From Scyliorhinus canicula (Eukaryota), in contig NC_052160.1 of NCBI RefSeq assembly GCF_902713615.1, positions 137,372,737 to 137,436,736 on the forward strand: a stretch of 64,000 bases of DNA. Reading direction: 5' to 3'. The notes below the pieces were generated by a model. It made no database searches and was not told where the DNA came from. It worked only from the letters and a program-made list of their open reading frames with translations. This document shows positions 1-64,000 of this stretch, one piece after another. Within the stretch, counting starts at the first letter, position 1; the number at the start of each line of letters is the position of its first letter. The position numbers and the translations under genes were made by a program.

Positions 1-302
1 CTGCACCGGCTCTTGGAAAGAGCACCCTACCCAAGGTCAATACCTCCACCCTATCCCCATAACCCAGTAACCCCACCCAACACTAAGGGCAATTTTGGAC
101 ACTAAGGTCAATTTATCATGGCCAATCCACCTTTCCTGCACATTTTTGGACTGTGGGAGGAAACCGGAGCACCCGGAGGAAACCCACGCACACACGGGGA
201 GGATGTGCAGACTCCGCGCAGACAGTGACCCAAGCCGGAATCGAACCTGGGACCCTGGAGCTGTGAAGCGATTGTGGTATCCACAATGCTACCGTGCTGC
301 CC
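1..302 (-). mobile_element. HE1-like tRNA-derived shark SINE
   Basis: Reverse complement begins GGGCAGCACGGTAGC, with A/B-box-like head (GGTTCGATTCC). The same sequence recurs more than 10 times in the window. Confidence 0.85.
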
Positions 303-348
303 TTGGTGGAGGGGTGGTGTGGAAGTGGCGGTGTTAGGGTGGGGAGGC

Positions 349-692
349 GGTGGGTGGTGTGGGGGTGGTGGGTGGTGTGGGGGTGGTGGGTGGTGAGGGG
401 GCGGTGGGTGGTGTGGGGGTGGTGGGTGGTGTGGGGGCGGTGGGTGGTGTGGGGGTGGTGGGTGGTGTGGGGGCGGTGGGTGGTGTGGGGGCGGTGGGTG
501 GTGTGGGGGCGGTGGGTGGTGTGGGGGCGGTGGGTGGTGTGGGGGTGGTGGGTGGTGTGGGGATGGTGGGTGGTGTGGAGGAGGTGGGTGGTGTGGGGGC
601 GGGGGGTGGTGTGGCGGCGGGGGGTGGTGTGGGGGCGGTGGGTGGTGTGGGGGTGGTGGGTGGTGTGGGGGCGGTGGGTGGTGTGGGGGCGG
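349..692. repeat. G-rich 18-bp minisatellite (GGTGGGTGGTGTGGGGGY), about 19 units
   Basis: Directly visible. The overlapping ORF 350..760 repeats a 6-aa unit (VGGVGA/V) 19 times. Confidence 0.95.
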
Positions 693-1577
693 AGGAGTGG
701 AGGAGTGGACCAGGGTGTCATGAAGGGAGCAGTCCCTGCAGAATGCTAACAGAATGCTAACAGGGTGGATAACAAAAAGATGTTTTCCATGGTGGCATCA
801 TGCTGGAGTTGGGATAAATGGCGGAGGATGATCCTCTCAATGCAAAAGCCGGTGGGGTAGAAAGTGAGACCCGATCATGCCTCTGGGAGGAATGTGAAAG
901 GCGAAGGACAAATGTGTGGGAGGAGGGTCGAAATCGGTTGAATTACCCTTCAACCACAAGGAGGGGAAAACTCGGTTAAGAAAAAAGGCAAACATTTCAG
1001 CAGCGCCATACCAGCAGGGCGGCATGGTAGCACAGTGGTTAGCACTGTCGCTTCACAGCTCCAGGGTCACAGGCTCGATTCCGGCTTTGGTCACTGTCTG
1101 TGTGGAGTCTGCATGTTCTCCCTGTGTCTGCGTGGGTTCCCGCCGGGAGTTCCGGTTTCTTCCCACAGTTCAAAGATGCCCAGGTTCGGTGGATTGCTGT
1201 GCTAAATTGTTCTTAGAGTCCAAAGGGGTTGGGTGGGGTTGCTGGTTTACAGTAATAGGGCGGGGGTGTGGGCTTAAGTCGGGTGCTCTTTCCAAGGGCC
1301 TGTGCAGACTCGATGGGCCGAATTCTGTGTCTACGTCTATCAGAAAAGATACAATACAGCTGGAGAAACTGGGAGAATGGGTACCCATAGCCACACCTTT
1401 ATTTTCAGAAAGTGAGACAAGTTAAAGAAGAACATTTTGAGTGACAGAACAAGTTCAACTAGACGGAGGAGAGTGGTGGTGGTTGGGGTTTGTCCAGGTC
1501 TCTGCTGAAGGAAGAAGTGATGACCCCTTAGACCCTCCTGGTGGTGGATGGAGGTGTAGAGGGATTGGACAACCCTT
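693..1577 (-). mobile_element. Penelope-like retroelement remnant, copy A left part (interrupted by a SINE at 1018-1325 and by CR1 at 1578)
   Basis: Minus-strand translations give Penelope-type peptides (GVAMGT; AFCRDCSLHDTLVHS in the duplicate). Near-identical to 13720-14590. Confidence 0.7.
1018..1325 (+). mobile_element. HE1-like SINE (older, diverged)
   Basis: GGGCGGCATGGTAGCACAGTGGTTAGCAC head. Duplicated at 14031-14338. Confidence 0.8.
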
Positions 1578-1671
1578 AGAGATAGAGATAGAGATAGAGA
1601 TAGAGAAATACAGCACAGAACAGGCCCTTCGGCCCACGATGTTGCGCCGAACTTTTGTCCTAGGTTAATCA

Positions 1672-1878
1672 TAGAATTTTGGACAATTTTTCATGGCCAA
1701 TCCACCCAACCTGCACATCTTTGGACTGTGGGAGGAAACCGGAGCACCCGGAGGAAACCCACGCAGTCACGGGGAGGACGTGCAGACTCCACACAGACAG
1801 TGACCCAAGTCGAAATCGAACTTGGGACCCTGGAGCTGTGAAGCAATTGTGCTTTCCACAATGCTACCGTGCTGCCCT
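1672..1878 (-). mobile_element. HE1-like SINE head embedded in the CR1 #1 3'UTR
   Basis: Standard SINE head in the same orientation as the LINE, between the ORF2 stop and the LINE 3' tail. Confidence 0.8.
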
Positions 1879-1910
1879 TAAGAAGTTAACCTACACTCCA
1901 TTATTCTACC

Positions 1911-3887
1911 CTAATCCAAGTACTTATCCAATAGCCGCTTGAAGGTCCCTAACTTTTCCGACTCAACTACTACCACAGGCAGTGCATTCCATGCCCCCAC
2001 TACTCTCTGGGTAAAGAACCTACCTCTGACATCCCCTCTATATCTTCCACCATTTATCTTAAATTTATGTCCCCTTGTAATGGTGTGTTCCACCCGGGGA
2101 AAAAGTCTCTGACTGTCTACTCTATCTATTCCCCTGATCATCTTATAAACCTCTATCAAGTTGCCCCTCATCCTTCTCCGTTCTAATGAGAAAAGGCCTA
2201 GCACCCTCAACCTTTCCTCGTATGACCTCCTCTCCATTCCAGGCAACATCCTGGTAAATCTCCTTTGCACCTTTTCCAAAGCTTCCACATCCTTCCTAAA
2301 CTGAGGTGACCAGAACTGCACACAGTACTCCAAATGTGGCCTGACCAAGGTTTTGTACAGCTGCATCATCACCTCACGGCTCTTAAATTCAATCCCTCTG
2401 CTAATGAACGCTAGCACACCATAGGCCTTCTTCACAGCTCTATCCACTTGAGTGGCAACTTTCAAAGAACTATGAACATAGACCCCAAGATCTCTCTGCT
2501 CCTCCACATTGCCAAGAACCCTACCATTAACCCTGTATTCCGCATTCAGATTTGTCCTTCCAAAATGGACAACCTCACACTTGTCAGGGTTAAACTCCAT
2601 CTGCCACTTCTCAGCCCAGCTCTGCATTCTATCTATGTCTCTTTGAAGCCGACAACAGCCCTCCTCACTATCCACAACTCCACCAATCTTCGTATCATCT
2701 GCAAATTTACTGACCCACCCTTCAACTCCCTCATCCAAGTCGTTAATGAAAATCACAAACAGCAGAGGAACCAGAACTGATCCCTGCGGTACACCACTGA
2801 TAACTGGGCTCCAGGCTGAATATTTGCCATCCACCACCACTCTCTGTCTTCTATCGGTTAGCCAGTTTGTTATCCAACTGGCCAAATTTCCCACTATCCC
2901 ATGCCTCCTTACTTTCTGCATAAGCCTACCATGGGGAACCTTATCAAATGCCTTACTAAAATCCATGTACACTACATCCACTGCTTTACCTTCATCCACA
3001 TGCTTGGTCACCTCCTCAAAGAATTCAATAAGACTTGTAAGGCAAGACCTACCCCTCACAAATCCGTGCTGACTATCCCTAATCAAGCAATGCCTTTCCA
3101 GATGCTCAGAAATCCTATCCCTCAGTACCCTTTCCATTACTTTGCCTACCACCGAAGTAAGACTAACTGGCCTGTAATTCCCAGGGTTATCCCTATTCCC
3201 TTTTTTGAACAGGGGCACGACATTCGCCACTCTCCAATCCTCTGGTACAACCCCTGTTGACAGCGAGGACGAAAAGATCATTGCCAACGGCTCTGCAATT
3301 TCATTTCTAGCTTCCCATAGAATCCTTGGATATATCCCGTCAGGCCCGGGGGACTTGTCTATCCTCAAGTTTTTCAAAACGCGCAACACATCTTCCTTCC
3401 TGACAAGTATCTCCTCAAGCTTATCAGTCTGCTTCACGCTGTCCTCTCCAACAATATGGCCCCTCTCGTTTGTAAATACTGAAGAAAAATACTTGTTCAA
3501 GACCTCTCCTATCTCTTCAGACTCAATACACAATCTCCCGCTACTGTCCTTAATCGGACCTACCCTTGATCTAGTCATTCTCATATTTCTCACATATGTG
3601 TAAAAGGCCTTGGGGTTTTCCTTGATCCTACCCGCCAAAGATTTTTCATGCCATCTCTTAGCTCTCCTAATCCCTTTCTTCAGTTCCCTCCTGGCTATCT
3701 TGTATCCCTCCAGCGCCCTGTCTGAACCTTGTTTCTTCAGCCTTACATAAGTCTCCTTCTTCCTCTTAACAAGACATTCAACCTCTCTTGTCAACCATGG
3801 TTCTCTCACTCGACCATCTCTTCCCTGCCTGACAGGGACATACATATCAAAGACACGCAGTACCTGTTCCTTGAACAAGTTCCACAT
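1911..3887 (-). pseudogene. CR1 #1 ORF2 reverse-transcriptase part (658 aa)
   Basis: RT motifs QHGF, DFSKAFDKVPH, GVPQGSVL and FADD. Cut off from the endonuclease by a frameshift near 3900. Confidence 0.92.
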
Positions 3888-3912
3888 TTCACTTGTGTCC
3901 TTCCCTGACAGC

Positions 3913-5066
3913 CTATGTTCCCAACTTCTGCATCAATTCCTGTCTGACAGCATTGTATTTACCCTTCCCCCAATTATAAACCTTGCCCTGTTGCTCGCAC
4001 CTATCCCTCTCCATTACTAAAGTGAAAGTCACAGAATTGTGGTCACTACCTCCAAAATGCTCCCCCACTAACAAATCTATCACCTGCCCTGGTTCATTAC
4101 CAAGTACTAAATCCAATATGGCCTCCCCTCTGGTCGGACAATCTACATACTGTGTTAGAAAAGCTTCCTGGACACACTGCACAAACACTACCCCATCCAA
4201 ACTATTTGATCTAAAGAGTTTCCACTCAATGTTTGGGAAGTTGAAGTCGCCTATGACTACTACCCTGTGACTTCTGCACCTTTCCAAAATCTGTTTCCCA
4301 ATCTGTTCCTCCACATCTCTGCTGCTATTGGGGGGCCTATAGAAAACTCCCAACAAGGTGACTGCTCCTTTCCTATTTCTAACTTCAACCCATATTACCT
4401 CAGTAGGCAGATCCCCCTCGAACTGCCTTTCTGCAGCTATTATACTGTCTCTAATTAACAATGCCACCCCCCTACCTCTTTTACCATCCTCCCTAATCTT
4501 GTTGAAACATCTATAACCAGGGACCTCCAACAACCTCACGGTAGTTAAGGGGCCTCACGGTAGCATGGTGGTTAGCATCAATGCTTCACAGCTCCAGGGT
4601 CCCAGGTTCGATTCCCGGCTGGGTCACTGTCTGTGTGGAGTCTGCACATCCTCCCCGTGTGTGCGTGGGTTTCCTCCGGGTACTCCGGTTTCCTCCCACA
4701 GTCCAAAGATGTGCGGGTTAGGTGGATTGGCCATGCTAAATTGCCCGTAGTGTAAGGTTAATGGGGGGAATTGTTGGGTTACGGGTATACGGGTTACGTG
4801 GGTTTAAGTAGGGTGATCATTGCTCGGCACAACATCGAGGGCCGAAGGGCCTGTTCTGTGCTGTACTGTTCTAATTCTAATTCTAACCATTTCTGCCCCT
4901 CTTCTATCCAAGTTTCCGTGATGGCCACCACATCGTAGTCCCAAGTACAGATCCATGCCTTAAGTTCACCCACCTTATTCCTGATGCTTCTTGCATTAAA
5001 GTATACACACTTCAACCCATCTCCTTGCCTGCAAGTACTCTCCTTTGTCATTGTTACCTTCCCCAC
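3913..5066 (-). pseudogene. CR1 #1 ORF2 APE endonuclease, split by a SINE
   Basis: YFNARS and ITETW (4794..5066), then YRPP, GDFN and SDHN (3913..4539). Confidence 0.88.
4536..4884 (+). mobile_element. HE1-like SINE inserted into CR1 #1 ORF2
   Basis: Full SINE with (TTCTAA)n tail. Flanked by AACC at 4532-4535 and 4885-4888 (probable TSD); the CR1 sequence rejoins when it is removed. Confidence 0.88.
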
Positions 5067-5149
5067 TGCATCACTACGTGCTTTGGCGTCCTGACTATCG
5101 TCTACCTTAGTTGCTGGACTACAGATCCGGTTCCCATTCCCCTGCCAAA

Positions 5150-6085
5150 TTAGTTTAAACCCTCCCGAAGAGTACTAGAAAACCTCCCCCCCAGGATATT
5201 GGTGCCCCTCTGGTTCAGATGCAACCCGTCCTGCTTGTACAGGTCCCACCTTCCCCAGAATGCGCTCCAATTATCCAAATACCTGAAGCCCTCCCTCCTA
5301 CACCATTCCTGCAGCCACGTGTTCAACTGCACTCTCTCCCTATTCCTAGCCTCGCTATCACGTGGCACCGGCAACAAACCAGAGATGACAACTCTGTCTG
5401 TCCTGGCCTTTAACTTCCAGCCTAACTCCCTAAACTTGTTTATTACCTCCACACCCTTTTTCCTACCTACATCGTTGGTACCAATGTGCACCACGACTTC
5501 TGGCTGCTCACCCTCCCCCTTCAGGATCCTGAAGACACGATCAGAGACATCCCTGGCCCTGGCACCCGGGAGGCAACATACCTTTCGGGAGTCTCGCTCG
5601 CGACCACAGAATCTCCTATCTATTCCCCTAACCATTGAATCTCCTATTACTATTGCTTTTCTATGCTCCCCCCTTCCCTTCTGATCCCCAGAGCCAGACT
5701 CAGTGCCAGAGACCTGGCCGCTGGGGCCTTCCCCCGGTAGGTCATCCCCCCCAACAGCATCCAAAACGGTATACTTGTTTTGAAGGGGAACGGCCACGAG
5801 GGATCCCTGCACTGTCTGCCTGTTAGCTTTCTTTCCCCTGACTGTAACCCAGCTACTCTTGTCCAGTACCTTTGGTGTGGCTACCTCCCTGTAACTCTTC
5901 TCTATGACCCCCTCTGCCTCCCGGATGATCCGAAGTTCATCCAGCTCCAGCTCCAGTACCTTAACACGGTCTCTGAGGAGCTGGAGTTGGGTGCACTTCC
6001 CGCAGGTATAGTCAGCGGGGACACCAGTGGTATCCCTCACCACCCACATCCTACAGGAGGAGCATGCAACTGCCCTAGCCTCCAT
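5150..6085 (-). CDS. CR1 ORF1p (zinc-finger-like N-terminus plus SGNH esterase), 311 aa
   Basis: CSSC...CGKC, GDSMVRG, VVHIGTND and DGLHLN motifs of CR1 esterase-type ORF1. Confidence 0.88.
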   Translation of the reverse strand: MEARAVACSSCRMWVVRDTTGVPADYTCGKCTQLQLLRDRVKVLELELDELRIIREAEGVIEKSYREVATPKVLDKSSWVTVRGKKANRQTVQGSLVAVPLQNKYTVLDAVGGDDLPGEGPSGQVSGTESGSGDQKGRGEHRKAIVIGDSMVRGIDRRFCGRERDSRKVCCLPGARARDVSDRVFRILKGEGEQPEVVVHIGTNDVGRKKGVEVINKFRELGWKLKARTDRVVISGLLPVPRDSEARNRERVQLNTWLQEWCRREGFRYLDNWSAFWGRWDLYKQDGLHLNQRGTNILGGRFSSTLREGLN

Positions 6086-6602
6086 CCCCTCTTACTTTAC
6101 AGAATTAGCTGCCCCTTGGACCAACTAGACCTCCGCCCTCCGACTCTACTTCCAGTCAGCTGTACTCTAAACTCCTGGCTCCCTTCACGCTCTTTGATAA
6201 ATATAGGAAATTAAATGACAGGAGCACCTTACTCCCTCCTCACCTAACTCCCTCAGTCACCAAACTCTCACTGTAGCACTCAAATGCCACAAGCTCAGCA
6301 CTCCAGTGCAAACAAAGTCTGCACTGTATCTAGCCCCTATTTATACTGTGACTCTAGCTTCTGAAAACTGGCCTAATGCAATTAACTAATTAACAAGCTC
6401 CAGCTGCAAGTAAGTCCAAGTAGAACCTTGTTTAAAGCTGATTCAAAATTCACCTTCTTATAGGCCAAACAGCAACTTTTAATTTAATTAACTAAATAAA
6501 AGAAATACTAGACTTTAAATAAAAATGAACCCTTATACTCCCTCAGTCACCAAACTCTCACTGTAGCACTCAAATGCCACAAGCTCAGCACTCTAGTGCA
6601 AA

Positions 6603-6970
6603 CCTTGTGAAGAGGAGTGGTTCAGACCGGGGAACTGGAAATTGTCGATGTGATGTAAGGAATCAGAGGAATCCCGAATGCAGGTGGGAAGAGGCTGGAC
6701 AAGGGGAGTGAGGATGGAGTCAGGATTGGAAGAAATGAGTTCCGTGGGGCAGGAAGAAGCTGATACAATGGGTCTACCAGGGCAGACCTGTTTGTGGATT
6801 TTGGGAAGGAGGTACAAGCGGGCTGTGCAGGGTTGGTCGCCTGTGAGATTGGAGGCTGTAGAGGGAAGATCTCCAGAGGAGACGAGGTCAATGTGAGTCC
6901 GAAAAACAATCACTTGATGTTTGGTGCTGGGGTCATGATCCAGGGGGAGGAAGGAGGAAGTGCCTGAGTT
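6603..6970 (-). mobile_element. Penelope-like remnant, copy A right part
   Basis: PCTARLYLLPKIHK...PGRPIVSASSCPTE RT-region peptide. Continues into 1577 when CR1 #1 is removed. Confidence 0.75.
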
Positions 6971-7191
6971 TCAGATTCCAGTATCCAAGAAAATACCCCA
7001 AATATTTCAAAAGTAAATCATTGGCTTTGGAATAGAACATAGAATACTTTGGAATATTCTGAGCCTGTGAAAAGTGTCTATATAAATTATTACTTTTATT
7101 GCAAACTGGGTGGAATTTAACTCATTAAAAATAAATCTGTTTGAATTAAGCAATTATTTCCTGATTGAATTCTGAAATGTTGTCTCCTCAG

Positions 7192-7503
7192 TTTCAGGTG
7201 CATTGTGGGCAAAGCCTACAGTAACGGGAATTGTGGGAAGAGCGATTGCGATAGATTGTCACTATGGTGCAGCGTACCAGAACCATGTGAAGTATTGGTG
7301 TCGCGGCTGGTCTCGCCGGTGTACTGTTATAGCAAAGACAAATTGGCAAAATGGAAGGTTTTCAATCACAGATGACAAGACACAAAGAATATTTGTTGTT
7401 ACGATGAAGGATCTTCGTTCAGGAGACACAGGATGGTACAGCTGTGGAATTGAACAGTCCAATCTTGATACAATGTTTTCCGTAAAGCTACAAATATCCG
7501 AAG
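7192..7503 (+). CDS. Exon: pIgR/CD300-like Ig V domain 1
   Basis: CTCAG acceptor and GAAG|GTACC donor, phase 1/1. Encodes VSGALWAKPTVTG..IDCHY..KYWCRGWSRRC..DTGWYSCG, with the extra C-C' cysteine pair typical of pIgR/CD300. Confidence 0.88.
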
Positions 7504-7572
7504 GTACCTTATTCTGAGTTATTTTCTTTGTTATTCTCGACTGAAATGTCTGGTCAATGGCCTGAATTTCAG

Positions 7573-7878
7573 ATGCATTATGGGCAGAAAGGAATGTGCA
7601 TGGAATTGTGGGAAGAGCGATCACAATAAATTGTCACTATCTTGCATGGTACAAGTCATATATTAAATATTGGTGTCACGGCACGACTCTCGTGTGTAAC
7701 GTTTTAGCAAAATCAAATTGGCAAAATGGAAGAATTTCAATCACGGTTAACAAGTCACAAACAACATTTGTTGTTACTATGGAGGATTTTCGCCCAGCAG
7801 ATGCAGGATGGTACAGCTGTGGTATTGAAACAGCAGTTCTCGATCCAATGTTTTCTGTGGAGCTTCAAACATCTTATG
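7573..7878 (+). CDS. Exon: pIgR/CD300-like Ig V domain 2
   Basis: TTTCAG acceptor and TATG|GTACA donor, phase 1/1. Encodes DALWAERNVHG..NCHY..KYWCHGTTLVC..DAGWYSCG. Confidence 0.85.
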
Positions 7879-9219
7879 GTACATTTCTCAGTTTTATTTT
7901 ATTACTTTCTATTGAAATGTCTGATCATTGTTTTCTCTGTGAGGAAACTTGGCTCCGATATCAGTGCAGGGTCTGGCAGATAGAGGGCAGCGGTCAGGGA
8001 AACTGGTTCTTGTTACACAAACCCAATTCATGTCATGGCCAACTTGTCACACTGCCAGGTGTTTGATTTCAGAAAGCAAGTTGTCAACAATGGTGTTAGT
8101 TCAGAGAATCATAGAAGTGTTACAGCACAAAAGGAGGCCATTCAGTCCATCTTGTCCCTGCTGGCCAAAGGACACCCAGGTGCCCTTTCTAATCCCACCA
8201 TGTTACGCCCCCGGTCTATAGCCCTGTATATTAGAGCATGTAATTGCATATCCAGGTACTTTTAAGAACAGCTTAGACTCTGCCTCCACCACCAACATGG
8301 GCAGCAAATTCCAGACACTCACTACTCTCTGCATTGTCATCAAATAGAATCAATCCACTGAATTTCACAGCTTCCATAGTCTTCCTGATATGTCGAGTGA
8401 CTCAAATAATCAATGCGACACTGAGGTCAGCCTAACAGAATTCAACTTTACAAAGGACATAGTGGGTGTGAGGGGAGGAAGGGCAGAGCTTGGCATGTGA
8501 GCATGACTGGGCCGTGGGTGTGGGTAATGGGCCATTGGGTTGATGATGGAATTGAGGGTAGTGGGAGACTGCGACGTGGCAGAAGGGGATGAGCAGAACC
8601 TTTTTAACTTGGCTTAACTTCAAACAAGTTGGTGAAAATCCAGTTTAATGTTCTTTTCATGGGGATTTTCTCAAGGGTCATTTTTTGAATTCCAGGTGCT
8701 CATTTTTCATTCTCATTAACTCCCTGATTAGGTGATGTTATTGCAATATTACAGTTTGCATTTATGAACTTTTTTTAGGGTTTCTTTCTTGTGTGCACAT
8801 AATTAAATCTTTTAATTTTAAATCTATAGAAAAGGTAATATTGCGAATTGATTATAAATAAATCTCCCATACTCCATATCGAACTGAAACTTCTGAACAT
8901 TTGGCACATGGGAATTGAATAGGAACAAGTCTCAACCGTGTCACCCTGGACGGTGGGGTTGGGAGGAGGTGGAAGTGAAGATGTTGGGCGGAATCTACCT
9001 GGCGCGTCCGAACAGGGACGTGATGAGGCCGCTCATGGGATTTACCCAGCTCGCCACACTTAGCGAGATCTAACGGGATCTCGCGAGACGTCATGATCTG
9101 GATCCCACCACAATGGGTGGGATCAGTATTTAGCATATCAGCACATTAGACTGAGGCAGCTAATCCTTCCTGGTCCGTGGTACCTTCACCGCCCACACAA
9201 ACCCAGTATTGTCTCATTC

Positions 9220-9770
9220 ACTCGACTAAAAATAGACTTGGGCATGAAAATCGGGAGTTTCTGAAACACAAACAAAAACTCCTGGAGCACCGGCCAGCCT
9301 TACCGTCTGGGCCCCCTCAATACCCCGCCACCCCCTCGAAGCCCTAAGTGTCAATGCCAACCGTTTAATCACTAGGGCACAGAGAAAAGGGGTGAGCGGA
9401 TAACCCTGCAACCCAAAATATTCCAAATTGAGATTATTGATCCGCACACTCCACACATTCAGACGCCTTCTCCACATCCATAGACATAACCACCTCCCCT
9501 ACCTGGTCCTTCGAGGGCATCATTACCTCATTCAATAATATCTGAACATTGGCCGATAGCTGCCACCCATTCACCAACCTCGTCTGGTCCGCCCTTATCA
9601 CTCCTGGCACACAATTCTCTATCCGCATTGCCAGCACCTTTAATTGGTTGGACATTGAAAATTGTAATGGACATATTAAAATAATTCTGCACAGTGTCAG
9701 GACCCAGAACTATCTTCCGTGTCCACTTCATATAACCTTGATCAAATAGCCATCCGTGGAGAGGTAGACA
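9220..9770 (-). mobile_element. L1/Tx1-clade ORF2 (RT) remnant
   Basis: Peptides RADQTRLVNGWQLSANV..MDVEKA and EYFGLQGYPLTPFLCALVI..ASRGWRG resemble degenerate L1 RT motifs. Homologous to 16990-18900. Confidence 0.7.
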
Positions 9771-10039
9771 TGACATTCCTATTTTTTTAATGAATGTTTT
9801 TTATTAGGTTTTTGAACAAAGTATGTTTACAGTTATGTGCACAGAATAAAATTTATATACATAGAAGAGAAGAAAACTAAAAAAAGAAAAAAAACGGGAA
9901 GGATATTGTGCACTAGCTCAACAACAGCAACACTATGCAGTTAGCAATATTATTTTTAACACATAAGTAGGCACCTGTTTGGTGGGGGGGGAAACTGGGG
10001 AGGTAGATATACATTTGGGTGCTGAAGAAACAATTACAG

Positions 10040-10850
10040 TAGTTATGTCCAATATAGAGTGGGCAATATGAGAATGGATCTGGTGTTGGTGTTGTTACTT
10101 GCTTCTCCCGGACGGTTTTCGCTGCCGTTGTCGTCTCGTGTTCACCTCCGCTTCGGCCGTTCGTCCCGTCTTTCTCCTGTATTGTCCTTGCTTTCTGTTC
10201 CTGTGTTTGCCAAGTTTGTTATCGTTTCCTGTGCTCTCCTTCCGGCTCCATTCCCTTGCCTCCCCCCCCCCCCCTCTGGTTCCCTCTATTGTTCCCTGGT
10301 TCCTCCCTCTTCCCCCCCCCCCCCCCCCCCCCCCCACTTCTGCCTCCCGTCTCCTGTGTTTGCCTTTCTTTTCTCTTAGGTTTAGCTGTCCCTCCCCCCC
10401 CTCCCCCACCCAATCTATCCCTCCCTCTCACGCTTTGGCTACTTTCCCCTGATTTTTGGCTACCTGGCTATTCTTCTGCTTGTTCGCTGGCCACAAACAG
10501 GTCCCGGAACAGTTGGGTGAATGGCTCCCACATTCTGTGGAAGCCGTCGTCTGACCCTTGGATGGCGAATTAGATTTTCTCCATTTGGAGAGATTCTGAG
10601 AGGTCGGACAGCCAGTCTGCAGCTCTGGGCGGTGCTGCTGACCGCCAACCGAACAGGATTCTACGGAGGGAGATCAGGGAGGCAAAGGCAAGGGTGTCCG
10701 CCCTCCTCCCCAGGAATAGATCTGGCTGGTCTGAAACCCCGAAGACCGCCACTATCGGGCATGGCTCCACCCTCACCCCCACCAATTTGGACATAGCCTC
10801 GAAGAAGGCTGTCCAGTACTCCACACGTCTGGGGCAAGACCAGAACATGT
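10040..10850 (-). mobile_element. L1-clade ORF2 C-terminus and 3'UTR remnant
   Basis: MFWSCP..WTAFFEAMSK..RRILFGWRS..EKI (ORF 10570..10848), followed by a G-rich 3'UTR. Confidence 0.75.
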
Positions 10851-11193
10851 GGGCAGCACGGTAGCATGGTGGTTAGCATAAATGCTTCACAGCTCCAGGG
10901 TCCCAGGTTCGATTCCCGGCTGGATCACTGTCTGTGCGGAGCCTGCACGTCCTCCCCGTGTGTGCGTGGGTTTCCTCCGGGTGCTCCGGTTTCCTCCCAT
11001 AGTCCAAAGATGTGCGGGTTAGGTGGATTGGCTATGCTAAATTGCCATTAGTGTCCAAAAAATAAGGTTAATGGGGGGGGGGGGGGTTACTGGTATAGGG
11101 TGGATACGTTGACTTGAGTAGGGTGATCATTGCTCGGCACAACATCGAGGGCCGAAGGGCCTGTTCTCTGCTGTACTGTTCTATGTTCTATGT
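10851..11193 (+). mobile_element. HE1-like SINE
   Basis: Full head and (TGTTCTA)n tail. Confidence 0.88.
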
Positions 11194-11346
11194 GGGCGTG
11201 ATTTGCCGGGCCTCCTTGGCACCATTCACAGACATGACATTCCTACATGGCTGACACTGGCCGAGATGCTGAAAGACAAAAATCATGATGAGTATTTGAT
11301 ATTGAGATGCTCAGTCAGTATCTGAATGTTTGTTTCTTTCCCACAG

Positions 11347-11670
11347 AATCCGTGTCTGTTCCTGTGTTGAAATTTCTATCGCCGCCAAATGTCTCACATT
11401 CTGGGGGCTCAGTGTCCGTCTCCTGTGAGTCTGTCCGGGGCTCCCTCCCCATTCAGTACACATGGACTGAAAGGACCCCGTCTGAAGAATCAAACATCGC
11501 CGACACCAATAAACTGGATCTCCGTTGTCGATCCTTCAAACAGCAACAGCAACAATATTACTGCACAGCCTCAAATACTCAAGGGAAACAATCCAGCGAA
11601 ATGGTGAATGTGATAGTCTTCAATAAAACAGAAAAGAGCTGCAGTTATGTGATACTAACTGAAACCATTG
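11347..11670 (+). CDS. Exon: Ig C2-type (FcRL/PECAM-like) domain, copy A
   Basis: TTTCCCACAG acceptor and ATTG|GTAAG donor, phase 1/1, 324 nt. Encodes SVSVPVL..VSCES..GSLPIQYTW..YYCTASN. Confidence 0.9.
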
Positions 11671-11779
11671 GTAAGATATATTCTATCCAAGCAATATGGT
11701 CAATGATGTTTATTCTTGTCTGTCTAAAATAGTCACTTGTTCACCTCCTTCAGTCACTCTGAGAACCTGCAACCAGAAA

Positions 11780-13481
11780 GGAATTGGAATGGAAAAGCAT
11801 CAACGGAATCCCACAACACTCTATTATTTAATAGATAATCTTTAAAATAGTCGTACCTATTTCGGTCGTATCTCAAGTCGTAAATAGTCGTTTCTCGACC
11901 TGAATCCGTTGACCACTTTGAAGGCCCCAACCAAACAGCAGTCTGGTAAAGCTGGTGTCGCAGAATCAACAGGTATCGGACCACTGCAGGTCTGGCACAG
12001 AAGCCTGATTAAGAACAGGCCAACACACGCCTGTATTCCATTTGCAGCAGTCCAGATGACTTTTAGTAAGATAAGATGTTAATGAAGACAAAGCAAACTT
12101 TGGAGAGGTTTTAAAGAATCATATTTCAGTCTTCAGAGGAATATTATTGTAGACCGGGAGAGGTTTAAGAGGGGCACTCAGAATCCGGAGAGGTGTTACT
12201 AATTTTTGTTCATGGGCAGTATCATTTGGCTGATAGTTGGGACAATTGAGCTCGATAAGATGAACTGATCCAAGACTGTGCTGTGGTCAATGTGCTTGAT
12301 CAAGCCTTGTCTGATTTCCTGCAGTCCAGGGAAAGGTTAATATTATCCAAGGAAATTCAATTAGCAAGACAGGCCAGGCCATGGAAACAGAACCAAGTTT
12401 TAATCCAGGGTGCAAGAGAAACTATTGACACAGTCCAGTTTGGTGAGAAAGAGAGTACCAGCATACCAACTTAAAAGCTGGTTCAGAATGAATAGGGAGC
12501 AGTCAGCACCATTGTCCATTGCTCCTGTTGTGGAGAGAAAGCATCCCGCCAGTGAAAAGATTGTCCTTCCAGACTCGGAGTGTCATTTGAGTCCTGCTGG
12601 AGGCAGGTGGAGCTGGTTTAGCACAGGGCTAAGTAGCTGGCTTTTAAAGCAGACCAAGGCAGGCCAGAAGCGCAGGTTCAATTCCCGTACCAGCCTCCCC
12701 GAACAGGCACCGGAATGTGGCGACTAGGGGCTTTTCACAGTAACTTCATTTGCAGCCGACTTGTGTCAATGAGCGATTTTCATTTCTTCAAAGCTCCTCT
12801 CCAAAATTTAACGGGAGGCCAATCAGATGCAAACAGTAATCAGGAAAGCGAAGACACAGGGGACCATAGCTTGCATTTCTTGGGCGAAGTTGAAAAATGC
12901 AAGAGGACCTTTTGGAGTCCGGGTATTATAGTCAATGGCCAGAAAACCAGTTTGAAACTAGACGTGGGACAGGGGTGTCAATTTTTCCACTGGAATCCAC
13001 TCAAGGTGCAAGTTGAAATGTTAGCAATAGAGGTCCCTAAAAACAAACCAGATCTTGCATCAGGTAAAAACGGTAATCCTCATTGAGACTTGTTTTTAAG
13101 AGATGTGTGTTTTTCACCCTGAGGGGAGGTTTCTTCTGAACAGAGAGAGGACCCAGACGGGAAGGCTAGAAACTGGTATTCATACTGAACTTTTGCACAA
13201 CAATAAAACAGTTGTGAATCGCAGAATGTCTTCTATTGCCTAATTCAGTGAATATATATCCACCTGTTTAACTCATTGCCATGCTTCATTACAATGGAAG
13301 GGAACTTACTGACGTTCTCTAGATTATTAATACTCACGGTTGCTCTGTATTAAGCACAAGCTTTGCAGCCTCTTTATTCACCAGTTCCAGTGGAAACCCA
13401 AGTCAATCCAGAACGGTTTAAACTAGTCTCCATAGTGGAAGCTCCACATTTGCAGCTACAGGTGGACATTCTGGATATTGT
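11780..13481 (+). mobile_element. Decayed Gypsy gag-protease-pol remnant, copy A
   Basis: Plus-frame peptides EGPNQTAVW.SWCRRINRYR, SYFSLQRNIIVDRERF, DELIQDCAVVNVLDQALSDFLQSRERL and FLGEV..IVNGQKTSLKLDVG (degenerate protease DTG motif). Confidence 0.65.
12607..12787 (+). mobile_element. Short (about 175 bp) tRNA-derived SINE, second family
   Basis: GGGGCTGGTTTAGCAC head and TTTTCATTTC tail. Related copies at about 15205(-), 21285(+), 47030(-), 48277(-) and 54133(+). Confidence 0.8.
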
Positions 13482-14975
13482 ATAGGAGGCAATACAAAGG
13501 TTGGCGTCATGCTTTCAGGCTGAGCGAAGATCTCCCCAATGTAGAGGAGACGCTATTGGGGGCAGAAAATACAGTCGACCAAATTGTAGGAAGTCCAAGA
13601 GAAATACTGCTTAACCTGAAAGTGAGTGATTGGGTCTTTGAATGGTGAGGCGGGAGGTGACTTATAACTTCTGCAATTGCAGGAGAAGTTGTCATGTGAT
13701 AGGATGGGCTTCTGGGCATGGTGGAGGAGTGGACCAGGGTGTCATGAAGGGAGCAGTCCCTGCAGAATGCTAACAGGGTGGATAACAAGAAGATGTTTTC
13801 TATGGTGGCATCATGCTGGAGTTGGGATAAATGGTGGAGGATGATCCTCTCAATGCAAAAGCCGGTGGGGTAGAAAGTGAGACCCGATCATGCCTCTGGG
13901 AGGAATGTGAAAGGCGAAGGACAAATGTGTGGGAGGAGGGTGGAAATCGGTTGAATTACCCTTCAACCACAAGGAGGGGAAAACTCGGTTAAGAAAAAAG
14001 GCAAACATTTCAGCAGCGCCATACCAGCAGGGCGGCATGGTAGCACAGTGGTTAGCACTGTCGCTTCACAGCTCCAGGGTCACAGGCTCGATTCCGGCTT
14101 TGGTCACTGTCTGTGTGGAGTCTGCATGTTCTCCCTGTGTAGGCGTGGGTTCCCGCCGGGAGTTCCGGTTTCTTCCCACAGTCCAAAGATGCCCAGGTTC
14201 GGTGGATTGCTGTGCTAAATTGTTCTTAGAGTCCAAAGGGGTTGGGTGGGGTTGCTGGTTTACAGGTATAGGGCGGGGGTGTGGGCTTAAGTCGGGTGCT
14301 CTTTCCAAGGGCCTGTGCAGACTCGATGGGCCGAATTCTGTGTCTACGTCTATCAGAAAAGATACAATACAGCTGGAGAAACTGGGAGAATGGGTACCCA
14401 TAGCCGCACCTTTATTTTCAGAAAGTGAGACAAGTTAAAGAAGAACATTTTGAGTGACAGAACAAGTTCAACTAGACGGAGGAGAGTGATGGTGGTTGGG
14501 GTTTGTCCAGGTCTCTGCTGAAGGAAGAAGTGATGACCCCTTAGACCCTCCTGGTGGTGGATGGAGGTGTAGAGGGATTGGACAACCCTTGTGAAGAGGA
14601 GGTGGTTCAGACCGGGGAACTGGAAATTGTTGATGTGATGTAAGGAATCAGAGGAATCCCGAATGCAGGTGGGAAGAGGCTGGACAAGGGGAGTGAGGAT
14701 GGAGTCAGGATTGGAAGAAATGAGTTCTGTGGGGCAGGAAGAAGCTGATGCAATGGGTCTACCAGGGCAGACCTGTTTGTGGATTTTGGGAAGGAGGTAC
14801 AAGCGGGCTGTGCAGGGTTGGTCGACTGTGAAATTGGAAGCTTTGGAGAGAAGATCTCCAGATATGACGAGGTCAGTGACCATCCTGGAAATAATGGCTT
14901 GATGTTTGGTGGTGGGATCATGATCCAGGGGGAGGGAGGAGGAAGTGTCTGAGTTTCAGATTCCAGTATCCATGG
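13482..14975 (-). mobile_element. Penelope-like remnant, copy B (no CR1 insertion; SINE at 14031-14338)
   Basis: ORFs 13507..13788 (AFCRDCSLHDTLVHS) and 14353..14883 (LYLLPKIHK, SLYTSI). Confidence 0.75.
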
Positions 14976-15485
14976 TAATTTTATTCGACTGTGAATCAGG
15001 TTTGACAATTAGGTTTGTAAAACTCTTGACGATGTCACTGAATGGCACACTGGAGTTAAACCCCACAATACGAGGCAGAACCCTAATTTCCAGGTTCCCC
15101 ATGCTCTCCCAGTAAGTCAAGAAAATACCCCAATTATTTCAAAAGTAAATCATTGGCTGTGAAATGCTTTGGGACACTGAGGCCATGAAAAGTGTCTATA
15201 TAATAATAATCGCTTATTGTCACAAGTGGGCTTCAATGAAGCTACTGTGAAAAGCCCCTAGTCACCACATTCCGGCGACTGTTCGGGGAGGCTGGTATGG
15301 GAATTGAACCCGCGCTGCTGGCCTTGTTCTACATGACAAGCCAGCTTTTTAGCCCACTGTGCTAAACCAGCCCCATATTAATGCTTACTTCCATTACAAA
15401 CTAGGTTGGATTTAACTCATTAAAATCTATCTGTTTGAATTAAGTAGTTATTTCCTGATCAATTTCTGAAATGTTGTCTCCTCAG

Positions 15486-15797
15486 TTTCAGATGCATTGT
15501 GGGCAGAAAAGAAAGTGCGTGGAATTGTGGGAAGAACGGTCACAATAAATTGTCACTATGATGCATGGTACAAGTCATATATTAAATATTGGTGTCACGG
15601 TACGACTATCACGTGTAAAGTTTTAGCACAAACAAATTGGCAAAATGGAAGAATATCAATCACTGATAACAAGTCACAAACAACATTTGTTGTTACTATG
15701 GAGGATCTTCGCCCAGCAGATGCAGGATGGTACAGCTGTGGTATTGAAACAGCTGTTCTCGATCCAAAGTTTTCTGTGGAGCTTCAAACATCTTACG
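15486..15797 (+). CDS. Exon: pIgR/CD300-like Ig V domain 3
   Basis: CTCAG acceptor and TACG|GTACA donor, phase 1/1. Encodes VSDALWAEKKVRG..KYWCHGTTITC..DAGWYSCG. Confidence 0.88.
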
Positions 15798-16989
15798 GTA
15801 CATTTCTAAGTTTTATTTTATTACTTTCTATTGAAATGTCTGATCATTGTTTTCTCTGTGAGGAAACTTGGCTCCGATATCAGTACAGGGTCTGGCAGAT
15901 AGAGGGCAGCGGTCAGGGAAACTGATTCTTGTTACACAAACCCAATTCATGTCATGGCCAACTTGTCACACTGTCAGGTGTTTGATTTCAGAAAGCAAGT
16001 TGTCAACAATGGTGTTAGTCCAGAGAATCATAGAAGTGTTACAGCACAAAAGGAGGCCATTCAGTCCATCTTGTCCCTGCTGGCCAAAGGACACCCAGGT
16101 GCCCTTTCTAATCCCACCATGTTACGCCCCCGGTCCATAGCCCTGTATCTTAGAGCATGTAATTGCAGATCCAGGTACTTTTAAGAACAGCTTAGACTCT
16201 GCCTCCACCACCAACATGGGCAGCAAATTCCAGACACTCACTACTCTCTGCGTTGTCATCAAATAGAATCAATCCACTGAATTTCACAGCTTCCATAGTC
16301 TTCCTGATATGTCGAGTGACTCAAATAATCAATAAGACACTGAGGTCAGCCTAACAGAATTCAACTTTACAAAGGACATAGTGGGTGTGAGGGGAGGAAG
16401 GGCAGAGCTTGGCATGTGAGCATGACTGGGTCGTGGGTGTGGGCAATGGGCCATTGGGTTGATGATGGAATTGAGGGTAGTGGGAGACTGCGACTTGGCA
16501 GAAGGGGATGAGCAGAACCTTTTTAACTTGGCTTAACTTCAAACGAGTTGGTGAAAATCCAGTTTAGTGTTCTTTTCATGGGGATTTTCTCAAGGGTCAT
16601 TTTTTGAATTCCAGGTGCTCATTTTTCATTCTCATTAACTCCCTGATTAGGTGATGTTATTGCAAGATTACGTTCTCCATTCATGTTCTGTTTTTAATGT
16701 TTCCTTTAGGGTACATAATCAAATCTTTTAATTTTAAATCTATAGAAAAGATGGTACTGCGAATTGACTATAAATAAATCTCCCATACTCCATTTCGAAC
16801 GGAAGATTCTGAACATTTGGCACATGGTAACTGAATAGGAACAAGTCTCAGTCGTGTCGCCCTGGACAGTGGGGAGGGAGGAGATGGAAGTGAAGATGTT
16901 GGCATGTCCTCCCACAATGTGCGGGATCAGTATTTAGTATATCTGTATATTAGACTGAGGCAACTAGTCCCTCCTGGTCCAGGGTACCT

Positions 16990-18900
16990 TACACACAAAC
17001 CCAGTACTATCTTATTCAGTCTTATTCAAAGATTTGGGCACAAAAATCGGGAGATTCTGAAGCACCATCATCTTTACCATTTGGACCCTTCCAGCCAACA
17101 ACATGGCAACGGATCCCACCTCCTAAAGCCCTCCTTCATTCCCTCCATCAGCTTTGCCAGATTCAACTTCTGCAGCTGGGCCCAGCTCTGTCACATATCT
17201 ATCCCAAGATACCGAAAGCCCATCCCTACCAACCGAAATGGCAACCTCCTCAAATCCTTAAACCGCAGCCACCTCCACCCCGTACCCCCCCCCCCCCCCC
17301 CCCCAACCCTCCCGCCTCCCCATCCCCGGAATTGGGAATACCACACCTTTCCCCATACTGGGCTTATACACCCAAAAAAGACTGAATTCGCCCATGGTCC
17401 CGTACTTCTGTCAAAACTTTGAACCAGGTTTGCAACATATAACAAGAGGTTGTCAGCATCTAAACAGTCTCGGTGTTCCACCCACACACACACCTCAATA
17501 TTCCGCCACCCCCTCAAAGCCCTAAGTGCCAATGCCAACCGATTGATCACTAGGGCAAGGAGAAAAGGGGTGGACGGGCATCCCAGCCTCATCCTCCGAT
17601 GCAACCCAAAATATTCCAAATTGAGACTATTGGTCTCAAACACCTTCTCCACATCCATAGACATCACCATCTCCACTTCCCGGCCCATCGAGGGCATCAT
17701 TATCTCATTCAATAACCTCTGAACATTGGCAGATAACTGCCATCCCTTCACCAACCTCGTCTGTCACCCCGCCACACAATCCTCTATCCGCATCGCCAGC
17801 ACCTTCGCCAATAGTTTCGCATCCACGTTTAACAACGATATCGGGTGGTACGACCCACACTGCTCCGGCTCTTTATCTTTCTTTAAACTGAGCAAGTTCG
17901 ATGCCTGACACAGTTTGGGGGAAGCTCACCTCTCCCCACCGACACATTGTAAATCTCCACTAACAGGGGCCCCAGGAACGACCCAAAGCTCTGATAAAAC
18001 TCCGCTAGGAACCCACCCGGGCCTGGGCTCTTCCCCGACTGCGTCACCCCAACACGCTACCTCACCTCACCCAGACCAATCGGGACACCCAGCCCCTGTA
18101 CCCTCACCTCATCCACCCTCAGGAAATCCAGCCCATTCGAAAACCGCCTCATGCCCTGACCCCCACCATGAGCACCGAACTGTACACTTCCGATAAAATG
18201 CCTCAAACACCCATTTACCTTCTCCAGCCCCGTTACAAGCTTCCCCCACCACCCCCCCATCCCTCATCCGCTCAATTTCCCTCGCCGCCTGCCTCCTCAG
18301 CTGATGCGCGTGCATCCTGCTCGCCTTCTCCCCATCCTCGTACACTGCCCCTCTGCTCTTGCGTAGCTGTCCCACCGCCTCCCCCGGCGACACTCGCCCA
18401 AACTCCATTTGGAGCTTCTGCCTCTCCTTCAGCAGCACCTCCTCAGACACCACCGAGTATCTCTGGTCCACCGTCAGAATGGACTCCACCACCCTCAGCC
18501 TCGCTGCCCACTCTGCCCTCACCTTATGCACCCTAATCAAAATAGACCCCCCTCTAACCACTGCCTTCAACCCCTCCCACAACGCAGCTGCCGTGACCTC
18601 CCACATCTTATTATGCCCACATAGTTCTGTATAGTCCCACCTATCTTCTCACAAACTTACTTATTGGCCAATAACACCACATCCATCCTCCATTGTGGCC
18701 TCTGGGAGATTGCTGCAAATCCACCCAGTGTGGCCCACACTGTCTGATTGGATGGTAAGACTGGTTCCTGGCCTTTAATTGGCCGTACATTGAAAATTGT
18801 AATGGGCATATTAAAATAATTATGCACAGTGTCAGGGCCCAGAACTATCTGCCATGTCCACTTCACATAACCTTGATCAAATATCCACCCCATGGAGAGG
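16990..18900 (-). mobile_element. L1/Tx1-clade ORF2 remnant, copy B
   Basis: MVKGWQLSANVQRLLN..MDVEKVF..CPSTPFLLAL (17191..17754) and LWEGLKAVVRG..YEDGEKASR (18109..18606). Confidence 0.75.
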
Positions 18901-19016
18901 TAGACATGTCATTCCAACATGGCTGACTCCGGTCGAAATGTTGAAAGGCAAAACATGATGAGTATTTGATATTGAGAAGCTTAGTCAGTATCTGAATGTT
19001 TGTTTCTTTCTCACAG

Positions 19017-19340
19017 AATCCGTCTCTGTTCCTGTGCTCAGATTTGTATCACCATCAAACGTCTCATGTTCTGGGGGCTCAGTGTCCGTCTCCTGTGAGT
19101 CTGCCCGGGGCTCCCTCCCCATTCAGTACACATGGACTGAAAAGACCCCGTCTGGAGATTCAAGCATCTCCGACACCAATGAACTGGATCTCCGTTGTCA
19201 ATCCTTCAAACAGCAACAGCATCAATATTACTGCACAGCCTCAAATACTCAGGGGGAACAATCCAGTCAAATGGTGAATGTTTCGGTGATCAACCTTTCA
19301 GAGCAGAGCTGCAGTTATGTGACACAAATTGGAAGCATTG
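19017..19340 (+). CDS. Exon: Ig C2-type domain, copy B
   Basis: TTTCTCACAG acceptor and ATTG|GTAAG donor, phase 1/1, 324 nt. Paralog of 11347-11670. Confidence 0.9.
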
Positions 19341-19487
19341 GTAAGAGATACTTTATCCAAACAATATGGTCAATGATGTTTATTCTTGTCTGTCTAAAAT
19401 AGTCACTTGTTCACCTCCTTCAGTCACTCTGAGAATCTACCACTGGCCAAATTCACTCTATGTGGCTCCTCACAGAACAAAGTCACT

Positions 19488-20130
19488 GGGGGTGATTCTC
19501 CCAAATGGAGCCCAAGTGTTCGCGCCGTTGTGAACGCTGTCGCCCACAGGGGGCCAGCACGGCGCTGGAGTGGTTCACGCCACTCTCGTCTCCCTTCCCG
19601 GCGCCGCGCCAACTTGTGCATGCGCGGGGGACTTCTTCTTCAGCACGCCGGCCCCGACACAACATGTCGTGGGGATTCAGGGGCCGGCCGCGCAGGAAAG
19701 TAGGTCCGGGGTGGGGGGGGGGGGAGGGGAGGGAAAGAGGCCAGCCCGCCGATCGGTGGGCCCCGATCACGGGCCAGGCCCCATCGGAGGCCCCCCTCCC
19801 CCCCCCCGGGGACGGAGCGCCACTCCCCCCCCCACCACCCGCCCCTGGCCCTTCGCGCCGAGTTCCCGCCGGCAGCGACCAGCGGTGAATGGCGCCAGCG
19901 GGACTCTGTCGTATCCGCGCGGCCCATTCGGGCCGGAGAATCGGCGGCCCTGCCGATTCCAGCAGCCCGCGGCCAGCGTCGCATCAAACACGCCGGCGCA
20001 AATGGTGCCGATTCTCCAAACCTCGGAGAATTGCGCACCGGCGTCGGGGCGTCGTGGCGGGGTTGCTCCAATTCTCCGGCCCGGCTCGGGGCTCGGAGAA
20101 TCCCCCCCCCCCCCCCCCCCCCTCCCCCCA
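19488..20130. mobile_element. GC-rich MITE-like element (GGGNGNGATTCTCC termini)
   Basis: GATTCTCC...GGAGAATC inverted ends. Absent from duplicate A; probable ACT TSD. Confidence 0.65.
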
Positions 20131-20499
20131 CTGATTTGCATTCATCGTCAACAATAAAATATCTTCAAGGCGTGTAAATTGAAAATGGAGTTTGAGTTAC
20201 GAAGCTTTGATTAATCTATTTTCCAATTTCTGGCAGACAGGATTGTGAAATGCAACCTTGAACTGGTGTGCCCTCGTTGTTGTAGTACAAAGGGTTAATA
20301 ATGGTCATGCTAATAGCTAGTACGCATCATCAGTGTTGTCAAATCACGTCTTCAGAACTGAAAGAGAGCTGTTTCTGGAAGGAAACTCATGATAATCTAT
20401 CCCTGCACATGGGGAAGGTTGATAATCAAACTTCTCGATGGTAATGGTAAAGTTACCGAACAGCAAGGATGCCTGACACAATTGCCAGTTGCAGGAAAG

Positions 20500-22800
20500 T
20501 GGAAGCCATGGAAAATGGAGCAGTGAGGGAAAAACCGTGGAAAAGAATTGGAAAGGAAAGCATCAACGGAGTTCCACAACAATCAATTGATTAAGAGATA
20601 ATCGTTGAAAAAATCCTACCTCCACCTGAATCCGTTGACCACTTTGAAGGCCCCAACCAAACAGCAGTCTGGTAAAGCCGGTGTCGCAGAATCAACAGGT
20701 ATCGGACCACTGCAGGTCTGGCACAGAAGCCTGATTATGGCTGGATGTGTCCCCAAGCCGGTGTAAAAACGCTGGCCTTTCCCTCCAGACTTTACTGAAA
20801 AAGATTTACAGCAATTCACTTACCTACAGGGGGCTGGCAGGGACCCGGAGTGATTCCCGCACATCCGGTTTCGAGTCCGCGCATGTGCACAGCGGCCGCG
20901 CCAAGCGCGATGACGGACTTGAACTGCGGACCTAAACCAAGCAACGAGGTCCCACCGATCTGCCCCATGCCAATTCATCTATTCGATCGCTGCCCCGGCC
21001 GCCCATAAGGCCCCCCCCCCTCCCCCAGTGATGGATCCCACCGCCCCCACCAGGAGTCCGCAGCCACTGTGCATGAGTCCCGACCGGCCAGACGTGGTTA
21101 GAACACGCCGTCGGGAACTCGGCCGGTCGGGAACGGAGTACCACTTAAAAGCCGATTCAGAATGAATAGGGAGCAGTCAACACCACTGTCCATTGCTCCT
21201 GTTGTGGAGAGAAAGCATCCCACCAGTGAAAAGATTCTCCTTCCAGACTCAGAGTGTCATTTGAGTCCTGCTGGAGGCAGGTGGAGCTGGTTTAGCACAG
21301 GGCTAAAAAGCTGGTTTTTAAAGAAGACCAAGGCAGGCCAGCAACACGGTTCAATTCCCGCACCAGCCTCCCCGAACAGGCGCCGGAATATGGCGACTAG
21401 GGGCTTTTCACAGTAACTTCATTTGAAGCCGACTTGTGTCAATAAGCGATTTTCATTTCATTAAGCTCCTCTCCAAAATTCAACGGGAGGCCAATCAGAT
21501 GCAAACATTAAGCAGGAAAGCGAAGGCACAGGGGACCATAACGTGCATTTCTTGGGCAAAGTTCAAAAATCGAAGAGGACCTTTTGGAGTCCGGGTATTA
21601 TAGTCAATTGCAGAAAACTAGTTTAAAACTAGACGTGGGACAGGAGTGTCAATTTGTCCACTGGAATCCACTCGAGGTGCAAGTTGAAATGTTAGCAATA
21701 CAGGTCCCGAAGAACAAACCAGATCTTGCATCAGAGTGAATTGAGAAAAGGTAATCCTCATTAAGACTTGATTTTAAGAGAAATTCGTTTTTCCCCCTAA
21801 AGGATTGGATTGGATTTGTTTATTGTCACGTGTACCGAGGTACAGTGAAAAGTGTTTTTCTGCGAGCAGCTCAACAGATCATTAAGTACATGGGAAGAAA
21901 AGGGAATAAAAGAAAATACATAATACGGCAACACAAGATAAAGGGGAGGTTTCTTCTGAACAGAGAGAGGACCCAGACGGGAAGACTAGAAACTGGTATT
22001 CGTAATGAACTTTTGCACAACAATAAAACAGTTGTGAATCGCAGAATGTCTTCTATTGCCTAATTCAGTGAATATATATCCACCTGTTTAACTCATTGCC
22101 ATGCTTCATTACACTGGAAGGGAACTTACTGACGCTCCCTAGATTATTGTTACTCACGATTGCTCTGTATTAAGCACAAGCTTTGTAGCCTCTTTATTCG
22201 CCAGTTCCAGAATCAACTCAGAACGGTTTAAACTAGTCTGCATAGTGGAAGCTCCACCTTTGCAGCTACCGGTGGACATTCTGGATATTGTTGTGATCCT
22301 TGAGTAGAGGGTGGGTGCGGACCGTATCCAGACCACCACTGACAACGGTGAGCAGACAGTGTCTGAACAGATACTGTATGAGGAAGGTAACCAACATATC
22401 ACTAATGGATGTGACCAAAACATTGTCGATGAGTGTGACCAGGATGCTAGTCCACCTGACCATTCAGGTAAGGACATCAATGACATGAAACAACCTGGTG
22501 CCGACATTAACTTTCACAAGGAGAAACCAGGCACTGAAGATCCGCCAATGTTGCAATTGCAGAACACAAAGTTGACTCCACAAACGCTGATATCAAGGCT
22601 GAAGAGGAAGTGGCTAAAACTGCTGATGTAGCAGCTGCTAATCTTACACACACCTCAGATGTACAAGGAAGGGTAACTTCTCTGAATCTAGTAGAGGCAG
22701 AAGAACAACAATCTACTCAGAAAAATACCGGATAGTAACAGAACCTGAGGTGATATTCAACACAATTTCTAATCTTAGCTCTCAAAAATTACAATACCTA
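20500..22800 (+). mobile_element. Decayed Gypsy remnant, copy B (internal deletion replaced by a GC-rich insert at about 20740-21150)
   Basis: Homologous to 11780-13481. Continues past the duplication junction into an acidic low-complexity frame (22311-22735, one frameshift). Confidence 0.55.
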
Positions 22801-22810
22801 ATGAACAGAT

Positions 22811-23120
22811 TGTGGTGAATGTAACTCCGTAATTCACACTGTATTGTATATACATGAGACCATGCATTGATAAGCGCAGTTGCATTGCCTGACCACTAGG
22901 GGGAGTAGCGCTGGGAATGCTGCGGCGTTTGCACAGGGCTCCACCCTTGGCTCCGCCCATGACTCCTCCCCCTGGACTGCTGTATAAATACCAATGCTCA
23001 GAGCCAGTCGTTCAGTTCATCGAGAGTTCAATGCGGAACAGGCTGGCTCTGTTGTAAGCAGATTAAAACCACTGTTCATATCTTAAAGCACGTGTCTAGT
23101 GAATTGATGGTTCCATCACA
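22811..23120 (+). mobile_element. Solo LTR-like element (about 310 bp)
   Basis: TGTGGTG...CATCACA termini, with internal TATAAATA and ATTAAA. No clean TSD and no PPT seen. Confidence 0.55.
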
Positions 23121-23337
23121 GGTATGACCTGCAAAAGGACAAGGGCTGTAGACAGTTGGGAACACACCACCTTGAAGTTCCCCTCCAAGTCACTCACCAT
23201 CTATATGTTGGCTATGAGCATTAAGCAGCAAAGGACATAAGAACATAAGAACATAAGAACTAGGAGCAGGAGTAGGCCATCTGGCCCCTCGAGCCTGCTC
23301 CGCCATTCAATTAGATCATGGCTGATCTTTTGTGGAC

Positions 23338-26300
23338 TCAGCTCCACTTTCCGGCCCGAACACCATAACCCTTAATCCCTTTATTCTTCAAAAAACTATC
23401 TATCTTTACCTTAAAAACATGTAATGAAGGAGCCTCAACTGCTTCACTGGGCAAGGAATTCCATAGATTCACAACCCTTTGGGTGAAGAAGTTCCTCCTA
23501 AACTCAGTCCTAAATCTACTTCCCCTTATTTTGAGGCTATGCCCCCTAGTTCTGCTGTCACCCGCCAGTGGAAACAACCTGCCCGCGTCTATCCTATCTA
23601 TTCCCTTAATAATTTTAAATGTTTCTATAAGATCCCCCCTCATCCTTCTAAATTCCAACGAGTACAGTCCCAGTCTACTCAACCTCTCCTCATAATCCAA
23701 CCCCTTCAACTCTGGGATTAACCTAGTGAATCTCCTCTGCACACCCTCCAGCGCCAGTACGTCCTTTCTCAAGTAAGGAGACCAAAACTGAACACAATAC
23801 TCCAGGTGTGGCCGCACTAACACCTTATACAATTGCAACATAACCTCCCTAGTCTTAAACTCCATCCCTCTAGCAATGAAGGACAAAATTCCATTTGCCT
23901 TCTTAATCACCTGTTGCACTTGTAAACCAACCTTCTGTGACTCATGCACTAGCACACCCAAGTCTCTCTGAACAGCGGCATGCTTTAATATTTTATCGTT
24001 TAAATAATAATCCCGTTTGCTGTTATTCCTACCAAAATGGATAACCTCACATTTGTCAACATTGTATTCCATCTGCCAGACCCGAGCCCATTCACTTAAC
24101 CTATCCAAATCCCTCTGCAGACTTCCAGTATCCTCTGCACTTTTCGCTTTACCACTCATCTTAGTGTCATCTGCAAACTTGGACACATTGCCCTTGGTCC
24201 CCAACTCCAAATCATCAATGTAAATTGTGAACAATTGTGGGCCCAACACGGATCCCTGAGGGACACCACTAGCTACTGATTGCCAACCAGAGAAACACCC
24301 ATTTATCCCAACTCTTTGCTTTCTATTAATTAACCAATCCTCTATCCATGCTACTACTTTACCCTTAATGCCATGCATCTTTATCTTATGCAGCAACCTT
24401 TTGTGTGGCACCTTGTCAAATGCTTTCTGGAAATCCAGATATACCACATCCATCGGCTCCCCGTTATCTACTGCACTGGTAATGTCCTCAAAAAATTCCA
24501 CTAAATTAGTTAGGCATGACCTGCCTTTAACGAACCCATGCTGCGTCTGCCCAATGGGACAATTTCTATCCAGATGCCTCGCAATTTCTTCCTTGATGAT
24601 AGATTCCAGCATCTTCCCTATTACCGAAGTTAAACTCACTGGCCTATAATTTCCTGCTTTCTGCCTACCTCCTTTTTTAAACAGTGGCGTCACGTTTGCT
24701 AATTTCCAATCCACCGGGACCACCCCAGAGTCTAGTGAATTTCGGTAAATTATCACTAGTGCATCTGCAATTTCCCTAGCCATCTCTTTTAGCACTCTGG
24801 GATGCATTCCATCAGGGCCAGGAGACTTGTCTACCTTTAGCCCCATTAGCTTGCCCATCACTCCCTCCTTAGTGATAACAATCCTCTCAAGGTCCTCACC
24901 TGTCATAGCCTCATTTCTATCAGTCGCTGGCATGTTATTTGTGTCTTCCACTGTGAAGACCGACCCAAAAAACCTGTTCAGTTCCTCAGCCATTTCCTCA
25001 TTTCCCATTATTAAAACTCCCTTCTCATCCTCTAAAGGACCGATATTTACCTTAGCCACTCTTTTTTGTCTTATATATTTGTAAAAACTTTTACTGTCTG
25101 TTTTTATATTCTGAGCAAGTTTACTCTCATACTCTACCTTACTCTTCTTTATAGCTTTTTTAGTAGCTTTCTGTTGCCCCCTAAAGATTTCCCAGTCCTC
25201 TAATCTCCCAGCAATCTTTGCCACTTTATATGCTTTTTCCTTCAATTTGATACTCTCCCTTATTTCCTTAGATATCCACGGTTGATTTTCCCTCTTTCTT
25301 CCGTCCTTCCTTTTTGTTGGTATAAACCTTTGCTGAGCACTGTGAAAAATCGCTTGGAAGGTTCTCCACTGTTCCTCAACTGTTCCACCATAAAGTCTTA
25401 GCTCCCAGTCTACCTTAGCTAGTTCTTCTCTCATCCCCTTGTAATCTCCTTTGTTTAAACACAAAACACTAGTATTTGATTTTACTTTCTCACCCTCCAT
25501 CTGTATTTTAAATTCCACCATATTGTGATCGCTCCTTCCGAGAGGATCCCTAACTATGAGATCATGAATCAATCCTGTCTCATTACACAGGACAAGATCT
25601 AGGACCGCTTGTTCCCTCGTAGGTTCCATTACATACTGTTCTAGGAAACTATCGCGGATACATTCTATAAACTCCTCCTCACGGTTGCCTTGACCGACCT
25701 GGTTAAACCAATCGACATGTAGATTAAAATCCCCCATGATAACTGCTGTACCATTTCTACATGCATCAATTATTTCTTTGTTTATTGCCTGCCCCACCAT
25801 CTCGTTACTATTTGGTGGCCGATAGACTACTCCTATCAGTGACTTTTTCGCCTTACTATTCCTGATTTCCACCCAAATGGATTCAACCTTATCCTCCATA
25901 GCACCGATGTCATCCCTTACTATTGCCCGGATGTCATCCTTAAATAACAGAGCAACACCACCTCCCTTACCATCCACTCTGTCCTTCCGAATAGTTTGAT
26001 ACCCTCGGATATTTAACTCCCAGTCGTGACCATCCTTTAACCATGTTTCAGTAATGGCCACTAAATCATAGTCATTCACGATGATTTGTGCCACCAAATC
26101 ATTTACTTTATTCCGAATACTACGAGCATTCAGGTAAAGTACACTTATGTTGGTTATTTTACCTCTGTTTTGAATCTTAACATCTCCAGTTTTATTCCTT
26201 TTGTTATTACTGGGCCTATTCACTGTGCTCCCCTCAGTCACTGTACCTTGTACTGTCGCCCTTATGGATTTCTGACTATGTCTTCTCTGCCTTGCACTTT

Positions 26301-26379
26301 TCCCCTTACTTCCTTTTGTTTCTGTCCCTGTTTTACTACCTTCCAACTTCCTGCATTGGTTCCCATCCCCCTGCCACAT
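23338..26379 (-). CDS. CR1 ORF2p, APE endonuclease plus reverse transcriptase (1013 aa, uninterrupted)
   Basis: YLNARS, ITETW, YRPP, GDFN, SDHN, QHGF, DFQKAFDKVPH, GVPQGSVLGP and FADD all lie in one frame. Confidence 0.95.
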   Translation of the reverse strand: MWQGDGNQCRKLEGSKTGTETKGSKGKSARQRRHSQKSIRATVQGTVTEGSTVNRPSNNKRNKTGDVKIQNRGKITNISVLYLNARSIRNKVNDLVAQIIVNDYDLVAITETWLKDGHDWELNIRGYQTIRKDRVDGKGGGVALLFKDDIRAIVRDDIGAMEDKVESIWVEIRNSKAKKSLIGVVYRPPNSNEMVGQAINKEIIDACRNGTAVIMGDFNLHVDWFNQVGQGNREEEFIECIRDSFLEQYVMEPTREQAVLDLVLCNETGLIHDLIVRDPLGRSDHNMVEFKIQMEGEKVKSNTSVLCLNKGDYKGMREELAKVDWELRLYGGTVEEQWRTFQAIFHSAQQRFIPTKRKDGRKRENQPWISKEIRESIKLKEKAYKVAKIAGRLEDWEIFRGQQKATKKAIKKSKVEYESKLAQNIKTDSKSFYKYIRQKRVAKVNIGPLEDEKGVLIMGNEEMAEELNRFFGSVFTVEDTNNMPATDRNEAMTGEDLERIVITKEGVMGKLMGLKVDKSPGPDGMHPRVLKEMAREIADALVIIYRNSLDSGVVPVDWKLANVTPLFKKGGRQKAGNYRPVSLTSVIGKMLESIIKEEIARHLDRNCPIGQTQHGFVKGRSCLTNLVEFFEDITSAVDNGEPMDVVYLDFQKAFDKVPHKRLLHKIKMHGIKGKVVAWIEDWLINRKQRVGINGCFSGWQSVASGVPQGSVLGPQLFTIYIDDLELGTKGNVSKFADDTKMSGKAKSAEDTGSLQRDLDRLSEWARVWQMEYNVDKCEVIHFGRNNSKRDYYLNDKILKHAAVQRDLGVLVHESQKVGLQVQQVIKKANGILSFIARGMEFKTREVMLQLYKVLVRPHLEYCVQFWSPYLRKDVLALEGVQRRFTRLIPELKGLDYEERLSRLGLYSLEFRRMRGDLIETFKIIKGIDRIDAGRLFPLAGDSRTRGHSLKIRGSRFRTEFRRNFFTQRVVNLWNSLPSEAVEAPSLHVFKVKIDSFLKNKGIKGYGVRAGKWS

Positions 26380-27324
26380 TAGTTTAAACCCTCCCCAACA
26401 GCTCTAGAAAACACCCCCCCTAGGACATCGGTTCCAGTCCTGCCCAAGTGCAGACCGTCCGGTTTGTACTGGTCCCACCTCCCCCAGAACCGGTCCCAAT
26501 GCCCCAGGAATTTGAATCCCTCCCTCTTGCACCATCTCTCGAGCCACGCATTCATCCTATCTATCCTGACATTCCTACTCTGACTAGCTCGTGGCACTGG
26601 TAGCAATCCTGAGATTACTACCTTTGAGGTCCTACTTTTTAGTTTAACTCCTAACTCCCTGAATTCCGCTTGTAGGACCTCATCCCGTTTTTTACCTATA
26701 TCGTTGGTGCCTATGTGCACCACGACAGCTGGCTGTTCCCCCTCCCCCCCCCAGAATGTCCTGCAGCCGCTCCGAGACATCCTTCACCCTTGCACCAGGG
26801 AGGCAACATACCATCCTGGAGTCTCGATTGCGTCCACAGAACCGCCTGTCTATTCCCCTTACGATCGAGTCCCCTATCACTATAGCCCTGCCATTTTTCT
26901 TCCTGCCCTGCTGTGCAGCAGAGCCAGCCACGGTGCCATGAACCTTGCTGCTGCCTTCCCCTGGTGAGCCATCTCCCTCAACAGTATCCAAAGCGGTATA
27001 TCTGTTTTGCAGGGAGATGACCGCAGGGGACACCTGCACTGCCTTCCTACTCTTGCTCTTTCTTTTGGTCACCCATTTTCTATCTCCCTCAGTAACCTTC
27101 ACCTGCGGTGTGACCAACTCGCTAAACGTGCTATCCACGACCTCCTCGGCATCACGGATGCTCCAAAGTGAGTCCATCCGCAGCTCCAGAGCCGTCAAGC
27201 GGTCTAACAGGAGCTGCAACTGAACACACTTCTTGCACGTGAAGGAGCCAGGGACAGTGGACGTGTCCCTGAGCTCCCACATCGCACACGAGGAGCATGA
27301 CACGGGTCTGGGATCTCCTGCCAT
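26379..27324 (-). CDS. CR1 ORF1p (esterase) with a single +1 frameshift in a 9-nt homopolymer
   Basis: CSSC..CKKC and GDSIVRG (26692..27324), then VVHIGTND and DGLHLG (26379..26780). The frames switch at the C-run 26744-26752. Confidence 0.85.
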
Positions 27325-28262
27325 GTCTTAAACCTTAGGTAAACTTATACAACTAGAATTTCAAAATAAAAATAAATAAATTAGACAATGAAAAGAAAAA
27401 GAGAGACTACTTATCAGTCACTTACCAGGGTAAAAAAGCACCTCCTTACACTCTGCACCGAATTACCTCACTGCACCAAATTACCAAGTTTAAATCTCCC
27501 ACTCTGTATGAGTCTCACTCCGGATGTGTCTCCTGGAAAAGAAAAGTCCTGGATAGTTAAGAATGTAATAATGCACATCTCCTCCAGTCATGATGAACTA
27601 TTTTGCAACCAACAATGTAAAACCTCCAGTTCCACCCCACTCTACAGCACAACTCTCTTAATTCCATTACATAATACCTTCCCGCGAAAATTTGTGCCCC
27701 CAGCGAATCACTTTTGCAAAGAGTATTTTGACGATTTTTGTACATTCAACCAGCATGTGGCTGTATGTGTTTGGTAAGCTTTCCCCTTCCAATCAATCCT
27801 TCGTCTTTCTGATGTGATCATTGACCTTTTTGTTTCTCTCCTTCCACCGCTGGATTGGGAGTGTGGTCAATCCAACCGCGTGTGAAATCCTGCCAAGAAT
27901 GTCTCATGTTCCACTGCGAGAGTCGGAAGCACGTCCACCGACAACTAAGCCCATTAAAAAGGCAATTCCCTTGAATTTTACATAACCTGTGCAATTTAGT
28001 GGTCACTGCACTGACCGCACGGACAGGTGCCATCATGAGATCGTGCCGTCCAGTTGTAACATCATCTGGGATGCTAACAATAGATGACACACATCCAGCC
28101 ATAAAGGTGCCAACGGGTGAGCTGGGTGTTGGGTTACGGGTATAAGGTGGATACGTGGGTTTGAGTAGGGTGATCATGGCTCAGCACAACATCAATGGCC
28201 TGTTCTGTGCTGTACTGTTCTATGTTCTATGTTCTATGAATATTATCTTCATGCCTCAATAG

Positions 28263-28335
28263 GTGATGAACATACCTGTGAAACTTTAACAGCAGGATCA
28301 CCAACACCTCCAGGATCTACATCTGTCAGTAAAAG
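28263..28335 (+). CDS. Exon: Cys/Thr/Pro stalk of the Ig receptor
   Basis: CAATAG acceptor and AAAG|GTACAG donor, 73 nt, phase 1 to 2. Encodes (G)DEHTCETLTAGSPTPPGSTSVSK(S) and bridges the phase-1 C2 exon to the phase-2 TM exon exactly. Confidence 0.72.
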
Positions 28336-29239
28336 GTACAGTCTTCTTATTGATGATGTTTCCATTTACATTGCTTTTAAATACAAATAAGTTATCAGTT
28401 TTGGCATAAGGCTTTACAATCATTTACCAGAATGGAAATGGTGACTGTGTTTATATAATGTTATTGTGTTGGCTTCCTTACAAAGTCGTTGTTACTGTTA
28501 GTGGAAATTCAGACAATGTAGTCAACATTTTTGTTTGCCTTCCCTCAGATGGTGCAGTTTTCATTATTCATGTGAATCACTTCACCATGCACTCAATCTC
28601 ATGGAGATGTAGCTGTCACACCCCAGAAATGGCAGATTTCCTGTGTGTTCTGGAGTATCTCTGACAGGGACATTTCAATCACTGTCATTGTCTCCTTCAC
28701 GGTTGTCGGGTTTTACAGGTTGTCCCCAAACTGAGAGGGTTAAAGGTCGTCTGCTTCCATTTGATTAAGAATTTCCTGTGAGGAGATGCACCAGGGAATT
28801 GTGGGATGATAAAAACAGGAAGTTCTGGAAAAACCAAGGTCCCTCAGCATCTGTCGAGAGAGGAACAGAGTTAACATTGAGTTGAATATGACTGTACTTC
28901 AAAACAGTGTTAGATGGTGTTATTCTGAGTTCCTTAGTCACTGAACAGATACGGTACCATTGCTATATTGCACCAGATAGTGCATCCACCCCAATGACCG
29001 GACAATTTATAAAATATTTCTTACAAGATTAATTAAATTTGCTCCATTAGATCTTTATCTAATAATCATGAAATTGATCAGTAAAACGTTAGTTTATTTT
29101 TCCAGCGGATGTGCCTTGTCTCTGCTGCTTTACGTTGCTACAATATGCTAAGGCCACAGCAGAAACAGGAGATTACATTTCAAAAGTGAAGTAGTCTCAT
29201 TTCCTGCAAATAATGTTGTAATTTTTCCGTTTTCCTCAG

Positions 29240-29330
29240 TTACATTATCTGGGGTGTGATCCGCTGGGGGCTCTTTACTCTGCTGGTGATTTGTGCTGTT
29301 TCAGTCACATGGTGTGCGGGAAAATCTAAG
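29240..29330 (+). CDS. Exon: transmembrane segment containing Arg
   Basis: TTTTCCTCAG acceptor and TAAG|GTGAGC donor, 91 nt, phase 2 to 0. Encodes YIIWGVIRWGLFTLLVICAVSVTWCAGKSK. Confidence 0.85.
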
Positions 29331-29739
29331 GTGAGCATTACGGACTTTACCAGAATCATTCTGAGCGCTTTGTAAACCCTGCATCAATTATTCCAAATAC
29401 ATCGTTCAGAGATATTGGAAAGAAAATCTTGCATTGATGTAAATGTCCACGGGATTGAACAATGGGCGGGACTTTACCGTTACGTTGCAGAGTGTAGCAG
29501 CCAATAGGAAAAGAATGTGTTGAAGCTGTCTGCACCAATGGCGACTGTCTCTGCCAGGTACTTAGTGAATAAAGGTTGAAGGGGCAGGACCCACATGTCA
29601 CACTGGCAGCAACTTAGTCTTTTAAAGATCGAGGCACCCTACTTAAAGGTCTTTTTTAAAGGCCTCCCCGTGTACAGATGTTAAAATGGAACCACCCCCC
29701 TTCTCACGTCCGTCCCCCCATGCAACTGCCCCCCCCCCT

Positions 29740-29771
<32 letters not shown>

Positions 29772-30371
29772 AGGAACTGCCCTTAGCAGCAGCCTCTGCC
29801 CGCTCCAAGATGGCAAGGGGCAATGTCTGGCACTGCTTGCGCACTGCCCGATCATGGAACTCTTCCCCCTGAGCGAAGGACTCACCTAAGCTCCTCCAGC
29901 GGGTCTGGCGCCAGGGGTCATAATTGAAACCAATGTGGAGTAACGTACAGGGGGGGCTGGATGGATGATCGGGTGCAGAGCCCTGATAATGACAAGTAAA
30001 TTTATCATAATGGAATTCCTGATTTTTGAATGCCTGGATTCCCGTTCCATCACCAGTGGAGCTTGGAGATCATCGCGACGAGACTTCCCGTCAACGGGAT
30101 TTGAGCCTCTTGTGAGATTTTCTGTCCCGTCACCAAAACCCCCCGAGAAGCATGGGTGCCTGAAAATCCCGGCCAAAGTGTTTTACAGATTATATGAGTT
30201 GGTTTGAACTGCCGCTGATGTGATGTGGGAAAGATCAATGGGATTGCTTGTTCCAGATGGTGTAAACATTCCCGATCCTTATTGTAGCTGCATCCATTGT
30301 GATGTGATCACTTGTCTCAATCCAGGAAAACTTCCACTAATAAATGGAAGTTTCACTTTATCACCGAAGGA

Positions 30372-31027
30372 TTTTTCAAAATACACTTAGAGTACCCAAT
30401 TATTATTTTTTTCCTTTTTTCCAATTTAGGGGCAATTTGAATAAACTCGGTTTGTTCTCACTGGAACGACGGAGGTTGAGAGGCGACCTGATAGAGGTCT
30501 ACAGAAATATGAGGGGCATGGACAGAGTGGATAGTCAGAGGCTTTTTCCCAGGGTAGAGGGGTCAATTACTAAGGGGCATAGGTTTAAGGTGCGAGGGGC
30601 AAGGTTTAGAGGAGATGTACAAGGTAAGTTATTTACACAGAGGGTAGTGGGTGCCTGGAACTCGCTGCCGGAGGAGGTGGTGGAAGCAGGGACGATGTTG
30701 ACATTTAAAGGACATCTTGACAAATACATGAATAGGATGGGAATGGAGGGATTCGGACCCAGGAAGTGTAGAAGATTTTAATTTAGACGGGCAGCATGGT
30801 CGGCACAGGCTTGGAGGGCCGAAGGGCCTGTTCCTGTGCTGTACTTTTCTTTGTTCTTTAGTGTGGCCAATCCACCTAACCAGCACATCTTTGGATTGTG
30901 GGGGTGAAACTCACCCAGACACGGAGAGAATGTGCAAACTCCACACGGACAGTGACCCGGGGCCGGGATTCGAACCCGGATCCTCAGCACCGTAGTCCCA
31001 GTGCTAGCCACTGTGCCGCGTGTCGCC
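30372..31027 (-). mobile_element. HE1-like SINE interrupted by a plus-strand CR1 3' fragment (about 30436-30860)
   Basis: SINE halves flank a fragment encoding LGLFSLERRRLRGDLIEVY..FTQRVVGAWN plus its tail. Confidence 0.75.
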
Positions 31028-33417
31028 CTTTCTGAAGGATTTCATTAAAAAATGTAACATCTCTAGATAATCTGTTTAGTCCAGGACGCTGGGTGATCTC
31101 CTCTGCTCGTCTCCAAATATTGTCATGGCCACTTTGCCACCTGAACAGGCAGAGGGTGCTCTCAGACCATGATTCACCCTGGCAATAGAGCACTGTCTCT
31201 GTACGGGATTGACGTTTCCGCCAAGATTCTATCTCGCACTCTCTGACCAAACCGGGTCAGTCCAGGTGACAGAAATCCATGTAGCTCGGGTTTTATTTCC
31301 CGTTGATGTCACTGGGGCAACTCATCAGCTTCACAGTAAAATAACGCTGCGGATTGGATCACCCGCCCACCCATTCTAGGATGGTTGGGATGAGGAACTT
31401 ACATTAAAACAGACAGACTGAGTGAATGGGCACATCGAGGACAGATGGAGTTCGTTGTGGACAAATGTGAGTGTACCATAAGACCATAAGACATAGGAGC
31501 GGAAGTAAGGCCATTCGGCCCATCTAGTCCACTCCACCATTCAATCATGGTTGATTTCAACTCCATTTACCCGCTCTCTCCCCATAGCCCTTAATTCCTC
31601 GAGAAATCAAGAATTTATCAATTTCTGTCTTAAAGACACTCAACGTCCCGGCCTCCACCGCCCTCTGTGGCAATGAATTCCACAGACCTACCACTCTCTG
31701 GCTGAAGAAATTTCTCCTCATCTCTGTTCTAAAGCGACTCCCTTTTATTCTAAGGCTGTGCCCCCGCGTCCTAGTCTCCCCAGCTAATGGAAACAACTTC
31801 CCTACGTCCATCCTATCCAAGCCATTCATTATCTTGTAAGTTTCTATTGGATCTCCCCTCAACCTCTTAAACTCCAATGAATATAATCCCACGATCCTCA
31901 GACATTCATCGTATGTTCGGCCTACCATTCCTGGGATCATCCGTGTGAATCTCCGCTGGACCCGCTCCAGTGCCAGTATGTCCTTCCTGAAGTGTGGGGC
32001 CCAAAATTGCTCACAGTATTCTAAATGGGGCCTAACTAGTGCTTTATAAAGCCTCAGAAGTACATCCCTGCTTTTATATTCCAAGCCTCTTGAGATAAAT
32101 GACAACATTACATTTGCTTTCTTAATTACGGACTCAACCTGCAAGTTTACCTTTAGAGAATCCTGGACTAGGACTCCCAAGTCCCTTTGCACTTTAGCAT
32201 TATGAATTTTGTCACCGTTTAGAAAATAGTCCATGCCTCTATTCTTTTTTCCAAAGTGCAAGACCTCGCACTTGCCCACGTTGAATTTCATCAGCCACTT
32301 CTTGGACCATTCTCCTAAACTGTCTAAATCTTTCTGCAGCCTCCCCACCTCCTCAATACTACCTGCCCCTCCACCTATCTTTGTATCATCGGCAAACTTG
32401 GCCAGAATGCCCCCAGTCCCGTCATCTAGGTCGTTAATATATAAAGAGAACAGCTGTGGCCCCAACACTGAACCCTGCGGGACACCACTTGTCACCGGTT
32501 GCCATTCCGAAAAAGAACCTTTTATCCCAACTCTCTGCCTTCTGTCTGACAGCCAATCGTCAATCCATGTTAGTACCTTGCCTCGAATACCATGGGCCCT
32601 TATTTTACTCAGCAGTCTCCCGTGCGGCACCTTGTCAAAGGCCTTTTGGAAGTCAAGATAGATAACATCCATTGGCTCTCCTTGGTCTAACCTATTTGTT
32701 AAATCTTCAAAGAACTCTAACAGGTTTGTCAGGCACGACCTCCCCTTACTAAATCCATGCTGACTTGTCCTAATCCGACCCGGCACTTCCAATAATTTAG
32801 AAATCTCATCCTTAACGATGGATTCTAGAATTTTGCCAACAACCGAGGTTAGGCTAATTGGCCTATAATTTTCCATCTTTTTTCTAGTTCCCTTCTTGAA
32901 CAGGGGGGTTACAACAGCGATTTTCCAAACCTCTGGGACTTTCCCTGATTCCAGTGACTTTTGAAAGATCATAACTAACGCCTCCACTATTTCTTCAGCT
33001 ATCTCCTTTAGAACTCTAGGATGTAGCCCATCTGGGCCCGGTGATTTATCAATTTTCAGACCTTTTAGTTTCTCTAGCACTTTCTCCTTTGTGATGGCAA
33101 CCATATTCAACTCTGCCCCCTGACTTTCCTGAATTGTTGGGATATTACTCATGTCTTCTACTGTGAAGACTGACGCAAAGTACTTATTAAGTTCCTCAGC
33201 TATTTCCTTGTCTCCCATCACTAGATTACCAGCGTCATTTTGGAGCGGCCCAATGTCTACTTTTGCCTCCCGTTTGTTTTTAATGTATTTAAAGAAACTT
33301 TTACTATCATTCCTAATGTTACTGGCTAGCCTACCTTCATATTTGATCCTCTCCTTCCTTATTTCTCTCTTTGTTATCCTCTGTTTGTTTTTGTAGCCTT
33401 CCCAATCTTCTGACTTC

Positions 33418-34398
33418 TGTTGCACGTTTTGCTATGGGCGTAAAACGCGTTTATTGGGGTGTATTAACTTCCAAGTGCTTAACACCACTAGGCTCTGTCG
33501 TATGTATTTATTCAGCTTTAGGAGTCGCCAGTTGCCGTATAGACAACGTCACTAGTATTCCAAGGTCAAGTTCAAAGTAATAAAGACGATACACCGATTA
33601 GTAAGGTCCAAACGATAATATTTATTATACAGTAATAATAAATATTCATGCACACACTAAGAGACTAAGCTATGACTAAACTAAAGTAATCAGAATACTT
33701 ATCTAACAGGAACAGGCAAGGTCAGGGAGCGAGGCCTTCGTCCTGGTCTTGGGCTGCAACCTTCAGCAAGCGTTCTGGTCACTGGGGGTTCTAGCGGGCT
33801 TAGTTCGCGTAGCGAGCGTCGTACTGGCACTTACGGTTCGGCGGCTGGTGCTCAACGGCTGGAGTCAGAGTGGATCTTCTAGGTCGTGGTCAGAGCCGGA
33901 GCACGGAAAAACAGACCTTGATCGAAGTTAAGCCGGAGCACAAAACAGACCGGACAACACGAGGTCCCTATCTTTTATAGGGGTTCCATTGTCCTTCCCC
34001 CTTCTTGGGCGGGCTCTACCTATTGGGTCAATTCCTCATCGATACTGTTTTAATTCCCCAATGCGAGGGGGTCTCCGTGATGGGGGGGGGGGTTTCTTAT
34101 GCCCTTTTGTTTGGAGGTTTCTGGTGCCTCGATGTCTGGGCCTTGATTAAAATGTGTCCATTCAGAATCAAATGTATCTATTGTGTGGGTGTTCAGGTCT
34201 GATTGCCTCATTAGCATGCAAAGCGTTTTGCCATTTGCACCTAGCTAAGGTCTTCTCACCTGAGCCCAAACTGGTTTCTGCTGCTGCAGAATGCAAAATG
34301 CTCTTTGCAGACTGCTGTTCTGGCTAAACTGTCTGTTTCCCAGCAGTCTTAGCGCTTGACCTAATTTTGTAGCTCAGCATCCATTTTAGGTGGCTACA
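33418..34398 (-). mobile_element. Solo LTR (981 bp) inserted in CR1 #3 ORF2
   Basis: TG...CA termini with a perfect CTTC TSD (33414-33417 and 34399-34402). TATA and AATAAA lie on the minus strand. Confidence 0.88.
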
Positions 34399-36648
34399 CT
34401 TCCCACTACTCTTTGCCACATTATAGGCTCTCTCTTTTGCCTTGATGCATTCCCTGACTTCCTTTGTCAACCATGGCTGCCTAATCCTCCCTCTGATAAC
34501 CTTGCTTTTCTTTGGGATGAACCTCTGCACTGTGTCCTCAATTACTCCCAGAAACTCCTGCCATTGCTGTTCTACTGTCTTTCCCACTAGGCTCTGCTTC
34601 CAGTCGATTTTCGTCAGTTCCTCCCTCATGCGCCTGTAATTACCTTTATTTAACTGTAAAACCTTTACATCTGATTCAACCTTCCTTCTTTCAAATTGCA
34701 GACTGAATTCTACCATATTATGATCACTGCTTCCTAAGTGTTCCCTTACTTTAAGATCTTTTATCAATTCTGGCTCATTACATAACACTAAGTCCAGAAT
34801 AGCCTGTTCCCTCGTGGGCTCCATCACAAGCTGTTCCAAAAAGCCATCCTGTAAACATTCAATGAATTCCCTTTCTTTGGGTCCACTGGCAACATTATTT
34901 ACCCAGACCACCTGCATATTGAAGTCCCCCATGATCACTGTGACCTTGCCTTTCTGACATGCCCTTTCTATTTCGTGGTGCATTTTGTGCCCCTGGTCCT
35001 GACCACTGTCAGGAGGCCTGTACATAACTCCCATTATGGTTTTTTTGCCTTTGTGGTTCCTCAACTCTACCCACACAGACTCCACATCGTCTGACCCTAT
35101 GTCGTTTAGTGCTATTGATTTAATTTCATTTCTAATTAACAAGGCAACCCCGCCCCCTCTACCCACCTCTCTTTTCGATAGGTTGTAAATCCCTGGATGT
35201 TTAACTGCCAGTCCTGAACCCCCTGCAACCACGTCTCTGTGATGCCTACCACATCATACCTGCCAGTCACAATCTGGGCCACAAGCTCATCTACCTTGTT
35301 CCGTACACTGCGGGCATTTAAATATAGCACCTATAATTCCCTATTGACTGTCCCTTTTTGTTTTCTTAGTGTGGTGGACCTTGGTTTACTGAGCCTTTCC
35401 ATACACTGTGTCATATTTTGTGAGATGGGGACTATCGTAACCTCTCCTGAGCTCTGTCTTTTCGTGATTTTTTGTAATCCTAAGCAGCTACGCTTCCCAC
35501 TGATTCCTTCACCTCTTGGTTCCCTGACTTTCCCTTCCCCCCCCAATCTCTAGTTTAAAGTCCTATTGACCACCCTATTTACTCTTTTCGCCAGAACACT
35601 GGTTCCCAGCTCGGTTCAGGTGGAGACCATCCCAACGGTATAGGTCCCCCCTGTCCCAAAACTGATGCCAGTGTCCCATGAAAAGGAACCCCTCTTTCCC
35701 ACACCACTCTTTCAGCCACGTGTTAACTTCCCTTATTCTTGCCTCCCTATGCCAATTTGCACGTGGCTCGGGCAGTAATCCGGAGATTATGACCCTTGAG
35801 GACCTGTTTTTTAATTTGAATCCTAGCTCTTTATAATCCCTAAACAGGTCCTCTTTCCTAGACTTGCCTATGTTGTTGGTACCGACATGGACCACAACAA
35901 CTGGATCCTCCCCCTCCCTCTCCAATATCCTTTCAAGCCGGTCAGAGATGTCCCGCACCCTAGCACCGGGCAGGCAACATACCATGCGGGACCCTCTATC
36001 CTGCTCACAAAGGATACTATCTATCCCTCTGATAATAGAATCTCCTACAACTACAACTTGCCTATTTACTTCCTCCCCTTGAATGACCTGCTGAACCATG
36101 GTGCCTTGGTCAGCTGACTCATCCTTCCTGCAGCCCTGTTCGCCATCCACACAGGGAGCAAGTGCCTCGTACCTGTTGGACAGGGTCAAGGGCTGAGGCT
36201 CCTGAGTTCCTGACTGCTGGTTCCCTTTACCTGCCTGACTTGCAGTCACACCCTGCTGTCCCTGGCCACTGGCAGGATTTAAACTATTTACTCTGACAGG
36301 TGTGACTGCCTCCTGAAACAAAGTGTCCAGGTAAGCCTCCCCCTCCCGGATGTGCCTCAGTGTGTGAAGCTCAGACTCCAGCTCATCAACTCTGAGCCGG
36401 AGTTCTTCGAGCAGCCAACACTTACTGCAGATGTGGTCGCTGCAGCTCGCAATGGGATCTGCCAGCTCCCACATCAAGCAGCTTAAGCACATCACCTGAC
36501 CAGCCATCTCTAATTAATAAATTTGTTTAATTTAAGTTTACAAGTTTTAAATTTGGGGCAGATTTGTTATCAACCAATCAGATCACAACTTCCCTCTGAC
36601 GTCACTTTTGAAAAAAAAGTGGAAAACAGGAAGTTACCGTTAGGTCTG

Positions 36649-37254
36649 TATACTCACCCAGAGACTGCTCCTCCTCCTCTGAATGGCTCCCGAAACTAGG
36701 CCTCGATCCCCGGGTTAAAGTGAGTTTTTATACTCACCCAGAGACTGCTCCTCCTCTGAACGGCTCCCGAAACTAGGCCTCAATCCCCGGGTTAAAGTGA
36801 GTTTTTATACTCACCCAGAGACTGCTCCTCCTCTGAATGGCTCCCGAAACTAGGCCTCAATCCCCGGGTTAAAGTGAGTTTTTATACTCACCCAGAGACT
36901 GATCCTCCTCCTCTGAAAGGCTCCCGAAACAAGGCCTCGATCCCCGGGTTAAAGTGAGTTTTTATACTCACCCAGAGACTGCTCCTCCTCCTCTGAATGG
37001 CTCCCGAAACTAGGCCTCGATCCTCGGGTTAAAGTGAGTTTTTATACTCACCCAGAGACTGCTCCTCCTCCTCTGAACGGCTCCCGAAACTAGGCCTCGA
37101 TCCCCAGGTTAAAGTGAGTTTTTATACTCACCCAGAGACTGCTCCTCCTCCTCTGAACGGCTCCCGAAACTAGGCCTCGATCCCCGGGTTAAAGTGAGTT
37201 TTTATACTCACCCAGAGACTGCTCCTCCTCATCTGAACGGCTCCCGAAACTAGG
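36649..37254 (-). repeat. Tandem array of about 7.6 x 77-80 bp monomers at the CR1 #3 5' end
   Basis: Units start at 36649, 36729, 36806, 36883, 36963, 37043, 37123 and 37203, and are near-identical. Confidence 0.95.
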
Positions 37255-38304
37255 GATGTTAAAAAGACAAACCCGTAGTCTGAAGATGTGCAGGTTAGGT
37301 GGATTAAGTGGTCACGCGAAATTTCCCCGTAGAGTCCAAAAAGTTAGGTGGGTCTGCTGGGTTACGGGGATAGGCTGGAGGTGTGGGCTGAGATAGGGTG
37401 CTCTTTCACGGGCCAGTGAAGACTCGATGGGCCGAATGGCCTCCTTCTGCACTGTAAATTCGATGTAAATTCTATGATCAGATACTAGTGGACGGGCGCA
37501 GAAAGTAATCAAAAAGGCTCAACACAATGAAAGTCTTTATTTCAATGAGACTGGAGTTTAAGTGACAAATTTGACAGATTCTTGGTCCGACTACCTCTGG
37601 AATTCTGCAGCCAGTTTTGGGCAGCATCAAAGCCATTGCCATGGGCCTGGAGTCACATGTAGGCCAGACCAGATAAAGAGGGAGATTAGTGAGGATTTCC
37701 AACAATTTATGACCATTTGTCACCTTCTCCCAGAACAAGATGGGTTTATACAGCAATTGATAATAGTTTCCTGGTTACCGTGAGACAAGTTTTCAATTCC
37801 AGATTTATTAATCAATTGAATTTTACTTCATTGCATTTATATTCCACCAGCTGACATGTTGAAGCCATGTTCCCAGCGCATTATCAGGAGCCTCTAGAAT
37901 AGATTATTAGCCAAGTGACATTAACACTACAGCACCATCTCTGCAATATCAATGAACCAGAATGATACAGGGAGCACAAGATTCAATTACATGCAGAGAT
38001 TGCACACATTTGCTGAATTTCCTCAAGCTTGGAGGTTGGGGGTGAGCTGATTGAACTTTTTAAGGGAATCAGCCAGGTAGGCACTGAGAAACACTTTGCT
38101 CAGTGGGCAGATTGAGCACAAGTAGGCAGGGACGAACAGTGAGAGATAAGATATTGAGGAGTGAAATTCGGAAGCATTTCTTTCACACAGCTGGTCATGG
38201 AAATCTGAAACTGGTCCATGCTAAAGGTTATGGGTGCTGGGCCAATCAAACTTAGGTAAGAATATCAAAGGATATGTTTTGGTGAGCAGAAATAGGAGTG
38301 GAAT

Positions 38305-38540
38305 GGGCGGCACGGTGGCGCTGTGGGTTAGCCCTGCTGCCTCACGGCGCCGAGGTCCCAGGTTCGATCCCGGCTCTGGGTCACTGTCCGTGTGGAGTTT
38401 GCACATTCTCCCCGTGTCTGCGTGGGTTTCGCCCCCACAACCCAAAAGATGTGCAGGCTAGGTGGGTTGGCCACGCTAAATTGCCCCTTAATTGGAAAAA
38501 ATGAATTGGGCACTCTAAATTTATAAAAAAAAAGAAATAG
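38305..38540 (+). mobile_element. HE1-like SINE (short subfamily)
   Basis: GGGCGGCACGGTGGCGC head. Similar copies at about 54400(+), 58080(-) and 58828(+). Confidence 0.8.
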
Positions 38541-38647
38541 GAGTGGAATAACAGATAAACCCAATCTTATCCAATTGAAAAGTGCAACAGACTCGAGGGA
38601 ATGAATGAGCTACTCCTGTTGCTATGGTCATGCGTAACCATCCTTTA

Positions 38648-38998
38648 TAGAATCATAGAATTTACAGTGCAGAAGGAGGCCATTCGGCCCATCAAGTCTG
38701 CACCGGCCCTTCAAAAGAGCACCCAACCCAAGCCCATACTTCAACCTTATCCACAACTCCACCCTATCCTCGTAACCCCACCTAACCTTTTTTGGGCACT
38801 AAGGGAAATTTAGCACAGCTAATCCACGTAACCTGAACATCTTTGGGCTGTGGGAGGAACCCGGAGCACCCGGAGGAAACTCACTCAGACACGGGAGAAT
38901 GTGCAGACTCCACACAAACAGTGGCCCAAGCTGGGAATCGAACCTGGGATCCTGGAGCTGTGAAGCAACCGTGCTAACCTCTGTGCTACCGTGCTGCC
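38648..38998 (-). mobile_element. HE1-like SINE
   Basis: Full head and (ATTCTATG)n tail. Similar copies at about 47688-48015(-) and 60085-60345(-). Confidence 0.8.
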
Positions 38999-39914
38999 CA
39001 TATACAACCCTTCCGTCGTATAATCCAATTTTATTAAACTGTCGATACAAGAAAAAGGAAGGAAATGGGAAAGGTTAAAAACAGCGACAGGGCTGATAGT
39101 TTTTGGACAAAAACACAAGGGGACTTTTGCAGACTGCATCAAGAGGCTGAGACCCATTGGTATTGTTGCTGGAAGTAGCAAGTGGACTGTATAAAATATA
39201 TTTAATAACACAGACATAACAACCTATTTCTCCAGTCAACTGTCCAGAATCACAGCTGCAGGGAAACATTAGTTACCTGTGAGAAAATAATGTTCCATGT
39301 TTTCCAGAAGGACACAAATGAGAGATTTTCCCAGCACACATGCAATGGGGGGACAGAGTGATCCTGAAACTGCTCCACTTCTTCAGAAGCTTTGTCTCAA
39401 TTTGTTGCCATTTGCAGAATTCTGTTCAAAACTGAATTGTCAATTGATTCATCGTTCTCATTCTCAATGATTCTGATGTTTGTCTTTTCCAGCCACTCAA
39501 TGATTCCGGTTCTCACAGCTTATCCAATGTGGGGAAATGACGATTCTGGGCTTGCATCAACATTGATGGAATTTTGCCTCCTGATCAAGTATTCATTATT
39601 CATCCAGCTTTCAGCATTTCTACAAATCTGCCTCATAAAGTGCTGTTTCCAAGTACGTTTACGAAGGTTTTACATTTTAGCAAACAACACAACAAAATTA
39701 CAAAATGATACATTGCCAGAAGCAAAGAAAGAAAATGCTTCAGCGTCCATTAATACGGAGGGGGACAGGAGAACAACATGATAACTGGCTGGATATAATC
39801 ATTGGACATAGCTAGGTCTCTCTGTAGCCCAACCAAAGACCAAGAGAGAAACAGGATGAGGCCATGAAAAGATGGGAAAATGGTGCGCACGTTCCCACAC
39901 TGCGCCTGCTCACA

Positions 39915-42375
39915 ATTACCGCGGGAGTTCAGGATAAATTATCTCCGCCATGTTCGATCGCGCCCCAATATGTTTCTTCCTCAACTTGAGCAGCACCAAT
40001 GACACATCACAGCTTCCTCTCCTCGGATAGCAAACCCATCTACACACATGCAGGAACCAATCACGGATTCTTCGTACCCACCCTTTTAAACAAAAACAAG
40101 GAAAATACCTGGGGCGGGATTCTCCACCCCCCCGCCGGCAGGGAGAATCGCCGGGGGTTGGCGTGAATCCTCGTAATTCTCCCGGCCCCCCAAGAAGTGC
40201 CCTGGCGTGAGTCGCGCCGCCTGCCTCGGAGAATGGCGGGGTCCGGCGCGACTCAATGGACCCCGGGGCTGCCCGAATTCTCCGGCCCACGGTGGGCCGA
40301 AGACCCGCCCATTCTTTGCCGGTCCCGCCGGCGTAAATTAGAGTAGGTCCCTTACCAGCGGGGTTCTTGGGGGGTCGCGTGGGATCTGGCCCCGGGAGGT
40401 GCCCTCATGGTGGCCTGGCCCGCGGTCGGGGCCCACCGATCCGCGAGCGGGCCTGTGCCGTGGGGGCACTCTATTGTTCCGCACCAGAGGCCGTGGTCTT
40501 CCGCCATTCCCGGTGCGGAAGCGATTCCCTCTGCGCATGCGCGGGGATGACGAAAACACACGCTGGCGCTCCCGCACATGCGCCGACTCGCGGAGGCCCT
40601 TTGGCGCCAGTTGGCGTGGCGCCAAGCCCCTTTCCCGCCGGCCGGCGGGGCGCCAACCACTCCAGGGCAGGCCGACGCCGGGACTCCCCGCCCCACCGGG
40701 TAGGGGAGAATCCCACCCCAGTAATCCCCAGTTGCATATGTACCACACAATGCACTTAACCCCAATTTCAGACGCAGTACAGAACCAACATCATTCCATA
40801 CATCCATGCAGAGAGGACCGGTAACAGCATGTTCAGATTATGATCAAAGCCTTCAGACCGCTCAAGAAAGAAAAAAGAAGGGCGGAGAGGTAGAATTACC
40901 AGAAGTAACCCACAGGTTATCGAAAAAACAGGATCCAACCCTGGTTCCATATTTCTCTGGCGCTCACTGAGCGCCCACAAATGAAGAAGAGAACAGGCTG
41001 CTCATTCACACAAGAGAGTCTCCCACTCTGGGGGAGCATCAGGATATTAATCGAAGAACCAAAGTTGGCTCATCCCCTGGCCGTGGTGCTCCAAAAACTC
41101 CAAATCCAGCCTCTCAGGATGTCCCTAATAAGTGCTTTCGAGAAGGGATATCCCAAGCTCCCTGGGGGCGACCCGATAGTCGCCACGTCACTGGTCCAAG
41201 CCGAGGCCAGCACATCCCAACACACAGGAACTGATAGCCCAGGACCCTTCAGCACGCCCAAAAAAGTTACAGCCCAGCCAAACCTGCACCACTCCAACCA
41301 CATCCGGGTCAATGGACCACCCCCACTCACACTAAAAAAGAAATATGGGTGATGATGCCAGACCCAACTGGGAAGACTCCACCACCAAAGAGAAGAATCG
41401 TCAAGATACCCAACAATTGGGCACCCTGGGAGGGGGGCAATTCCCTCTACGCTGGTACAACCAGGGGAACTTACCCCAAACCATCAGAGTGGACCAGGAA
41501 TAGAAACTTGTTCATCAGATGAAGAGAAGAAGAAACACCCTCCAAGGGAGGACTGCCCAAACTGACCCAGAAACATTAACCAGCACCACTCACTTACCGC
41601 CATCACAGAAGGGATAACTAGAACAATCCCTGCCTTCAACAGCCTCCCCTCAGTGTTCACCATCACTCCAATCCTCCCATTCGAATAGATCTGAAGAGAA
41701 GAAAGAGGCTCAAAGGAAAATCTACCACCTCAAGGAAGAGTCCGAAGGAACCCAGACCCCTCCAGGATACACAACCTGCCCAGGCCAGTGAAGGGCAAAG
41801 GCACGGATTCTTAAATTCAAACAGAAAAAAACAAAATAAAGCCCAATACAGATTAGCTCCAGCCGCAATCTCAGCGAGGACTGAACTGACCCAACCATCC
41901 AACCGCCCAGACAGTGGATGGGAGATGATTCGATCTATCACCTTCCTCAAATCCCTCACGATGAACATCGTGAATAGGATAATATAGAACCAGCGTTCAG
42001 GGGATGCACCCCGCCCCTGACCTTGTGCCCACTCAAACCCGTTTCATCCAGCCTCTAGATCAACATTGCTGAAGCATGGTCGCCAATTTCTCAATGGCGG
42101 CCATTATCCGGATGTGCACAGCGCCGCTGAAGCGAGACTCTGCTCACCAGCAACAACGTTCACTGCAAGGTGGGCCCCAGCCCAGCCCGCGTCAACCACC
42201 AGGGTGAAACGAGGATTTTAACCATTTATTTAGGCTTTACTTCCCAAAAACAACAAACAAGATCCTCCAGGGACATAGCACAAGTCACGTATCCCAAGAA
42301 AAGACAAATGTGAAATGTGCATCAGGATAAAATAACAGATTACATCCTGAACAGAGCCAGAGCTCACGTAAACGT
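39915..42375 (-). mobile_element. L1-clade 5' region remnant (5'UTR, ORF1 pieces, endonuclease start), interrupted by a MITE
   Basis: Degenerate peptides MFIVRDLRKVIDRII (ORF1-end-like) and GGPLTRMWLEW (TRLITWNV-like endonuclease start). Confidence 0.5.
40112..40718. mobile_element. GC-rich MITE-like element
   Basis: TIRs GGGCGGGATTCTCC and GGAGAATCCCACCC. Flanks are CTG and CAG. Confidence 0.75.
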
Positions 42376-42676
42376 GACCGCTCCCACGCTTACATCACGT
42401 GACCCTCCATAAGGTGTTTTTGTCACTGAATAGTTTTGACCAGAAAATTGGCGGAGGAACGAAAAACCAAAACGGATGGCTGCAAAAGTCAAGTATCTCC
42501 ACCTGGGCGATAATTTATCTGTTTGCTGACTTAATATCTAGCTTTCTTCTTTCATTTCTTATCTTAATTTGTGTCAATTTAAAGGCAATCACATTCTCTA
42601 AGAAACAGACAACAAGAGTTATTCACTCACCAGAAACCAACCGCTCCAATGAGATGTTTCACATTTACCAGAGATA

Positions 42677-43026
42677 GAACACAGAACATAGAACATTACA
42701 GCATAGAACAGGCCCTTCGATGTTGTGCTGAATATTGTCTGAAACCAAGATCAAGCTATCCCACTCCCTGTCATTCTGGTGCGCTCCATGTGCCTATCCA
42801 ATAACCGCTTGTAAGTTCCTAAAGTGTCCGACTCCACTATCACAGCAGGTAGTCCATTCCACACACTAACCACTCTCTGAGTAAAGAACCTACCTCGGAC
42901 ATCCCTCCTATATCTCCCACCCTGAACCTTATAGTTATGCCCCCTTGTAACAGCTACATCCACCCGAGGAAATAGTCTCTGAACGTCCACTCTATCTATC
43001 CCCCTCATCATCTTATAAACCTCTAT
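42677..43026 (-). mobile_element. CR1 3' fragment
   Basis: IEVYKMMRGIDRVD..FFTQRVVSVWN plus the SINE-shared tail. Confidence 0.8.
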
Positions 43027-45362
43027 TATTTGGAACTTCCAAATGGGACAATTTAACTTTGTAACTGCAGAACAGTTAAATAAGAATGTATTTCCCTTTA
43101 TTTCAGAAAGCTGGGTTGATGTTTTCGGGATTGACATTTTAATGTCCCTCTTTGTTGGTTCTGTTACAATCCCAGTTGATGTTACAACTGGACAGGAAGA
43201 TCCCAGAACCCCTGGCTCAAAAGACTTTCATTGTTTACATTTTAAAATAAAACATGGAGGAACAGAGTCACGGGGCCGCTAATTAGTTGTGACTACAGGA
43301 AAAAAATATTTATTAAACATGAAAAATTAGATTATAATGCAAAACTCCTTTACCCCCCCCCCCCCCTCCCCCGCCTTAGTTTAACAAATACACACAGGTT
43401 TGAAAATGATCATGGATTACAAAGTACATATTAAGCTACAATGGTCTCATTAACACAAAGTCCATTTTAAGTATACAGATTAGCTGTGGTCAAATACGCA
43501 CACTCCGTTCTGAACCCAAGTGAGATGGATTTCTCCTCAGAATCCCCCAGACGATTGTTACATGAAAGTTTCCAAACTTCACTCCCAAAACACCGTTTAA
43601 AATCGTCTCTCACAATAATGCTTCCTCTGAGCGGTTTGCATTCCAAATGCCAGTCTAGCTTTCACACAATACTCTTCAGCAAAGCTTCTGCTCCACTTTT
43701 ACCAGGGAATCCTGTCCCCAACTCCTTTGACTACTGCACAAATTGTTCACAATTGCTTTAACTCTCGATTCCCAAACTCTAGAAAAATAGTGTAAATATT
43801 TAATTCACCTCTGAAATCTGCTGTCCCTCTTTAAATCTGGTTACTGTAATTGTCTCGTTAACACAGAACACTTTATTTACTCTTCCTTGAATTCTTCTGT
43901 CAATACCTTGGTCTCCGTTCTTTTAACTCCAGGCACTTGGACATTCTTTTTGGCCCAATTCCCTGATTATCTGGGCTGTAACTTGTTCCTCGGGAAGTTT
44001 GCAACTCAGCAATTCCCTTATCCTGTCCAGCTGCTCCCGGGTGTTGTGTCCAGCTCAAACTAAAACTTAAAAGCTTTTTCAACCTTGCAAGGGCCTCCAG
44101 TTGCTAAGTAATGACTGCTCCTACTATTTATTCTCCATGCCATAATCCTCTCTAAGCACACTAGAATCACAGTTGGAATTGAACCAAGACCACACATACA
44201 AATACCTCTGTCCAACATCAATATAACTCGAGGTTGTACCCTTTCAGGTAGAGAAACATTAAATCAAACACACTCAAAACTATGCCTTAATTTTTTTTTA
44301 AAGAAGGCTTACTTGAACACTGCAATGAAGTTATTGTGAAAAGCCCCTAGTTGCCACATTCCGGTGCCTGTTCCAGCGCCTGTTTCTAACGCTCACCAAA
44401 CAAATATAAATCCCTTAAAACTACCTATATTTTCCTAATAATTGCAGCAAGTTCCCCCTGGTCCCCACCACCCTCCCACCAGAATCACCACCATCACTCA
44501 CCCTACCTAATCTATGTATTACAAAAGAGCGATCTATTCCTTTAGATTTTAAAGGATCCATCATTGCCCATATCGATGAGGAATAAAATATTATATTGGA
44601 ATTAGTTTAAAACGCTAGTTAATTTATATAATTTCCACTTTTTATGGGAGCGATTAGCATCTTCAGTTCGGACTGTGAGAGACGAGCTGACAATTGGAAG
44701 AAGACATCCCGAGGCCACAATCTGCCTGGGGCAAGTTCTGAGACAGAAACTCCACTGGTGTTAGTTCTCAAGGTGTGTAATAACAATTTGGGATCTTCTA
44801 CCATTTGCTCTGGTGCCAGCATGTCTGGAGGTAACGGAAGGGAGGCGAAAAGTACATACAGCTACATCTCTATTGTTGCATCCATACCTCGAGAGGAGCC
44901 ACTAAACAGCAGAGTTACCCGACAGGGAGAGTGATTATTAGGCACAAGCCAGATAACGGACTACCGATATAAATATTTGTAAGACAACATGCACGTGTCT
45001 TTGCACTGATTGAATATTATAATTCAGTATGTGCTCACTTGTAATTGGTTAATTGTTCTCACATACTGTGCATGATGTAAACATAATCAGCAGTCATAAG
45101 TGGACATAAATAACTAATAACAAATGATTGGTATATGCTTGGTGTATTTTTGTGACCGAATCTGATGTACAATATTTGAATCGGGCACTCTGGCTTGTCA
45201 GCTTTGAATGCCATCAATCCGTGCTACAGTTCACAATAAAGGTCTCGTTTGGAACTCCAATTCCTCTGATATTTTGTGAGTGGGAGAGTGAAGTTCACTG
45301 TAGCCGAATAGTCATGTAATTTGCCCTCGACACATATGTAACCGATTGCCTATAGAGACCTG

Positions 45363-45531
45363 GGGCTGGATTCTCCAGTCCCCCCAGCATGCTGCTAGCT
45401 CCCACCGTGAACTCCCACCACACGTCAGTGGGATTTCCCATTGAGGTCACCCCATGCCGCTGGGAAACGCGCTGGCGGTGTTGCGCTGCCGGCAAGAACA
45501 GAGAATCCCAACAGGCGGAGAATCCCAGCCC
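45363..45531. mobile_element. Short MITE of the same TIR family
   Basis: GGGCTGGATTCTCC...GGAGAATCCCAGCCC ends. TSD not clean. Confidence 0.6.
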
Positions 45532-48500
45532 TCATTTTCTCATTGTTTTCAGAGATTGAAAAGATTGTTTTGTATAGAATTCTCCAAGTGATTGTTCCAT
45601 CAATAATGAACAGAAACTCAGTTTAAGGAGAACTCATTAACTCCTCAAGTAAGTTCCTGGTTCATGACCAATGTAAAAAAAGACTTGAAAACAATGGTTT
45701 CAAAGTTGTTGCACCTCATGGCGGTTAAAATGCAAGAAAAATGTGTTGCTATTCTCAAGGTTGGTGTGTGACAGAAACATGTGAATGTACAATAGGTGCT
45801 AATTACTAAATGAAGGGCTGTGTTTGCAACTGGGAGAAGAAGCTCTGCTTTGCTACAGGGTTTGTTAGAGGTAAACATCATGAATGTTGATCCATTATTG
45901 GGCTCCATGTGATACAGGTGGAAGAAACAGTGAACAGGAGAACAGGCTTCATACAAAGCACACCGTGAGTAATTCATCCCAGACACAGCATTCACTAAAC
46001 TGGATGGAATCGAATGAATCATAAAGCAAAGGAAAGGCCGTAACGGAGTGAAAATATGTGGATTAATCGACACAGTTTCCCAAAAGCCCTGAGGCAGTCA
46101 TCAGTTAAACTGTGCTGTGAAATGTGGTTATAGTTCCTGCAGCTCTGAACAGTGATCGCCCTTCCAGGAACTGGGTGGCAGTTTTCTCAGGGGTCAATGG
46201 AACGGACATCAAATTGTATCAGGGACGTCACAGAAGCTTCCCAAAGGCTTCGACATGGCTAAATAACATTCAGAAACTGGAGCCAAAGCTCTTCACTTCT
46301 CATTGTGTTTGCACCTTTCCAAAGGTGAGGCCCTCATTCGCTGTTCAAATGTGGCTATTCATTCCCAAAAATACAATGCTGACAGCAATCAAAAAAAATC
46401 TCTCTGACTCAATGTGTGATTCACAGTTTGGAAAAATACTGACATTTATATTCAATTCCCTTGTCAGAAAACACCAAAGCTGCTTGTAACTGCGCACCAT
46501 CCCTGTACTGAGCTGAGCAAGGATAACATATTGTCCTGAGCATGGGTTTCTAATGGGAGTGTGGTCCCTAATGGCCTGGCATTACAGTAAGGGGTGAGCC
46601 TGCCCCCACATGGCTGGCACCGATTTAAAGCCCTTTGGGTTTGAGGCCAAAGGTGAGTCTGCCCTGTCAGGGTGGCAAACCCATTTCCAGAAACTGCCAG
46701 TTTTATTAATGGGCAAACGCAGCAACTTCATCAGACTCTCAGCGTGGTTAACGGTGAGCTGGGAAGTTAATGGTGGAGTGGCACAAATCAGTCACTAACT
46801 TATGGCAATTTACAATTCATGGGGGATCTCTTCATTGCCACATGTTGCTGACTGATTTTCACATTAATAAAGGCGTGCATCATTCACAGCCCATTATTAT
46901 CGCCAAGTTCGAGGCTGTGATGTTCTCAGCGATTGTAGAGGAAATAAGGCATGTCCGAGTCATTCAACACCAGTTTCGACCGCCTGGTCACACCACCCAA
47001 GATGTCAACAGCCATATCTGCAGATATTGAAAATGAAAAATGCTTATTGTCACGAGTAGGCTTCAAATGAAGTTACTGTGAAAAGCCCCTAGTCGCCACA
47101 TTCCGGCACCTGTTCGGGGAGGCTGTTACGGGAATCGAACCGTGCTGTTGGCTTGCCTTGGCCTGCTTTCAAAGCCAGCGATTTAGCCCAGTGAGCCCCT
47201 CTGACATGTCATGAAGGAGGCAGATGCTGAGCTGTGCTGTTTTTTTATAAGGAGATCTGCAAATAATCAGCAGCATTAAGCTGACACAGCCAGTGATTGC
47301 AGTGCTCAGTGGAAAAATCCACTCTGTACAGGAAGCACAGAAGGAGGCCATTCAGTCCATCGTCTCTGCTCTGAACAAAAAAAGGGAAAAAACCTAGCCG
47401 CTCATTTTAATCCCACTATTTAGCACCACGTCCAGAGCCTCTCAGGTTACTTCAGGTGCCGATCCAGGTACGCTGTAAAGGAGTTGAGTGTTTCAGCCTC
47501 AACTACCCAGTCACAAAGTGCATTCAGACACCCACCAGCTCTGTGTGAAAACGTTTTTCATCTAATTTAATTTAATCTAATCCTTCTACCAATTGCCTTA
47601 AATCTATGTCCCCTGGTAACTGACCTTTCAACTGGGGGAAAACACAGGCCTTTCTTGTTTACCTTATCTCAGCCCCTCATGATTTTATCATAGAATTTAC
47701 AGTGCAGAAGGAGGCCATTCGGCCCATCGAGTCTGCACCGGCTCTTGGAAAGAGCACCCTACCCAAGGTCAACACCTCCACCCTATCCCCATAACCCAGT
47801 AACCCCACCGATTACTAAGGGCAATTTTGGACACTAAGGGCAATTTATCATGGCTAATCGACCTAACCCGCACATCTTTGGACTGTGGGAGGAAACCCAC
47901 GCACACACGGGGAGGATGTGCAGACTCCGCGCAGACAGTGACCCAAGCTGGAATCGAACCTGGGATCCTGGAGCTGTGAAGCGATTGTGCTAACCACTAT
48001 GCTACCATGCTGTCCTTGGGCAGAGAAAGGAGATCTGTACCCCTCAATGAGGTCTCTCCTTAGCCTCCTCTCTTTGAAAGACAATAACCTGAGCCTATCC
48101 AATAGCGGCGATTATCAAGCCCTTTCTGCAATCTTCTCTCGGGGTGATGTACATGATGGCAGCATCTGTCCGCCCCTCTGTCACTGGCTGTTGTTTTGGA
48201 AAAGGTGATAAATAAATTTTTTTTAAAACGTTATTCCATTTTATTTCACCCAAAAGTGGTTATAATGAAATTTAAAAAATGAAATGAAAATTGCTTATTG
48301 TCATGAGTAGGCTTCAATGAAGTTACTGTGAAAAGCCCCTAGTCACCACATTCCAGCACCTGTCCAGGGAGGCTGGTACAGGAATTGAACCGTGCTGCTG
48401 GCCTGCTTGGTCTGCTTTAAAAAGCCAACGATTTAGCCGAGTGAGCTAATAGGGAAAACTGAAAGGTTGTTATATTCTGGGGATGGTAAATTTTGAAGAA

Positions 48501-48711
48501 GGATGAGGACAATGTGAAAAGGTGAACGAGAACAAAGATAGTTAAAGAGACCTTGGGAGCAGTGTTGGGGAATGGCTGTGTAACGTCCTGTAGTCTGCTC
48601 TGTGCTGGGCTAGGGCTGTAAAGAAGCAAAGTGAGCTTCCAGCCAACCTGGAAAATTATCTGTGCTTCCAGAACCCCAGGTTTTGTTTTTGCCTTTTTTG
48701 ATTTTCCGCAG

Positions 48712-48774
48712 CAGAGTGGTACCAGCGAGAGAAAAGCCCTCTCCTACAACAACAGTGGGTGTGCCTTGTCGTAA
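48712..48774 (+). CDS. Candidate terminal (cytoplasmic) exon of the Ig receptor
   Basis: Strong T-rich acceptor (TTTTTTGATTTTCCGCAG). In phase 0 it reads QSGTSERKALSYNNSGCALS*, and AATAAA follows at 48927. The link to the TM exon is inferred only. Confidence 0.3.
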   Translation, partial: QSGTSERKALSYNNSGCALS

Positions 48775-49499
48775 TATTATTTAAATGTTTAATAGGTGAA
48801 GTATCTATGCGGGATTGTCGCACAAAGGGGTGTAACAAAGTAGGAAATCATTTTGAGGGCATGTTCTGTCAGACTAATTTTAATTGTGTAAATGTAACCT
48901 TGTATGTTTAATTATTTTCTTTTGTAAATAAAGTTAATCAATTAATATTTCTAATCCCAAAATTAGTTACTGGAATTTGTGGCTCCTGACTCCAGTACGT
49001 GTCTTCTCCGCATAAAATTCAAAAATAAAATAGTTGTGGTAGCTTGCTGAGTTTCCCTTTGGGATTTGGTTTGAACGGCACCTACAACCTCACCCTCACA
49101 ACCCAAAAAGATGTACAGGGGAGGTGAATTGGCCACGCTAAATTGCCCCCTAATTGGAAACAAAGAATCGAGTGCTCTAAATTTAAAAGCAAAGCAATTC
49201 TGCTAGCCCCCCAGCCATCAATTTTAATCTGAGTGGTTCAAACCAACCTCATGCTGCTGAATGAACTGCAGCTCACATCTGCAGTCACTCCTCAGGGTGA
49301 TGGCAGCATTGACTCCGTCCGTCCCTCCATCAGTCATCATTGCGTATGATGAAAACGCGATGTCTGAGGAGTGGCCAGCCATGGCGCTGGAGACAGGAGG
49401 GCATGCAGAGGCTCCACCACCAGAGGAAGATAGCCAAGGTAATCAACATCCACAGGGCATTAGAGGCAGCAAGCTGCCTCCAACCCAACTGCTAGCGAT

Positions 49500-49680
49500 G
49501 GGGAAACACCGAGACGTAGCACTCACAAACGGACCTTTAAGCCACTATGAACATGGTCACTACTCCTGGTATGCCCTGTCCGACCAACAGGACAGCCCCA
49601 GCAATGGTGATGGAGGCACAGCGGAATACAGTCGTGAGGGAGTTGCCCTGGGAGTCCACAACATTGACCCTGTACCCATT
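49500..49680 (+). mobile_element. LINE endonuclease fragment
   Basis: QQDSPSNGDGGTAEYSREGVALGVHNID resembles the DR..GGG-V region of APE endonucleases. Confidence 0.45.
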
Positions 49681-50338
49681 TAATTATTGTCGATAATCTT
49701 CCAACTTCTGCGTGTACCTGCCAAACAAGATAATGCGAGATGACGCGATGATGTCACCCACCTAACATCACCGCCGGCCACTCCAACGGTGATCAGGACC
49801 GCCGTACACCCGCTTCCTGAGTGTTAAATTCAGATCAATGTTTAAACAATGTGTTATTCACCAGGCTCACTCACCACCAACTACACAACTCCATGCCACG
49901 GGGCGTTGAGCACACCTATCCTCACCTGGGAACTGAATCTTCCTCCCAGTTACTCACTCACAATTTCCATACAGCCAGAGTCTTCTCTCTGAGAATTGAG
50001 AACCTTTTCTGACTGAAATCTGCCTCACGACCTGTTTGTGGATCTGGTGAGTAGAGTAAAGGGTGTTCTTCTACTGCACATCCGGGAGCTCAGATCTCCT
50101 CATCCTGACAGAATTGTTGCGCAGAGCGACTAACAAGATTCACATGAAGCAAACAAAAACAAAATATGAATAAATCTCTGTTTCGTTAGAGAAATAATTC
50201 TGAGCAGGAAAAAAGTACTTGTTTTAATAATCATAACCTTTTATTGTCACAATTAGGCTTACGTTAACACTGCAATGAAGTTACTGCAAAAAGCCTCTAG
50301 TTTCCACAATCCGGCACCTGCTCAGGTACACAGAGGGC

Positions 50339-52630
50339 TGATGCACTATCAATTATGACCAGGCAAGAGTAGAGTAATCGAGGCTTTATTACGCAGAGAT
50401 GTGTAGCCTCCCGCAGCTGCTGCCGAAATGGCTGCAGCTCGGAGAGCCCACACATTTATACTCCGCCTACTGGGCGGAGCCAGCAGGCAGGGGTCTACCC
50501 CTGTACCTGTAGTACAGGGTGTGTACCGTGAGGGAGCAGTGCCTTACTGTATCGGGGTGGATGAAGCTCTCAGTGCTCCCGGAGTCCAGAAGGCAGGATA
50601 TCTTGTGCCCGTTGACCTTCACTGTCATCGACGCGGTCGCGAGGTTGTGCGGTCGGGACTGGTCGACCATGATGAAGGCCCGACGCGGCTGGTCGGCGGC
50701 GATTGCAGGTGATGAGCGGCCCGATGAGGTGCCCGATGAGCAGGGGTCCTGAGGCAGGGAAGATGGCAGTGCCCACAGGCTGCACGTGTTGCGAGGCAAG
50801 CAATATGGCGAGCAAGATGGCGGCACCCACAGGCCGCTTGTGGTCTGAGGCGGGTCGCACATAGGGGATATTGGCGGTGACCGAGCAGGCCTGTCACACA
50901 GCAGCGAAATGTCCTTTCTTCCCGCAGGCCTTGCAGAACGCGCTCCGTACCAGGCAGCGCTGCCGGGGGTCTTTAGTCTGTCCGCAGAAGTAGCACTTGA
51001 GTCCCCCGGGGTTGGTTCGCTGCCGCGCGGCGCAAGCCTGGGGTGGGCTGGGGCCGGTCGCTGATGGGGTCCATGGTGGGGTGTTCGCTGGTGGGGTCCA
51101 CGATGGCCAGGAGGGGTGGGCCATGTGGTCGGGGCATACGCCTGGATATTGCGTGAGGCGACTGTGAGTGAGATCGCTAGTTTCTTGGTCGCCGCGAGGT
51201 CAAGGGTAGCCCCTTCTCGAAGGCGTTGGCAGATGTCGGCTGACTCTATGCCCGTAATGAATGAGTCTCTAACTAGCAGGTCAGAATGTTCAGTGGCCGA
51301 AACGGCCTGGCAATCGCAGTCCCTCGCCAGGGCCTGCAGGGCACGGCAGAAATCCTCCACAGGCTCACCGGGGAGTTGATGCCGCGTGGACAGGAGGTGC
51401 TTGGCGTAGATTTTGTTAGTCTGCTGAGCGTAGTTCTTCAGAAGCGCCATGGCCTCAGCATAGGTTGGCGGGTTCCAGATGAGGGGAAAGATATCAGAGC
51501 TTAGCTGCGTGTAAAGGATCTGGAGCTTCTGTGCCTCTGAGCGTGGGTCTGTCGCAGATCTGGGGCGGGATTCTACCCTACCCGGCGTGACGGAGGGTCC
51601 CGGCGTAGGGGAGTGGCGCCAACCACTCAGGGGTCGGACCTCCCCAAAGATGGGGAATTCACCCCACCTTTGGGGGCCAGCCCCGCGCCGGAGCGGATGG
51701 CACCAGAAGACTGGCGCAAAACCCCGGCGCCCCCGGCAGCGGGGCTGGCCGAAAGGCTTTCGCCGTTCGGCGCATGCGCCGGCAGTGACGTCAGCAGCAG
51801 CTGGCTGCTGACGTTACTGCCGGCGCATGCGCGATGTGGGGTTCTCTTTCGCTTCCGCCATGACGGCAGCCGTGGCAGCCGCGGAGGAGAAATAGTGCAC
51901 CCAGGGCACTGGCCCGGAGTCTGAGCGGGGGCCCCCGATCGTGGGCCAGGCCACCGTGGGGGCACCCCCCGGGGTTCGATCGCCCCCCGCCCCCCCCAGG
52001 ACCCCGGGGGCCCGCTCACGCCGCTGATCCCGCCGTTCCAGAGGTGGTTCAAACCTCGGCGGCGGGAGAGGCCTCCCAGCAGCGGGACTTCGGCCCATCC
52101 GGGCTGGAGAATCACCGCAGGGGCCTCTCCGATCGGAGTGGCGAGATTCCCGCCACCGCCACTTCCCGGGTGGCGGAGAATCTCTGCCACGGCGGGGGCG
52201 GGATTTTCAGCGGCCCCAGGCAATTCTCCGACCCTGCTGGGTGTTGGAGAATTTCGCCTCTGATGTATGCTTCAAAGCAGGCTAGCCAATGTGCGAAGGC
52301 CTACTTGGCGTTGTCTGCTTGAGGGTGCAACTGCATGCGATCAGGCTTGATGCGGCGATCCATCGTTGTAAAATCTCTGCGTAATAAATTGATGCACTAT
52401 CAATTACGATGAGATGAGAGTAGAGAGTAATCGAGGCTTTATTACGCAGAGATGTGTAGCCTCCCGCAGCTGCTGCCGAAATGGCTGCAGCTCGGTGAGC
52501 CCACACATTTATACTCCGCCTACTGGGCGGAGCCAGCAGGCAGGGATCTACCCCCGTACCTGTAGTACAGGGGCCTTACCGTAATACCCTCGGATGCAGT
52601 ATATACAATCCAACAGTGGTGACTAGCACA
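50339..52630 (-). mobile_element. Internally deleted Gypsy LTR retrotransposon (5'LTR 52390-52630, gag, protease, truncated 3'LTR 50339-50520)
   Basis: Two matching LTR segments, gag ATG at 52363, zinc knuckles CYFCGQ..C and CKACGKKGH, and protease LLDSGS. The pol region is missing. Confidence 0.85.
51563..52259. mobile_element. GC-rich MITE inserted in Gypsy gag
   Basis: 14-bp TIRs with a perfect CTG TSD (51560-51562 and 52260-52262). gag rejoins when it is removed. Confidence 0.85.
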
Positions 52631-53189
52631 AGGAAGAATTCAGAATTCTCAGCTGTTACGGGAATTGAACCTGCACTACTGGCCTTGGTCTGCACCATAG
52701 ACCAGCTGTCTGGTCCACTGAGCTAAACCAGCCCTGCTTCCAGAGGGGTTCATGGGATATTGATGACAATGGGCCGGGGGGGCTGTACTAACTCACCCCA
52801 CAATTAATTATAAAACTTAGCCTGGGTCAGAATTACCCATTGGTTCGGACATTTGTTGGTTTGGTTGCCTTGGATTCAGAATTTAATTTTCTTTCAGAGA
52901 ATTACTTTCATACTTTTGCGAAATATAACCTCCGGGTACTCCGGTTTCCTCCCACAGTCCAAAGATGTGCGGGTTAGGTGGATTGGCCATGCTAAATTGC
53001 CCGTAGTGTCCTAAAAAAAAAGTAGGGGGGGGGGGGGTTGTTGGGTTACGGGTATAGGGTGGATACGTGGGTTTGAGTAGGGTGATCATTGCTCGGCACA
53101 ACATCGAGGGCCGAAGGCCCTGTTCTGTGCTGTACTGTTCTATGTTCTATAACTGACAAACGTTCAAGTTCCTTTGAGCGGATTTTGTG

Positions 53190-53335
53190 CCGCCCTATTG
53201 TGGTTTCGCGACCAGGCTTCCTGTTCTCTTCATCCTCAGAGTTCCCTGTACAATTTATACGAGTCACTTATTTCAGTGTGAGAAAGAGGGGCTGGGTGAC
53301 TGACGACAAGAACTGATCTGATCTCGAACAAGACC
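53190..53335 (+). promoter_or_regulatory. Putative promoter of the next receptor paralog
   Basis: Lies directly upstream of the leader exon. RUNX-like TGTGGTTT at 53199 and ETS-like CTTCCTG at 53217. Motif matches only. Confidence 0.35.
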
Positions 53336-53372
53336 ATGCGGATTCTGATTCTTCTTATTTGTTCTCTGCCCG
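53336..53372 (+). CDS. Signal-peptide exon of a further pIgR-like paralog
   Basis: ACCATG start, MRILILLICSLP, and a phase-1 donor CG|GTGAGT. Would splice to a V exon starting (V)SG/DALW like those upstream. Confidence 0.78.
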
Positions 53373-54794
53373 GTGAGTAACAGCCAGAGCTGAATATTCA
53401 GATAATCAGCGTTAGTTGAATTCTAGCCTACAGGTCATACGGCAAAGATGTTTAAAATATTTGGAGACAGAAACGACACAAAAGGAGGTTTTGTGGTACA
53501 GTGGGTAACGTCTCTGTATCTGAGACTGAAGCTCCAGGTTCGAGTCCCACTCCTGCTCTCGATGGGAGTGGAAGGTGTGTTCTCACGGGGCCAAACAGGT
53601 TGATTATCAACCTGCAAATCCTCCCAACACACGGTAGGCAGTCAGTAAGAGGGGGAGAGGTTCCCAGGCAGTCATGCTCGATGTGGAGTGGCGCCCCTCA
53701 AGGTTTCAGGCGAGTGACCGGTCCCAGCAAAAGCTAGCTGTTGAAAACAGACATACGTATTTGCTTTGTCCGCCTCATGTCTCTCTAGATTTGGGCAGTC
53801 TCCCGGATTTAAGGCACAAAATCCTCAGCAAAAATAAATAAATAATATTTGTGATGTATTGTTTCTCCTTGTGAATGTACAATCCCACCATGGATATATT
53901 TATCAAATAAACCAAACTGCAATATTCATGGTGAAAGGGGAATGAAGGACAAGTAAATTTTTAAAAATCTAGATAGCAACATTTAAAAAATGAAGCCATG
54001 TTTAATTAGAATATCTTTGTAATATAATCCGATGTCCAATATATATTGAAGGCTGCTGTGGTAATAATCTCGCAGTCAGAACATATGTCTCAAGTTTCTC
54101 ATTATTTCTGTTGTTTAAAGTATAGTTGATATGGGGCTGGTTTAGCTCACTGGGCTAAATCACTGGCTTTTCAAGCAGACTAAGGCAGGCCAGCAGCACG
54201 GTTCGATTCCTGTACCAGCCTCCCCGAACAGGTGCTGGAATGTGGCGACTAGGGGCTGTTCACAGTAACTTCATTAAAGCCTACTTGTGACAATAAACAT
54301 TTTTCATTTCATATTAGGCTCGATCAGTGACACTGTTCCTCACTGGAAGGCGGTTGTCGATAGTCCTCTTCCCAAAAGTAAACCTTTTCCTTGTGTGGCA
54401 AGGCGGCGCTGTGGTTAGCACTGCTGCCTCATGCTGAGGACCCCGGTTCAATCCCGGTCCCGGGTCACTGTGTGTGTGGAGTTTGCATGTTCTCCCTGTG
54501 TCTGGATGGGTCTCATCCCCACAACCCAAAGATGTGTCGGGTAAGTGGATAAAATTGCCCTTGAATTGGAAAAGAAAATTAAAACAAAACTTTTTCCTTT
54601 CATGTTTAATTGTAAGCAACAGGATTTTGATTATCACTCCTGCCAATTTTAATATTACCAAATTACAGTGGAATTAGATTTTTGGTGATATTGTCACCTC
54701 TCCTCCATTTACAATGAATCTATTTTCTAACAAGCAATGTTAAACTCCCAGACAATCGTCTCTCAGCCATAACTCTGTTAATTATATTACATTA

Positions 54795-55615
54795 AACCTC
54801 CCAGTTAAGAAATGTAAGGTCATCCATTTTGGTAGGAATAACAGCAAAATGGACTATTATTTAAATGGTAAAAAATTACAGCATGCTGCTATGCAGAGGG
54901 ACCTAGATGCCCTCGTGCATGAATCGCAAAAAGTTGGTTGCAGGTGCAGCAAGTAATTAAGAAGGCAAATGGAATGTTGTCCTTCATTGCTAGAGAGATG
55001 GAGTTCAAAAGCAGGGATGTTAGGTTGCAGCTGTATAGGGTCCTGGTGAGGCCACACCTGGAGTACTGTGTACAGTTTTGGTCTCCTTACCTGAGAAAGG
55101 ATGTACTGGTACTGGAGGGTGTGCAGAGGAGATTCACTAGGTTAATCCCAGACTTGAGAGGCTTAGTTTATGAGGAGAGACTAAGTAGAGTGGGACTATA
55201 CTCATTGGAATTTAGAAGAATGAGGGGGGATCTTAGAGAAACATATAAAATTATGAAGGCAATAGATAGGACAGAAGTGGGGAGGTTGAAGCTAAAACTA
55301 GGGGGCATAGCCTCCAAATAAGGGGAAGCAAATTTAGGACTGAGTGGAGGAGGAACTTCTTCACCCAAAGGGTCATGAATCTGTGGAATTCCCTGCCCAT
55401 TGAAGCAGTTGAGGCTACCTCGTTAAATGTTTTTAAGGCAAAGGTAGATAGATTTTTGAACAGTAAAGGAATAAACGGTTATGGTGAGCGGGCGGGTGAG
55501 TGGAGCTGAGTCCAGAAAAAAACATCAGCCAATATCTTACGAAATGGCGGAGCAGGTTTGAGGGACCAGATGGCCGACTCCTGCTCCCAGTTCTTATGTT
55601 CTTATGCTCTTATGA
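54795..55615 (+). mobile_element. CR1 3' fragment
   Basis: LYRVLVRPHLEYCVQFWSP..SLEFRRMRGDL, then a (GTTCTTAT)n tail as in CR1 #2. Confidence 0.85.
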
Positions 55616-56192
55616 TCTTATTCTGTGAGAGTGTCTCAAAATTCCAAAGCGTAACTTGAAAAACTGGTTCTCAGTGGTTTATATTTGTTTGGAAATATAG
55701 TGAGGAACAATCTACAATTGCCTCACACCTGTATGTCTTAAGATTTTGATATCATTCCCCATTCTAGTCTGTCCACATAGAAATATTTGAACCCAGCACC
55801 CAAATCCTTGAACATACCAGCCATTCGCTGATCACTCTGCCGCTGTACGAATTGGTGCGCAAATTTATCCTTCCTATTGTTTGCTCATTACTTCCGTGTA
55901 TAAATCCTCTCCGCTTCTCCTGTTCTCCTATTCCAATTTCATATTTCCCCTTTTACGATTTCTAACTCCAACCAGTTTTCCATTTAGTCCCAAACCTTGG
56001 ATTGGTCCAGTTTCAAAGAAAGCATCTAACTTTCCTCACCTCTCTGATCCCCGCAACACAATCTTTTTTATTTTGCGCTGAAGCCTCCTTTGAACTTTCA
56101 ATCATTCCCTCTCTTGCTTGATTGTTCTTTCTCGCTCGCATCTCCCCATTTTCGATCTTTATCAGACTTAAGAGTGTTGAAAGTAAGAACAA

Positions 56193-57290
56193 AGGATAAA
56201 GAACAAAGAAAAGTACAGCACAGGAACAGGCCCTTCGGCCCTCCAAGCCTGTGCCGACCATGCTGCCCGTCTAAACTAAAATCTTCTACACTTCCTGGGT
56301 CCATATCCCTCTATTCCCATCCTATTCATGTATTTATCAAGATGCCCCTTAAACGTTGCTGCTTCCACCACCTCCTCCGGCAGTGAGTTCCAGGCACCCA
56401 CTACCCTCTGTGTAAAAGACTTGCCTCGTACATTTCCTCTAAACCTTGCCGCTCACACCTTAAGCCTATGCCCCATAGTAATTGACCCCTCTACCCTGGG
56501 AAAAAAATCTCTGACTATCCACTCTGACTATGCCCCTCATAATTTTGTAGACCTCTATCAGATCGCCCCACAACCTCCTTCGTTCCAGTGAGAACAATCC
56601 AAGTTTATTCAACCTCTCCTCATAGCTAGCGCCCTCCATACCAGGCAACATCCTGGTAAATCTCTTCTTCATCCTCTCCAAAGCCTCCACATCCTTTTGG
56701 TAGTGTGGCGATCAGAATTGCACACCATATTCCAAGTGTGGCCTAACTAAGGTTCCATACAGCAGCAACATGACTTGCCAATTTTTATACTCAATGCCCC
56801 GGCCAATGAAGGCAAGCATGCCGTATGCCTTCTTGACTACTTTCTCCACCTGTGTTGCCCCTTTCAGTGACCTGTGGACCTGTACACCAAGATCTCTCTG
56901 ACTGTCAATACTCTTGAGGGTTATACCATTCACTGTTTATTCCATACCTGAATTCGACCTTCCAAAATGCATTACCTCACATTTGTCCGGATTAAACTCC
57001 ATCTGCCATCTCGCTGCCCAAGTCTCCAAATGATCTAAATCCTGCTGTCTCCTCTGACAGTCCTCATCGCTATCCGCAATGCCACCAACCTTTATGTCGT
57101 CCGCAATAGTACTAATCAGACCAGTTACATTTTCCTCCAAATCATTTATATATACTATGAACAGCAAAGGTCCCAGCACTGATCCCTGCGGAACACTCAT
57201 CGTCACAGCCCTCCAATCAGAAAAGCACCCTTTCATTGCTGCTGTCTGCCTTCTATGACCTAGCCAGTTCTGTATCCATCTTGCCAGGCT
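56193..57290 (-). mobile_element. CR1 3' fragment (RT C-terminal part)
   Basis: VPQGSVLGPLLF..IADD and LVRPHLEY peptides, plus an (AAAGAAC)n tail. Confidence 0.85.
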
Positions 57291-58470
57291 GTGACCTATG
57301 AACTAACTCATAATTGTCAGCAAGCTTTGTTCCTCCACATAGGCCCTTGTCGTTGTCGGTAACAAGTCTTTAAATTCTTCCAACAGAATTGCTTTTCTCA
57401 GGGCTTCATAGCTTTCTTCTATTTTTAATGCTCTCATCCACCTATCATAAATACCCTCTCAAATTCAATATAAGTCTGCCCAGGCTGTTTTCTTATATTT
57501 CAAAACCTTTGTCTGTAAGCCTCCGGTGCTAACCCATAAGCACTCAGTAAAGCTCTCTTTGCCATCTCATATTCCCCAGTTTTCTATGTTAAAGACACAT
57601 TTCACTCACCCTAACCACACTTTACTTTGTAAGAGCAATGTCCAAATATTTTGTGACCATTTTGTCTGTTTAGCTATTTTGTCAAAGGCATTAAAAATTG
57701 CCCCGGCGACCCTTTCATCAAATTTTTGAAGTGCCTGTACAAATATAAATACCTCCTCATTAGCTTCATGTTTGGAAGTATGTTCTTCGTCATCCAGCTC
57801 TGTTGATCCGACTGCAGTTCGCTGCATTTTAATTTGATGTTCTCTCTTTATTCTTTTTTCTTTCTGCTATTGTTAACTTCTCCAGTTCCAAAGCTCTCGC
57901 TTTCTCTCTTTCTTCCCGCTTCCTTGGAAAGCTCTCTCCTTTTTCTTGCATTTCCAATGTCTTCATTTTGATTTCTCTTTGTAATCGAATTTTAGCAGAT
58001 TCAAGTTCCCCACTTCTTGAAATACTGGCTCGGCCTGGTATATTTAAATGGCTTGCTATGCATTAATTACTTCAGCTTTGTTTTTTTTTGTTTTTTTATA
58101 AATTTAGATTACCCACTTATTTTTTCTAATTAAGGGGCAATTTAGAATGGCCAATCCACCTACTCTGCACATTTTTGGGTTGTGGGGGCGAAACCCATGC
58201 AGACACGGGGAGAATGTGCAAACTCCACACGGACAGTGACCCAGAGCCGGGATCGAACCTGGGACCTCAGCGCCGTGAGGCAGTTGTGCTAACCACTAGG
58301 CCACCGCGCTGCCCTACTTCAGCTTTGTTGACCATTGTCGATAATCCTAATTCCAATTTATCTGCTAATTCCATCAATTTAGCTTCAGATACACTTTTCA
58401 AATTTGCTAAATTTATATTTTCCACTTCCAAAGAAACCTGGGAGAGAGCGAGGCCCATCTCTGCAGTCTC
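57290..58470 (-). mobile_element. Gypsy gag remnant (SCAN-gag-like), with a SINE at about 58080-58295
   Basis: Peptides QALQKFDERVAGAIFNAFDKIAKQTKWSQNIWTLLLQSK and KLMELADKLELGL, plus an E/K-rich coiled coil. Confidence 0.55.
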
Positions 58471-59318
58471 TTTATGTTAACTAACACTTGGCTCCACGTG
58501 TTCCTCACTCTCGTCACAAAACCCCTACAACTAAAAGGAATTGTGCTTTGTAAAATTCCAGATGAGCCTCCAATTTTGTTTTGAACCTCGCTAATGTTGC
58601 CTGTGAGAGTGTGTCAAAACCCCATTGGATAGCTTGAGACATTGATCCTTACTAAACACACTGTGGTATCTGAAATTACCTCTGGTTCCCAAAATGTCTT
58701 TTTACATTTCCTGAGCTCACTGAGACACCCCCTTTCCCAAGCAACATCCAATTTTAGTAAATTTATGGGTCAAATCCAGCTAATAGTTGCCAGACAATAC
58801 CGCTTAACTGGTCAAGTTTGTTAAACGTCGGGGCAGCACGGTGGCACAGTGGTTAGCATTGCTGCCTCACGGCGCTGAGGACCCGGGTTCGAATCCCGGC
58901 TCTGGGTCACTGTCCGTGAGGAATTTGCACACTCTCCCCGTGTCTGCGTGGGTTTCACCCCCACAACCCAAAAGATGTGCAAGATAGTTGGATTGGCCAC
59001 TCTAAATTGTCCCTTAATTGGAAAAACTTATTGGGTACTCTAAATTTATTTTTTTTTAAAGTTTGTTAAACGTCTCTTCCTAGTTCAGCGAAGGCACAAA
59101 ACTGTGACTTTTAGAGGGGAATACCTGCAATCTGACTTGCTTCAAAATGCTGGGTGGAAAAGGTCTCCATGGCTCAGAACGTCGATGGAACTGGCCTGTC
59201 TGACTGTTGGTTGGAGAACTAGCCTCCTTCCAACAATGAGGGTGCTCGCAGTTACGCTGTTCAGTCTATTTGATATTCCCCTCAGTGGATTCAACTGCTT
59301 AAATCTCTCAAATTCCTT

Positions 59319-59927
59319 GGGCTAGATTCTCCGCAGCCTGGCGCTGAAATCGGGTTCGGCGACGGAGCACGAAATCGGGACGGGCGCCGGTTTCGCAATT
59401 CTCCGCCCCCTGAAAATCGGCGTATTCCGCGTCGAGTATCCACCGCCCCGTGATTCTCCGTCCCCGACCAACCAAATTCCCGATGGCGTGGACCTCTCAT
59501 GGTCCCACCACCCGGGATCCTCGCGTGGAGGCTGCAGACTCAGTACTGGGCCACCACATTCGGGGAAGGGTTGATCGGAGAGCAGGGAGGGAGCTTCATT
59601 CGGGACTGGAGGCTATGTGTGCGGGCAGTCCGGGGCACGCGAGCGGCGATGCAGGGCACTACTTTGCCCGTCCAGGTCCGCGGGTTGAGTCCGTCATGGA
59701 GCACGGGGCAGCCGCTGGAGACCGCCGCATTGCGCATGCGAGGCCTCTGACCCAGAGGTGTGGGGGTCCGTATCAGCAGCTGGAGCTGTGAGCTCCACAA
59801 CAGCTGCTTGCTAGCCCCCTGCAAGATGGTGAATCTGTGGCCTTTTGACGCCAGTTTTCCTGGCATAAAAGACCACAGTTTTCCCGATGGCATGGGGACA
59901 TAGTCCCAAAAATGGAAAACCTAGCTC
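59319..59927. mobile_element. GC-rich MITE-like element (degenerate)
   Basis: GGGCTAGATTCTCC...GGAAAACCTAGCTC termini. Confidence 0.55.
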
Positions 59928-61159
59928 CTAGTCTTTTGACGTTATCACTTGTATAATCCCACTGATCTCTGGTCAACAATATTTCTGATAATGCTATTTT
60001 CACCTCAATGTCTCTAGACTCCGGTTAATCTTGTTACTGGGCAAATTGCATCTCATTATTCCTTTAGATGCCTGCTAGTCATGTAACATAGAATCCCTAC
60101 TGTGCAGAAGGAGACCATTTGGCCCATCGGGTCTGCACTGACCCTCCGAAAGAGAACCCCACACAGGGACAATTTAGCATATCCAATCCACCTAACCTGC
60201 ATATCTTTGGACTGTGTGAGGAAACCAGAGCACCAGGGGAAAACCCTCGCAGACACGTTGAGAACGTGCAGACTCCGCACAAACAGTGACCCGAGGCTGG
60301 AATTGAACCCGGGTCCTTGGCGCTGTGAGGCATCAGTGCTAACCGCTTATCGGTTACGCTATTTTCATCGCAAGTTCACTGTTAACCTTGTTACCTTCCC
60401 ACATTCCTAACACCCCCCAGAATATTTTGTGCCTCTGGCTTATTGTTTTGTTGAGGGGTGCTTCATGTCCTGAAGGACGGGCAACTGAAGTCTGTTTCTG
60501 TCTGTTTTGCAATCTTCCTCTGTTCAGTACTTCCTCTTTCTGATAAGATCTCACTTCCTCTCCAATTTCATCATTAATCGTTCCCGCGCCCTTTTTCCTT
60601 TCCTGCCCTTCTCCCAAGTCCTTTAAGTATTTTGAATCTCGAACCTGTGGTTTGTGGTAAACTCCTTCTGCACAGCTTGAGCTCCTCGCCCAAACAAGGT
60701 GGGACAGCTGGGACAATGGTGAGTGGGAGCTGGGAGAGATCTCAACAAAGATGGAGCAAAACCCTCAGAAACAAGTGACAGATGGCCCAGTGGGGGAGGG
60801 AGGGTTTTTGCGCAGAAGCAAAGAAACGTTTGGGGCATTAAAAAAAGATGGGGGAGAAAGTTCACATTCTGAAGCTGGTGAACTCAATGTTGAGCTTTAA
60901 GGGTTGTAAGTGCCGAATCGGAAGATGAGGTTCTGGTCCGCCTGTTTGCGTTGGGTTTCACTGGATCATTTCAGTAGGCCAAGGATAGACATGTGGGCAT
61001 CAGAGCAAACTGCTGAGTTAAAATTGTTCATCGGAAACAATGAAAGGGTGAATGTGTTAGATATTAAAGCGTAGCTGTGAGAGATTGCTACAAAATGTAG
61101 CAACGTTAAGACCAATGGCCTGGTGTGGGAGGGGAGGGGGGTTTACATTGAGACAATAC

Positions 61160-61796
61160 GGACGCGATTCTCCCAAAGGGAGACTGAGTGCTGACACTGG
61201 AGTGAAACCCGGATTGTTTCACTCCGGAGTCGGAGGCCGCTCCTCACCCCCTTTTCTCCCCCACCCCGGGGGACTAGGAGCGGCGTTGCGAAAAACTCAG
61301 CCGCCGGACCTTGACGCTTGCGTCAAAGCGGCGCACCGAGAATGACGCGGCCGACGACGCCTAAGTGACATCAGCCGCGCATGCGCAGGTTGGCCGGCTC
61401 CAACCCGCGGATGCGCGGTTGCCGTCTTCCCCTCCGCTACCCCGCAAGACATGGCGGCTTGATCTTGCGGGGGGGCGGAGGGGAAAGAGTGCGTCTCTTA
61501 GAGACGCCGGCCAGTCCCCTCACGAGCACGCCCGTGGTGCTCAATCCTCTCTCCGCCCCCCACAGGCCCCACACTTACCTGTTGCGTGCTGTTCACGCCG
61601 GCAGCGACCTGGTGTGGTTGCCGCCGGCGTGAACCCGTCGGGGTCATCAGGCCGCTCGGCCCATCTGGGCAAAACGCGACACGCCATTTTGGGGGGGGGG
61701 GTGGGAGAATCGCGGGAGGTCCGGGTGAATCACGCCACGCCGCCCTGGCACCCCCCGAGATTCTACCACCGGCGTGGGGAGTGGAGAATCGCGCCC
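61160..61796. mobile_element. GC-rich MITE
   Basis: TIRs GGACGCGATTCTCC and GGAGAATCGCGCCC, with a perfect TAC TSD. Confidence 0.82.
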
Positions 61797-61829
61797 TACA
61801 TATTTGGAATATTATTTAAAAAAGGGTTT

Positions 61830-63059
61830 CGGATGGAGGAGAAAGGTTAAAACTAAAGCTACTGAATTCAAGGTTGAGTCCCGAGGGCTGTAATGTGTCT
61901 AATCAGAAGATAAGATGCTGCTCCACCAGCTTGCGTTGGGCATCACCAGAGAATTGCAGCAGGCCAAGGACTGATGTGTGTGCATGAGAGCCAGGTGCTG
62001 AGTTACAATGGCAAGCGACAGGAAGGTTGGCGTCATGCTGGCAGGCTGAGCGAAGATCTCCCAATGTAGAGGAGGCGGCTTTGGGGGAAGTGACCAAATT
62101 GTAGGAAGTGCAAGTGAAATGCTGCTTAAGCGGAAAGTGAGCATTTGCATCATTGAAGGGTGAGGTCGGAGGGAGATGACAAGAGGCAGGGGAGGAGTGG
62201 ACCAAGGTGCCACGAAGGGAGCGGTCCCTGCAGATTGCTGACAGAGTGGGTGAGGGGGGATGTGTTTCGTGGCAGCAGCATTCCGGAGTTGGAGGAGATG
62301 GTGGAGGAATGATCCTGTCAATACAGAGGCTACTGGGGTAGAAAGTAAGGACAAGGAGGACCACATCATGGTTCTGGGAGGGAGGGAAAGGGCTGAGGAT
62401 AAATGTGCGGGAGATGGGTCAGGCTGGTTTGGCGGGGGACGGGGGGACGGACGTGATTAATGAGAGAGGCACCACCTCCAAAGTTGGCATCATCAGAACA
62501 GATGCAATGGAGGTGGAGAAACTGGGAGAATGGGATTGAATCCTTACAGGAAGCAGGGTGTGAGAGGCTGTAGTCGAGGCAGCTGTGGGTGGCTTGCACT
62601 GAATATTGGTGGTCAGCCTATCACCAGAAATGAAGACAGAAAGGTCAAGGGTGGGGCGGGAAGTGACGGAGGAGGACCATGAAAGGACCATGAGAGAGGG
62701 GTGGAAATTGGCAGCAAAATCAATATATTTTTCCAGGTCCAGGTGAGAGCATGAAGCAGCGCCAATGCAGTCATTGATGCAACAGAAAAGGAGTTGTGGG
62801 AGCAGGCCTGAGTAGGACTGGAACAAGAGTGTCTCACATAACCCACAGAAAGACAGACACAACTGGAACCCATAGCGACAGCTCTTATTTACAGGAAGTG
62901 AAACAAGTTAAAGGAGAAATGTTTGAGTGACAGAACAAGTTCAGCTACACGGAGGAGAGTGGTGGTGGATGGGGTTTGTCCAGGCGTCAGACACACCAGG
63001 TGGGGGATGGAGGTGTAGAGGGATTGGACATCCATTGTGAAGAGGAGGTGGGTAGGGCC
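61830..63059 (-). mobile_element. Penelope-like element remnant (RT C-terminus plus GIY-YIG region)
   Basis: Peptides CINDCIGAASCSH..FAANFHPSL, SIPFSQFL, QHFTCTSYNL and RKLVEQHLIF. Confidence 0.75.
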
Positions 63060-63990
63060 TGCTGCTCATTTTACTGCCTCCGTTTAAAGGCCGTGTGCTT
63101 AACACTACTATGGCTCTGTGTATGTAATTATGCTCAGGAGTCGCCAGGTGCCGTATTTAGACACCTCACAAGTATATCAAGGTCAGGTTCAAAGTAATAA
63201 ATCTGTACACCGATTAGTAAGTCCAAACGATTGATATTTATTATGACAAATATAATAAATACACATGCATACGCTAAAGAGACTAACTTACTTCTAATAC
63301 TAAACAACTAAAATACTTATCTAGACAGGAACAAGCAAGGTCAGGGGACAAGGCCTTCGCCCCGTTCTTGGTCTGCAACTCTCAGGTACTTAAAGTTGTC
63401 AGGATCTAGCAAGGTCTGGATCACGTAGCGATCGTTGTATTGGCACTTACAGTTCGATGGCTGATGCTCAACGGCCGGTGCTAAAACTGGAGTCAGGATG
63501 CGATGTAACAAGTCTGGGCCGGAGTCTGGAAGCAACAGACCGAACCATGTGCGGGGTCTATTCTTATAGTCCCTAGAAGTCCGTGCCCCTTCGGGGCGGG
63601 CCTTTTACCTGCCATGTATCGATTGGGCCTTTCCCAATCGATATCTTCCAAACCCCCCAATCTGAGGGTCGTTTCTCGATGGGTGGGCTGTCCCTATGGT
63701 TCTTTGTGTTGGATACAGTGGTGCCGTTCTGTCTGGGCGTCTACTCAAAAGTATCCATTCATACTTAAATGTTTCTATTGTGTGGGGTCTGGATCTGGAT
63801 CACCTCATTACTATGTAGATCTTGTTGCCATTTACACCTTTGGCTGAAACTCTGCACCTGACCACAAACTGGTTTCTGTACGTGCAGAAAGCTAATTAGT
63901 CTCCTGCAAACTGCTTGTCCTTGCTAAGACTGTTTTTCCCTGCAGCCTTAGCAGTTCTCCATTTTGTAGCCCAGTGTCCATCTTAGGGGA
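63060..63990 (-). mobile_element. LTR related to the solo LTR at 33418-34398
   Basis: Shares blocks (GTGCTTAACAC, GGAGTCGCCAG, TACACCGATTAGTAAG, CTGGTTTCTG). Begins TGCTGC; the right end is not clearly resolved. Confidence 0.7.
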
Positions 63991-64000
63991 GTGAGGATGG

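Follow-up and report, generated by a model that had tools for sequence, protein, structure and literature searches.

The gene combines two V-C2 blocks with one stalk and one transmembrane exon

The 64,000-nucleotide stretch of small-spotted catshark (Scyliorhinus canicula) DNA analysed here, referred to as the window, carries a series of immunoglobulin (Ig) exons ahead of one stalk and one transmembrane (TM) exon, which raises the question of whether these exons form a single receptor gene and whether that gene represents an undescribed system. We conclude, with a probability of roughly 0.8, that they belong to one activating-type gene of the catshark MDIR cluster, with an upstream leader, five Ig exons, a stalk, an Arg-bearing TM segment and a tail, and with an origin by block duplication. 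The seven exons named in the original prediction are all present on the + strand with AG/GT borders and compatible phases, and splicing V1, V2, C2a, V3, C2b, stalk and TM exons in silico gives 581 codons without a stop. The features of the gene are as follows.

7192-7503, + strand: V1 exon, pIgR/CD300-type V-set; 312 nt, AG/GT, phase 1/1; Pfam V-set E 1.2e-9
7573-7878, + strand: V2 exon, V-set, local V duplicate; 306 nt, AG/GT, phase 1/1; V-set E 3.5e-10
11347-11670, + strand: C2a exon, FCRL-type C2 Ig; 324 nt, AG/GT, phase 1/1; Pfam Ig_3 E 5.8e-7
15486-15797, + strand: V3 exon, V-set, copy B; 312 nt, AG/GT, phase 1/1; V-set E 2.3e-12
19017-19340, + strand: C2b exon, FCRL-type C2 Ig, copy B; 324 nt, AG/GT, phase 1/1; Ig_3 E 1e-7
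28263-28335, + strand: stalk exon GDEHTCETLTAGSPTPPGSTSVSK; 73 nt, AG/GT, phase 1 to 2
29240-29330, + strand: TM exon with Arg inside the membrane span, YIIWGVIRWGLFTLLVICAVSVTW; AG/GT, phase 2 to 0
39493-39540, + strand: last coding exon, PLNDSGSHSLSNVGK plus stop; match to the tail of P0015, good acceptor, phase 0
6599-13481, + strand: duplication copy A (V1, V2, C2a and introns); collinear blastn blocks against copy B
13721-22291, + strand: duplication copy B (V3, C2b and introns); collinear blastn blocks against copy A

The length of each Ig exon is a multiple of 3, and the conserved family core is kept in 5/5 Ig domains. Pfam assigns all three V exons to V-set (E 1e-9 to 2e-12) and both C2 exons to Ig_3/Ig_2 (E 1e-7 to 6e-7), and each V exon encodes four Cys in the pattern ...C HY...KYWC...C...WYSC. 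Because all Ig exons are phase 1/1, the frame is kept with any subset of them; symmetric phase 1 exons are usual in Ig genes and uninformative alone.

Between C2a and V3, a search for leader, stalk and TM exons of the family type found none; positions 14101-14137 were masked in the later analyses. The earlier claim that none lies between 11670 and 15486 holds for exons of the family type. A hidden leader between the two V-C2 blocks was considered and rejected, the generic candidates there all having poor donors. The sole leader inside the window (53336) is part of the next gene, and we infer that the leader exon of the present gene lies upstream of the window, at about 2.75 kb. As predicted, one stalk and one TM exon are common to both blocks, and the two would also have this leader in common.

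Position 29330 is not the end of the gene, since a further coding exon, missed in the original prediction, is located at 39493-39540. It is the best match within 24 kb to the tail of P0015, an activating catshark protein encoded upstream (RefSeq 'polymeric immunoglobulin receptor-like', 304 aa), with a score of 63 compared to 25 for the runner-up. The stalk exon has the same position and the same Cys as the P0015 stalk, while the TM exon is 91% identical to that of P0015 and 67-79% identical to those of Mustelus activating forms, with the TM Arg conserved in both. The tail comprises 18 residues and lacks signalling motifs. In DAP12/FcR-gamma-coupled activating receptors, a basic TM residue pairs with an Asp of the adaptor, on which these receptors depend. 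The Arg-bearing TM segment combined with the 18-residue tail indicates an activating-type receptor.

The gene is by sequence a member of the MDIR family

The MDIRs (modular domain immune-type receptors) found in cartilaginous fish were reportedly described in skate in 2006. Skate MDIR2 (P0232), MDIR3 (P0191) and MDIR5 (P0202) appear in the same homologue lists as the catshark gene, and skate MDIR proteins match the V and C2 exons of the window at 46-65% identity (tblastn, E 1e-21 to 1e-53). The homologues amount to about 150 elasmobranch V-C2 proteins. Among the elasmobranch proteins fetched, the architectures VC (30), VCVC (26), VCVCVC (13) and VVCVC (6) were found, with up to 11 domains, and dozens of predicted proteins contain two to five V-C2 blocks.

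Pfam and PDB matches bear out the assignment of the V domains to the pIgR/CD300/TREM type and of the C2 domains to the FCRL type. The best solved relatives of the V domain are pIgR (E 2.5e-38, three stretches) and CD300f/CLM-1 (E 3e-19), and PDB hits also include CD300a, TREM2 and NKp44; the V3 exon likewise finds pIgR and CD300, and C2b matches the FCRL5 structure 9loc with E 8e-40. Three traits of the family, whose description here is based on database names, our own domain mapping and PMC3031540, are found at this locus: a membrane-distal CD300/pIgR/TREM-type V domain with a second Cys pair, a modular organization in which the number of Ig domains varies among members (five Ig exons here), and a multigene cluster, with activating P0015 upstream and, downstream, ITIM tails on P0223 and on the 3' half of P0179. 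On these grounds we assign the gene to the MDIR family. The suggestion that the locus might encode an undescribed system was not borne out: the gene is an MDIR member, the V-V-C2-V-C2 order already exists in skate MDIR3 and V-C2 repeats are commonplace among the elasmobranch proteins fetched.

The V-C2 block was doubled with its introns, with no single clean event

In a self-comparison, copies A and B are 77-97% identical at the nucleotide level, introns included, over a block of about 8 kb. The segment 697-1577 probably also belongs to copy A, from which a LINE insertion would have split it off. The V1 region (7186-7559) locally repeats the V2 region (7561-7930) at 76%, and V2 and V3 share 92.8% nucleotide identity. 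C2a is 87-88% identical to the C2 exons of both inhibitory neighbours and only 77% identical to C2b, which is itself closest (90%) to a C2 of catshark P0187. The C2 exons of the two copies differ twice as much as their introns, and dN/dS between the copies is 0.72, a value that does not prove constraint on both.

The internal V-C2 duplication originally proposed stands insofar as the block was doubled together with its introns; it does not stand as a single clean event, C2a and C2b each being nearer to the C2 of other genes. Tandem repetition of a V-C2 block of about 8 kb would have produced the long ectodomain, probably through unequal crossing-over, either intragenic or among paralogues of the cluster. 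Later patchy exon exchange with neighbouring genes probably followed, and V1/V2 would represent a separate local duplication.

RefSeq fuses the first three coding exons to a distant gene

The RefSeq model P0179 (620 aa, gene range 126.8 kb) consists of a leader, V1 and C2a followed by a jump of more than 100 kb into an inhibitory gene. Residues 13-117 are identical to the V1 exon, junction codon included, and residues 118-224 are identical to the C2a exon, with the exact exon borders used and V2 skipped. Automatic annotation is known to be prone to such fusions in tandem families. The public RefSeq annotation of this gene is wrong in that its first three coding exons are fused to a gene more than 100 kb away. 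No annotated V3-C2b-stalk-TM product was found among homologue-list proteins of 167-532 aa or 357-1137 aa, and no database protein spans V2 to TM or joins copy A to copy B. A query with C2a for short junction-spanning protein fragments returned only 3 candidates, 0 from catshark.

The mature protein is predicted to carry four or five Ig domains

Judged from the exons, four or five Ig domains are most likely present in the mature protein, in the order V1-(V2)-C2a-V3-C2b, and we think that V2 is the exon least likely to be used. That the main product is the full five-domain V1-V2-C2a-V3-C2b protein, as first proposed, can be held only tentatively. All five Ig exons are open, in phase and flanked by AG/GT, V2 retains 32/34 conserved family positions, which is inside the usual family range, and a V-V junction through the same inner acceptor ('...QISN|G ALWA...') is present in Mustelus and Rhinoraja gene models, with skate MDIR3 providing a VVCVC protein. 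However, the native acceptor of V2 is lost and an inner 'tttcag' with a pyrimidine tract of 9/18 is needed instead, while V1 and V2 are separated by an intron of just 69 nt, whose branch-point candidates are located 37-41 nt from the V1 donor. V2 has also accumulated 9-10 private residue changes compared to 1-4 in sister domains, among them an Asp-to-Val and a Leu-to-Phe replacement at near-invariant sites, and is absent from P0179.

Sequence-word shares in read runs also bear on exon usage. In runs guessed to be RNA, the V3 word share is 0.31-0.59 and that of V1+V2 reaches up to 0.33, with only 5% of the V1+V2 words common to copy B. Over runs, the V1+V2 share never exceeds 0.43 (study P5), equal to one exon's worth, which counts against the five-domain product though it can be explained otherwise. 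The ceiling was rejected as evidence for skipping of V2: the best P5 runs differ between the two queries, a result that short-fragment DNA data would equally give.

An unlikelier arrangement is that of alternative heads on one signalling stem, with V1 and V2 mutually exclusive or blocks A and B chosen alternatively. Splicing has to respect a minimum distance between 5' splice site and branch point, and the short V1-V2 intron may therefore impede the joining of both exons. The V3 and V1+V2 word shares are uncoupled in X19 (0.00 and 0.23, respectively) and X4 (0.53 and 0.08), and with phase 1/1 throughout every exon subset would stay in frame. Uneven word shares can, however, be explained by low coverage or near-identical paralogues, and the symmetric phase, being the norm for Ig genes, gives no support by itself.

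Use of copy B only, yielding a two-domain leader-V3-C2b-stalk-TM receptor like P0015 with copy A unused or decaying, is more doubtful again. VC is the commonest architecture and that of the nearest activating gene, P0015; V2 is faster-evolving, the dN/dS value between the copies fits and C2a lacks a usual Cys, having a His at a site occupied by Cys in 48/56 family domains (86%). In contrast, the acceptor of V1, which comes first after the leader, is strong and the same as that of V3, V1 shows just 1 private change compared to its 92% twin, and the exons of copy A are free of stops, frameshifts and lost splice sites. P0179 moreover splices leader, V1 and C2a, and V1/V2-specific words occur in the runs guessed to be RNA. 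The Cys missing from C2a is likewise missing in 7 other family domains. Clear decay of V2 or C2a was considered and rejected, their core deviations (2 and 1, respectively) being inside the family range.

It is very improbable that RefSeq is right and that leader, V1 and C2a join a downstream V-C2-stalk-TM-ITIM unit across more than 100 kb, with V3 to TM excluded. The existence of model P0179 speaks for it; against it, the model bypasses five good next-in-line exons and engulfs the whole of gene P0223.

The V domains mirror those of two inhibitory neighbours

Returning to a single activating-type gene with four or five Ig domains, V3 is 94% identical to the V domain of the next inhibitory gene downstream, P0223, and V1 is 92% identical to that of the second inhibitory gene downstream, represented by the 3' half of P0179. 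The receptor would be located in the leukocyte membrane and contact its ligand through the pIgR/CD300-type V heads, while the TM Arg would recruit an ITAM adaptor (DAP12- or FcR-gamma-like) for signalling. It may serve as an activating counterpart to this downstream inhibitory pair. A further idea, which we regard as a long shot, is a composite, splice-tunable activating counterweight that presents near-copies of two inhibitory heads in one chain, with V1 and V2 possibly mutually exclusive because the 69-nt intron is too short for easy removal. We know of no such design described for paired receptor families.

The analysis corrects the annotation of a gene whose V2, V3, C2b, stalk, Arg-TM and tail carry no RefSeq model. 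It also offers a dated, intron-level example of domain gain in MDIRs, in which repetition of a block of about 8 kb would have been followed by exon swaps with paralogues. To comparative immunology it contributes a multi-block MDIR member of the activating type whose heads mirror those of inhibitory neighbours, a pattern expected for paired receptors under pathogen pressure. The locus does not constitute a new kind of system, ectodomain lengthening by V-C2 copying being common in the MDIR family.

Comparison with known receptor systems

The closest named counterpart is skate MDIR3 (Rostroraja eglanteria, 701 aa), whose V-V-C2-V-C2 order equals that of the catshark gene and whose V and C2 domains are of the same pIgR/CD300 and FCRL types. 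MDIR3 differs in having a plain TM segment and, in a tail of 119 residues, three ITIM-like motifs, making it inhibitory, whereas the catshark gene combines an Arg-TM with 18 tail residues. The V-V pair of MDIR3 is independent: its domains d1 and d2 are sisters within a skate clade while catshark V1 and V2 fall into different shark clades. Within catshark, P0015 shares a near-identical tail and the same TM Arg, and its C2 is 75-82% identical to those of the present gene compared to only 51-56% for V; it consists of one V-C2 block instead of two blocks and an extra V. P0187 (RefSeq 'Fc receptor-like protein 5', 613 aa, VCVC) has a V-C2 repeat inside one RefSeq-accepted protein. It is inhibitory with a long ITIM tail, in contrast to the activating-type gene described here, and its repeat is younger given that its two blocks are almost identical.

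Among more distant systems, CD300 proteins have no C2 and just one V domain, carried by a mucin-like stalk, whereas three V and two C2 exons precede the stalk here. The pIgR ectodomain contains V-type domains only and is followed by a long transcytosis tail, in contrast to the two FCRL-type C2 domains and short tail of the catshark gene. Neither CD300 nor pIgR shows its alternation of V and FCRL-type C2 domains, and the C2-only ectodomain of FCRL lacks its pIgR/CD300-type V-sets. A V domain with an extra Cys pair is common to CD300a/c, pIgR and the catshark gene, and CD300a/c comprise activating and inhibitory members with near-identical heads, a pattern comparable to that of the catshark pairs.

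A duplicated-module receptor gene extends beyond the predicted exons at both ends
The receptor gene with duplicated V and C2 modules is real. It lies in vertebrate DNA with abundant LINE and SINE copies, assigned to the small-spotted catshark (Scyliorhinus canicula) through the names that matching proteins bear in databases. All seven forward-strand exons of the original prediction were confirmed with their borders and phases. AG/GT borders are present at 7/7 exons from V1 to TM and 581 codons are open once these are joined.

Coding exons of the receptor gene, and the one family-type leader in the window
7192-7503, + strand, V1 exon, 312 nt, phase 1/1
7573-7878, + strand, V2 exon, 306 nt, phase 1/1
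11347-11670, + strand, C2a exon, 324 nt, phase 1/1
15486-15797, + strand, V3 exon, 312 nt, phase 1/1
19017-19340, + strand, C2b exon, 324 nt, phase 1/1
28263-28335, + strand, stalk exon, 73 nt, phase 1 to 2
29240-29330, + strand, TM exon, 91 nt, phase 2 to 0
39493-39540, + strand, last coding exon, PLNDSGSHSLSNVGK then stop, good acceptor ahead, phase 0
53336-53372, + strand, family leader exon MRILILLICSLP, GT donor

In Pfam, V-set is the match for the V exons, at E 1e-9 to 2e-12, and Ig_3/Ig_2 that for the C2 exons, at E 1e-7 to 6e-7. Among solved structures, the V domain is nearest to pIgR and CD300f/CD300a, followed by TREM2 and NKp44; for the C2 domain the nearest is FCRL5, with E 8e-40 across three stretches. 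Since exon borders, Pfam and structure matches agree, the predicted exons stand, as does the description of the V domains as pIgR/CD300/TREM-type and of the C2 domains as FcRL-like. No additional copies of the five Ig domains were found by tblastn across all 64 kb.

The predicted gene range of 7192-29330 contains the right exons but is incomplete at both gene ends. Scanning 29331-53300 with the 15-residue tail of P0015, an activating catshark V-C2 gene upstream, gave a score of 63 at 39493, with a runner-up of 25. This last exon ends the protein after PLNDSGSHSLSNVGK, so the cytoplasmic part consists of KSK and 15 residues; it lacks a tyrosine motif. The TM sequence, YIIWGVIRWGLFTLLVICAVSVTW, carries an Arg within the span, and the TM exon shares 91% identity with its P0015 counterpart and 67-79% with likewise short-tailed Mustelus forms. 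The leader at 53336, the sole family-type leader within the window, is the first coding exon of P0223, the next inhibitory V-C2 gene downstream (408 aa), whose V exon lies past the window end. P0179, a RefSeq model using V1 and C2a, opens with a MRILILLICSLP-type leader followed by V1 and starts 56,088 bases ahead of P0223 in the RefSeq gene ranges. These ranges would place the leader of the gene studied here ~2.75 kb before window base 1.

No leader, stalk or TM exon is detected between the two blocks
The region between C2a and V3 (11671-15485) was examined for a hidden leader, stalk or TM exon. A blastn search with the leader exon and its flanks, a fuzzy search at protein level with three leaders of the family and tblastn with full-length activating and inhibitory relatives all gave no match in 11671-15485. 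The tblastn search was sensitive enough, because the same relatives recovered the 35-residue TM exon at 29226-29330 (E 3e-14). The claim that no such exon lies between C2a and V3 is thus borne out, and no hidden leader or TM exon was found to part the blocks. Two weak candidates for generic Met-hydrophobic-donor exons in 11671-15485 were rejected, both having poor donors and lying within a repeat. Positions 14101-14137 fall within the repeat-rich portion of the C2a-V3 intron.

The block repeat includes introns and carries signs of exon exchange
Self-comparison of the window resolved collinear blocks between copy A (V1, V2 and C2a) and copy B (V3 and C2b), introns included.

Collinear blocks of copy A and copy B
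A 697-1577, B 13721-14590, 97.5% identity
A 6599-6987, B 14583-14972, 92.6% identity
A 7080-7191, B 15375-15485, about 88% identity (last 60 nt 92%)
A 7561-8987, B 15480-16902, 94.6% identity
A 11230-11768, B 18902-19438, 88.9% identity
A 12464-13481, B 21139-22291, 91-92.5% identity

In copy A, ~5 kb of LINE sequence parts the first two blocks, which are contiguous in copy B, so the duplicated unit measures ~8.5 kb. Its upstream limit lies ~1.8 kb ahead of the V exon; past the C2 exon it continues for ~1.8 kb in copy A and ~2.9 kb in copy B. The interrupting LINE is an older CR1/L2-like element on the - strand (about 1600-6100, ORF 5150-6085) whose ORF1 has a GDSL-esterase domain. Because it splits copy A only (697-1577 from 6599 onward), either its insertion postdates the duplication or copy B has lost it. 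A second CR1/L2-like LINE occupies 23338-27324 (- strand), within the intron between C2b and the stalk exon. Its ORF2 of 1013 aa, encoding an APE-type endonuclease and a reverse transcriptase, is open, ORF1 pieces lie upstream of it, and the element looks recently active.

Within copy A, the stretches 7186-7559 (V1 plus 56 nt of 3' flank) and 7561-7930 (V2 plus flank) match each other at 76%. V3 combines a V1-like upstream flank with a V2-like body and downstream flank, so either a V1-type exon was gained in copy A or one was lost from copy B through crossing-over where the exon starts are similar.

Base differences amount to 13.0% between the C2 exons and 6.9% between their introns (Fisher p = 8e-4), and dS between C2a (11347-11670) and C2b (19017-19340) is 0.18, above the intron divergence. 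In a domain tree, C2a joins the C2 domains of the two downstream inhibitory genes (support 100/98) at 87-88% identity, compared with only 77% to C2b, while the nearest relative of C2b is a C2 of the catshark paralogue P0187 (90%). On the V side, the P0223 domain forms a group with V2 and V3 (94% identity to V3), and V1 pairs with the second V domain of P0179 (92%). The greater divergence of the C2 exons than of the introns, with each C2 nearer to that of another gene, points to paralogues having exchanged exon-sized pieces. As V and C2 exons are nearest to domains of different neighbours, genes of the cluster appear to share and exchange V-C2 blocks. The proposed internal V-C2 duplication therefore holds as a block repeat with introns but not as a single clean internal event, the C2 exons being nearer to other genes. 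The A/B repeat could equally be the product of unequal crossing-over between two neighbouring genes.

Four and five Ig domains are almost equally likely for the main product
Seven runs from four studies, guessed to be RNA, contain 0.06-0.59 of the V3 sequence words, and the leading ones contain 0.24-0.33 of the words of the V1+V2 stretch. Because only 5% of V1+V2 words occur in copy B, these runs must include some copy A exon. In runs of study P5, V3 is nearly complete (0.88-1.0) and V1+V2 (7192-7878) reaches at most 0.43, one exon's worth. The best P5 runs differ between the two queries, so the 0.43 ceiling fits DNA data of short fragments no less than skipping of an exon, and a structural variant could also account for it.

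The 'tttcag' with which V2 opens corresponds by homology to exonic bases 1-6 of V1 and V3, so V2 has lost its native 'cctcag' acceptor. It can be joined only via the inner AG chosen in the original prediction. This non-native acceptor has a pyrimidine tract of 9/18, and the V1-V2 intron measures 69 nt, with plausible branch points 37-41 nt from the donor. Private residue changes number 9-10 in V2 and 1-4 in the sister domains (Tajima chi-square 3.8 to 6.4); those in V2 include, at near-invariant columns, an Asp to Val and a Leu to Phe change. These features argue against use of V2; to a main product of four domains with V2 skipped we assign a probability of about 0.3. A five-domain main product is almost as probable: the V2 frame is open, 32/34 conserved positions are retained, inside the family's normal range, and Mustelus and Rhinoraja models show V-V junctions via the same inner acceptor. 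Alternative or mutually exclusive use of the Ig exons is doubtful.

Use of copy B alone is unlikely, given that V1 shares its acceptor with V3, comes first after the leader and, with its 92% twin as reference, shows a single private change, and that C2a has good splice sites and a single deviation at conserved columns. Codon 17 of C2a (11395-11397) encodes His; Cys is found there in 48/56 family C2 domains and is also missing in 7 others.

That the long RefSeq jump to a distant gene is real is highly improbable; P0179 (LOC119978458, 620 aa) is probably a merged model. After its leader, residues 13-117 and 118-224 match V1 and C2a of the window exactly. The rest is not encoded in the window and comprises a V with 92% identity to V1, a C2 with 83% identity to C2a, and a tail with ITIM. 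These second V-C2-TM-ITIM exons belong to a gene >100 kb downstream. The P0179 gene range of 126.8 kb covers most of the window and beyond, encloses the entire P0223 gene and omits V2, V3, C2b, stalk, TM and tail. Database searches among proteins 59-187, 167-532 and 357-1137 residues long found no protein with V2, V3, C2b or the stalk/TM of this gene.

The gene is, by sequence, a new activating member of the MDIR family
The gene combines an Arg-bearing TM and a short motif-free tail with V domains near-identical to those of inhibitory neighbours, in a cluster of MDIR (modular domain immune-type receptor) genes. CD300a/c, KIR, SIRP and PILR are paired receptors, and by analogy with them the TM Arg would recruit a DAP12- or FcR-gamma-type ITAM adaptor. 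The receptor may then activate leukocytes upon binding ligands like those of its inhibitory neighbours. If the blocks are co-expressed, it would be distinctive in uniting, on a single activating chain, heads almost identical to those of two different inhibitory receptors. The corrected gene model, the RefSeq mis-annotation and the evidence for exon exchange within the cluster are useful new points.

With C2b as query against 1.84 billion representatives (E up to 1e-10), 151 proteins were found, the top ones all elasmobranch and alternating this V type with this C2 type. Relatives bear generic names such as "polymeric immunoglobulin receptor-like", "Fc receptor-like protein 5" and "CMRF35-like molecule 8", and the homologue lists also contain the cDNA-derived skate "Modular domain immune-type receptor" 2, 3 and 5. 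The MDIR family has been known since 2006. MDIRs are multigene activating and inhibitory skate receptors similar to CD300, TREM, FCAR and pIgR (PMC3031540). Domain mapping of the 251 retrieved proteins yielded the architectures VC (30 proteins), VCVC (26), VCVCVC (13) and VVCVC (6), as well as VVC, VCVVC, VVCVCVCVC and one 11-domain Mustelus model.

The suggestion of an undescribed system consequently falls: the family is MDIR, and block repetition is its ordinary evolution. Skate MDIR3 (701 aa) already has the predicted order V-V-C2-V-C2, but its tail, unlike that of the catshark gene, carries an ITIM. Its V-V pair arose independently, because its two N-terminal V domains are sisters inside a skate clade of the domain tree. 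Catshark P0187 (VCVC), with two almost identical blocks, is a younger instance of the same block-repeat process. With many multi-block relatives and the VVCVC order of MDIR3, the V-C2 repeat design is both known and recurrent.
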